Positions 1 to 64,000 of a stretch of DNA of 64,000 nucleotides are shown here, piece after piece. Below the pieces are notes generated by a model, which was given only the letters and a program-made list of their open reading frames with translations, did no database searches and was not told the origin of the DNA. The position numbers and the translations under genes were made by a program. This DNA comes from Octopus sinensis (taxonomy: Eukaryota). The stretch lies in assembly GCF_006345805.1 (NCBI RefSeq), contig NC_042998.1:142662001-142726000 (forward strand), read 5' to 3'. Position 1 is the stretch's first letter, and the number at the start of each line of letters is the position of its first letter.

Positions 1-1315
1 AAGAGAAAATAAAGAAAGAATACTATAGACGAGTTAGATCAATACTAAAAACAGAGCTCAATGCTAAAAACAAGATAATAGGTATTAACACTTTAGCCGT
101 CCCAGTTATAAGTTACAGCTACAATATCCTTAACTGGACACTAAATGAACTAAACAAAATAGACAGGAAAACAAGAAAAATAATGACAGGATCTAGGATG
201 CACCACCCAAAATCTGACATAGAAAGGCTAGATATACAACGTATAGAAGGTGGTAGAGGCATTATACAGCTGGAAAACTATTATAAAATAACCACCATAG
301 GACTGCAAAAATACCTACTTCAGAAGAGCAAGGAAAACTGATACAAATAGCCACAAAACACGAGCAAAAAACAACTGTTTTCAGCATTTAAGGAAGCTGA
401 CAAATACAAACAAGAAATCATACTACCTAACAAATATGAAGAAGAAGAAGAAGAAGAAGAAGAAGAAGAAGAAGAAGAAGAAGAAGAAGAAGAAGAAGAA
501 GAAACAAAAGCTATAAAACAAATGAAATCCAAACTAAAACTAGAACATCAACAGACCATGATAAAACGATGGCAAGAAAAGCCCCTTCATGGCAAATACT
601 GGACTAAACTAAATGCAAAAGAAATAGACAGAGAAAAATCCCAGCAATGGTTGAGAAGCTCAGGACTCAAAGCCGAGCCGGAGGGATTTTTAATAGCAGC
701 ACAAAACCAAAGCCTCCCCACCAGAAATTACCAAAAATATATAATGAAAAGAAACATAGCAAGTAACTGCAGAATATGTGGAGATGGACAAGAAACAATA
801 AACCATATTATCTCTGGCTACCCAGTCCTGGTTAAAAAGGAATATATTTAGAGACACGACAGAGTTGGGACCTACATACACTGGAAGCTATGCCAACACT
901 ATGGAATAACAACAGAAAAAAGATGGTATGGCACACGCCAGAAAAGGTCACAGAAAATGTGAAAGCAACCATACACTGCATTATGCCAATACACACAGAT
1001 AGAGAAATTGAGGCCAATAGGCCAGATATAATTGTCAGAGATCATGAAGAAAAAAATGCTTTCTAATTGATGTATCAATACCAGCAGATGACAACGTTTC
1101 TCTAAAAGAAATGGAGAAACTTTCAAAATACAAAGACCTGGAAATAGAGGTAAATCAAATGTGGAATCTAAAAACAGAAACAATTCCTATCATAGTAGGC
1201 GCATTAGGTATGATAAAAAAAATATTCAGACAAATACATAACAAAATTACCAGGACTTACAAATATATATAACATACAGAAAATTGCACTACTGGGCACA
1301 GCACACATCCTACTC
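1..1315 (+). mobile_element. R4/Dong/Rex6-like non-LTR retrotransposon, 3' part of ORF (RT thumb, CCHC knuckle, restriction-like endonuclease), frameshifted
   Basis: Manual translation from base 3 gives EKIKKEYYRRVRSILKTELNAKNKIIGINTLAVPVISYS...MHHPKSDIERLDIQRIEGGRG. ORF 522-851 has LHGKY...WLRSSGLKAEPEGFLIAAQNQSLPTRNY and CRICG..ETINHIISG. Downstream motifs are NRPDI, KYKDLEIEV and IPIIVGALG. Several stops and frameshifts are present. Confidence 0.9.
438..503 (+). repeat. (GAA)n microsatellite inside the LINE ORF (poly-Glu)
   Basis: About 22 perfect GAA units, in frame with the flanking LINE peptide (PNKY-EEE...E-TKAIKQMKSKLK). Confidence 0.9.
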
Positions 1316-1586
1316 AAAGACATGTACTTTACATAAAGATACTTTCGAAATACTTCCGAAGTGCAGATTCCAGGGTAGGTGAGTAAAATATAAATGAGTA
1401 ACAAAGATGTATGAGTATCAGTTTATTGTAATTACTCATGTAATTACTCATGGTAATTACTCATTTATATTTTATATAAATTTTACATAAATGATATATA
1501 AGATTCAGTTGAATTAGGCACTTAAATTGAGGTACCAAGCCAGTTCGCTATATTCCAAGCAGCTCGAAGTTAGGTGAATAAAAAGC

Positions 1587-1728
1587 AAGTAAATAACAAG
1601 GATGTCCAGGTATCAGTGTATTACGGCCGTTTCAAGCGGCTCCATTTAATCCATTTTCATTGATCGATTAAGTGGAGCTGCTTGAAACGGTGTAATGCAC
1701 TGATACGTGAACTTCCTTGTTACTTATT
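1587..1728. repeat. Imperfect fold-back palindrome (~60-bp arms) ending in (TA)n
   Basis: AACAAGG...GTATCAGTGTATTAC..CCGTTTCAAGCGGCTCCATTTAATC is the near reverse complement of GATTAAGTGGAGCTGCTTGAAACGG.GTAATGCACTGATAC...CCTTGTT. Confidence 0.85.
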
Positions 1729-1734
1729 TTCTTT

Positions 1735-1810
<76 letters not shown>

Positions 1811-2067
1811 AATAGTAAAAAGTGAAAAAACTACAGAAGGCTTGTTTTAAAAGGTTAAAAAATATATATTTGAGTCAATATGTCTGAAGGAGGTTATAAA
1901 TTTTTTTCATACAATGACATAGTATAGAAGAAATACAGGTTTCGCGTTCAGCTTTTCAAATTTCTTGAGAAATTTGAAAAGCTGAACGCGAAACCTGTAT
2001 TGACTCAAATATATATTTTTTAACCTTTTAAAACAAGCCTTCTGTAGTTTTTTCACTTTCTACTATT
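1811..2067. repeat. Nested palindrome between (TA)n tracts
   Basis: Outer arms 1811-1880 and 1998-2067 (70 bp, one mismatch seen). Inner perfect hairpin 1932-1965 / 1968-2001 (34-bp arms, 2-nt loop). Confidence 0.9.
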
Positions 2068-2110
2068 TTCTATATATTCAACCACATGCTTTCACATACC
2101 AACTTTCTTA

Positions 2111-2156
<46 letters not shown>

Positions 2157-2187
2157 GGGTAGAGAAATTAGAGACAACATTTTTCAT

Positions 2188-2580
2188 ATAAAATTAGTGC
2201 ACATTCATACACAAAAGAGGTGACCCTAACAGGACACCTTACATGCTAAAAGGAACAGTCAAATTCAAAACCACGGTCAAGAATAATTTCGAAGGGGTTT
2301 TGCAAGGAACATGTCGCAAAGGAACAAATAAGATAATTTGTTATCCGTGTTCTTCAGCAAATGCACTAATAATTAATGTATAATTATGGGACAAATAGAG
2401 AGCACATGTCTCACCTTTATACATTATAAGGTTTCAAATCCACCACATTGAAAATGTTTTTATTTTTCATCCCCTTTGAAATTCCTCTTAACCGTCGTTT
2501 GGACTTTGACTGTTCATTTTAGCATGTAAGGTGTCCTGTTAGGATCACCTCTGTTGTGTATGAATGTGCACTAATTTTAT
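2188..2580. mobile_element. Non-coding element with ~110-bp inverted terminal arms within (TA)n (MITE-like or inverted Penelope-like fragment)
   Basis: ATAAAATTAGTGCACATTCATACACAA..GAGGTGA.CCTAACAGGACACCTTACATGCTAAAA (2188-2297) pairs with 2471-2580. Confidence 0.8.
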
Positions 2581-2775
2581 ATATATATATATATATTTAT
2601 GTGTGTGTCTCTGTGTTTGCCCCACCACCACCACCACCATCGCTTGACAACCGATGTTGGTGTGTTTATGTCCCCGTAACTTAGCAGTTAGGTAAAAGAC
2701 GCCGATAGAATAAGTACTAGGCTTACAAAGAATATGTCCTGGGGTCGATTATATAAAAGAATATATATATTCTCC

Positions 2776-3180
2776 AGGCGCAGGAGTGGCTGTGTGGTAA
2801 GTAGCTTGCTAACCAGCCACATGGTTCCGGGTTCAGTCCCACTGCGTGGCATCTTGGGCAAGTGTCTTCTGCTATTGCCCCGGGCCGACCAATGCCTTGT
2901 GAGTGGATTTGGTAGACGGAAACTGAAAGAAGCCTGTCGTATATATGTATATATATATATGTATATGTTTGTGTGTCTGTGTTTGTCCCCCTAGCATTGC
3001 TTGACGACCGATGCTGGTGTGTTTACGTCCCCGTCACTTAGCGGTTCGGCAAAAGAGACCGATAGAACAAGTACTGGGCTTACAAAGAATAAGTCCCGGG
3101 GTCGAATTGCTCGACTAAAGGCGGTGCTCCAGCATGGCCGCAGTCAAATGACTGAAACAAGTAAAAGAGTAAAGAGAGAG
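2776..3180 (+). mobile_element. tRNA-derived SINE, family A (most abundant family in the window), near full length
   Basis: Head GGCGCAGGAGTGGCTGTGTGGTAAG (A box-like), B-box-like GGTTCAGTCCC, central GGGCAAGTGTCTTC, internal (TA/TG)n, tail GACTGAAACAAGTAAAAGA. Many copies elsewhere in the window. Confidence 0.9.
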
Positions 3181-3214
3181 TATATATTCTTTTATTCTTT
3201 TACTTGTTTCAGTC

Positions 3215-4098
3215 ATATTCTTTATTTAAGTGAGACATGGACCACTTACAAGCGTCATATAAAAATGCTGGAGAGATTTCATCAAAAGTGCCTCAGACGT
3301 ATCTTAGGAGTCAAGTGGGAATGTTTCACAGAGGTTTTGCGCATGCCACGTTGTAGCTCAATTGGACAAGATGTTATCTTGGCTCAAATGAGATGGACTG
3401 GACATGTTATTAGAGTGATAAACAAGCGTTTGCCAAAGCATTTTTTTTTATGGTGAGCTCAATTCTCGTTAGCTGCCACAACATAAGCCGAGGAAAAGAT
3501 ATAAAGACTGTGTGAAGGAAAACCTGAAGAAAATAGATATGAACAAAAGTGATTGGGAAAATGATGTTCTAGATCGGAACAAGTGGAGAGGTGCTGTTAG
3601 GACTGGTTACAATGCCTGGGAGGAAAAGATGATTCAGCATTCTGAACTTAAAAGAGCTTGTCACAAAGGAACAATTAGAACTGTAATCAACAATGAACAT
3701 TGGATATGTATTATATGCGGCCGTGTCCTGTTATCAAAAGCAGGATACGCGAACCATATGAAGTCACATGAAAATCATAATGCCCAGATATGTAATGATC
3801 TTGTACACCAACCGCCTCTTACGACTTGTGTCGTATGTGAAAAAACTTGTAAGACAATATTTGGACTTTAGAGATATATGCAAGTTCACAAAAAACATAC
3901 TTCAGAATCAGATTCCAAAGGGCATGTATATAGAAGAAATTTGAATAATATCTGTCACTTGTCAGTCTGCAGATAGTATTAAAAGTCATCTAAGGGCTTA
4001 TCAACGGAACAATTGTGTTGTGTGGTGGGGTGGTGTGTGTGTATGTGTTGATGGGACGGTTATCTCTCAAGATGAAGCAATCATCATCATAATCATCA
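3215..4098 (+). mobile_element. RTE-clade LINE 3' fragment with C-terminal C2H2 zinc fingers and (CAT)n tail
   Basis: LYLSETWTTYKRHIKMLERFHQKCLRRILGVKW...MRWTGHVIR...RLPK; RKRYKDCVKENLK...DRNKWR; CIICGRVLLSKAGYANHMKSH; ends in ATCATCATCAT. Confidence 0.85.
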
Positions 4099-4160
4099 TA
4101 TATATGTACCTCAAGGCGGTGCCCCAGCATGGCCGCAGTCTAATGACAAACAAGTAATAG

Positions 4161-4218
<58 letters not shown>

Positions 4219-4327
4219 TGTATGTATGTATGTATGTATGTATAAATATGCATGTATATTTGTGCTTATATTATTCTATGTATGTATATGTTTACTTATA
4301 TCTAAAATCTGTACCTTATAGATACAG

Positions 4328-4396
<69 letters not shown>

Positions 4397-4909
4397 AAAG
4401 AAAATAGAGATAATTAAATTAAATATGCATAATTACAAAATTAGGTATCATCTCTGACACTGTTTCGATTCAAGACATTTGAAATTAATTAGTATAATTA
4501 AAAGCATTTTAAAGTTGAATCCCACCAGAGGTGGAAAAAGAATAACCCTTACATTTTCATATTATTGTGTGTTGTGTGTAGGGAGCAAATCCACTAACTG
4601 ATAAATTTTTTACTTCATAGAACGCTGTTTGAAAATTTTAACCATTGGATTTTTTTTATTTTCATTTTTCATTTGATCAATTCAGTATAGATTTTTAGGG
4701 GTGTTAGCCTCTCTTATATTACGAATATGTACGTATATTAAGTAGAGATAATATAGATAAAAATATATATATAAACCCCAGTTTATCCAATTATCTTATA
4801 GCTGAATATTAACTGTAATATTCAATATTTTTTGTAATAGGTAATAAACCAGTATATTCAATGGATTTTATTATCCCTTAATGAGGTTTTTAACCTTTAA
4901 TTGGACTTT

Positions 4910-4951
<42 letters not shown>

Positions 4952-5713
4952 TGACGATGGTAATATTGTTTTCATCATGCCAACAGAGTGTCTATGAGGT
5001 ATCGTGCTAGCTTTATTGGACCTGAAATTTTGCAGAGGAATTGCTATTTTGCATGGGCATTCATGCTTAATTTAATCTTTACACTTTTAACAGTGATTAC
5101 GCACGCGGGCGCACGCACATACACATACACACACACATACAAATACACACACATGCGTGCCTGAGCGCGTGTGAATAGAAATGCCATGTATGTATAAAAG
5201 AATGATAAATGTAGATATACGGAGAGCCAGAAAAATGAATGCACAAATAGAATGCAACAAGTAAATACACTGATATATAAACATACATATATATACACAC
5301 ACATGCACAATGATACACGTATATATACAAACATAAGTGTTTGTATGTATATATGTATGCATGCATGTCTGCTAAATTGTACGAATGGTAGGAAGGATGA
5401 AATAAATGCCTAAGTGATAGAAAAAAGGAAGTACTGCTCAAGTGTTTGTGACAGTGAATTAAGTAGTTTGGTGAACGAAGTTAATGTGGTGGTGGTGGTG
5501 TCATTGGTGTTAGTGTTGTTGTTCTTGTTGTTGGTGGTGGTGGCGGCGGCGGCGGTGGTGGTGATGGTGGTGGCGGCGGCGGCGGTGGTGGTGGTGATGG
5601 TGGTGCAGATGACTTCCCCCAAAAGGAACGAATCAAAAAACGTCACAGCAATAAATACTTCCGGTATCACGTATAACAAGACAAAAAAAAACCCCTACTT
5701 TTAGAGTATCTCG

Positions 5714-5752
<39 letters not shown>

Positions 5753-6571
5753 CTTAGGAAAAGAGACCTTATGCTGTTGAGAGCGCTTATTGATGAATAG
5801 GAAAATAATTAGGAGAAAGAAGATAGAGAGGGAAAAAAGAGAGAAAAAGAAAAAGGGAAAATAAGAAGCATTAAGATAGGGGAGAGGGAAAATTCTACAA
5901 GTGTTACATATATTCACGTTCAGTCATATGCGTGTCTGTGTATGTATGTGTGTGTGTGTACGTATAAATGTACGCATGTATGTATTTATTTGCGTGTACA
6001 TATTTGTGTATCTATGTATGCTCACTGGTATGCATCTACACATATATGCAAATGCATCTGTAAGTGCAGGCATGTGCTTCAATGTGTATGTGGATCTATC
6101 ACAATCATACTGAACTTCATGAATGTTTTACATATTTTGACAATGCCTGTGACAACTTGTAGCTGCAATGTTTTCATTAGGCGTGCCGTGTTCTTTTGTA
6201 AGTAGCAGCTTCTCAAGACAGGTGCAAAGCCTGTTATTCACGTATTCAAATGCTCCAATAATTATTGGTATAAATTTAAAATTGTAGGGGTAACTGTCGT
6301 TTAGTCCTCAGATCGGCATCTATATTTTCTTTTTCAGTAATATTTAACATTAGAGTGTTACCCGGCAACTTTGGAAGTATACTTTTGCCACCGTGGTAAT
6401 AATTTGTAAATCTGACATCTCCTAAATAATTATAACTTCTTTTCTTATCAAATTTCTTTGTGCTTATACAAAAATGATGAATTGAATTCTAATTTTGAAA
6501 AGAAAAATATTTATTACCTTAAAATTAATTAAAACTAAATATATATCTCATTTGTGCATTTGCAATAAATA

Positions 6572-7812
6572 CAGGTGTCTCCCAAAAATATATACACATT
6601 TTAAAAACTGAGAACTCAAATTTCATTTTTTTTTAAAAATTCAACCCATTTTAGATAATGAAGGGAACCAGACTAAGCTTTGAACAAAAAAAAAATGCTA
6701 ACGTGGTACTAGAAGTTTGAAAACACATTCGAAGTGCAAAGGCAGTTTAAAAGTGGATTTCAAAAAGATTCACCAACGCGACTCCATCACTCGAATTAGA
6801 GATAAGTTTGAAGCAGATAAAACTTCAGAGTAGTCCATAAGAAACGTCCCGAAAGATTTCGGGCATCGACGAGTCCCACGAAACATGAAAGGGTAGTAAA
6901 ATGTATTGCCAGAGTTCAGGAAAACTCGTGGAACAAGCGAGTCTTGGGCTAGGGATTTCAAAATCAAGCGTCCACCGCATTTTGAAGTGTTGTTCTTTGG
7001 AAAAGTTACATTCCAAGAATAGTCTATGCTGTCAGTGAAGATGATCCAGGCCGAAGAGTAGAGTTTTGAGTGTGGTACTTGACAAGAGGTACAGAAAAGG
7101 CACCCTTTCCAGCAAATATTGTTTGGCATTATGAGGCTCCAATTAAATTACGTGGCTTAATTAACCGCCACAATTGCACTTATTGGGAACCTGAGAATCG
7201 GCGAATTATGGAAGAACATCGTATTAATTTACTAGGAGTTATAGCGTGGTGTGGTTTATCACAAAAATGTTAATTAGATCACTCTTTTTTTAGGTCCTAT
7301 TTATTTGAACTTGCGGCGACAATCTGTCATGCCAAGCATTCATGAGAACTTTGAAGATGTAGATTTTTATCGCCATCAAGGTAGTCCCTCCCCCTACACA
7401 CACACACTACCACACTAATGTAAGAATCTACTTTGACGAGATTTTACCAAACGGGTGGATTGAAAGAAGAGGCTCTGTAGAACATCATCTGCGATCACTG
7501 GATTTCATACCACTAGACTTACTTTTTGGGGGATACTTACAAGATAAAATTTTGCACAAAACCAGCTATAGTCACCGAACTGAAGGCAGCCATTGAACGA
7601 AAATGAGCAAAAAACCGACCGAAAATGTTTTTTGATGTTTGCAATTCCATTACTTCGCGTTATCAGTAGTGCTTGGACCAGAACGGTCATCAGTTTGAAA
7701 ACAAGCATTCACAAAAAGTCAAATTCTCTCTGTAGATTCTATTAAATTTCGAAAATGAAATCGATTTTAATAAACTCTGACTTTATATTCATTCAGTTTT
7801 GTGGGGACACCT
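6572..7812 (+). mobile_element. Tc1/mariner superfamily transposon (rosa/DD41D-like), degenerate
   Basis: TIRs CAGGTGTCTCCCAAAA / TTTTGTGGGGACACCT after TA. Peptides IVWHYEAPIKLRGLINRHNCTYW..ENRR..VIAWCGLS, and a decayed 'SPDLTPLDFFLWG'-like motif near 7490-7535. Confidence 0.8.
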
Positions 7813-7883
7813 TATGCGTGCGCGCGTGTGCGTGTGCGTGTGTAAAGATAGATAGGTAAAGATATTTTATATATATATATATA

Positions 7884-8195
7884 TCACCGTGATCACCGTG
7901 ACCGACCAGGCTATCAGATATTGCTACACATCGCTGGTCACAATGCACTTCGCATTGTTTTAGCCTTCAAATGATGCCACCCCGCTGGCTAAGCGAGCAG
8001 GCCAACAGAAGAAAGAGTGAGAGAAAGTTGTGGCGAAAGAGTACAGCAGGGATCACCACCATCCCCTGCCGGAGCCTCGTGGAGCTTTAGGTGTTTTCGC
8101 TCAATAAACACTCACAACGCCCGGTCTGGGAATCGAAACCGCGATCCTACGACCGTGAATCCGCTGTCCCAACCACTGGGCCATTGCGCCTCCAC
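7884..8195 (-). mobile_element. tRNA(Arg-like)-derived SINE, family C
   Basis: Minus-strand head GTGGAGGCGCAATGGCCCAGTGGTT...GGTTTCGATTCCCAGACCGGG with A/B boxes. Homologous copies at ~48855-49048 (-) and 54148-54335 (+). Confidence 0.85.
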
Positions 8196-8239
8196 ACACA
8201 CAAACACACACACACACACACACACACAAATATATATAC

Positions 8240-8645
8240 TCTTTTACTCTTTTACTTGTTTCAGTCATTTGACTGCGGCCATGCTGGAGCACCACCTTTA
8301 GTCGAGCAAATCGACCCCGGGACTTATTCTTTGTAAGCCCAGTACTTATTCTATCGGTTTCTTTTGCCGAACCGCTAAGTGACGGGGACGTAAACACACC
8401 AGCATCGGTTGTCAAGCAATGCTAGGGGGACAAACACAGACACACAAACATATACACACACACTTATACACATATATACATATATACGACAGGCTTCTTT
8501 CAGTTTCCGTCTACCAAATCCACTCACAAGGCATTGGTCGGCCCGGGGCTATAGCAGAAGACACTTGCCCAAGATGCCACGCAGTGGGACTGAACCCGGA
8601 ACCATGTGGTTGGTTAGCAAGCTACTTACCACACAGCCACTCCTG
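8240..8645 (-). mobile_element. SINE family A
   Basis: Reverse complement nearly identical to 2776-3180. Confidence 0.9.
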
Positions 8646-9059
8646 TATATATACATATACATACATACATACATACATACATACATACATACATACATAC
8701 ATACATTTATACATAAAAATATGCAAACATGTCAAGCGGTTGTAGTTGAGCATAGGAAGGAAAGGAGGTATCTCAAATGGTGCTTGAAAAATGAAAATGT
8801 CCCCCTTTCACTGCATTGTACCATTATATACTATGAGCCGTGTTATTGAAGACGTCGATGAGTCAAACATAGCTGAGCTCCTGACTCATTATGGCCATGA
8901 GTTGCCCCAATCCAACATTGATATCCCTCTAAATATTTATGCCATTAGTCATAAGACATATCTCAAAATAAGGTCAGATTGGATAATAAGATTTTTTAAG
9001 TGACGAAATCATCATACAGGACTATAATGGAACGTTGAATTTCGTGATAGTGTGTCAGC

Positions 9060-9240
9060 CATATTTGTTGTTATTGTTGTTGGCCTTTCTTGTTGCTATT
9101 ACTGTGTTGCTGCTGCTGTTGTCGACGTTGTTGTTATCGTCATTATTATAGCTGATGTTGTTGATGTTGTTGTTGTCGTCGTTGCCGTTGTCTTCATCGT
9201 TATAGTAGTTGTTTTTGCTGCTGCTGCTGCTGTGGTTGAT
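9060..9240. repeat. Degenerate (GTT/GCT)n trinucleotide low-complexity tract
   Basis: Runs of GTT, GCT and GTC triplets. Confidence 0.8.
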
Positions 9241-9322
9241 TCTGAAGAATGTATGGAAAACAGGTGAGAAAGCAATAAACACATTTACCCTTTCTGTTGA
9301 AATTATCTTGTTTTGTTTTACT

Positions 9323-9782
9323 ATTTTACTTGTTTCAGTCATTTGACGGTGGCCATGCTGGAGCACCGCCTTTAGTCGAGCAAATCGACCCCATGACTTA
9401 TTCTTTGTAAGCCTAGTACTTATTCTATCGGTCTCTTTTGCCGAAACGCTAAGTTACGGGGTCGTAAACACACCAGCATCGGATGTCAAACGATGTTGGG
9501 AGGACAAACACAGACACACAAACACACACAAACACGCACACATACACACACACACACACACACAACACACACACACACACACACACACATATATTTATAT
9601 ATATATATATATATATATGACGGACTTCTTTCAGTTTCCGTCTACCAAATCCACTCACAAGGCTTTGGTCGGCCCGAGTCTATAGTAGAAGACACTTGCC
9701 CAAGGTGCCACGCAGTGGGACTGAACCCGGAACCATGTGGTTTGTAAGCAAGCTACTTACCACACAGCCACTCCTACGCCTG
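9323..9782 (-). mobile_element. SINE family A with expanded internal (CA)n/(TA)n
   Basis: Same head, core and tail as 8240-8645. Confidence 0.9.
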
Positions 9783-10425
9783 TTTTAATCAATTTTAAAA
9801 ATAATGAAGAACTTAGTAAAATAACATTCATTATAAACTGGTGATTAGACCATTAACATCAAATTTTGATGGAAGGTTTTAATTTAGATCACTTAAACCC
9901 TTTTATTACCATATTTCTATTGAAACATACTAGCTTTGATTCGATTAAATTTGAAAATAACCTCCGCCGAGGTCGACTTTGCCTTTCATCCTTTCGGGCT
10001 CGATAAAATAAGTACCAGTTGAACACTGGGGTCGATGTAAGTGTCTCATCACCACCTCCCTCGAGCTGCCCTTGTAGCAAAAATTTGAAATAATTTGAAA
10101 TAACAAAGCATTTAGTAAAATAATTTTGTCACTAGTAAGTTCGTGTGCGGAAAATAAATTAACATGAAATTTTGGTGGAAGATTTTAATTTAGAAAACTT
10201 TAACCCTTTTGTTACCGTAACTCTGTTGAAATACAGTGCTTTTGTTTCAATTAATTTAGAAAATAATAAAGAATTTAGTAAAAGAACTTTGTCGCTATTA
10301 AGCTGAAATCTGGAACATATTTTAACTTGGAAATTTGATTGCGGGTTTTAATTGGGATCAGTTTTAAAACAAGAAGTTTTATAATAGAACTAAGGGGCAG
10401 TCTCAAACGGACCGGTATCGAAAGA
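9783..10425 (+). mobile_element. Tandem units of a piggyBac-like MITE (TTAA-CCC start), interrupted by a SINE-B fragment at ~9960-10090
   Basis: Units restart at TTAAACCCTTTTATTACC (~9893) and TTAACCCTTTTGTTACC (~10199). The block AATAA.GAA...TTAGTAAAA...AATTT..TGGAAG.TTTTAATTTAGA recurs three times. Confidence 0.55.
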
Positions 10426-11215
10426 AATTATCATGATGTGTGTGTTAGTGTGTGTGTGTGCGTTTGGGGGTGGGGAAGGTCCTTCTGATGCAGATGTGTT
10501 GGGATAATTAAACTGATGCATAAACGTAAAACATGTGTCAGCGTTCTAGCTATTGATTTGTGTCAGTTTAAGTTAAATATCGAAGTATGCTGCAAAATAC
10601 AGTCAGCCCCAAAGCCCCCGACATACGTACACAAACGCTACACATACGAACCGATACACACACACACACGAAACCTCCAACACGTATAACCAAGTATTAC
10701 ACACGCGCGCTTGCGCATGAACCGCCCTACACACATATTACACGCGTTTGCTTACACAGATACACTCGCGCGCGCATACACACGTACATACGGAGGAACT
10801 CCCTCATACACGTACGCTCACACAACTGAACCTCCCTACACAAACACGAACCGACGCACACATGTTACACACACACACACACACACACACAAATCTAACC
10901 AGAGCACACTTTACTTTTCCTCCTTTCAGAGGAGGAGGAATAAAATAAAATACCAGTGAAATACTGGGGTTAATTTGATTGACTAACTCTACTCCTTCTT
11001 ATCAAAACTGCAGGTATGATTGTTAAGGCAAGTATTTGCTCTGGATCTTTATGTTCAGAATTCAGGTTCCACTGAGGTCAACTTTACCTTTCATCTTTTC
11101 AGGGTTAATAAAATTATCTGTGAAACAAGTATTGGGGCTAGATGTATTAATAAACCTACTCCTCTCAGTATTGCAGGCCTTGAATACGCATACACGTGCG
11201 CACACACATAGGAAC

Positions 11216-11246
<31 letters not shown>

Positions 11247-12514
11247 GAATCCCCTACGCACACAAATACACGTTCACATATGAAGAGAGAAAGAGAGAAA
11301 GAAATCATGATAACTACATAATCTAACAGTAGATACAAGCTGATTCAAAAGTCCCTTTAAGCGTAAATATAAACCGATTAACTACCGAGTTTAGTCGGGA
11401 TCATTTGAACGTCTCGTCTCCCCTTTCCTCACACCTGTCATCTCTTCACCATAGCTTTCATATACCTCTCCTATGCATTCATTAAACAACCCAGCTGCAG
11501 TACTCTCGTTGTCTGCGCGGCGCAACGATTCCAAAATGGACGGTCTGTTTCCCTGCCATCATGAAGTACCATTTGTAGGGCGTTGACTATTCTCTCATCT
11601 TTCGATAATGACATTTTCCCTTTGTTTCTATCCGTGATTTTCGGTCTTACTTGTATATTGCTGTCCTTGTTTGTCTGTCACTTTACTGATATTCTCTATA
11701 CCGCTGGCGAAACCAGACGAGAACTAATGTAGAATTTAAAGTTTTCGAACTATAAACGCCCCGAAACTGCGCTTGTACTCTGGCTTTCATAGCTGATGAG
11801 CGGATTTATATGTGTATTTGTCCTTTATCCTTTTCCGTTAATCGTTTCCGTGTTCTATTTTGATTTTCCCTACACACGTACACATCAGAAACTATTATTA
11901 ATCACTACTCTACCACTGAATACTCTTTCTTCCGACAGTCAATACAAAGCGCGAGCGCGCATGTGTGATCACCCTCCATTCCCATGTAATTGTATTGCGA
12001 TGACGTTTTGTGACGGCTGCTTATGAAATAGACCACTTCACAAAAGCTCATTCACGAAAACTACACGATACACTGATGTGTGCCACCTGCTCCGCACTTA
12101 AAATAGGAAAAATATAGCCCATGGCGGACTACCTTGTCAGGCTACGCGAATGTTTAAATACATACCAAATAAGAATCGAAAGAGGCACAGATTATCATAT
12201 CTAATAAAATTAAAACGGTTTAAAATATTTTAAGCTTGTCCAGCGACCATGGCAAAGTAGGGGCAAATTCTGTTAAGTCAATTCATTAACCCCTTGCCCG
12301 GGCAAAGCCTTTTCAAAAGTTTATTCTAAACCCCTATGCTTGTTTTCAGACTAAAAGTTAGCTTTTGTTTCATACGTTCTTTATAATATAAAACTTTTCT
12401 TTCATAAGTTCCAAGTTACTCTGGTGATATGTATGTATGTATGTATGTATATAGGAATACAAAATATGGGACAAGAACGCAAAACATCCAGACAAATGAT
12501 ACAGCCTTATTTAT

Positions 12515-13096
12515 CATCATCATCATCATCATCATCGTTTAACGTCCGTTCTCCATGCTAGCATGGGTTGGACGGTTCGACCGGGGATCTGGAAAGCCAG
12601 AAGGCTGCACCAGGCTCCAGTCTTATCTGGCAGTGTTTCTACAGCTGGATGCCCTTCCTAACGCCAACCACTCCGTGGGTGTAGTGGGTGCTTTTTACGT
12701 GCCACCTGCACAGGTGCCAGGCGAGGCTGGCAACGGCCACGGTCGGATTGGTGTATTTTATGTGCCACCTGCACGGAAGCCAAACGAGGGGGTGCTGGCA
12801 TCGGCCACGAGTCGGATAGTGCTTTTTACGTACCACCAGACCAGGGATCCTGGCTGGTTCAATTCGATTTCGATTTCGCTTGCCCCAACATGTCTTCGCA
12901 AGCAAGGGGGTTGGCATGGGTGCCTGTCGTACGGTCAGATTGGTGTATTTTACGTGCCACCGTCACGGAAGCCAGTGGAGGCGGCGCTGGCATCGGCCAC
13001 GAGTCGGATAGTGCTTTTTACGTACCACCAGACCAGGGATCCTGGCTGGTTCAATTCGATTTCGATTTCGTTTTCGCTTGCCCCAACATGTCTTCG

Positions 13097-13097
<1 letters not shown>
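12515..13097 (-). mobile_element. RTE-type LINE 3' UTR / LINE-tail element with (GAT)n tail and an internal tandem duplication
   Basis: Starts with (CAT)n-CGTTTAACGTCCG..CCATGCTAGCATGGGTTGGACGG on plus. The ~160-bp block ~12743-12900 is repeated at ~12938-13097. ORF 12555-13220 merely reflects this duplication. Confidence 0.65.
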
Positions 13098-13186
<89 letters not shown>

Positions 13187-13195
13187 TTATATATA

Positions 13196-14482
13196 CAATG
13201 GTTGGCTGAAAAGTTCATAGGCTGTCCATGAAGGAGTGGTGTTAGAGCTGTGAAATCTTTCATGCACAAGTTTCTTCTTGTTAATAACTTCATAGTATCT
13301 TCCCAGATAATCTTACGTCTGACTGTTCAAAGAAGACATCGAATGTAACAAATAGCTGCTTCTCTTGGAAATTGACAAAATTTGACATTGTAGTGTTATC
13401 AAGTACTTGCAGAAAAAAGGATTTAGCCTTCAACGATATTCATGCTGATGTGGTTGCTATATTAATAGATGATGTTTCAGTTTTATCAACAGTGCAAAAG
13501 TGGGCAACTGAATTTAGGAGGGAAACGAAGAGTCTTGAAGACGGCCCAAGGTTTGGACGTCCTATAACTACCACCAACGAGGTAAACATTGATTGTGTTC
13601 ACTACGTGCTATTGGATGACAGGCGATTGACTATAAATTTAATAGCCAATGCTGTTAGCATATCCCGTGAGAGAGTTGGGAATATTAGGCACAATAAACA
13701 TGGTATGACGAAGGTTTCTGCTCCGTAGTTGCCACGTCTTCTGACACCTGATCAAAAGTGCACCAGGCTGATCACATCACGGGGAAATCTGACATTGTTT
13801 GAGGCAGGTCCATTTGATTTCTTTGAACGTTTCATAACCCAGGATGAGTATTGGTTTCACCACTTTGATATAGAGACAAAGAGACAATCCATGCTGTAGA
13901 AACACCCATTCTCACCTGCTTCAAAGAAGGCCAAGGTCGTTTCATCTACAAGGAAAGTCATGGACTCAGTTTTTTGAGATGCAAACGGCATTCTGTTTAC
14001 TATCTTCAAAAAGAGTACGCCACCAGTGGAGAGTACTATGCTAATTTGCTGGCGCAGTTATGGAAGGCTATCAAGTCTTAACGCCCTGGAAAGCTGACGA
14101 AAGAGGTCTTGTTTCATCAGGACAATGTTCCAGCACGTAAGTCCTAGGTTTCAATTACCGTTTTATGTGACTGTGACTTTCAAGTGGTTAATTGCCATCT
14201 TTATTCTTCTGATTTGGCCTCATCTGACTATCTGTGTTCTCCAACATGAAAAAGCAGTTGACTGGAAATCAGTGTCGCAGTGATGGTGACGCTACGTCTG
14301 CTGTTAATAACGTTTTTGACCAACAGGATGAAAGCTTCTTCATCAACGGAATTCAAGAACTGCAACACCGATGGAAGAAGTATGTGGACCGCAAAGGGTA
14401 CTATGTTGAAAAATAAACCTCATTTGGTCACATTCAATGAGAGTACCTAGGTCAGCCTATGAACTTTTGCAGCAGACCTTCG
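13196..14482 (+). mobile_element. Mariner (DD34D) transposon, full length but pseudogenised
   Basis: TIRs GGTTGGCTGAAAAGTTCATAGGCTG / CAGCCTATGAACTTTTGCAGCAGACC. Peptides VQKWATEFRR..SLEDGPRFGRP, TQDEYWFHHFD, FHQDNVPA and GIQELQHRWKKYVDRKGYYVEK. Multiple stops. Confidence 0.92.
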
Positions 14483-15424
14483 TGCACAAGTGTGTGTGTG
14501 TGTGTGTGTGTGCGTGTTATATTTTTCGAATTATATGTTCCAATTATATATATGTGTGTGTTTGTGTGTGTGTGTGTGTATGTATGTGTGTATGTATGTA
14601 TGTATGTATGTATGTATGTATGTATGATGTGTATATGTTTCTTTGTATTTGTTTGTCATTCATAGCGGGACAATCGGTGTTAGTTTCTTTACGTTCTCGT
14701 ACCTTACCGGGTCGTCTTGATAAAAAACGACCAGCAGAATAAGTTCCAGTCTGTAAATAAGAACAGGTATCGCTTTTATCAATCAAACCCTCCAAAGCGG
14801 TGCTCTAGCATGGCCTCAGTCCACTGACTGAAACAAATAAAAGAATAACGGAATCACAGAATAACGAGAATAAAAGAATAAAATGCTTTTGGGTTTGTAC
14901 ATTCTAAATTCAGTTCCTTCTTTCGATTTTGGTTTCATTGTTCTCGAGTCGATAAATCCCGGGCGATCAATTCGTTCGATTGTTTTCCTTTCTGAGAAAT
15001 TTGTGCTAATTTAAGTAATCAATATTTCCTCAATTGTTAATTTAAATAACATTTAATGAAAAATAATTTTTTAGAAATCACTCCAGGGCGTTAAAGAAGA
15101 GTTCCCTTCATTATTTTATTGAGATTTTTTTCATTTAACCAAAAACAATTTTTTAATCATCTAAAGCGAAATTGCGTAAGTTCAAAATTTAGGCTTCGTA
15201 GGTGAAAGCAAATAGGTTGAATTCACCAGAAATCACTGTTTCTTCTGCAAATGGACGCTGCAGGAACAAACTGACCTGATTTACAAAATTTTGCATCAGC
15301 TGCCATTTAAAACACATTTTTCACTCACTCACACACTCGCTTGCTTACTCACTCACTCACTCACATGTTTTTACAGTATTCAAATTTTTATTAGTCTGTT
15401 ATTAGCCATAGGTCTCATAAAACC

Positions 15425-15655
15425 GGGGCCTACCTAATTTTCATGTTCTATAATTGAGATTACATCACTTCCCCTTGAATGGAATGCAGGTCCATCACAG
15501 GGTTACTTTCCTAGCTATTACTGGAACTTATTTACAGGTGAATGAACTGGAGTTACGTGAAATGAAGTGTTTTGCTCAAGCACTGAACACACCATCCAGT
15601 TGTTCAGGAATCGAACCCACGATCTGCCACGATTTTACGATCGTGGCTACAACAA
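15425..15655 (-). mobile_element. tRNA-derived SINE, family D, degenerate
   Basis: GAATCGAACCC (B box on minus), GAAGTGTTTTGCTCAAG core, GTCCATCACAGGGTTAC. Homologous to 21420-21775 and 54690-54952. Confidence 0.65.
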
Positions 15656-16233
15656 CCTGATCAGTTCTTGGGGATGGTCATCTTTTGCCAATTAAAAAAA
15701 AAATGACTTTCCCCAAGGATAACAATAAAAATAGATTCGAAGAGAAATCAATAACACGGAAGAAGAACAGAATGTTACTTGAAAGATCTCTAAAAATTTA
15801 GACCGAGCTAACCAGTGAATTTCTACGTGGTTCTTCGCCCTGCAAGAAACCGCAACCAGAATCCATTCGGACACCATCCTATTATCTTAAAAAAGGAAAT
15901 AAAAACCCTGATGTCGGATCAGTGAATATCCACCAACACGTTAAATAACATACCCACGTAGCCCCGCCTATTTGTTGCCCTTCTATCCTAGAAACATCAT
16001 CATCTTCCAATACATAAAATAAAAGTATCTAATTCTGAAAGTTTCAGATTTTGATCATCGATTCTTAGGTCTAACAACAACATACTTTCTGGTGAATTTT
16101 CCCCCATTTTTTTAAAGAATATAAATAATTGTGTTTTTTGATGACAAATGTTAACATATAAGGTCATGATGCGATATTTCCGTCACAACTATTATGGACA
16201 ATAATTGTCCTATATAATATTCTTTGCTAAAAA

Positions 16234-16470
16234 CAGTAGTTCTCAACCGGTGTCCATATGACACTTGGAGGTCCACATAAGCGTTTGTTGTTAAAATTTA
16301 TCTGCAATAATGTTGTTATACTTTTACATTACACAAAATGTTTTAAGAATTTTGTTAAATGCTATTCCTAATAATATCTAATTATAGAAATATATGATTT
16401 TTCAAATATTGAAATTACTATGAGGGTCCACCCAAGCAAAATAAGAATCAAAGGGATCCATGGGTAAAGC
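16234..16470. mobile_element. hAT (Charlie-like) MITE remnant
   Basis: Begins CAGTAGTTCTCAACCGG (CAGTGGTTCTCAAC-type hAT end) with repeated GGGGTCC-like subterminal motifs. The right end is degraded. Confidence 0.5.
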
Positions 16471-18249
16471 ATGGAAACTGCGTGGAAGCCCATCACACAT
16501 ATATGCATATATACACATACATAAACACGTGTGTGTGTCTTTGTGCTTGTCCCACCTCGACTTTTGTGACAACCGGTGTTGGTTTGTTTACGTCCCCGTA
16601 ACTTAGCAGTTCAGCAATAATTAAACACTGGAATGGGTTTGGTCGACTAAAAATGGCTCTCGTTTCCATTACTTGTTTTGGAACCACTTAGTTTCGGGTC
16701 AGTTCCACTGCGTCATGCTTTGGGCAAGTGTCTTCTGTTTTAGCCAGGGACCGACCAATGCTTGAGTAAATTTGATAGAAGGAAACTGCGTGGAAGCCCA
16801 TCGCATATATATATGCATACATACATATGTGTATGCAAAGACACACTAATACATACGTGTATGTTTGTGTTTTTCCTATCCCCCCCAACCGCTTGACAAC
16901 CGTTGATGTTTTGTTTACATTCCTCGTAACTTAGCGGTTCAGCAATAAATAAACACTGGGGTCGATTTGTTTGACTAATACCCTTCAGGGTGGTGCCAGC
17001 ATAGCCGTAGTGGAATCACTGAAAAAAAGTAAGTTAAAAGATAAAGAGATAAAGCGGAAAGACTTCCGTTTGTACCACCCCACTCACCACAAAATCGCGT
17101 TATTAATGATTGAAATACGTTAGAATACTGTTATGCACAGCACAGGCTGTAGATGGCAGCAGACTACTTGTCTCATAAAATATGAACACGCATGCCACCA
17201 ATATGTACGTTCTCAGTTCGCTCCAATATGTCGGATTATGAACAAACTTTCTACGTCTACTGCTTCGGCAACATCGCGGAGTCAAGGGAAAGCATGGCAT
17301 AAACCTATATAGACTTTCCCTCACAATATCTGAAGAGTCGACGGTTAATTATTGCCAGAAACTTGGACTCATATATTTCTATACTGCCCACAAGAGGCTA
17401 AATATAGAGGGGACAAACAAGGACAGACAAAGGTATTTAAGTCGATTACATCGACCCCAGTGCGTAACTGGTACTTTATTTATCGACCCCGAAAGGATGA
17501 AAGGCAAAGTCGACCTCTTGTACAAAACTTGGACTCAGCCAAAACAAATGCGTTGTTCATCTTGTAAAACTAGATGGGCAATGCATATAAGAATCAAAGC
17601 TATATGAGAATCAAGAATGATCCCGAAAAACAAAACGAGGAGGGGCAAAGGGAGAGGAGAAAGTGAAAGAGAACCAATGTCAGATCATTTGTGTGTTTGT
17701 ATGTGTATGTGTGCGCGCGCGTGTGTATGTGTGTGTAAAATTCATCTTTCGTGTCCTAAAGGGAAATATAAAGATATATTTTAAAAAAATTATGATTATA
17801 CTGGTTAACTCAACTCTTTAAAGATATTTTATTCAGTATGTTTGTGAGCGTATGTATGTGTGCTTTGCTGTATCTGTATCTGCCACGTCATATCTGCGAA
17901 TATTTTCTCTTTTTGTATTGTAAAGTTATTTTGAGTTGCCTTTGTTCAGCAAGTCTATTTGTCCTCAACATCAGCGGCAGCAGCAGCACGTAGTAGTAGT
18001 AGTAGTAGTAGCAGCAACAAAAGCAGCAGTAATGGGACCGTGGAGCGTTAAGCTCCAAGATTGAATGCATCACGACAGCATTTCAAGTTTTCGTCTATCT
18101 CCCTTTTACATTCGTGATCCAAACATACGCCGCCACAGACATCTGACGTTCACTCAATCGGTTATTCTCTTCCTACGAGTATTGTCATTGTTGTTGTCCT
18201 TGCTGTCGTTTAGCCCCAGGTCGGCTTTGAGTAAGTAGGTATATGATCA

Positions 18250-18480
18250 GAGGCGGCGAGCTGGCAGAAACGTTAGCACGCCGGGCGAAATGCTTAGCGG
18301 TATTTCGTCTGCCGTTACGTTCTGAGTTCAAATTCCGCCGAGGTCGACTTTGCCTTTCATCCTTTCGGGGTCGATTAAATAAGTACAGTTACGCACTGGG
18401 GTCGATATAATCGACTTAATCCGTTTGTCTGTCCTTGTTCGTCTTCTCTGTGTTTAGCCCCTTGTGGGTAGTAAAGAAAT
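18250..18480 (+). mobile_element. SINE family B, young copy with 13-bp target-site duplication
   Basis: GGCGGCGAGCTGGCAGAAACG...GAGTTCAAATTCCGCCGAGGTCGACTTTGCCTTTCATCCTTTCGGGGTCGAT. Flanked by AGGTATATGATCA at 18237-18249 and 18481-18493. Confidence 0.9.
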
Positions 18481-19797
18481 AGGTATATGATCAAAGTCAT
18501 TCAAACCTTAATACAAGATCTTAAACTTTCTACATTTTCTTTAAGAGGAAATGGCGAGTCCAGAACCGCCAATGTGAAGACCTTCCTGGATTAAGTCGGT
18601 ATAGTGTGATTTGAGAGAGAAAAGGGAGAGAGAGACACACAGAGAGGGGAAAGTGTGTGTGGGTGTGGGTGCGTGTGCGACAGATAGACAGCAGATATAT
18701 AAAGATGGAGAGGCAGGGAGAGAAGGGGAAAGAGGAAGGGAGAGAAAGGGAAAGAGGTAGAGAGAGAAGGGGAAAGAGAAAGGGTGGAATGGGGACAGGA
18801 AGAGAGTGAAGGGAGGGACGGAAAGATAGAGAGAGTTGAGGAGAGAGGAGAAGGAGACAGAAAGAGAAAGACAGAGACATTTGACTGCTGTTTCTAACAG
18901 GTCAAACGTCAGTGTAGAGGCTCCCGCGCTGTATCTGGGTGAATGTGTAAGGCAGCGATGGATGAGCAGTTTTCTGTTTTTCGTTCAAATTCTACCGCGG
19001 ATGATTTTGATTATATCATCCCCCTCCTGGAGTTTTTACAAAATTGAATAAATAGGATCCTGAGAATAAATTCGTAGACTATGTATAAGTTTTTTTGCAA
19101 ATCGGTGGTGGCTGACGAGGAAGATTCGGCAACAACTCGGCGGTGAGAGTGGCGATGGTGATGCTGGTGATAACAGTGATGGCGATAGAGGTGGAGGCGC
19201 GATGGAGGCGATGGCAGAGGTAGCGCCGGTGTGACAGAGGCGCAAATATGGTAGTGACGCAGCGATGGCGGCAGTGCTCAACATTGGTGGTGGTAACGCA
19301 GCAATGGTGGCGACAATGTAGCAATGGTGGCGACGCCGCGATGACAGTGAAAGCGGCTGGGGCGGCGGTTATTGTTGGAGTGGGAGTAAGGGGAAGCTAA
19401 AGAAGCAGTGGTGACAGCGGCGGCAGTAATTCGTGTGCGTGTGATGGGAGGGGTGGGTGGAGAGTATTTGTTTCCCGAAGGTTCTTCCCACCCACAATTA
19501 AAAAAGAAAAAAAGAAAAACTGATATCATCGATGCCAATGTGAGGGAAAGGAGAAATGTATAGCGACAGTTTAGCTTGTCTGCATTGGCAACAGAGTTTA
19601 GTACCAGCAAGGTGTGGTACATACATACATACATACATACATACATACATACATACACACATACATGCGAGCATACATACATAACTGCATGCACATATAT
19701 ATATGCACACATCCAAATATCATGCATACCTACCAATACACCTACGTATATGCAAGCATAATACACACCCACGCATACATGCATATATATGTATGTG

Positions 19798-19853
<56 letters not shown>

Positions 19854-20202
19854 TACTTGTAGAACAAAAGAAACGAAACACGAATGGTTTTTTTTATACG
19901 GCGCCGTTTTTACAATCTTGTAAATAATAATAATGGTATTTTTATATAAGCTTAAAGCTTTTGGCGATCAACGTGCAATGACTAAGGAAAATAGTCTAAT
20001 AAAGGGGCACATAAGCCCTCAACAGAAAAAAAAGGCTTTCTTATCCGTGTGTAAAGGTAACACACTTAGTCGTCCTAAGTCATTGCACGGTGATCGCCAT
20101 AAGCTTTTTAAGCTTATATAAATATATGTATATATATCGTGCATATATACATGCACGCATACATACAGAGAGACAGACATACACAGCATACATACATCTA
20201 GT

Positions 20203-21410
20203 ATCATCATCATCATGGCTCGGCTTCGCGAACGAAGATCAAGAAGGCTGTCCACGTCGTGTGCATGCACGCTCATGTCTGACAAGTCCGATACGGGAAA
20301 GGCAGGTCCGTGAGCAGTGTCCATAGACGAAGGTGACATCTGGTGTAGTGTCAGAGGCGGCTCGCGCCTTCCTCCTGCGCTTCTTGTCTTTAAACGCGTC
20401 TCTTCTTTGTTCCTCAAACTAATTGACCAATTTGAAGATCGTGTGGCGCCAGACATCACGGTCCGCAGCCAGGTCTGACCAGCAATGGTGGTCAATATGA
20501 CATGCTGTTAGAGACTTCTTGAGGCAGTCTTTGTAGCGCTTCCTCGGGGCTCCTCTCACTCGGTGGCCGGTGGAGAGTTCGTCAAACAGGGCAATCTTAG
20601 GAAGGCGATGGTTCCCCATTCTGGAGACATGCCCTGCCCATCGGAGGTGGGACCTCAGTAACATGGCTTCAATGCTGGGGATCTCGGCCCGTTCCAAAAC
20701 TTCAATGTTTGTGACAAAGTCACACCCGTGCATGTTGAGGATGGTGCGGAGACATCGCTGGTGGACGCGCTCGGGGAGACGGTTGTAACTGCGGTAGGTG
20801 ATCCAGGTTGCTGAGTGTTGAAAACCACGGCCCTGTAGACACTGATCTTTGTTTTGTTCTTCAGGTCATTATTGTGCCAAGCACGTTTGTACAATCTGCA
20901 AAAGGACCTTTTTTGCCTTAGAGAGTCTAATTTCAATTTCTTTGTCGATCCTTGCATCGGATGAGATGATGCAGCCCAGGTATGTGAACTGCTGTGTTGA
21001 TTTCAGTTCGGTATCGCAGATAGTGATGTGGGGTGGGTGGTATTCCTCCATATCTTCAGTTGCATGCTTGATCATCATGCTGAAGAAGATGCTGAAGAGA
21101 GTCGGTGCCATAGTCCTGTCCTACTCACTGTGTCAAATGCTTTTGTAAGGTCGACAAAATTAGCATAGAGTCCCCTGTTTTGTTCTCGGCACTTCTCCTG
21201 AAGTTGGCGGAGGACGAACACCATATCCGTCGTGCCTCTGTTGACTCTGAAGCCACACTGGCTCTCGGGGAGGTTTTCTTCAGCGATGGTTGGTACGAGC
21301 CTGTTGAGCAGGATCCTGGCAAGTACTTTGCCAACGATGGAGAGTAGGGTGATTCACCGGTAGTTGGAGCAGTCAGACTTTTCACCCTTGTTCTTGTACA
21401 GAGTTATGGT
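20203..21410 (-). mobile_element. RTE (BovB-like) LINE, internally deleted RT plus 3' end
   Basis: LYKNKGEKSDCSNYR; MAPTLFSIFFSMM; FTYLGCIISSDARIDKEI; HLRWAGHVSRMGNHRLPKIALFDEL..RGAPRKRYKD; (ATG)n tail at ~20203-20216. Confidence 0.9.
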
Positions 21411-21419
21411 GTATATTTT

Positions 21420-21775
21420 AAACATCTTGTTTATAAAAAGGTAAAACCCCACTTCCGTCATGAATGACCGTGGCATTACACCTAGAAAGTTCCCCTCCGA
21501 GGCACAAGTCGGGCAAGGTTGTTTTATGGTATGCAGTCGCCCATGCATACCAGCCTCCCCACTCCACGCCACCGATGTTATCCAAGGGAAAGGCAAAGGC
21601 TGATACAGCTTGGTACCAGTGACGTCGCAACTCATTTCTATAGCTGAGTAAACTGCATCAATGTGAAATAAAGTGTCTTGCTCAAGAATACAACGCATAG
21701 CTCGGTCTGGGAATCGAACTCACTACTTCATGATTGAGAGCCCGACGCTCTAACCACTGAACCATGCGCCTTCAC
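21420..21775 (-). mobile_element. SINE family D
   Basis: Minus head GTGAAGGCGCATGGTTCAGTGGTTAGAGCG...GAGTTCGATTCCCAGACC; core AAGTGTCTTGCTCAAG on plus. Confidence 0.8.
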
Positions 21776-21784
21776 TACATCTTA

Positions 21785-22157
21785 TAGGCGCAGAAATGCC
21801 TGTGTGGTAAGAAGCTTACCTCCCAACCACATGGTTCCGGGTTCAGTCCCACTGCATGGTACCTTGAGCAAGTGTCTTCTACTGTAGCCTCGGGCCGACC
21901 AAAACCTTGTGAGTGAATTTAGTAGACGGAAAGAAGCCCATCGTGTATATGTGTGTGTGTTTGTTTCCACACCATCGCTTGACAACCGATGTTGGTGTGT
22001 TTACGTCCCCGTAACTTAGCGGTTCGGCAAAAGACACCGATAGAATAAGTACTAGGCTTACAAAGAATATGTTCTGAGGTCGATTAGTTCGACTAAAGGT
22101 GGTGTTTCAGCATAGCCGCAGTCAAAATGATTGAAACAAGTAAAAGAATAAAAGAAT
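21785..22157 (+). mobile_element. SINE family A
   Basis: Matches 2776-3180. Confidence 0.88.
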
Positions 22158-22970
22158 ACGTACACATACATACATTCATCACACATACGTACATGCATCG
22201 TACATGCATTCATATGTATGTACGTAGGTACATATGTGCATACATACATATATACAAAGACGAGTTACATAATCACCTTCCAAGGAAAGTTATATAGTTC
22301 CAGTTCGCCTGTCATTTAATAATTAATATTATGTTCTGCACTAAGGGAAGCTGCAAGAATCGTTAGACCATCGGGGAAAAATGCTTAGCGGTATTTCGTC
22401 CGTCCTTACATGCTGAGTTCAAATCCTGCCAAAGCCGACTTTGCCTTTCATTCTTCCGGTGTCTATAAAATGAGTACCATTTGAGCACTGGGGTCGATGT
22501 AATTGGCTTAGCCCCTCCTCCAAAATTGCTGGCCTTGCATTAAAATTTGAAACCAACATTATGCTCTGAACTCGCCTAGCGCTTATTTTAAAGCATATCT
22601 TTCATCTTTTACTTGCTTCAGTCATTAGACTGCGGCCATGCCGGAGCACCGCCTTGAAGCATTTCGATCGAGCGAATCGGCCCCAGTACTTACATTTTTT
22701 TGAAATGTGGAGCTGATTCTATCCGTCTCTTTTGCCAAACCGCTAAGTTAAGTGGACGCAAACACACCAACTGGTTGTAGTGAGAAGCTTACTACCAAAC
22801 CACATGCTTTTGGGTTCAGTCGCTCTATAGCCTCGGGCTGACCAAAGCCTTATGAGCTGATTAGGTAGACAGAAACTGAAAGAAGCCCCTCAGGACAAAC
22901 GAAGGAAGGGCACTCAACCAATTTATTGAGAGTTACATGTATGGATCAAAACAGTTTGATTCATATTCGT

Positions 22971-23978
22971 TGGTACTCTTGAGTTTCAAGCGTGATGCTA
23001 GTCGTCAGCCATTTTGAATTTGAATGACAGAAGTCGATTGTTCTTACTGTATGGTGGACTGCGATTGGTCGAGGAAGGTCACGCGGTGTCGTGGTTTTAT
23101 GTTGGTGTATGGGTAACAGTTTGATGGAAAATACAGCATGGAGAACAGGAAATAGACCGCGTGTGGAACAGGAAATAGACGACGCGGTGATTAGAAATCG
23201 GTCAGGCTGTTGGGGAGAGGAAGTAGGAAGGGGCGGCATGTGCAAATATATAATTCTATATGTGAGTGCGTAGACGTGCTCATATAGATCTGCATGCATG
23301 TGTATATTGATGCGAGTCTGCACATCTGTACATAGGTGCACACGTGCACGTCTGCACACACACACTTGGACGAACACGCGTACGCGCACACGTATACACA
23401 TACACACGCATACGCACACATGTACACAGATTCACGCATACAGACTCGCATGCGCGTGCATATGTGCAATCGTACGCGCGAGTATACACGCGAAAAACAA
23501 GCGTTGGGGATTGGTAAGCGTTGGGAATTGATAAGCGTTGGGGATTGGTATGCGTTGGGGGTTGGTGAACGTTGGGTATTGGTAAATGGCGGTCTTGCTC
23601 ATGGGATTCGTTGGTAGCGGTGACCTTGGTGCAGGCGGTGCAGAGTAGCAGCTTGTACTAAGGTGGTATATCCGAGTTGTCAGCAGTCAGAGGCCTGAAA
23701 TTTGCCAGAAGGGCATATCTCTAGGACAGCAATACGATAAACCGTATTTCTTGTTAATGGATACTGCGGGTTGTTGGAGGATATGCAGTTTTTCGCGGAG
23801 ACAGAGCTGGTAATTGGGGGCGCCGGGTGAATATGGTGGCGCTCTGTCCACAATAGTCCACTTGATGTGACCTTCCTCGACCAATCGCAGCCCACCTTAC
23901 GGTAATAACAATCGACTTCTGTCATTCAAATTCAAAATGGCTGACGACTAGCATCACGCTTGAAACTCAAGAGTACCA
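22971..23978. mobile_element. Non-autonomous DNA transposon (~1 kb) with ~112-bp TIRs
   Basis: 22971-23082 is the reverse complement of 23867-23978; the outer ~70 bp are perfect (TGGTACTCTTGAGTTTCAAGCGTGATGCTAGTCGTCAGCCATTTTGAATTTGAATGACAGAAGTCGATTG). No transposase inside. Contains an internal ~17-bp tandem repeat (GCGTTGGGGATTGGTAA) at ~23500-23585. Confidence 0.85.
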
Positions 23979-24284
23979 CTGTTTTTTGCAAATAAAACCT
24001 AAACACAATAAACTAAGGTTTTAGAAAAAAAAACATGCCGTTAAGAGAGCAGATCTTAGAGTAGATATTAAAAAAGAGTTTGTATAGAAAGGTTCCTCCT
24101 GTTTATACTAGAAAAGACTGTAGCGAAGTTGTTTTTTTTTTTACGGCAGCTGTATTTGTTTCCATTATTTATATTCTATTTCTTTTACTGATTTTAAGAC
24201 ATCTGTGGCATACAGAGAAATGCTTTATATTTCAATCTTTTATCTTTTAGTTGCTTCAGTCACTGCACTGTCGTCATGCTGGGA

Positions 24285-24333
<49 letters not shown>

Positions 24334-24371
24334 ATATATAATATATATATATATATATACGTGTGTGTGTA

Positions 24372-24415
<44 letters not shown>

Positions 24416-25309
24416 TGTGTGTGTGTGTGTGTAAAGCTTGATCCAAGGATCCAAGTGTAGGAAGTTAGTAAGCTTCGAGCACTCCGTAGAAAATATTAAA
24501 AGCAAACAACTTTCAGGAACAATAGTAGTTAATTGACGTAAAAGGCTATAAATTTTTCCCATATTGAAGTTCGATAAGCCGCAAAAGGTTAGCAAGTGGG
24601 GTCGTTAGGGAATGGAGCAGGTAAAATCTAGGCTACATATGTCTCCTAGCTAGCAGAACCTCGGAAGTATTAACTACTCAACGAGAGGTAATCCGCCAGC
24701 TACTCATCAGGCCAAACATCCCGTAGTCAAGTGAAGGTTACATTGTCATCAAGGGATCTCTTCTTAACTTGCAGAAGATTTGATCGAAGATGCGTGGAAA
24801 GCACAGAGTGAGAAAACAAAAAGGAAAGCATATGTGTGAATAAATAATGTATGGGATTGGGCAAATGTCTAAAGTTGTTAAGAAAAAATTTGGATATATA
24901 TATATATATACATACATACATACATACATACATACATACATACATACATACATGCATACATACATACATACATGCATACATGTATGTACATACATACATA
25001 CATACATACATACATACATACATACATACATACATACATACATACATACATACATACATACATACATACATACATACACAACACACTGGCGCATAGATAT
25101 GCGCACAGACAAAAGGAATGCGGGGCTGATAACGGACAGAATCAGCATGCATTGAGAAATTTGCAAAAGCAACAAAAATTTCAGAAGAAAACAAATATAA
25201 ACAAGAGCACTCAGAGAGCGCCAAGACAACACCAACGTCCTCTCAATGATTAGCCAGAGATGATTTTTTAAATGAGAATATCTGTATACTAAAAATGAAC
25301 CCAACCGCT

Positions 25310-25527
25310 CTCAAAACTTAAGTAAAAGCAAAACAGGAAAAATAATCCAGAATCCTTGTCCAGTACCGGATCGATCCCAAAATCTAATCACTTCGTTCCA
25401 GTCACAAGGCCAAACATCCCTGAAAGTTTCATCCGAATTCATCCTGCGCTTCTTGCTGTCTTTTCCACGGACATCCAAACACGACTGAAAAAAAAAAAAA
25501 TAATACCTCCGCCTTATGGGTGGAAAT
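25310..25527 (+). mobile_element. Helentron/DINE-like non-autonomous element 3' end (tentative)
   Basis: CCAAAATCTAATCACTTC...GAAAGTTTCATCCGAATTC...ACGGACA..AAAC followed by a terminal ACCTCCGCC-TTAT-GGGTGGA hairpin, the usual layout of Helentron-associated elements. Confidence 0.45.
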
Positions 25528-26174
25528 CGAACCGGTGAGTGTGTGAGATAATAAGACATTAAGACAGTATGACTCTCCCCAGACACAACAGAATTTGCTT
25601 CAACACGAATTTACATAAGGAATCTTGCCATATAGATACAAAAAACGAAGTGTGTGTGTGTGTGTGTGTGTGTGTGAGTGAGTGAGTGAGTGACAGGCAA
25701 CCACACAGTTTCTGTCTACCAAATTCGTTTGTAAAACATTCGTCGGTTGAGGGCTATATTAAAAGACACTTGTCCACATTGCCATGCGGTCAGACTAAAA
25801 CCAAAACTATATGGTTGCGAAACCAGCTTCTTAACCACACAAACATGTCTGCTTCTTTCTTAAATCTTGACAGACCCTGGTAACATTTGAGCGAACATTT
25901 AATATATATGAGAAAATATATACACAATATAACATTTCGTTCACTATTTTCGTACTTTTGCGTATTAGCGTTGTTTCATATTAGATTTGTTTCATCATGG
26001 AAATTATTGTCGTTGAATGTGTCGTTGTAATAATGAGCAACGCGGTTAAAGGTTAATTAGTTGTAAACCATTCTGAGTCAATAGAGGTGTAAGATTAGAC
26101 GATGCGCCTTGTTAGATTCGTGTGTCGCTTTACAACATTTATTACATGCACACACACACACGCATATGTATGTA

Positions 26175-26193
26175 TGTACATTATATGTATATA

Positions 26194-26234
<41 letters not shown>

Positions 26235-26261
26235 TATATATATATATATATACATACATAC

Positions 26262-26319
<58 letters not shown>

Positions 26320-26347
26320 ATACGTATATATACATATATACACAGGA

Positions 26348-26378
<31 letters not shown>

Positions 26379-26458
26379 CGTATGTATGTATGTATATATA
26401 TATATATTATATATATACATTATATATATATATATATATAATATATATATATACATAT

Positions 26459-26513
<55 letters not shown>

Positions 26514-26515
26514 AA
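26175..26515. repeat. Long imperfect (TA)n microsatellite (one of many; others at e.g. 1738-1808, 4330-4396, 13099-13195, 41436-41504, 47220-47372, 53400-53610)
   Basis: Direct inspection. Confidence 0.95.
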
Positions 26516-26838
26516 CATACATGCATAAACATGCACATATATGTGTATATATGTGTGTTTACATGCATATGCATGTGTGTATACCAAAACATTTATACAA
26601 TACATACGTGTGTCTGCGTCCGAATTTATATGTGTGTGTATGTTTGCGTACAGGCAGACACACTCGCACACAGACACACACACAACACGCACATGCACAC
26701 ATACATATCTTATGGAGTTGAAGACAACGGATGATAATGAATATGGTTGGCTGAAAGATGGTGGATGTGTGAATTTGCTTGGAGCATGACGTGACAACTT
26801 TAATGTAGCACCTCGCTCACTCTCACCACTCTCTCTCA

Positions 26839-26872
<34 letters not shown>

Positions 26873-26877
26873 TTTTG

Positions 26878-26879
26878 TA

Positions 26880-26962
<83 letters not shown>
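26878..26962. repeat. (ATCT)n tetranucleotide microsatellite
   Basis: About 20 perfect units. A (GATA)n array also occurs at ~49298-49368. Confidence 0.95.
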
Positions 26963-27534
26963 GCCTATGCACCTCTTCGCTGTTTCGGGAAGCTGTGATA
27001 AAAAAATTAAAAAAATAAAATGAACAAAACCAACGTTAATGAACGAGCAGACACACCAATTGAAAGACAAAGTAACAAAGCGAGTCAGACTGGCAGACAA
27101 TATTGACAAATAAAGAAATCTGGTAAACAAAGGATAGATCTAAGAACAGACACAAATGCAAATACGATATCTTTGTGATTATTGTTCTGAGTTCAAATCC
27201 CACCGAGATGAACTTTACTTTTAATCTTTTCATGGGTCGATAAGATATATTACAAAATGTGTGGCATTGTGTCAATGTTTGGGCTATAGCTTGAGTTAAC
27301 CTAGACACAAAAATATTAACGGAGCCCCAGAATGTGTTAATGAAAGATTTATTTAATTAAACACATGAGGACGACAACCACCAAATCGTAGAAGTTCGAT
27401 TAACTGGAAATCAACTTCATTGCAGATCAGCTCCCTAGCTAACCCGCAGTGAAGTTCCTGACTACAGTTCGTCCGTCATAAATCCTTGGGCAGTGCCCTG
27501 CATATAGCTCCCTCCACCCCAGAAATGTTGACTG

Positions 27535-30500
27535 TCATTGGAATCGGGAAGACGTTTTAACCACCTTGCCCGTGCGTGTGGTTGCTCGGCTCTTTGGTGA
27601 CTGTTCGTTGCCAAGAGTTGGTGTGATTTGCCTGAGGTGGCCTCTATTTTGTGGTTGAGGCACTTGGACGGTGCTGTCAATATCGAGATAAGCCGGTTTC
27701 ACCCTATCGATGGAAACTGTGTTTTGTCGTTCGCCTGTTAGGAGATTTGACTCCCGGACATATAACTTCATATGGGCCATCGTAGGGTGACTGGAGGGTT
27801 TTCGTCGTGTGTCACGTCGAACGAACACGAACTTAGCCGTGTGGAGGTCATTTGGTATGGATGATTTAGGTGTACTGTGTGCAGACATGAGAATAGGCTG
27901 CAACTGGCCTACACTGTCTCTCAGTGCGCGAAATAATTTTTGACATCTGGGACTGAATTTCTGTTCGGAAAGAACTCTCCTGGCACTGTAAGAGGGGCAC
28001 CATACACCATTTCTGCGGAAGAAGTGTTGAAATTTTCTTTTGGGCTGGTGCAGATTCCCAGCATCACCCATGGAAGTTGATCAATCCAATTGGGCCCGTT
28101 AAGTCAACTTGTCGAGGATTCCTTCAGGCAGCGGTGAAATCTCTCCACTAACCCCTTGGTCTGTGGATGGTAGGTTGCTGTGCGCTTCATTGTGATTCCA
28201 AAAAGGTAACACATGTCATTCCACAGCTTTGAGGTGAATTTGGGCCCCGATCGGGTGAGATGCTGTTTGGGACATCGAAACGGGCAACTCAGTTTATGAT
28301 GAAGGCTCAGCGGACTTCTTCTGTTTTCGTGCTGCGAAGAGGGATCGCCTCAGGCTAACGAGAGTAGCGGTCTACCAAGGTCAATAGGTACGAGCAGCCC
28401 TGTAAAGGTGGTAGGAACCCGAAAAGATCAATGTTAATGTGACTGAAACGGGCCTGTAGTGGTTCATAGTTGCCGACGGGTGCTATGGTGTGCTGATGGA
28501 CCTTGGCTTGTTGATAGGGAATGCAGGTTTTGGTCCACTCCCCAATTTGCTTGGCTATACTGTGCCAGATAAATTTACTTGACAGCAGGCGCCGTATGGC
28601 TCAAGTACCCGGGTGGGACAGTCGAAAACCTTCCTGCGCTAGGCTAATTGGACGATCGGTCGTTGCTTTCAGTGGATACATCATACAGCAGGGTTGTGCT
28701 ATTGGAGCCAAAATTCACATCCTGCAGGAAAGTGATGTAATGGTAGTGCGATAGGCTCTGATCTCGTCATCTGTCTGTTGGGCTGCAGCCATAGCCTTGC
28801 AATCCAGACCTTCCGTTATTGGGGCTAGGTAGGTGTAAGAGCAGGTAGGGACATGAGAGAGTGCATCAGCGACCGGTTTGCCTTTTCCAGCTATGTGTTG
28901 GATATCCGTGGTGTACTCAGAAATGGCTGACAACTGTCGTTACTGACGTGCAGACCAAGGCTCTGAGAGCTTGCTCATAGCAAAGGTGAGTGGTTTGTGG
29001 TCTGTGAACACTGTAAACGTGCGGCCTTCAAGGAAATAGCGAAAGTGGTGGACACCTAGATTGATAGCCAGCAGTTCCCTGTCAAAAGCACTGTATTTCT
29101 GTTCAGGAGGTCGTAGTTGTCGACTGAAAAAGGCAAGTGGTCGCCACTTACCATTGATGCGTTGTTCCAAAACGTCCCCAATGGCTGTGTCGGAGGCATC
29201 GACTTTGAGTGCAGTCCAAGCTGACATATGAGGACGGGGCAGTATGGTTGCTTTAGCCAGTACTTGTTTTATGGATTTGAAGGTTGAGGTCATTGCACCA
29301 TCTCACTCCACCTGTCTTTTTGAACCATCTTTTGACAGTGCCTTATATAGGCGTCACATTATTCTTGCTGCAGAAGGGATGAAGCGATGGTAAAAGTTTG
29401 CCATGCCCAGAAATTAGTGTAGAGCCTAGTGTAGTGGTAAGGATAAGATAGCTTTCACTTTTTCTGGCATGGGTGTAGCACCAGCACCTGTCATTCGACG
29501 ATCCCAGGAAATCGATTTCTGTAACACTAAAAACGCACATGTCGGGGTTGATTACTAGACGATACTGTTCCAGTATTTCAAAAAGAGTCACTAGGTGCTT
29601 CTTGTTTAGCTTCGCATTTTGGTTAGTGATAAGGATATGCATAGACTAAATCAAGACCCCTGCACATAGTGTCCATCAAGCGTTGGGAGGATTGTACTGC
29701 GTTTTTCAGGCCAAAGGATGTACATAGGAATTCATACAGCCCGAAAGAGTGATCACAGCGGTCTTAGGTACATTGTCGTCTTGTACTGGCATTTGGTGGT
29801 AACCTAGGATGAGGTTGATCCTCGAGAAAACCGAGCACACGGATAGCTGGGCTGAGAAATCCTGTATGTCTGAAATGGGGTAGCGGTAGGGTGTTGTGTC
29901 TGCGTTGAGCCAGCAGTTATCTCCGCAAGGTTGAAAACCTCCGCTGGCTTTCGATGCCACATGCCAGGGGTGACGAACAGAGACCTCTTGATCGGCGAGC
30001 AATATCCAACACCTCCATATCATCAAACTCGGCCTTTGCGATAGCAGGTTTGTCTGATGATAGACAATGTGCGCGGCTGTTCACTAGAGGCTCGGTGGTG
30101 GGGATGTAGTGTATCACTCCGTGGCGGACTATAGGTTTGGAGAATGTCGGGGATAATGAGATTGGGGCGACTCGCAAGGAAATTCGAGAATTCGTTCTCC
30201 ATCTGAGAGATGGTTGCTATGCGGTAGGTGGTATGTGCAGATGTTTCTAGAGACATAAAAGCGTATGTATTGCTGTAGCAAGTGTGCTCAAAGAAAGTTT
30301 TCCCCCATAATGGGCTGATGGATATCGGCAATGGTGAATGCCCATGTGTATTTCTGTGAGCCGATGTTGAAAGAAAGGATGCGGCGAACGTACGCCTCGA
30401 GTTTGGAGCCGTTAGCGACCGTTAAAGGTTGGCCCCACTCTCCGTAACGGAGGTCTCTTGCCGGCGCTGGGATCACGCTAACTTCTACTCTTGTTTCAAT

Positions 30501-30566
30501 TAGGAACCTACGTCCGGATCTCCAATCGTGGACATAGAGGAGTAGTTGATCGTGTTTGCCGGCCAC
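27535..30566 (-). pseudogene. Gypsy pol (protease, RT, RNase H, integrase), heavily frameshifted
   Basis: PR: RRFLIETRVEVSVIP. RT: YRYPISDIQDF..FSRINLILGYHQMPV...KTAVIT. RH: VDASDTAIG..RPLAFFSRQL..YSAFDRELLAI..TDHKPL. IN: IQHIAGK..VADALS and FVFVRRD..TVSIDRVKPAY. Confidence 0.92.
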
Positions 30567-30599
30567 TAGGTATTCAATGAAGGCCGGCCCTGGGGTTTC

Positions 30600-33500
30600 C
30601 TGGGGATGACCAAGGGATCCTGAAGCTGCATGGTTGTTTGCACTTTGTAGCCTTTTCCCAAACTTTGTGTGGTAGTAGCACAGGTCGTCTTGCTTAACTC
30701 TATCATGTCTTGGGGGCCGACCCTATGGCGTTGACAGTAACACCACTAGATAAAAAAATGTTTGTCGGCTACTTTCGCTAACTGCCGCATATCCTGGATC
30801 TCGGTCTGAGTAATGAGGGCCTGGACCTGGGGTGGTAATTTGTGGATGAATATTTCCCTAAACAAAAAGGAAGGTAACTCACCGAGGGAACTAATACCAA
30901 CATCTTGTCCATCAACTCCGAAGGCTTGGAATCATCTGATTCTTCCTCTAATATCTTGGCTACCGCTTCCCGGTAGCTCCGCCGTAATGTATTCAGCAGC
31001 CTGTTTTTAACGTGGTGTATTTGTGCGTTACTGGGGGTTGGGTTAAAATGTCCAGCACCCTCGTTGCCGTTTCCCCATCTAGTGCCGATACTACGTAAGA
31101 ATATTTCGTTAGGTCTGTAGCGACGCTATACAGCGGCGCATGCGCGAAGCACCGGAAGAAGAACCCTTTTGCCTACGTGGCAGTTAGCCGAGGCAAGGGG
31201 ATCGTAGAACGTTTGACCACTAGCAGCAGTCAGCAGCGACTTGAGACATGGCTATCGAAGGTACAACACGTATATTCTCTCTGTCCGAATTTGATTCTAG
31301 CAGCAGCTTTTACCGAAAGCTTTTAACCAAATTGTTGCAGACTACATCATCTTCCTTTCTCCGGACGCCATCTTTGACAAGTGTCGTTTTGCATTTGAAC
31401 ACTTTCTTATTTTACAGCGATAAGGTTCAGCTGAGACATATCTATACCAAAGGGATGCCAGATACACCAATTATCTGTTACCACATAAGAGAATAAAGTA
31501 GATATATATTATTTACGTTTGCGTCTTGTTGTTTCTGACTGGTAGAGAATCTGGATTATTAAAGCAACGGAAAGTGATTGCTTCTCGCACCCCCAAAAGG
31601 TCCAGAGAAGATATTCACACAAGTCGTTACAGTGGTGACCCCCGACGTGATTCTGGTCTAAAACCAGAGATCACTTAACAACAAAGAAATCCAGTTTTTC
31701 TGCGAAGTCGGAACACGATTAACTCTACGCATTCATCTTTCGACGATTTGTTTCCGTCCTCTCGGACCGTTATAGAAGGAGCCCTTTTCTTATTCTTCAA
31801 CAATGATGACGGACGCCATCATATCATCGATGCCTTTTCTCTACCGTCGTCATCGTCGTCTTAGAACTTCACGTCGTCGTTATCTTCGTCGCCATCAACA
31901 CTAAGAACGATGTTGTCTCAAGTCCACTACAGTCGCCTTCCACCACCACCGTCGCCTTTCAACACCGTCGACCAAGATGTACATAGCAAATCGCGGAACT
32001 TTTGCTTTCACGCTGTTCGTGCATAGCGCGCCAAGGATTAATAGCACCAGTCTATCTGCAAGATTCTTCTGTAACGATTTAACCTGTCACAGCATCGAAG
32101 CTACAACCGCTACACATTGTGTTCAACCGGCATCTGCATTTGTGATCTCAACATTCTGTTACAGAACGAACTGCTATTGTGCATCAGGCTATTACAGACT
32201 GGTAAATTAACCCCATTGTCTGAGATAGCCCTGAGAGACATTTTTTCTATGCGCTGTATTTTTATTTTTGTCGCACACACGTACACACACATAAATGCTA
32301 TCTCTCTCACATACATACGTCACACATGCTTTTCTCGCTTGTTTTTTCCATGCTAAATTTGCCTTTTGTGGACACACCTCATTTCTATAGACCCTAGGGG
32401 TCACGTATACATAGAGAGGGTTGTTTGTCCATTATAACGCGCCAGCATGTCATACCTTTGTTCCTGTACGAACGAGGCATATACTCGCTCAACCACTGGC
32501 ATATTCATTGCTGTTTTTCGGTCTGGCAAGCCCTATTGCATTTCATGCGCCTTTGCTTCGCACGTGTATTGCTTTGTTTTTGCAACACGTTTGCGTTAGC
32601 TTAATTCTTTTCCCGACTCATAGAATGTCGGATGTTCACATGCGCTGCGCCTATGTATAGGCGTAATTTTTTTCCCTGCTAGACCCCTGTTGGTCACGTA
32701 ATTAACAGAGAGACTTATCTGTGTCGCGCATCCCACCAGCATGCTTGCACTGTCGCCTTTTGTGTTACTAGCGATCTATCTGTCGATTCCATTTCCTCTC
32801 CTGCAGCAATTGATTTAACTGCTATTTCGCAGGATCAACCACCTTTAGAGAAGTTGGATTTAATTTCGCCTAGGTTCATTAACTGTGAGTTTGCTTTCCT
32901 TCAGCGGAAGGCTCTATACTTTGTGACGTATCCACCTTCACGCATGCACTTTTGATTTTTGCTCATTTTGAGTATTTTTTTTCCTTTTGGTAAATTTCTT
33001 GTGTATGTTGTAAATTTTGCCATTTTTATTATATTGTGTGCTATTTGGTTATCTGGTATCCACCTTGAGTTTTATAGTCACTACAAGGAATTTTGTGTCG
33101 TGCTTCGCACTGGGGTGGAGCTCTGTAGTGACGCTATACAGCGGCGCATGCGCGAAGCACCGGAAGAAGAACCCTTTTGCCTACGTGGCAGTTAGCCGAG
33201 GCAAGGGGATCGTAGAACGTTTGACCACTAGCAGCAGTCAGCAGCGACTTGAGACATGGCTATCGAAGGTACAACACGTATATTCTCTCTGTCCGAATTT
33301 GATTCTAGCAGCAGCTTTTACCGAAAGCTTTTAACCAAATTGTTGCAGACTACATCATCTTCCTTTCTCCGGACGCCATCTTTGACAAGTGTCGTTTTGC
33401 ATTTGAACACTTTCTTATTTTACAGCGATAAGGTTCAGCTGAGACACATCTATACCAAAGGGATGCCAGATACACCAATTATCTGTTACCACATAAGAGA

Positions 33501-33751
33501 ATAAAGTAGATATATATTATTTACGTTTGCGTCTTGTTGTTTCTGACTGGTAGAGAATCTGGATTATTAAAGCAACGGAAAGTGATTGCTTCTCGCACCC
33601 CCAAAAGGTCCCGAGAAGATTTACACTGTCGTTACAGGTTTGAAGTTATTTTGCGTATGTTGAATTGTGCCTCCGCCTGCACGAATCATAGCTTAACCCC
33701 CTTCGGCCAGAATTGTGGTAGCTTCAGTGCTGTTGTGTAGTCGCTTGCCAT
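30600..33751 (-). pseudogene. Gypsy gag, split by the nested insertion at 31116-33636
   Basis: Removing the insert and one 4-bp TSD rejoins MASDYTTALKLPQFWPKGVKL*FVQAEAQFNIRKITS|DLTKYSYVVSALDGETATRVLDIL, a typical Gypsy gag N-terminus. A CYYH..GEKATKCKQPC knuckle-like segment lies near 30630-30685. Confidence 0.85.
31116..33636 (+). mobile_element. Young non-autonomous LTR retroelement (LARD/TRIM-like) nested in gag
   Basis: LTRs 31116-31631 and 33124-33636 (TG...CA) are identical apart from ~3 substitutions and a few differences at the 3' end. PBS TGGTGACCCCCGACGTGATT at 31633-31652 (complement of the tRNA-Trp 3' end, one extra C). PPT GGGGTGGAG at ~33112-33120. 4-bp TSD GGTC/GGTT. The ~1.5-kb interior has no recognisable gag/pol. 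Confidence 0.92.
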
Positions 33752-36407
33752 GTTTCCTTGATTTCTTGTTTACTTCGATGTGCGAAGCAAAAGCTGTTGT
33801 TCTTCTGTGGGATCACCAGTTATAGTTTTAGTTAAGCTATGCACAAAATAATTACCGGAGACCCAGAATGTGTCAGTGAAAGATCTATTTAATTAAACAC
33901 ATGAGGGCAACAGCCGCCAGTCAACTCCTGTTTCGTAGAAGTCCGCTTAACCGGAAGTCAACTTCGCTGCAGACAGCTCCTTAGATAGCCCACAGCGAAG
34001 TTCTTGTCTACAGTTCGTCCGTCATGAATCCTTGGGCAGTGCCCTACAAGGCCTTCTATGGTCAGTGGAATAGCAGAATTGTTAATGTCCGAAAGTAGAA
34101 ATTCGGAGTATCCCTAATGCAACTTCTGGATGTCTACATTCTCATTCCGGAACTTTGAAATTTGAGAAAAATTGCAAGTCCGCTGGTGTCAAGAACTCCA
34201 GGTACCCTGCTTGTAAAACCGGCGAGTGGGTATTTCGAAGGGTAACATATACGATAAAGAGAATGAAGAATGAATTTAACACTTAATCAAAGTAATGCTA
34301 AATTCATTCATTCATTCATTCATTCTTCTTCTTCTCTTCTTCTTCTTCCACCCACATACACACACAAGTGCGTGTGTGTGTGTACGCATAATAATAATAA
34401 TCCTTTCTATTATAGGCACAAAGCCTGGAATTTGGGGTGGAGAGGTGGCTAGTCAATTACACCGACTCCAGTGCTCAGCTGGTACCTATTTCTTCGATCC
34501 CGACAGGATGAAAAGCAAAGTCGACCTCGACAGAATTCGAACTCAGAACGTAAAGACAGACGAAATGCTGCTTAAGCATTTTATCTAGCGTGCTAACGAT
34601 TTTACCAGTTTGCTGCCATTGGTATTAAATAATAAATAGTCACTGAATGCATCTAAAGAAAATAATAAATGGCAAGAAAAGAAAGGAGAGGAAACAAATT
34701 GTCGAAAGATATTGTTGTTAAGACGCTCCATTTGTTTCACTAAACCCTCCAAGGCGATGCTCCAGCATGACCGCAGTCCAAAGGATGAAACAAGTAAAAG
34801 GTAAAAGATCCTAGACATAAAACTTGGGTTGATCTGCGGCTTCAGTAAAGACACTTACCCAAGATGCCGCGTGGTAAGATCGAACCAGGAAACGCGTGAT
34901 TACCAAGCGAACATTTTATCCATTTGGCTAGAACAGTTTCGTCGATGCCTGTAGCACGGCACATGAAGACGAAGAGACCGTCGATTAGATCAACTCCGGT
35001 ACTCGAACAGCCACGATGATATATATCAATCAGTAAGATATCGAGACAAGAGACAAATTCACCAATTTGGATAGTAATTATCAGTGACAATGGTGATACT
35101 GAGAATTATGTCAACCATAGAACTGGCAAGTGAGGGGGGGGGAGACTTCAAACTACATGGTGCAGAACATTCATAATTGACATGCAAGAGACCAATATCG
35201 TATGACTGGATGCAGAGAAAACCGCAGCCAACATAAAACAGTGGAAGTAACCATTGCCCAATGTTGCTCAAGAGCACAGGAGAAACTGAAAGTATAATGA
35301 ACTTGAATAATTCTTAATATATCGATGCTCGGAAGGATGAAAAGCCAGGATTTGAAGTCGGGCCACTTAAATACTTAACGAAATACTACCGATGCAGCTG
35401 TTTCATTGGCATACGGCCAGCATTAGGGGGACAAAGAGCAGTCGATTACATCGACCCCAGTGCTTGACTGGTTCTTTATTTCTTCGAATCCCAAAAGAAA
35501 CCTGTCACAACTGACTTTGACAGGATTTGAACTCAGAACTTAGAGTCAGAATAAATGTCGGAAGGCATTTGATCCGACATTTTAACGATTCCGCCATTCC
35601 AAAGTTCTTGAGTCCCAAAAATGATTTTACTTTTGTTCCTGATGTAGGCACAAGGCCAGCAGTCAGGACCAAGGTGAGTAAGTCGATGCCATCAACACCA
35701 GTACTTGATAGATTCTTTCTTTTATCGACCCCAGAGGGAAGAACGGCAAAAATTGATCCGGCGGGATTTGAACTCAGAACGTAAAGAGTCGGAGGAAATA
35801 TCCCCAATGCATTTTATCGGACACCCAATCGATTCTAACACCCATCGCCTTTGAGTAAAAAAAAATAGTGTGAGCCTTGCGACACACTGATATCCAGCAG
35901 CTATTTAGCAGATATTGTAGAGTTTCTGATTTCAAATATGAAATTACGGATATTCTGTATGGAGGAATTGTTTCAATTTTCCAATATATTGAATAGTTAA
36001 CTGGAATCTGGGAAATGTTATATTCTTCCATATGGTCTTGGGGCGTTTCATGAAACAACGAAGATGAAAAGAAGACGCGAAGTTGTGTCATTATAGTGTT
36101 GAGAGAGTGAGGGAGGAGAGAGAGAAAGGGGGGATGAAGAGAGAGAGCTTGTGTAACACAAACAGAAGTATTTCATGGCACAATGTGCCTCGGCAATCCA
36201 AGACAGTGTTCCTTCTAAGCTGTGTTTGTTTTACAACTAAGAAAGGGAAAAATATGCGCACAAATTTTGAAAAATAAATTTATATTTTTACAATTGAAGA
36301 AATTTGGTCGATGGTTACTCGCCTGGATGCACACATACTTTGTAAAGAAAAGCAATACAATTTAAACTTTCTCTGTGCGCGCACACACGCACACATATAC
36401 ATATAAA

Positions 36408-36690
36408 AACCTATTTCTTTACTACCAACAAGGGTCTAAACACAGAGAGGACAGACAAGGACAGACAAACGGATTAAGTCGATTATATCGATCCCAGTGC
36501 GTAACTGGTACTTAATTTATCGACCCCGAAAGGATGAAAGACAAAGTCGACCTCGGCGGAATTTGGACTCAGAACGTAACGGCAGACGAAATACGGCTAC
36601 GCATTTCGCCCGGCGTGCTAACTGTTCTGCCAGCTCGCCGCCTAACGTAGCGACAGACGAAATACCACCAAGCATTTCGACCGGCGACAC
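36408..36690 (-). mobile_element. SINE family B (plus a partial second unit)
   Basis: Reverse complement of 18250-18480. Confidence 0.88.
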
Positions 36691-37207
36691 ACATAAAAAC
36701 CTTAGAAGGAATATTGCAGACACAGCTCTATAGTTAAAGAGCCCGCTTTGTAACCACCTGGTTTCGGGTTGAGTCCCATTGCACGGTACTTTGAACAAGT
36801 GTTTTCTATTTTCTTCTGTAGCCCTGGGCTGACCAGTACCTTATGAATGGATTTGGTAGACAGAAACTATGTAAAAGCCCGCCGTATATACAAGCACAGA
36901 CGTATATATAAGTGTGTGTATTTGTGTTTGTCCCTCAACCAACTAATGTTGGTTTGTGTACATCCCCATAACTTAACGGTTCGGCAAAAGAGAACGGTAG
37001 AACAAATACCAAACTTTAAAAAAATCAGAACTGGAATCGATTTGTGCGACTAAAACCCTACCAGACGGTGCCCCAGTATGGCTACAGTGCGATGACTGAA
37101 GTAAGAAAGAATACAATTTTCTGTGTGCGCGCACACACACGCACACACGCGCGCGCGCTCACGGAATATCGTGAAACTCCCTTGTCGACGCAGTCGTGAA
37201 ATAAGCT

Positions 37208-37577
37208 TAATAATCTTTTCTACTCTAGGTATAAGGCCCGAAATTTTTGGGGAGATGGGGCAGTCGATTAGATCGACCCACTAAGCAACTGGTACTTAAT
37301 TTATCGACCCTGAAAGGATGAAAGGTAAAGTCGTCTTCGGCGGAATTTGAACTCAGAACGTAGCAGCAGACAAAATACCTATTTCTTTACTACCCACAAG
37401 GGGCTAAACACAGAGAGGACAAACAAGGACAGACAAACAAATTAAGTCGATTATATCGACCGCAGTGCGTAACCGGTACTTATTTAATCGACCCCGAAAG
37501 GATGAAAGGCAAAGTCGACCTCGGCGGAATTTGAACTCAGAACATAACGGCTAACGTTTCTGCCAGCTCGCCGCCTT
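37208..37577 (-). mobile_element. SINE family B head-to-tail dimer
   Basis: Two consecutive TCGACCC..GGTACTTA..TCGACCC.GAAAGGATGAAAGG.AAAGTCG..CGGCGGAATTTGAACTCAGAAC units. Confidence 0.85.
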
Positions 37578-38043
37578 AAATAAGTCTAATATTAAAGCAA
37601 AAAGATATTGTCTCAAGGAGAATGGTTAATCCAGTTTTATGAGAAACACAATATGATTTACCGTATGCAAGCTCTCATTTGGCTGATGGTTAATTTAAAT
37701 AAAGGATGCTTCCTGGAAACAAGAATATTTCATGACTTTTTTCAATTATGGCCGCCTCTCTGTTTATATTTTGTTTGCCACGTCGCTGATACAACTGGCT
37801 CTATATTTTCCATAAATTATGAAGGTGCCGGTAAACTCCGAGCCCAAAATGTATGTATGTATGTATGTATGTATGTATGTATGTATGTATGTATGTATGT
37901 ATGTATGTATGTATGTATCTATCTGTCTGTCTGTCTGTCTGTATATCTATTTCTGTGTCTGCCTGTCTATCAGTCTGTCTGTCTGTCAATCTGTCTGAAA
38001 GCCAAAAGAAAGAAGGAAAGAAAGAAAGAAAGAAAGGAAGGAA

Positions 38044-38074
<31 letters not shown>

Positions 38075-39502
38075 ATTATGGACAGTCATGCTGAAATACA
38101 AAGGCAGCAAACTGCTCGGCAGGCAGGAAAATAAAATGGGTGAGGAGTAGAGGATACATAGGACAAAATATAGAAGGCATTATGGAGGACAGAGTGATGT
38201 AGCAATGTAAAGATGACAATAGGGTGACTTAAATATAGATATGAGAGAGGCATTTTGACAAAACAAGCTTGTACAGACCTCAGACGATCGAAAGGGCACA
38301 AGGAAAGCAAAATGAGTCAGTGTCTATGTATGTGTAGTTCTGTAAACGTATGTGTATATTTTGTGAATGTGTATGTGTGTGTATTTCTGTAAATGTGTGT
38401 GCTTTAGTAGATGTGTATCTCGTGAATGCGTATTTGTATATGAGCATATATGCGTATGTTGTGGATTGTGTGTCTATCTTGTGAATGCGTGTTTGTATGT
38501 GTGAGAATTTCTGTACATAAGTATGTTGTGAATGTGTGTGTCTATGTATGCGTCTGTATGTATGTGCATTTGCCTCTGTAAATGTGTCTTTATGTTCTGA
38601 ACGTATCTATGTATGTGTCTTTCTAGGAAAGAGTACGCGTGTTGTGAATGTGTGCGAACGTGTATGTGCGTGCGTGCGTGTGACATATTCTGACATCAGG
38701 ATGGAATGTGTGTGTTTCTGCACGTCCGCATAAGTGTATGTATGTGTATATTAATGCTTGAAATGAGTGTATGATTATTGCTGTGTAATTCTGCGTATTA
38801 TGTGTATGTGTGTGTATGCGTGTATGTGTGGTGTGCACCTATATACATCAAACTGATACGGGTAATCACACACATACTCAAATATATTTTTTGTCGAGAT
38901 ATATATTTCTTTACTACCCACAAACGGATTAAGTCGAGTATATCGACCCCAATGCCTCACTGGTACTTAATTTATCGACCCCGAAAGGATGGAAGGCAAA
39001 GTCGACAGAATTCTTAAGACCGGTTTATCGATTTCCATGGCGTAAAAATGACTGCGATCACAGCATTCCCCCTGAACGGCACCTCGGTCTGTTATAAGGT
39101 TCAAGGCCTGCAAGTCAATTACATAGACCAGAGTGCTCCACTGGTACTTATTTTATCGACCTCGAAAGAATGAAAAAAGTGAAGTCGACCTCGGTAGAAT
39201 TTGAACTCAGAGCATAAAGACGAACGAAATGCCACTCAGAGTTTAATTTTGTCCTGAGTGCTAACGAGTCTGCCAGCTTGTCCCCTTATCTTTTATCTTT
39301 TACTTGTTTCAGCCGTTTGACTGCTGCCATGCTGGGGCACCGCCGTGAAGGGTTTTAGTCGAACAAATCGACCCTAGGACATGTTTTAAAGCTTGGTGCA
39401 TATTCTAACGGTGTCTTTTGCAGGGACGGAAACATGCCAACATCGGTTGTCAAGCGGTGGCGGGAACAAACACAGACACACACATACACATTTAGATATA
39501 TC

Positions 39503-40878
39503 CAGAGGTGGGCCCCGTTAATCGAAAAGTTAATTTCGTTAACTTTTACTGAAAAAAAAAAAGCGTAACTACAGTTTAATACCTGACCGACTTTGTTGCC
39601 TCATAACTTCCAGAAAAAAATGGATACTTTTTAACGAAACTTTCACCAAATAATCGCTTATATTTTGTAGATTAAGTGTATGTAAAGATTTGTTGCAAAA
39701 AGTTTTCCGAGGTGTTGGGGAGAGGAGTCTCAGAAAATTATTTGTAACTTTGTGAATTTTTTACATACAGATTTGAAATTTTGTCGGTGAGTGCTTTATA
39801 TACCACTGGTTTATAGTCATGTAATTTTAGCTGATCTTGCCGAGTAAATTTGACTTTTATGGGCGGGTAAATTTAATTAACAGGTGTAAAAGCAATAACA
39901 TTATGGATAAACACTAAAATTGAAATTCTTAATGCATCTTACCTGTTTGATTTAGTACTAAAATTATCCCAGTGGTAACCGACAAAAAATTTGCCAATTT
40001 TCAAAATGAGGAACATTAATTTGAATTAATTAAAATATAGGTATAATCGGTACAAGATTTTATTCTTTCGGTAAATATTTCGTATCTCAGTGTGAAATAA
40101 TTTTTTTCCACAGTTTTTCTCGGGTGCATACAACGTATTTGACCTCCAAACTTGCCGCAAGCCACTTTTTTCCGGAAAAGAAAGGTGGGTGGGGTGGTGG
40201 GAACCTCGAAGTTTCCCACCAAGGGAGTTTTTTTTTTCTCAGGTTATTTTGCATGCTTTCAACGAATGTGACCTCGAAATCTCGCGTAAACTTTTTCCAG
40301 AAAAGGAAAGATTTGGCTGCTATTTCTAGCATGCCCTGCTACCACGTAACAGTTATTTGCGCTCGCACCGAAATATTTGCGTTCACACCGAAATATTTAC
40401 CAGCTTTTTACCCTTCCATTTATTCTTTCCACTTCATGGAAGTCAATATTTTCTATGTTGACATCCACCTCAGCGAGGTCACGGATCGAGTAGAAATACA
40501 TAAATCATTGTTCCCTCTTGACAAGACAAAGAAATTTCCTGCTGTCTATGCAAGCAACAAGCAGGTGGATTTGGTTTCAAATCCAGGCAGGGCCAAACGA
40601 GGTCCTACAAGCTATTTATAATAAGTGGCGTTATATCGGGGTTAAAAGGATGACGTGTACAGTATTAATATACTAAGCACAACAGAAACTTTTAAACATT
40701 TATCGGATTTTATTAAATCTTTGGGGTTAACGGACTTGAGTTAACGGAAGCTAAATGTAATGGAAGTTAATTAGTCTGATAATAATTTTCAAAGTTAACT
40801 TAAAAGTTAAATCGTTAACGAAAATATTAACTTAGTTAATTAACGATTAACGGATTCACAGATTTACGCCCAGCACTG
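39503..40878. mobile_element. hAT-superfamily non-autonomous element inserted into a SINE-A
   Basis: Ends CAGAGGTGGGC / GCCCAGCACTG. Perfect 8-bp TSD GATATATC at 39495-39502 and 40879-40886. Many GTTAAC/TTAACG subterminal motifs. SINE-A halves lie at ~39288-39500 and ~40887-41050. Confidence 0.88.
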
Positions 40879-41435
40879 GATATATCCTTTTACATATATA
40901 CGACGGGATTTTTTCAGTTTCCACTCACAAGTCTTTGGTTGACCTGAGACTATAGTAGAATACACTTGCCTAAGGTACTACGCAGTGAGACAGGACTCGG
41001 AACCATGTGATTGGGATGCAAGCTTCTTACCACACAGCCACGCCTGTGCCCAAAGCATTGCCTTCGTTTTTCCACCTTTTAATTGTTTGAATCATTGGAC
41101 TGCAGCCAAGCTGGGGCACCGCTTTGAAGAGTTTTGGTCGAACAAAGCGACACAAGCACTTATTTTTAAGCTTGATATTTATTTGATCGTATTCTTTTGC
41201 GAACCGCTAGGCTACGAAGACTTAAACCAACACCGGTTATCAGGCAGGGTTGAGGCAAACAAACACAAAGACATACATATAAGCGCGCGCGTATGTGTGT
41301 GTGTGTGTGTGTATTCTTTATTTGTGAATTAAGGCTACCATTGGTTTCATGTTAATGGTAGCTTTAATTCACAAATAAAGAAATTATATCCAACATTGCG
41401 GTGCTGAGCACTTATTTTCACCGTTCGACATTTAC

Positions 41436-41504
<69 letters not shown>

Positions 41505-41508
<4 letters not shown>

Positions 41509-41856
41509 GTCATCTCATAAATAATGCAGTTTTTTCAATTACGAGGAGGATACTCTAGATCTGGAACAGTTTGAATGGGAACCGATGCCCCACCCAACAT
41601 ATTATCCGGACATTGCCTCATCTGATTATCATTTATTCCGCAGTCTTCAAAATCAGACGAGGTCAGAACAGTACTGGAGGAGTAATTTTCGTCACAGACA
41701 AGTGAATTTTGGAAGAGAGGCCTTGCAAGTCTACCAGAAAGATGGAGGAGCATTGTAGAAAATGAAGGAGAGTATATTTTAGATTACAAAAGAACTTTGT
41801 TTATCGTAACTTTGAAAAATAAAAGAAGTATAAAAAAACGCATTATTTGGGATGAC
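41505..41856 (+). mobile_element. Internally deleted mariner (MITE-sized) in (TA)n
   Basis: TIRs GTCATCTCATAAATAATGCAGTTTTTT / AAAAAAACGCATTATTT.GGGATGAC. Retains HPTYYPDIASSDYHLFRSLQN and RGLASLPERWRSIVENEGEYILD. Confidence 0.85.
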
Positions 41857-42409
41857 TATATATATATATTTATATATATATATATATATAATCTGCTTGT
41901 TCGTTCGCCCGTTATACTTTAGTTAGAGAAGTGGGGATGAAGTGAGAGGTACAGTAAAAGTGAGAGAGCGAGAGAGAGGAGGAGGAGGAGGAGGAGGAGG
42001 AATGTGCGTAGAGAAGAAAAAAGAGAAGAGTATAATAATACACTAAGGCCAAATGCATCACGTGATAAGATGAAGGGAGGGCCGAAGACGAGAGAAAAAC
42101 ATGGTGAGAGAAAAACATGGTGAGAGAAAAGGAGGAGAGAGAAGTGTTAACGACGTGTTGTAGAGCGGGGAGAGAAAGGTAAATAGACAGAGATGTTTAG
42201 GATACAATATTTAGCAGGTGATGTTCTGGTGGTGAGGTTAAAGAAAGGCAGATAGAGATGGACAGGAGAGACAGTTACATTTAGAAAAAGAGAGAGAAGC
42301 AGATAGTATTTGTATTGTCAGAGCAGAGATACATGAACAGAAAGAAAAAGTAAATTCGAACAAACAGCTGAACTGAAATGAAATGAGCTTTGTTACTGAA
42401 AACTATAGT

Positions 42410-42414
42410 GATGG

Positions 42415-42475
<61 letters not shown>

Positions 42476-42489
42476 AATGATGATGATGA

Positions 42490-42535
<46 letters not shown>

Positions 42536-42560
42536 GGTGGTGGTGGTGGTGGTGGTGGTG
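42410..42560. repeat. Compound (GAT)n-(GTT)n-(GGT)n microsatellite
   Basis: Direct inspection. Confidence 0.95.
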
Positions 42561-43020
42561 TGTTGATAGTGAAAAGTATTTGTTTATTGAACAAATTTGT
42601 TATTCCTCTACCTGTTTGTAGAAGAATAATATAGTTTGAGGGGAGAAGGATATGGAGTGAGAGAGAATGGAAGAGGGAATGTGATAGTGACTGAGAAGAG
42701 CAGATAACCACCCGATGCATTATGCTGTCACTCATGTGGTTAGTGAAAGTGAGATGTGAAGAGAAAGAAAGAAATGTTAAAGTCATGAAGAGGGGAATCA
42801 TATGGTTAACATGTCCGTTGGATGGGTAGAGAGAAAGAGAAAAATATAAAGTGCTTAGCAGAGGGAAATTTTAAAATCATATAATATATTATTGTGACTG
42901 GATGTGATATAGCTTAGCAAAATGAAACTAAAAAGGCAAATCTTCTTTTCTTTCTTAAATTGCTTCTCTTAATTTTTTGCGTTCTGTAGAATTTTCATAT
43001 CTCCCACTTGTATATATATA

Positions 43021-44213
43021 CGAGGGGGTACCCAAAAATAATCGAAAACCTTCACTGAGGGACATCCCGTCGTAGTTCAGGCTTCCGGCGCTAGAAGCCA
43101 CTTAATGCGATCCTCAGACATCAGTATGCCGACCCGCGTCGTCCACTGAGGTCGTACTGTCACGTGGTGCATCTTTGTTTTGTAGTGCTCTTCCCTGTTT
43201 GTCGATTTCTGCGATAGCCGAAACGAAGGAACAATGTACTTCCGTGAAATTCTGTTTTCTGCGGAGAAAACGGCGACCAAAACAGTTGCCATGCATCAAA
43301 CAGCTTACAAGGACGCAAAACACATGAGCCAAACATAAGTTTACGAGTGGTTTTCACGCTTTAGGAATGATCCCTGGTCGCTTGAAGACCAACCTCGTTT
43401 AGGGTGACTGCTGACCTCCTGGACATCACGATAATTCGTGAGGTTATCTCGGAGGACCGTCACCGAACAATTGAAAAACTCGTTGATATGACTGATGTGT
43501 TCTAGAGCTTCTACCAATGAATTTTGAGCGAGGAATTGCGAATGAAGAGAGTTGCAGCAAAATTTGTGCCTCGCTTGCTCTTGGAAGATCAAAAGCAGTC
43601 AAGACTGAATGCGTTCAAGTCAATGGAAGAATTCAATGTCACCACGCGTCAAGTGAAGTCCAATGTCAAGACGATGCTGGTTTGTTTCATCGATGCGAAA
43701 GGAATTGTCTGCGCAGAATTTGTTCCTCTTGGTCAAACTGTTCACCATACATTTTACTTAGAAGTTCTGAAGCGTCTGCGGGACTCGATGAAACGAAAAT
43801 GCAACGACCTGCGGCAAAGTGGAAAGCGGTGGTCTCATCACGACAATGCACCTGCGCACACTGCTCTGAGTGTGAAACAGTTTTTGACCAAAAATGGCAT
43901 GATCCTGCTTATCCACTCTTCCCTCTTCACCCGATCTTTCTCCCTGCAACTTTTTTTGGTTCCCCCCAAACGAAAAAATCCTCAAAGGAAAACGTTTTGT
44001 AGATGTGAAAGAGGTGAAGAAAAAAACAACAGAGGCGTTAAAAGGCATCACTTCGCAAAAGTTGCAGGACAGCTTCGAACAACGGAAAACGCGTTTGGTC
44101 CGGTGCATTGCTTCAAATGGAGAATACTTTGAAGGCGATAAAAGTGTAAACATGTAAAACTAAGTGAATAAGATGATATTGTAAAATTCCGGTTTCTTTT
44201 GGGTAACCTCTGG
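43021..44213 (+). mobile_element. Mariner (DD34D) transposon with an internal deletion
   Basis: TIRs CGAGGGGGTACCCAAAA / TTTTGGGTAACCTCTGG flanked by TA. Peptides VYEWFSRFR..LEDQPRLG, KFVPRLL, KTMLVCFIDAKGIVCAEFVPLGQTV, HHDNAPAH. The region around the first catalytic Asp is missing. Confidence 0.9.
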
Positions 44214-45520
44214 TATATATATATATATATATATACCAGAGGTTACCCAAAAGAAACCGGAATATACATATATATAAAATGTACGACGTGCTTCCACAGT
44301 TTTACTCACTAGGCATTGGTTAGACCGGGGCAAAAATAAAAGATACTTACTCAAAGTGCTGCGCAATGGAACTAAACCCGAAATTATGTGATTGCAAAGC
44401 GAGTTTCTTAAATACACACTCCCTATTATATATATAAATTAATTATTTAAATAATTCTTTCTATTATTGGCACAAAGCCAACAATTCTGCAAGAGAAGGT
44501 CAGTCAACTTGGCTAGTACTTATTTTATCGACTCCCAAAAGAATGGAAAATATAGTCGACCTTGGCGTAATTTGAATTAAGAAATGTTGTGAAATATTTT
44601 GTCCTACGTGCTAAAGATTCTGCCAACTAGCCGCCTTATTTGTATATAAATCAATTAATGATTCCAAACTTTGGCATAAGACCTGCAAGTAAAGGGGTAA
44701 ATCGATTACATCGACCCCAGTGTTCAACTGGTACTTATTCTATCGAGCCCGAAAGGATAAAAAGCAAAGTACAGGTCAGCGATGTTTGAATTCAGAACGT
44801 AAAAACTGACAAACTGCCGCTAAGCATCCTACCCGACATGCTGTGGATTCTGCTAGCTCGTCGCCCTTCTCTATATATATATTGATTAATATAAACCCAA
44901 CATATTTGGGGGTATCACCTGAAAATATCCGACAGAATATCGCCTGAAGGAATGGGTGGTTATGTAACAATACGAAATTTACGTAACCTTTAACTATTAA
45001 GTTTCACAATGAAAATCGTATTTGTAATAAACCACGCTAGTGAAACACGTTTTGTGATGTTTTGAACTATCCATTTGTTTTCATTTTCGTTTACTAAACA
45101 TTACACCGCGTAAAATATACCAACCATATGCTTGATACATACACGGATCAGCAGGATACCCGGAACCATTGAACAACTGTTTAACTGTTTAAACGTTGCT
45201 GGTTTGACGAGACGAATTACTGAGAATACTTATTTGCGGAGGAATTTCTTTAATTAAACATACGCGGAGGTGCTTCTAGGTTAATTTGCGTTTTAATATA
45301 CCTACATACATACACAACACAAACACACGTACGCACACACACATATACATGCACACACGCACACACACACACGCGCACACACACACACTGACACACACAC
45401 GCACACATATACATATAGGGAGAGACAGACAGGAAATACACATACATATATAAATGTGTGTGTGTGTGTATGCATGCATGCATGTATATGTATGTATGTG
45501 TGTATATGAGTATGTGTGCA

Positions 45521-45566
<46 letters not shown>

Positions 45567-45840
45567 ATATATAATATATATATATATATATACACATATA
45601 TACGTCTATCTGTCTGTCTGCTTCTCTCTCTCTCTCTGTCTCTGCCTGTCTGTCTGTCTGTCTGTCTCTGTCTCTCTCTCTCTCTCTCTCTCTGTATATA
45701 TATATATATAATCAGCCGAAATTACTACGATGATCCGGTTCTTGACTGAAGACTGAGGGTTTCGAATGTCCTGTCCGTGTTTATTGTATCGTCTTCTAAG
45801 AGTTATACGTTCTTGTCCATGTTGTATTTTTCTACATACC

Positions 45841-45875
<35 letters not shown>

Positions 45876-46131
45876 TTCGAAATTGTACAATACGAAAAGA
45901 CAGAAATAGGTGAGAGAACAGGGTGTATTATTTTGACGCTCTGAAAAAGTGGAAGAGATTTTGACCTTTCGAGCTTGCACTTTTCTACAGAAAAGAACTA
46001 GTAAAGAAAGCAGATGAAGAAAAAGAAAAACATATACATACATACATACATGCATACATACATACATACATACATACATACATACATGCATGCATGCATG
46101 CATGCATGCATGCATACATACATACATACAT

Positions 46132-46162
<31 letters not shown>

Positions 46163-46238
46163 TACATACATACAACATACATACATACATACATACATGC
46201 ATGCATGCATGCATGCATGCATACATACATACATACAT

Positions 46239-46269
<31 letters not shown>

Positions 46270-46312
46270 TACATACATACATACATACATACATACATAC
46301 ATACATACATAC

Positions 46313-47148
46313 ATGTAACAACCGATGCAGACTTTGTGGAGTTCACACTGAAGGTATCACCCACATCATAAGCAGTTGTCCGAAAATGTCATCACGGTAT
46401 TCTCTACCGATGAGACATGACGTTGTACCTAGGACACTCTATAATGAGATCCATCGGAAGGATAATCCCGAGGACAACGAAATGAAACCCCGCAATATGG
46501 TAGAAGTCATAGCCACTCGTAATAAAAAGGAATACTGGTGTAATATACCTGTGAAGACCTCAATAAAATGTAAGCACAATAGACCTGATATAATGATTTG
46601 GGATAGAGAAGAGAAACTGTGCAGAGTTGTGGAAATTAGCTGCCCAGCGGATGTTAACATAAATCTGAAGATCAGTGAAAAAGAGAACACCTATGCTGAG
46701 CTATTGAAAAATCTGCAGTTACTCTATCCAGATTACAAGTTCGGGTTTATAGCTGTAATTATTTGGCCACTGGGATATGTAACATACTGCCTAAATACTA
46801 ACCTTGAGAAATAAGGCTTCTCAAAACCAGATAGGAGAAAGCTTATTCGAAAACTACAAATCCAATCCATCACTGGAACTATAAAAATCTGTAAAACTTT
46901 CCAGAAGTTTATCATTTAAATATATATGAGCATGTCTAGATATGTAACTATATGCATGAGAATACATACATAAAGCATACAAATCTGCACATACATACAT
47001 ACATACAAACATACATACAGACAGACAGACAGACAGACAGACAAAAATGCCCTATTGTTAATGTTGAAATTCCAGTGAAGGAACCTTGGATCTAGGTTAG
47101 AAACCGGTTTTTTATTGGCAAGAAATCTTGAAATAAACTGAATAATGA
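46313..47148 (+). mobile_element. 5'-truncated REL-endonuclease LINE (R4/Dong-like) embedded in (CATA)n
   Basis: CRLCGVHTEGITHIISSC (CCHC), RHD, KHNRPDIMIWD, VVEISCP, EKENTY, YPDYKFGFIAVIIWPLG. The 3' UTR ends AAATAAACTGAATAATGA|CATA. Confidence 0.9.
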
Positions 47149-47248
47149 CATATATACATTCGTGTGTCTATGTGTACACATACACACATATACATACATA
47201 CATATACATACATACATATACATATATATATATATATATTATATATAT

Positions 47249-47321
<73 letters not shown>

Positions 47322-47329
47322 TATATATA

Positions 47330-47371
<42 letters not shown>

Positions 47372-47651
47372 TATGCGATGTAATTTGGTCTAGATGTATG
47401 TGGTTACATATACTGTGAAAAAAATTTATTCAGAACTGCTACTCCTCCCGACTATTTATTTCTCCAATAAATAAATAAATAAATAAATACATGAAGAGGG
47501 AAAAAGAAAGCCAAAAATACAATATATTCATCGGACTATAAAGATTGCAAGTCCATGGAGCGAGAACAGGATGCTAAAGAGGTGTAGTGTAGGGAAAGAG
47601 AACGTAGATGAAGCAAGATGGAAGGAGGGAAAACAAAGATGAGGCAAATAC

Positions 47652-47652
<1 letters not shown>

Positions 47653-47718
<66 letters not shown>

Positions 47719-47799
47719 TGTGTGTGTGTGTGTGTGAGTGTGTGTGCGTGTGTGTGTGTGTGTGTGGGTGGGTCTGTGAGTGAGTGTGTGTGTGTGTGT

Positions 47800-47838
<39 letters not shown>
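47653..47838. repeat. Long (TG)n microsatellite
   Basis: Direct inspection. Confidence 0.95.
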
Positions 47839-47839
<1 letters not shown>

Positions 47840-48092
47840 ACAGACAGCGATAAATTTAGACAAATATAGAGGTAGGCAGACACATATCTAGCGACTTAGA
47901 TTGATAGATAAATACAATGATACATAATGATAGATACGTATGTATGTACATATAATGTACGTATACGTAATTCAAACATGATTTGATGTAAAACTCAACA
48001 TACTCGTAAGCGTGGATATGACTGTTCACGACAGTCGTAAAGAGCTCAACGCGGGAAAGTGGGAGTAGACTTATAATAAACTCACACACACA

Positions 48093-48127
<35 letters not shown>

Positions 48128-48522
48128 TACATACATACATACATACATACATACAGACATACATACATACATACATACATACATACATACATACATACAT
48201 ACATACATACATACATACATGCATGCATACATATATATATAAATATATATATATACACATATACATATCTAATATAAAACTTAGGTAGCAGGGTGATGTT
48301 CAAAAGAAGACACAGTTGGAAAACGCATTGTGATCAGCAGTGTATAACGATATTGGACAGTCTGGTCTGGTCGATACCCTGTTCCCGTGATACTGTAATA
48401 CTTATGATGTGTGTGCGTGTATAATATATATATATATATACACATTCAAAATGTGAACGCGTGTGTACCGTTGGCGATTTTTTTCCTCTGTCTTCCCTTC
48501 TCTGGATCTTTCCTTCTCCTAT

Positions 48523-48557
48523 GTTTCCGACGAAGAGCTCCGCTCGAAACGTTAAAC
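48523..48557 (+). ncRNA. Minimal type I hammerhead ribozyme (U4C core variant)
   Basis: GTTT-CCGACGA-A-GAGC tcc GCTC-GAAA-C-GTT|AAAC. Stem I GTTT/AAAC, stem II GAGC/GCTC, palindromic ACGT stem III. Confidence 0.7.
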
Positions 48558-48651
48558 CCTCCTTCTTTCCTTCTTTCCTGAGCGTCCAATAATACTATAT
48601 TTGTTCCACGTCCTCGCGTTTTTTTGTGTGCTTTCTTGTTTGGATTAACTT

Positions 48652-48692
<41 letters not shown>

Positions 48693-49075
48693 TAGATATA
48701 TATATATATATATACATATATACATGTGTGTGTGTGTGTATCGTCATGTTCCAGTTGATCCGATTAACGTGGGTCAAGTGGCTGAGCACTCCACAGACAT
48801 GTGTACTCTTAATGTAGTTCTCGGGGAGATTCAGCGTGACAAGGCTGAAACACGAGTACAACAGAAACAAGAAGAGTGAGAGAAAGTTGTGGTGAAAGTA
48901 CAGCAGGGTTCGCCACCACCCACTGCCGGAGACTCGTGGAGCTTTAGGTGTTTTCGGTCAACAAAGACTCACAACGCCCAGTCTGGGAATCGAAACCGCG
49001 ATCCTATTACCGCGAGTCTGCTGCCCTAACCACTGGGCCATTGCACCTCACACACACATGCACATATAATGTATG

Positions 49076-49174
<99 letters not shown>

Positions 49175-49297
49175 ATATCATAATTAAGGGCGCTGGAGGG
49201 TCAACGCCAATACGCTAGAACACACACTCACTAAATGATAACACTATAAATAGGCATGTTGGTAAGGGGAGTAGACAGACAGACAGACAGACAGTAG

Positions 49298-49368
<71 letters not shown>

Positions 49369-49721
49369 CAGATAGGCTGAGAAGGAGAGAGTGTGAGAGA
49401 GATCGAGATTGTATCATTTGATAAATATAGTCATACTTAGATATACATTAAATATAGACATATGATCAGACGAGCGGGAAGGGGAGAGAGACAGAGAGGA
49501 AGAGAAAGAGACCGGGAGATTAAACAGATAGTGGGGAAAGAGAGAGATTAAGGTGGGAGGAAATGTGGAGATATTTGGAACCAGTGTTCCATTTGATTCA
49601 TAAATACACTTAATGGCGCAGACACAGGGTCGCAAGTGTAGGTGGGGTGGAAGGATTGTATGAAATGTTCGTAATACAGTCATGCGATGTATATATGTAT
49701 CTTATATGTGTTGTGCGTGAG

Positions 49722-49757
<36 letters not shown>

Positions 49758-49765
49758 ATATATAT

Positions 49766-49801
<36 letters not shown>

Positions 49802-49816
49802 TATACTTTTTACCCG

Positions 49817-49850
<34 letters not shown>

Positions 49851-50262
49851 CTCTTCCTTTCACACCTCACCCTCTGTATATTCTTTTATTCTTTTAATCT
49901 TATTGTTTCAGTCATTTGACTGCGGCCATACTGAAGCACCACGTTTTAGTCGAACAAGTCGATCCCAAGACTTATTCTTTGTAAGCCTAGTACTTATTCT
50001 ATCGGCCTCTTTTGCCGAACCGCCCGAAGCTAAAGTAGAAGACACTTGTCCAAGATGTCACGCCGTGGGACTGAACCCGGAACCATGTGGTTGGTAAGCA
50101 AGCTACTATATATATATATATATACTTTATTTAAAGCAACGTGAAACTCAGAGTAACAGATTTTGTTGAATTTTCTGCTGCTTTAAATAAAGCATATTAC
50201 TCTACCACTGGTATTTGAGTACACTTTTTTCCACCTTGTTTCACATTTATGTGTTTACTCTC

Positions 50263-50304
<42 letters not shown>

Positions 50305-50532
50305 ATATTATATATATATATGTGTGTGCTTGTGTCTGTGTTTATCCTCCTAGCATCTCTTGGCAACCGATGTTGGAGTGTTTACGTCCCCGTAACTTGG
50401 CGGTTCGGTTAAAGAGACGGAAAGAATAAGTACTAAACTTACAAAGAATAACTCCTGGCGTCGCATGGCCGCAGTCAAGATGACTGAACCAAATAAAAGT
50501 ATATATATGTATGGATGTGTGTATATTTATAT

Positions 50533-50569
<37 letters not shown>

Positions 50570-50575
50570 TTCATC

Positions 50576-50670
50576 CAGATATTTTGGGCTGAGGAGCTAC
50601 AAGTGGATTTTTTTGTAAGTAAAATTACATTTAATTCATTAATAGCGAAACAATTGTCCCAAAATATCTG
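50576..50670 (+). ncRNA. Type I hammerhead ribozyme with intact catalytic core
   Basis: CAGATATTTTGGG-CTGAGGA-GCTA...TAGC-GAAA-CAATTG-TC|CCAAAATATCTG. Stem I is 12 bp with a 1-nt bulge, stem II is extended, stem III ACAATTGT is palindromic, and the cleavage triplet is GUC. Confidence 0.85.
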
Positions 50671-50946
50671 TATTTTTGTTATTTTTTATTTGCCCTGTTC
50701 GTGTAAGCTAAAATCGTACTGACTTTCATGGGAAACAAGTATTTTTGTGGTTGAAACCTTTTGGATTAGCTAGTGCTAGAGTGAGCCATATAGTGACCAC
50801 TCTCTTATATTTATTTTGTATAAAATATTATAATATTTTACAAAATATTATAATAATCCAGGTTTCTCGGAGCACTGGGCCACTTGGTGTTGAATAGATA
50901 TACTATTAAATTAGTATCTAATTCTCTCACCCTTATTATTAATTAT

Positions 50947-51035
<89 letters not shown>

Positions 51036-51037
<2 letters not shown>

Positions 51038-51378
51038 ATTCCACCAACAAATTCATGAGTTCTTTTCTTATCAGAACGAGCAGAGTGAGTTTTCCGACCT
51101 CACGTAATCACCAATAGATTTATCCATCTCCGTCTGAATCCTCAGCACTGTTCTCAGATTGACATCCAACACACTCAAATGTTCGTATTGGAGCTTCCAG
51201 CTATACAACATGTCGTTTCCAAATTTCTGGCAGAGTTAATTGCGTCACGGTGCTCTTTTTCTCACAAACGGTGCCCAACTGACCCTACTATATTGTGTAG
51301 TCGACAAAATCAAAAACAAACAACACGCATGCGCGAATTACAAATATAAAATGGTGACAGTTTACCCATCGCACCCTG
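51036..51378 (-). mobile_element. Tc1/mariner-like 5' end fragment between (TA)n tracts
   Basis: On the minus strand it begins TA-CAGGGTGCGATGGGTAAACTGTCACCAT, a TA-flanked CAGGGTG end typical of Tc1-like TIRs. A second CAGGGTG end lies at ~51431-51437. Confidence 0.5.
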
Positions 51379-51827
51379 TATATATATATATATATCATAG
51401 TTGCGTTAAATATAGATTCAGAGTAGGTCCACCCTGTATATATATATTTATAGTGCTTTGAAAAATAACTATGCCAAGTCAACCTTGTAAAGAGTCATAG
51501 GGTGTGATTTCTTGGAAATGTAGCTGCTATTTCTAAGAAGCCAAACATACCCACCCCCTGATGGAGATGGCTCTCTCATTGGCTTCTTGGGACACCCTAG
51601 CTATGTGACTGTGGGCTCTAAAATCAGTAATGAAATTTCGGGTTTCACAAAGATGGAAAACGCGCCACTGATTCGCAAACAACAACGTATTATACAATTT
51701 GATACTGACATAAATACGCACTTATGTTGTACTACATACATACATACATACATACATACATACATACATACATACATACATACATACATACATACATACA
51801 TACATACGTAGATACATACGTACATAC

Positions 51828-52239
51828 GCTGAACTACTGACAACTACAATTACTCTATCCAGATTACAAGTTCAGGTTTATACTTGTAATTATTTGGCCA
51901 CTGGGACATGTAATACACTGCCTAAATACCAATCTTGAGAAATTAGATTTCTCAAAACCAAAAAGGAGAAAGCTGAATCGAAGACAACAAATTCAAGCCA
52001 TCACTGGAACTGTAAAATCTGTAAAATTTTCCAGAAATTTATCATTTAAGTATATATGAGCATGTCTAGATATGTAACTATATGCATGAGAATACATACA
52101 TTAAACAAAACATACAAATCTGACATATACATACAAAAATACCCTGTTGATGTTGAAATTCCAATGAAGGAACCTTGGATCTATGTTAGAAAGCGGCTCT
52201 TTCTCTATTGGCAAGAGTTCTTGAAATAAAACTGGTTGA
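51828..52239 (+). mobile_element. Second, shorter copy of the REL LINE 3' end, again in (CATA)n
   Basis: High nucleotide similarity to 46695-47148 (TTACTCTATCCAGATTACAAGTTC...AAGGAACCTTGGATCTA...TTGAAATAAA). Ends TGA|CATAC. Confidence 0.9.
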
Positions 52240-52745
52240 CATACTTACAATACATAATATATGGTTGTTGTCAACTCGTAAATAAGCATGACCATCACTG
52301 ACAAATTATCCTATCCTAGATATTAAAGACAATGGCTGTCAGCAATGCCCATGCTGATATCTAAATTCCGTAACAGCTTGCACAACTCCGCTAAGACTCT
52401 CACAAAGCCAAGTAATCCAGAAACAAGCAATAGCAAGATCTTCGGTTTCGCAATGTCACGGGTGCTCTTTTGGAACTTCCTTCTCCAAGAGAGATGTTTA
52501 AACAAAGACTAGGGATCTCTCGATCCCGGCTGTTGGATGGCTCCGCGCCCTGACTGATTTTGCTTTTCGTCCTGCAGGCTGCTAAACGAAAACCAAGCAC
52601 CTTCGGTTAAGATTTCCAGTTTAGTAGCTAACGGCCCGACCATGCGACAGGCTGTACTCGGTTACATGTTACCAGCAGCACTAAGAGCATCCTGACATAC
52701 ATACATACATACATACATACATACATACATACATACATACATACA

Positions 52746-53072
52746 TGACCAGTTCACTGAGAAGGTACTTGACACCAAAGATGCAAGCCGGGAGGGAATA
52801 AAGTACACCAAGATATACTTTCAGTTTCATACCTATTATTATTGGAACAACAGGATTTGTATCAACCGGTCTGAACGGATTGTTTTGGTGGGAGAATGCA
52901 ATTCCTTAATTTAGACAAGATCACGATATCTGGAACAATAAATATCTACAAGACCTTCTTAAGATTTAAAGGAAGATAAACAAAAGAAGATACTTCCCTT
53001 CACAAGCTTGCTACCAAGCAGGTGGTCAGTCGTAAGTAACTCTAATTAAAAAGAGAAAAAGAAAACAAACGT
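52746..53072 (+). mobile_element. Diverged REL LINE 3' fragment (different subfamily) between (CATA)n tracts
   Basis: Translates FSFIPIIIGTTGFVSTGL...ISGTINIYKTFLRF*, matching FGFIAVIIWPLGYV...ITGTIKICKTFQKF* of the 46313 element. Confidence 0.65.
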
Positions 53073-53331
53073 ACATACGGACATACATACATAAGTACAC
53101 ATACACACACACACCCACGCACATTCGCGCGCACACACACACACACATAAACACACATACAGCATATCTGAATTGTAACAAAAGAATCGGTTTGCATTTT
53201 TCAACTTGAATTATAACATTTTTTTTTCTCCTCTGTTTCCATACCGATTATTTACTCCTCCATTGAAAACAAACACGCAGCTGCCGCGGCAGCTGGTACC
53301 GCTGCTGCTGCTCCTGCTGCGGCTGCTGCTG

Positions 53332-53392
<61 letters not shown>

Positions 53393-53471
53393 ACGTATAT
53401 GTATATATATGATATATATATATATATATATTAATATATATATATATTATATATATACATTAATATATATC

Positions 53472-53539
<68 letters not shown>

Positions 53540-54147
53540 ATATACACATGTATATATATATAATATATATATATCTATATATATATATGTGTAGATATAT
53601 ATATATATACACATGTAGATATATATGTGTGTGTAAATATACATACACAACAATCATGCTTACACATATATGTATGCAGTAAGACAGAGAGATGACGAAG
53701 CACTAGTGGGTCTCCGTCGACCTCGATGGTGAATAGCCAGTTATTCGACCCAATCAATATTCTATTTGTGAAGTTATCTTGAAATTTAACGTGTAAGTGG
53801 CTGAGTATTCCACAGCAATTTGTAATGTAGCCCGTAGGCTGAATTGGTATGACCGGGCCGAACCTTTTTGAATTGTTGGTAGAATCCAAACAGAGAGAGA
53901 CAGACAGGGAGGGGATAAAAATGAGAATGGGGAATCGATGCTAGAGTTGGACTGGTAATTGTTTAACAATTGTGAAAGTGAAGTCGGCCCAGGAAGGACT
54001 TGAACCCCGGGCAAAGGAGTCGGACGAAAATAGCAAAGCAGTTTTATGGGAAGCTCTAACAACTGCGCCAGTTCATTGCGTTGTGACGTTGTTCCTATGA
54101 AGAACACCACTCTGGACACTACAACAACAATAGCAACAGCAGCAACA

Positions 54148-54335
54148 GTGGAGGCGCAATGCCCCAGTGGTTAGGGCAGCGGACTCGCGGTCGTAAGAAC
54201 GCGGTTTCGATTCCCAGACCGGGCATTGTGAGTGTTAATTGAGCAAAAACGCCTAAGCTCCACCAGGCTCCGGCGGGGTGGGGTGGTGAACCCCGCTGTA
54301 CTCTTTCACCACAACTTTCTCTCACTCTTTCTTCC
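54148..54335 (+). mobile_element. SINE family C
   Basis: Homologous to 7884-8195. Confidence 0.85.
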
Positions 54336-54689
54336 TACTTCTGCCACAAAGCATGGTGTAACCCACTATGGTGAAGTAAACTTTCAGACCTAGTCTAGAT
54401 TGCGAATCCTCTGTACCACAGGATGGTACACCCGTTAAAAGCCACCGTTTACGGAATCAGGATAACAACGCGGCTTTCGCGCTCGTGCAACCGCCAGTGG
54501 TGGGTGGATCTTCAAGTTGCCACACGCATTCTTAGTTGCTTAGAGTAGGCTCGAATTAGAGATTATTCTTTGTGGCTAATGGCGTGCAACAGTAGCAAGA
54601 TGAAGATTTACATCGTCAAACACAATTACCAGCCAGAGGAAAAGTTTTTTTTTTTCAGGAATGCCTTCTGCATAAAGGAAATTTAAATA

Positions 54690-54952
54690 AGGATAAAGAT
54701 CCTTCCCGAGTCATATAGCCTCGTCAAGCCGGTTCCGTTGTTTCTGTGGTGTATATATTCCCCCACTCCCAACACCTGGATGGAACATCAGTCCGTCGCA
54801 GAAATACTCATTTTAGCCAGCTGGGTGGACTGGAACAACGTAAAATAAAGTGTTTTGCTCCAGAACAGAACGCATCATCCTGCGCAGGAATCGAAACCGC
54901 AATCTTACGATCATGAGTACGAAACCTTAACCACTAATCCACGCGCCTCCGC
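54690..54952 (-). mobile_element. SINE family D
   Basis: AAGTGTTTTGCTC core, GGAATCGAAACC B box and TAACCACTAA.CCACGCGCCTCC head. Confidence 0.75.
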
Positions 54953-55247
54953 ATCACCAAAGATAATTACCAGCCTCCTCGAATGCCTTCTGCATAAAGG
55001 TGATATATATTCCAGGTAGAATCATCATGACAATGTGTAACAAGGTTTTACTTTTTTTGCGATCCACTCAATGGGCTTCCGTCCATCTAAATTCATTCAC
55101 AAAGTAGAGGTCTAACCGATGCTGCAGAAAGTGTGATTTGCCGAAGATGCCATGCAGCGAGGTCGTACCCTGCATGTCGTGCGTAATTGCGAATAGAACA
55201 ATCTGCCAGACTACTACTGCTGGTCATACCGCACCTGGGAAAAAATT

Positions 55248-55625
55248 ATTCTTTTATTTGTTTCAATCATTTGACTGTGGCCATGCTGGAGCACCGCCTT
55301 TAGTCGAACAAATCGACACCAGGACCTATTCTTTGTAAGCGTAGTACTTATTCTATCCGTCTCTTTTGCTGAACCGCTAAGTTACGGGGGATGTAAACAC
55401 ACCAACATCGGTTGTCAAGTGATGGTCGGAGGACAGACATACAAATACACACACACACATATATATATATAACGGGCTTCTTTCAGTTTCCGTCTACCAA
55501 ATCCATTCACAAGGCTTTGGTCAGCACGAGGCTATAGTAGAAGACCCTTGCCCAAGGTGGGTCTGAACCCGGAAACCATGTGGTTGAGAAGCAAGCTTCT
55601 TACCACACAGCTACACCTGCGCCTA
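55248..55625 (-). mobile_element. SINE family A
   Basis: Matches 8240-8645. Confidence 0.88.
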
Positions 55626-56020
55626 ATAAATTTTATCAATAACTTTTAATTAAAAAATACCATTAGTTTTAATTATTGATTATTATTATTAAGAAGAGTA
55701 AAGGAAGCATATCCGAGATAAAAATTAATTATAAAAATGAACTGGACACAAGCAGTCAGCGCTGTCTTAAGTCATATGCAATGTAGACTGTAGCTCGGAG
55801 ATCCTACGGGTTTAGAGACCCAATACTAATTCGTGTATGGTGCAGTCAGTAAACGTATGTAGTGGGTCTCAGCGTTTTAGAGGTCTCTTGTATTGCTTTA
55901 CCTGGAAGGTAAGGGTTGTAATGTATTTGGGACATCCCTGCCTGCAGTGAAGAATAAGTATGATCTTTAACCAGTACGATTTTAATTTGTTTTTATTAAT
56001 ATTAATTAAACAAGTTGGTT

Positions 56021-56390
56021 CAGGCATGGCAATGTGGTTAAGAAACTCGCTTTGCAATTACGTGGTTTCGGGTTCAGTCCCACTACGCGGCATCTTAAGC
56101 AACCGTCTGCTGCTCTCGTCCCGGCCCGACCAATACTTTGTGAGTGAATCTGGTAGATGAAAACTCTATGGAAGCCCGTCGTATACGTACACACATACAC
56201 ACACACGTGTTTGTCCCCACCACCGCTTGACACCCGGTGTTGGTTCGTTTACGAGCCCGTAACTTAACGATTCAGCAAAAAAGAAAGATAAGCATGAGTA
56301 CCAAATTCTAAAATAATTTAAGTACTGAGATCGATTTGTTCGAAATAAACACGTCAAGGCAGTGCCCCATCATGACTGCAGTCCAATGTG
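56021..56390 (+). mobile_element. SINE family A, diverged
   Basis: GGCATGGCAATGTGGTTAAGAA...GGTTCAGTCCCACTACG...GTAACTTAACGATTCAGCAAAA. Confidence 0.8.
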
Positions 56391-57892
56391 TAAGACAATT
56401 AAATTATGTTCACTATGTTAAATAATGATAGTGCCCCCATGCAGAAAACACTCCTGGGAAAGTTTTATTCTCCAATTACTCAATAAGTTTACCGAATCAG
56501 TTAATGTTTATCACTGAAAAATCTATAATCCTTTCCGTCATTCTAGAATTTGGCAGGTACGAGTAATACGAGGGATCTTTGAAGAGCCCAAAATAAGCCC
56601 AAAAACATGCACGGAGATATCACTGCATTTATAAAAAAAACCAGACTCGACCTCGCCGCCGCAATATGTTTCTACAGCATGTCCAATACAGAGCATAATA
56701 AAGAGTGCTGCAAACAAAGTAATTTAATAGGACAACAAATAGAATAAATATCTCCTTCAGTAAGGAATCATAAGTACATGTCTGCCTGGTGGGGAGGAGT
56801 GGTATGAAACATCTTAGCACAGCCATTTCAGTGCCGCATATTTGACATTGCTGATTCGACGTTGAGTATCTCTCTTCCCCTCTCCCTCTCTCGATATATC
56901 TGTATGTGCATACTTCTGCGCGCGTGCGAATGAGTGTATGTGTGTATGTGTTTCCCTTCAGCGCCAACAAATACGTATTGTCGCCAAAAACAGAGTGAAT
57001 CCCCAGTCAACCGTGCCAAATCGTCAGCATCGAAACAGCTTCATCAGATCGTCTCATTCCTTCACCTAGCTGATAAATGTTGCGTAATCAATGAATTACT
57101 ACATTAGAATATATCCCGAACAATTTCTAATGTGGACCACTTTTGTATAGGCTGTTATTGCTCAAGTGCTGATATCATCCAACACTCAAAATCTTGTTTC
57201 CATTTGTCTTCCTATTAGATAAGTCATCGTTGAAGCTATTATACGGAGGTTTTTAAATGTTGTTTGGAGTATGCTTATTATCTTTAGAACGTATATAGTC
57301 TACAGTCTAATAAACGAACAAACGATGTTTTAACTAAAGTAGTGTAGCTATCCACTTGTGTCCTGTCTAGTAATCCTCGGGATCATCGTATGCTTGTTAT
57401 TGTTGTAATGTTGTTGGTGTAAGTTGTTGTTGTTGTTGTCGTCGTCGTCGTTGCTGTTGCTGCTGCTACTGTTATTGTTGTTGAGATTTTTCCAATAATT
57501 TCCATGTATATATATATATATATATATATATATTCTTTTACAAGTACATTTATTGTAATGGCTGTCGTTGCCTGTCTCCATTGAAGATAACGGCACACAT
57601 TTGAAATGGAAATTGAGTAAATATCACAGAAAATCTGTTTATATCAGCTTTTTCAATGTAAAAAAGAAGAGGGGAATGACGAAGAGTGTAAAATATTTCG
57701 TGTTTGTATGGATATGTAAGGCTAATGTCTTTAGCGCTTACGTGTATATATGTGTGCAAGTAAATGTTCCTAACATTCATACATATATACATACATAAAT
57801 ACACACATACATACACACACACAGACACACATATATACACATATATGAGATGTATATATGTAATATATACATATATATATATATATATAATA

Positions 57893-57944
<52 letters not shown>

Positions 57945-58044
57945 CAGACAGAGGGAGATGCTAATAACTGACTAAAATGTTTATATATATATAAGTGGAT
58001 GTTCTAAGTGTATATATCGTATGTATGCATGTATGTATGCATGT

Positions 58045-58209
58045 ATACATACATACATACATACAAACATACATACATACAAACATACATACATACATAC
58101 ATACATACATACACACATACATGCATACATACATACATACATACATACATACATACATACATACATACATACATACATACATACATACATACATACATAC
58201 ATACATACA

Positions 58210-58240
<31 letters not shown>
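58045..58240. repeat. (TACA)n microsatellite (others at e.g. 24908-25078, 37850-37917, 48125-48220, 51733-51808)
   Basis: Direct inspection. Confidence 0.95.
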
Positions 58241-58241
<1 letters not shown>

Positions 58242-61200
58242 GTTCCGTAGATGTAGCACAGATATAGCTTCCACACTCTGTGTTTAAATAGAAAAATGAA
58301 AAAGCAGTGAAGGCTTACTGCAGACGGCATATATAAATACATACAAAACATCTAATGTATACAATACACATAAATACACATAAACACATAAAACATGTAT
58401 TACATATAAATACATATGAATACATATACATATGATACATATAAATACATGTAGATAAAATATGAATACATATATATATAATATATAGATACATGTAAAT
58501 AGATAGGAATACATGTAAACATATAAAACTCTCTCCTACAGTAATGGGAAAGAACCATTTGAACAGGTCAGTCATTGCTTTCTTGTAGCATCTTGATCAA
58601 TAAAGACAGGAATCAATACTGATTAGGAAAGAGGTCAATAGCAACATAGAAACCAGTTAATATGGAAATGTAGAGTTTCCCTTCATTCCTTCGAGTCAAA
58701 CCAAATACGCCACTCACACCACTGACTTGGCACAGTTTAGCTTTGTTGTTGTTGTTGCTATCGTTGCCGTCATCATCATTGTAGTTGTTGTTGACGTTGT
58801 CATCGTCGTCGTCGTCGTGGTTGTTGTTGTCTGTTCTTGTCGTCGTCGTCGCTTTCACTTGCCGTCGCCATTCCACTTTCTAACCAGCTCTCTCCGCTCC
58901 CGCAGTCAATGAGCACTGAAACTGAAGTGCAAAAGTATCGAAGAAGTAAACATAGGCGGCTGAGTGTCTTTGTGCTTCTGTTTGTCGTCCGTCCCGCTTG
59001 TCAACTGGTATTGGTTTGTTTGTGTCTCCGTAACTTAGCAGCTCGACAAATACACAGAAAACGATACAATAAGTACTAGACTTTAAAAAAGGTACTGAGG
59101 TCGATTTATTCGGCTAAAGCATTCAAGGCAGTGCCCCACCATGACCACAGTCCAATGAATGAAACAAGTAAAAAATAAAAACAAAAATAAGACTGCTTCG
59201 AGATTTGGAAATCAACATGGAGTTTAATGAAAGTAAATCAATCGGAAGTAACGTCACTGACATCCTATAAGTTCATAAAACGAGCATAAAACTAGCAGGT
59301 GTAATCCCTTAGTATTATTAGTAGAACTTGAGGCAGTAAGCTTGAAGCACAATTGTGAGCACGTTTAACTGAATTTCTTCTTATTCGTTACGTTCCGCGT
59401 ATGAATTTTACCGAGGGTGACTTTGCCTTTCATCCTTTCGGAGTCGGTAAATAAGTACCAGTTAAATATTGGAGGTTCGATGGAATCGACTAGCCCCCAC
59501 CCACAAAATTTCTGGCCCTGTAGTAGAAAGGATTATTAACAGAACTCCTTCATTATGTCTTGTTCACAGGCCCCTACTTATATGGTACCTTCTAGTAATA
59601 TCTTAAAGTATTTCAAAAATAGCAGCTGAAGCACACCGGGTTTTTTTTTAACCTACTATATTCAACATTAATGCGATCGTTTTCATCGTATATAAATTGT
59701 GTACAGCTTTCTTTTATTTGGACAGGTTACTTTGAAAGTATATTTTTGCCATCACGTGTAATATCAGTAAATATGGCATGCATGCAATAATTAGAATGAT
59801 GAGGGTTGCTTTAGATTAGGTCATGCTGACGATTTCTAATAAGAAAGAAATGACCGCTATACTTGATTACTTATGACTATAAATTTTAAGATGTTGGTAA
59901 TGAATAAGTAAAAGAAAATAAAGTACATATGTATATTCTGTGCGACTTCTTCCTTGTCTAGAATTGAATATCCCACTAAATGTAACTAGCCGCCAAGGTA
60001 CACCATATGTTTGAATACTTATTACCTTAAAATGAAATTCAATGAAACAAATTTCTCCTTTGTGTATTTGCAATTAATTTTTTTTTTAATTTTATCTAGG
60101 TAATCACACTCTACTACGTCGAAAACCAATTTCTGCAAAATTTCATTTAAAAATGAGCATTTTTCAGAAAGTTATAAGACATTCATCCTGCATTTCTTAT
60201 GTCAATGATCTTTGTCACTCTTTTTACTCTTTCTCCTTCACCACCTCTCTCTATACGATGTAAAGTGTGACTGAAGAAATCAACCAACAATGCCATGTTT
60301 ATATACGTTCTTTACATTGATTATGTTACTTGCATTTGTTTATATGAAAATGTCGGATTTTCCCGTCGATTTAATTTAATTTCATTTTAAGTTTTTAAAC
60401 TGCATGCTAACCGGCTTAGATAGGTTCCTTGTTAAAAGAAACCACCAACTGGTTTTCTGTCGTAAAACTGCTTTGAAAATAATGTAGTGAGGCCCAAGCA
60501 TAACAATATAATTTATTTTTATTTTAGCATGAAAGTGTGGAATTGTCGTCAATAATTGGCATTAAAAAAAATTGAAATTTTGAAAAAACTTTTGTTTCGT
60601 TTTATTCTTGTTTTAGTTTTCTCCAAAATCATTATCTCAATGTTTTTAAACAAAAATTAAAGGGTCGTGTGGAATTTGAAAGTCTTTTTTTTTTTCCTTT
60701 TTTTTTTCAGAATCGTAATCTCCAATGACTGAAACGAGTAAAGGATAAAAGATAATGGCAGCATTTTGCTTGCCTTTTCCCTTTTGTAGGAGTGTCGTCT
60801 TGGGCAATTTTTATTACCTGATGAAGCCGTTCCCTTTTCAGGTCCGATCCACTTTAGAAATGTATGTTATTACTGTTGTGTACGCCACGAAATCGTTGTT
60901 ATTCAGTGTCACCAAGAGGACGGTGAGCTGGCAGAATCGCAAGAGCATCGAACAAAATACCTTACAGTATTTCTTTCGGCTTTAAGTTCTGAGTTCAAAT
61001 TCCTTTCAACCTTTTTAGAGTCGAAAAATAAGTTCCAGTTGCACACTGGAGTCAATATAATCGACTTTCCCCCTCTCTTGAATTTGCCGGTCTTGTACCA
61101 AAATTTGAAACCATTGAGAGTGTACAAGATGCGTCACTAACATGTGGCATAGAACGTAAGCTCACGCTGATTCTCATCAGTTGAAGTCACTTCACTTTCC

Positions 61201-62019
61201 GTTTCGCTGCAAATATTCTTAACAAACGTATGAACGTCGCGGAAGGTGAGAACTCGCTACAGGGCAAGCGGGCAGCAGGAGAAATATTCAGAGCAAGAAC
61301 TTCCATCAAACGTTTCGTCCATTAGTTCTTGACACCCTAATGGAATCGGTCCCACCTAAATCACGACTCCTAGGGACTTTTGGGTGATGCTATTTCCCTG
61401 AACTGTGGTGTAAACCGCTCAGCCGTGATCCAACGAAAGAATTTGTACCGTGGATCTCTCTCTAAATCTGGGTTTTCCTCCTCTTATTCTCTGTTTAGCG
61501 GCTTACAGTATTCTATTTCAGTTACAGTTATATTTCTTATTGTCCACTGTCACAATGAGTTCTTTTCGGCGTACATATTTTCCAGAGCAAATAACGTGTC
61601 GTGCATTCTTCAACTGAGAATCATAACGAAACTAGAAATTGGACCCAGTTAGGAGTGAACCTATATCTACTGTTTCATTAACCAAAGTCAACAACTGAAC
61701 TTATTCAACTTGACTGATCAATATATAGCCAGACAAACTGATCAAACTGTTCGAATGGGCGGTTTCGAATATTCAGGAATATCTAAGAGTAGAGAAGAAA
61801 GTGTTAAAGCCAATTCAACCATCAACTAATCGAAATAGAACTAGGTCTTTTCAGATGGAATTGGATTCTACAGATATTACCAGTTTGATGTCGTAGTTCT
61901 TCTTAGTAGTATAGAAATAATTGGCTTTATTCCAACTTTGAAGGTTTTCTAGATATTCTATTTCATTGGTTGAAAAATGGATTGTGATTTAGAAACAAGA
62001 TCAGCAAATTTTGAAGAGA

Positions 62020-62960
62020 GGGTACAAGTCGATATTTTCAAGCTTAGTATTTGATTGGCACTTTATTTTATCGAAGCAAAGTTGATCATCGCAGGATCTG
62101 AACTTAGAATGTAAATAGTCGGAACGTGTAACGAAAAAGCACTCCCTCGCTCCATGCCCACAGTATAAGATGTCTGTATCTTAGATAATAATGAGGATTT
62201 CAAATTTCGATGCAAAGCCTGCAAGTTCAGGGAAGGAGTAAGTCAATTATATCGACCTCAGTGCTCAACTGGTACTTATTTTATCGACCCCAAACAAATA
62301 AAAGTTAAAGTTGACGTCAGCGAAATTTGAACTCAGAATGTAAAGAATCGGAAGTATTCTGTGAAGCATTTTGTCCGACACGCTAACAATTTAACTAATC
62401 TACCGTCCCAGTTTTAAATTTTGGCACAAGGCCAGCAATTTTAGAAGAAGGGATTTGTCGATATCATTAACTCAGTACTTGACTGGTATTTTATTGTATC
62501 GGCCCAGAAAAGATGAAAGGTAAAGTTAATATCGGTGAAATTTGAACTGAGAAAGTAAATAGTCGGAACAAATAGCATTTTTTCCAACGCTCTAAGTATT
62601 TTACAAACTTGTCGCCTTAAAAACAGCAGTCGTTAAAAATAATAATTAAAATATTGCTTTCTAATTTTGGTATAATGTTAGTAACTTTAAGGGAGAGGTT
62701 AAATCGATTACATCAGCCCAAGTATTGACTGGTACTTTATTTTATCGACTCAGAAAGGATGAACGGTAAAGTTGACCTCAACAGATTTTGAACTTAGAAC
62801 GTAAAGAACCGGTGGAAATACAGCGAAGCATTTTGTCTGACGCTTGAATTTTTCTGGCAACGCACCGCCCCAGTTTCAAATTTTGGCACAGGGCCAGCAA
62901 TTTTAGAGGGAGGGACTTAGTCGATTACATTGACTCTAGTTCTTGACTGGTACTTTATTT
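62020..62960 (-). mobile_element. Tandem array of ~4-5 diverged SINE-B-like units
   Basis: A ~210-230-bp unit (AAATTTTGGCACAAGGCCAGCAATTT...TCGATTACATCGAC...CTGGTACTT..TTTTATCG...AAAGTTGAC...TTTGAACT.AGAA) recurs at ~62200, 62415, 62660 and 62875. Confidence 0.75.
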
Positions 62961-64000
62961 CAGCGACCTTTCTAGGATCGTTGAGTGGAGGTACGTAGGA
63001 ACAGCAATTAGGCCTCTGGGCACATAATGATTCTGGATATGTATATACAGTCTTTTATGTAACGATTCATATATCAACACATTTATATATTTACAAAATG
63101 CATATCTATCTGTGCTTAGTATATGGCATTGGCTTTTCAAGGGGTTCTGTTCGCTACTCAACAAAACAATTTCCAGGTAATTTTAGAGGTGAATTGCTGA
63201 AATTCACTTCTTCCGGGTCTTTCTTTTTAATAGCTTCAGAATTTTGGTTATAATTTTTGATTCCTCACCTCCCCACGTTTTCAATATTTTTATTTCCAGG
63301 AGATTGTATCTGGAAAACTTTTAAGTCCCCAAATTTTCAATAATTCCGTTATGGCAAAAACTTGTTGCATTCTTGCCAAAGAATCGACAATTCGTATATG
63401 TACGTACTATGTCCACAATAAAACGAATAATTATTGATGGCACAGTCCTCTTTCTATTATGAACCTGTTGATTTCTAGGATACATTATAGAAGCATAAAC
63501 TGACCTCAGTATTTAATTGTACTGTATTTTTGCCGGCCCAGGAGGATGAACGATTTCGAGGGACTGTATAAAGTCGTTACTATCTGCCACAAGGTACTCT
63601 AGCAATTCTGCCATTCATTAAAGCTGTAAGTAGGTAAACTATGGATTGATACAGCTCACCACACAAAAGAACGAGTCCAGTGTATAAATAATAATTATTT
63701 AAGTATCTATCGGATCCCAAACCAACTGCTAGTTACCGATTGTGTGTGATGATTGTTGTAACAAACCAGTGGAGAATCATTGATGAGATGACAGGGGCAA
63801 CTGCCAAGGGTGCAAAATTCTTAGGGATGCATAATTTCAAAATAAAATAAAATAAAAATAGCAATAAATAAATAACGCTCCCTCCCTGCAATATTTGTCT
63901 TGCTCCGAGCGAAATATACGGTAAACCACTTGGAATAAATAATTACCTTCTAAGCTTATTTATTCAGCGTAAGGTTTCCCAACCAGGTGAATCTTATTTC

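What the first reader, a model, noticed from the sequence alone, without database searches (positions are those of the whole stretch)
1330..50950. System-level: a diverse family of (TA)n-targeting, non-coding, ribozyme-bearing mini-retroelements
Seen: at least eight mostly sequence-unrelated islands of ~140-500 bp (~1330-1737, 1809-2112, 2155-2580, 4395-4912, 45870-46030, 48465-48655, 50125-50265, 50570-50950) abut (TA)n tracts. They have no ORF and share a GAAAC-N(0-4)-GTH hammerhead signature and/or fold-back structure. Inference: many lineages of Penelope-like pLTR or retrozyme-like RNAs are being copied into TA microsatellites, which fits the AT-rich preference of GIY-YIG endonucleases. 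At this density (roughly one per 8 kb here) they would place self-cleaving and double-stranded RNA modules throughout introns. I cannot tell whether these families have already been catalogued.
Basis: partly seen in the sequence, partly recalled or inferred. Interest (0 to 1): 0.75.

Follow-up and report, generated by a model that had tools for sequence, protein, structure and literature searches.

The report
Penelope stubs and retrozymes in TA
These islands are leftover ends of Penelope-type jumping genes plus a few short non-coding relatives; each family carries a hammerhead (self-cutting RNA) motif and sits in TA repeats, a known kind of element whose fixed ends likely record where the copying enzyme starts and stops, though only two of the eight copies here keep a complete motif.

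Summary
The islands are real but not one new non-coding class. All eight are repeats beside (TA)n. Other copies show a type I hammerhead core in every family, but only islands 6 and 8 keep a complete motif here. In 1 Mb sampled evenly from the genome, 20 intact hammerheads were found against 0-1 in shuffles; 14 of 17 with a palindromic stem III have (TA)n within 300 nt downstream (18% expected). Islands 2 and 7 are 3' ends of coding Penelope-like elements (PLEs; Neptune/Nematis-type linker, and Hydra-type). Island 5 is linked to one through relatives. Islands 8 and 3 are ORF-less tandem units (about 535 and 455 nt), i.e. non-LTR retrozymes. Islands 1, 4 and 6 are unresolved. 78 of 88 two-armed insertions pair one inner and one outer fixed end (the PLE 'tail'), including 12 of 12 for the retrozyme. 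Short copies of two families start at one initiator-like site. PLE hammerheads, TA targeting, tails and retrozymes are all published. The scan found this before on other DNA of this genome. MITEs are rejected. Cleavage and expression are untested. Verdict: new members of known kinds.

The parts
1499..1737 (.). Island 1, family 1: two-armed insertion (minus arm 1499-1654 with outer end, plus arm 1654-1737 with inner end). Both arms start inside stem II, so the CUGANGA half is missing. The family has over 1.1 kb of non-coding sequence upstream; autonomy unresolved.
1809..2112 (.). Island 2, family 2: 3' end (pLTR) of a coding PLE with RT, CxxxxCxxC linker and GIY-YIG; two arms, inner end left and outer end right. 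Hammerheads with U3-A8 core at 1974-1999 (+) and 1934-1959 (-), both damaged at stem III and the cleavage site.
   Evidence: (95-96% to the 3' end of an 804-aa ORF copy)
2155..2582 (.). Island 3, family 3: rearranged two-armed copy of an ORF-less tandem unit of about 455 nt (retrozyme-like); hammerhead remnant at 2340-2357 (-), GAAA half lost
4397..4911 (.). Island 4, family 4: two-armed insertion (inner end left, outer end right); hammerhead on the minus strand 4456-4528 with mutated core; over 1 kb of non-coding sequence upstream in the family; autonomy unresolved
45872..46030 (-). Island 5: old, decayed pLTR-like end with hammerhead remnant 45963-45990. The family core is CUGUNGA (A6 to U in 37 of 39). 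Relatives are 72-79% like the 3' end of a GIY-YIG-coding copy.
48444..48655 (+). Island 6, family 6: short copy starting at the family's initiator-like wall (48444) with an intact minimal hammerhead (U4C core) at 48523-48557; 3' end at (TA)n; CA-rich upstream region in longer copies, no ORF found in 6 loci
50125..50264 (.). Island 7, family 7: 3' end of a coding Hydra-type PLE (CxCx5C linker, no CCHH); 13-nt inverted inner arm 50125-50137 and plus arm to the outer end; hammerhead lacks its 5' half here
50568..50946 (+). Island 8, family 8: 5'-truncated copy of a 534-536-nt ORF-less tandem unit (retrozyme); complete type I hammerhead 50576-50670 (core 50589-50595, long stem II, palindromic stem III, predicted cleavage after 50658)
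45711..45843 (+).

Best explanation
The islands are short copies of several unrelated hammerhead-bearing repeat families sitting in (TA)n tracts, some the 3' ends of coding Penelope-like elements and some ORF-less tandem retrozymes, and all were likely inserted by PLE endonuclease/reverse-transcriptase proteins. Shown: family hammerheads, TA at both junctions, coding partners for islands 2 and 7, tandem ORF-less units for islands 8 and 3, two fixed 3' ends per family, inner+outer pairing in two-armed copies, and a fixed 5' wall in families 6 and 7. Inferred: the PLE protein nicks both strands of a (TA)n tract and primes reverse transcription at two internal sites of the RNA, 35-140 nt apart, giving a direct arm with the tail and an inverted arm without it. 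For coding families, initiation in the upstream pLTR runs off the transcription start and leaves a 150-210-nt dead stub. For families 8 and 3 the template is likely a multimeric or hammerhead-released circular RNA, giving more-than-unit copies with scattered 5' ends. Hammerhead cleavage, probably as dimers through the palindromic stem III, is predicted, not tested.
For: Even 1-Mb sample: 20 intact motifs against 0 reversed and 0-1 in each of 8 shuffles; (TA)n downstream in 14 of 17, upstream in 6 of 17, null 18%. Core letters are conserved when anchored on stem II; N7 is the free position in the family-5 group. Island 2 lies downstream of 804-850-aa RT+GIY-YIG ORFs, 19,825 first-look candidates for the endonuclease part. 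Island 7 lies about 1.2 kb downstream of a Hydra-type endonuclease. Family 8: arrays up to 8 units with 8 of 8 intact motifs, longest ATG ORF 46 aa, circular fold z = -6.0. Two 3' ends per family, mostly followed by TA. Inner+outer in 78 of 88 two-armed insertions: F1 21/22, F2 18/19, F3 4/7, F4 6/8, F7 17/20, F8 12/12. TA at the 5' junction in 52 of 97 single-orientation copies against 2.7%. 5' wall at YC|ATTC: 10 of 16 incidental family-6 copies within 7 nt, 1 beyond; 29 of 48 family-7 arms at the wall, 7 beyond, 12 inside. Literature: tail and inverted arm, TA targeting by Hydra/Neptune/Naiad (PMC8557442); two internal RT starts and both-strand priming in vitro (PMC11167929); Inr in the pLTR (PMC2377424, PMC3846280).
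Against: No autonomous partner or shared 3' sequence was found for families 8, 3, 1 or 4 in the loci held, so their mobilisation by PLE proteins rests on insertion scars only. Family 6 showed no ORF in 6 extended loci. Family 2 shows no clear 5' wall: 12 of 24 arms run on at least 190 nt. No extra G, which a capped start might leave, precedes the wall in 8 of 8 family-6 copies. Loci were picked as best matches to queries that contain one end, end bins were set after seeing the data, and some unplaced contigs may duplicate placed copies. Five of the 20 sample hits rely on a core variant I added after seeing family 5. In vitro, 8 of 9 Xenopus retrozyme dimers did not cleave (bioRxiv 10.64898/2026.07.22.740005), and cleavage was not needed for insertion of a Poseidon element (PMC11167929).
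Confidence: 0.85

Rival explanations
1. Same elements, but the second arm arises by fold-back: the first cDNA self-primes at its 3' end, is copied back, and is cut or joined at the TA-like inner site.
For: Family-7 arm junctions are near-perfect palindromes centred on the wall. Inner ends are followed by TA-like letters in the element. Arms of one insertion are more alike than arms of different insertions: 2.8% against 3.8-4.2% in families 2, 7 and 8. Self-priming was proposed for inverted pLTRs (PMC3846280).
Against: Many junctions are asymmetric, with arms of very different length and tandem units on either side. Both-strand priming and two RT starts were seen in vitro (PMC11167929). cannot separate one template from one source family.
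Confidence: 0.3
2. All eight families are independent non-coding ribozyme mini-retroelements.
For: Families 8 and 3 are tandem and ORF-less; no ORF was seen upstream in families 1, 4 and 6.
Against: Islands 2 and 7 continue into PLE coding sequence in other copies; family 5 is linked through relatives.
Confidence: 0.05
3. Families 8 and 3 are not mobile RNAs but satellites that grew from PLE ends by DNA-level tandem duplication.
For: Tandem arrays exist; the route is discussed in bioRxiv 10.64898/2026.07.22.740005.
Against: Copies are dispersed over many chromosomes at 96-97% identity, end at two fixed sites next to TA, and pair them 12 of 12, which recombination would not give.
Confidence: 0.08
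4. TA-TSD MITEs (Tc1/mariner type) with chance hammerhead-like strings.
For: Island 3 has 112-bp inverted arms at 91%.
Against: Arms end at different fixed sites, many copies have one orientation only, units are head-to-tail, cores are conserved, and two families lead into RT/GIY-YIG ORFs.
Confidence: 0.01

Closest known systems
Minimal type I hammerheads in pLTRs of metazoan Penelope-like elements (Cervera and de la Pena 2014, PMC4209133; parts 1-2 of 4 read)
   Same: Palindromic stem III, extra base after A9, U3-A8 variant, mostly single or opposite-strand copies from truncated PLEs, many families per genome.
   Different: Several families here have 40-77-nt stems II; the family-5 group has U at position 6, which I did not see in the parts read; activity untested here.
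EN+ PLEs of the Neptune/Nematis and Hydra clades: inverted 5'-truncated arm, tail at one end, (TA)n targeting (Craig et al. 2021, PMC8557442; passages and section 11 read)
   Same: C-terminal GIY-YIG with CX2-5CxxC linker (island 2) or CxCX5C linker without CCHH (island 7); TA targets; tail at one end of two-armed insertions.
   Different: Tails here are about 35-140 nt against the 30-40 bp described; clade calls rest on motifs, not on a tree.
Metazoan non-LTR retrozymes (Cervera and de la Pena 2020, PMC7229834, parts 2 and 4 of 6 and passages; Li et al. bioRxiv 10.64898/2026.07.22.740005, parts 1-3 of 5)
   Same: ORF-less tandem units with one type I hammerhead each, low GC, dispersed monomers to multimers, PLEs proposed as mobiliser.
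   Different: Here the units carry PLE-type scars (TA target, inverted arm, strict inner+outer ends); RNA circles and cleavage are not shown; no sequence link to a PLE pLTR was found for family 8.
Internal initiation of reverse transcription by Poseidon_Ac (Frangieh et al. 2024, PMC11167929; parts 1-2 of 4 read)
   Same: Two fixed start sites downstream of the hammerhead matching genomic ends; AT-rich target; both strands extended.
   Different: That work is in vitro on one coding element; run-off at the transcription start and non-coding passengers were not covered in the parts read.

Membership tests
EN+ Penelope-like element (islands 2, 7) | RT and C-terminal GIY-YIG in one ORF upstream of the repeat | tested here: met
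   Island 2: 804-850-aa ORFs, RVT_1 above cutoff, GIY-YIG weak at E 0.05-0.07 but motif visible. Island 7: RT and EN pieces in L344/L356/L352, no full ORF fetched and no Pfam hit on the EN piece.
EN+ Penelope-like element (islands 2, 7) | Type I hammerhead near the 3' end | tested here: met
EN+ Penelope-like element (islands 2, 7) | Inverted 5'-truncated arm with tail at one end | tested here: met
   18 of 19 and 17 of 20
EN+ Penelope-like element (islands 1, 4, 5, 6) | Coding ORF upstream in the same family | tested here: inconclusive
   None within 1.1-2.5 kb for families 1, 4, 6; family 5 only through 72-79% relatives
Hydra clade (island 7 partner) | CxCX5C linker, no CCHH, CxxC and CxH near the end of the EN | tested here: met
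Neptune clade (island 2 partner) | Placement by RT phylogeny (the linker is shared with Nematis) | not tested
   Only the CxxxxCxxC linker and DKG motif were seen
Metazoan non-LTR retrozyme (islands 8, 3) | Tandem units of a few hundred nt, each with a type I hammerhead | tested here: met
   Family 8: 534-536 nt, 8 of 8 intact in L331. Family 3: period 420-457 nt in 3 of 5 loci checked, intact motifs in few copies.
Metazoan non-LTR retrozyme (islands 8, 3) | No protein-coding ORF | tested here: met
   Longest ATG ORF 46 aa and 40 aa
Metazoan non-LTR retrozyme (islands 8, 3) | Self-cleavage and accumulation as linear and circular monomer RNA | not testable with these tools
   Only assembled contigs of runs of uncertain type were available
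Tc1/mariner MITE | Symmetric terminal inverted repeats defining both ends, with TA TSD | tested here: not met
   Ends are asymmetric and many copies are single-armed or tandem

The most novel reading that the evidence does not exclude
This genome holds tens of thousands of precise footprints of the PLE replication cycle: every two-armed insertion is primed from both target strands at two family-specific RNA sites, short stubs run off the transcription start, and protein-free retrozymes with long-stem-II hammerheads carry their own pair of PLE start signals and are copied from a circular RNA. That would be direct genomic proof that PLE enzymes mobilise animal retrozymes, and it would map the RNA signals they hijack.
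Probability: 0.45. Interest if true: 0.62.

Novelty: new member of a known kind. Interest (0 to 1): 0.4.

Why it matters
What mobilises animal retrozymes, and how PLEs make their tandem and inverted insertions, are stated as open in PMC7229834 and PMC8557442. A young ORF-less family (island 8) with two base-exact start sites, and intact PLE ORFs in the same genome, give a ready substrate-enzyme pair for the published in vitro assay. The result also matters for annotation: such two-armed stubs look like MITEs or SINEs. It does not support a genome-wide layer of active ribozymes, since most copies are broken.

Tried and rejected
Rfam scan: no hammerhead family among the 150 of 165 matches listed, mostly microsatellite matches to miRNA models. 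GAAAC-N-GTH string as a marker: barely above shuffles. My first strict descriptor found nothing because stem II was capped at 45 nt and no bulge was allowed. Expression: no RNA holder listed; runs guessed to be RNA exist only as contigs, cover islands 7 and 8, and show no joints or pile-ups, so nothing follows either way. The family-1 end pairing was dropped because the reference ran into a (TACA)n tract; it was redone. Family 3 gave 1 of 7 with the narrow outer bin and 4 of 7 with the wider one; the wider is used. Arm-to-arm similarity did not separate fold-back from two-strand priming. Search for coding partners of families 1, 4, 6 and for PLE-like ends in family 8 found none in the loci held. 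Extra G at the 5' wall: absent in 8 of 8. Lunse et al. on PLE hammerhead variants was not held, so whether the A6U core is published is open. Dfam and Repbase could not be consulted, and no supplementary files were read; octopus families may be listed in the supplements of PMC8557442 or PMC13282606. Paper searches listed no study of hammerheads or retrozymes in octopus; the O. vulgaris annotation (PMC13282606, part 1 of 3 and passages) lists 31 recently active PLE families and does not use the words ribozyme or hammerhead.
Full report
Setting. The window is G000:C2:142662001-142726000 of a 2.72-Gb animal genome. I take it to be an octopus from recalled repeat sequences; no call shows this. The window is mostly microsatellites and transposon fragments.

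Checking the observation. The eight islands exist, touch (TA)n and do not resemble each other. The GAAAC-N-GTH string is a poor marker: 41 against 29.3 +/- 5.7 in shuffles. A full type I descriptor passes only island 6. Island 8 folds into the same frame with a bulge in stem I. The other six copies are truncated or mutated in the core. Each island is a repeat family. In the fetched copies, anchoring on stem II and reading upstream gives the core: CYGAGGA (family 1), UUGAAAA (2), CUGAUGA (3, noisy), CYGAUGA (4), CUGUNGA (5 group), CCGACGA (6), CYGAYGA (7), CUGAGGA (8). Stem III is palindromic in all of them (family 4).

Unbiased test. I took 100 stretches of 10 kb at even steps over 25 large contigs. 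The descriptor found 20 motifs, against 0 in reversed sequence and 0-1 in each of 8 block shuffles. Five of the 20 need the A6U variant that I added after seeing family 5. Of 17 with a palindromic stem III, 14 have (TA)5 or more within 300 nt downstream and 6 upstream; random positions give 18% each way. Across 395 loci, 195 motifs fall into 20 clusters, and a library of them marks 67 islands in the sample, self-hits included, 49 within 150 nt of TA. Density is about 1 per 15 kb for remnants and 1 per 50 kb for intact motifs.

What the families are. Island 2 continues upstream, in other copies, into a GIY-YIG with a CxxxxCxxC linker. That protein has 19,825 first-look candidates and frames up to 850 aa. 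Four fetched copies give 804-850-aa RT+EN frames followed by the island sequence, 95-96% identical in L338 and 74-82% in the other three. Island 7 continues about 1.2 kb upstream into an endonuclease with a CxCx5C linker and no CCHH, the Hydra signature; Hydra elements are reported to carry hammerheads and to insert in (TA)n (PMC8557442). Relatives of island 5 are 72-79% like the end of another GIY-YIG-coding copy, and island 6 matches that end at 71% over 134 nt. Longer family-6 copies show CA-rich sequence and no ORF in 6 loci. Island 8 is part of a 534-536-nt head-to-tail unit with no ORF over 46 aa, arrays up to 8 units, all 8 motifs intact in L331. Island 3 belongs to an older tandem unit of about 455 nt. 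Families 1 and 4 extend over 1 kb upstream without an ORF or a repeat of the unit in the loci held.

Insertion anatomy. Families 1, 2, 3, 4, 7 and 8 each have two fixed 3' ends, at about +52/+140, +144/+179, +165/+235, +80/+215, +55/+121 and +195/+301 from GAAA, mostly followed by TA. In two-armed copies one arm has the inner end and the other the outer in 78 of 88 cases. I had seen the two ends myself; an earlier scan note prompted the pairing count. TA also lies at the 5' junction of 52 of 97 single-orientation copies against 2.7%, so the tract is likely the target and not an added tail. Short copies of families 6 and 7 begin at YC|ATTC just upstream of the hammerhead (10 of 16 and 29 of 48). 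A looser cluster is seen in the family-5 group (10 of 37 at -94 to -83) and none in family 2. Families 8 and 1 have scattered 5' ends, and 9 of 23 family-8 rows extend a full unit upstream; 3 of those 23 rows are other families. Caveats: loci were chosen as best matches, bins were set on the data, and the two arms of an insertion were counted separately.

Mechanism. Inferred from this anatomy and from published work: a PLE protein cuts both strands of a TA tract and starts reverse transcription at two internal RNA sites (shown in vitro for Poseidon_Ac, PMC11167929). On an mRNA that begins at an initiator in the upstream pLTR (PMC2377424 and PMC3846280, passages) this yields short run-off stubs. 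On multimeric or circular retrozyme RNA it yields more-than-unit copies. Fold-back synthesis of the second arm remains a live rival (one search is inconclusive), and the extra G that a cap might leave is absent in 8 of 8 copies. The hammerhead likely works as a dimer and may be dispensable for insertion.

Comparison with what is known. Hammerheads in pLTRs, with the U3-A8 variant and opposite-strand pairs, are in PMC4209133. Inverted arms, a tail at one end and TA targeting are in PMC8557442. Retrozymes and their proposed PLE link are in PMC7229834 and bioRxiv 10.64898/2026.07.22.740005. My six answered paper searches listed no octopus hammerhead study, but repeat libraries and supplements were not seen. 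The scan's earlier notes report the same system in this genome and the run-off reading in other genomes; these are unchecked notes and not independent support.

Verdict. The parts worth following are the strict end pairing in a protein-free family and the 5' walls, which make the mobilisation question testable. Interest 0.40.

Noticed in passing
window 45711-45843 (+): A further TA-flanked repeat family, 14 copies in the loci held, keeps CUGANGA and CGAAUG(U/A)C across subfamilies but lacks A15.1 and a consistent stem II; possibly a degenerate or non-canonical hammerhead core.
   Followed up: partly
family-5 group, e.g. L231:- and window 45963-45990: Core position 6 is U in 37 of 39 copies while position 7 varies freely; whether this variant cleaves or is published could not be checked.
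   Followed up: partly
window 1-1340 (+) and 46311-46920 (+), with a related piece from 51844: 3' fragments of non-LTR retrotransposons next to (GAA)n or (TACA)n tracts, with weak zf-RVT hits; R4/Dong-like by recalled motifs.
   Followed up: partly
window 44174-44276: Short near-perfect palindrome centred on a (TA)n tract (alignment).
   Followed up: no
window 43500-44130 (+), 13290-14420 (+), 6590-7800: Decayed DNA-transposon fragments; the first has a Transposase_1 hit, the others are mariner-like by eye.
   Followed up: partly
window 27500-30750 (-): Fragments that look like an LTR-retrotransposon pol region in the ORF list.
   Followed up: no
L016, L020, L146, L175, L293: Different hammerhead families are stacked next to each other in the same TA tract, so one insertion leaves a target for the next.
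   Followed up: partly
L072, L228, L390: Family-3-like units share an internal stem II hairpin while stem I changes on both sides (CTTG/CAAG, GTCA/TGAC, CCTG/CAGG), read by eye.
   Followed up: no
L368:590-680: A family-1 copy lies downstream of what looks like a short host exon with a splice donor, so at least this copy may be intronic.
   Followed up: no
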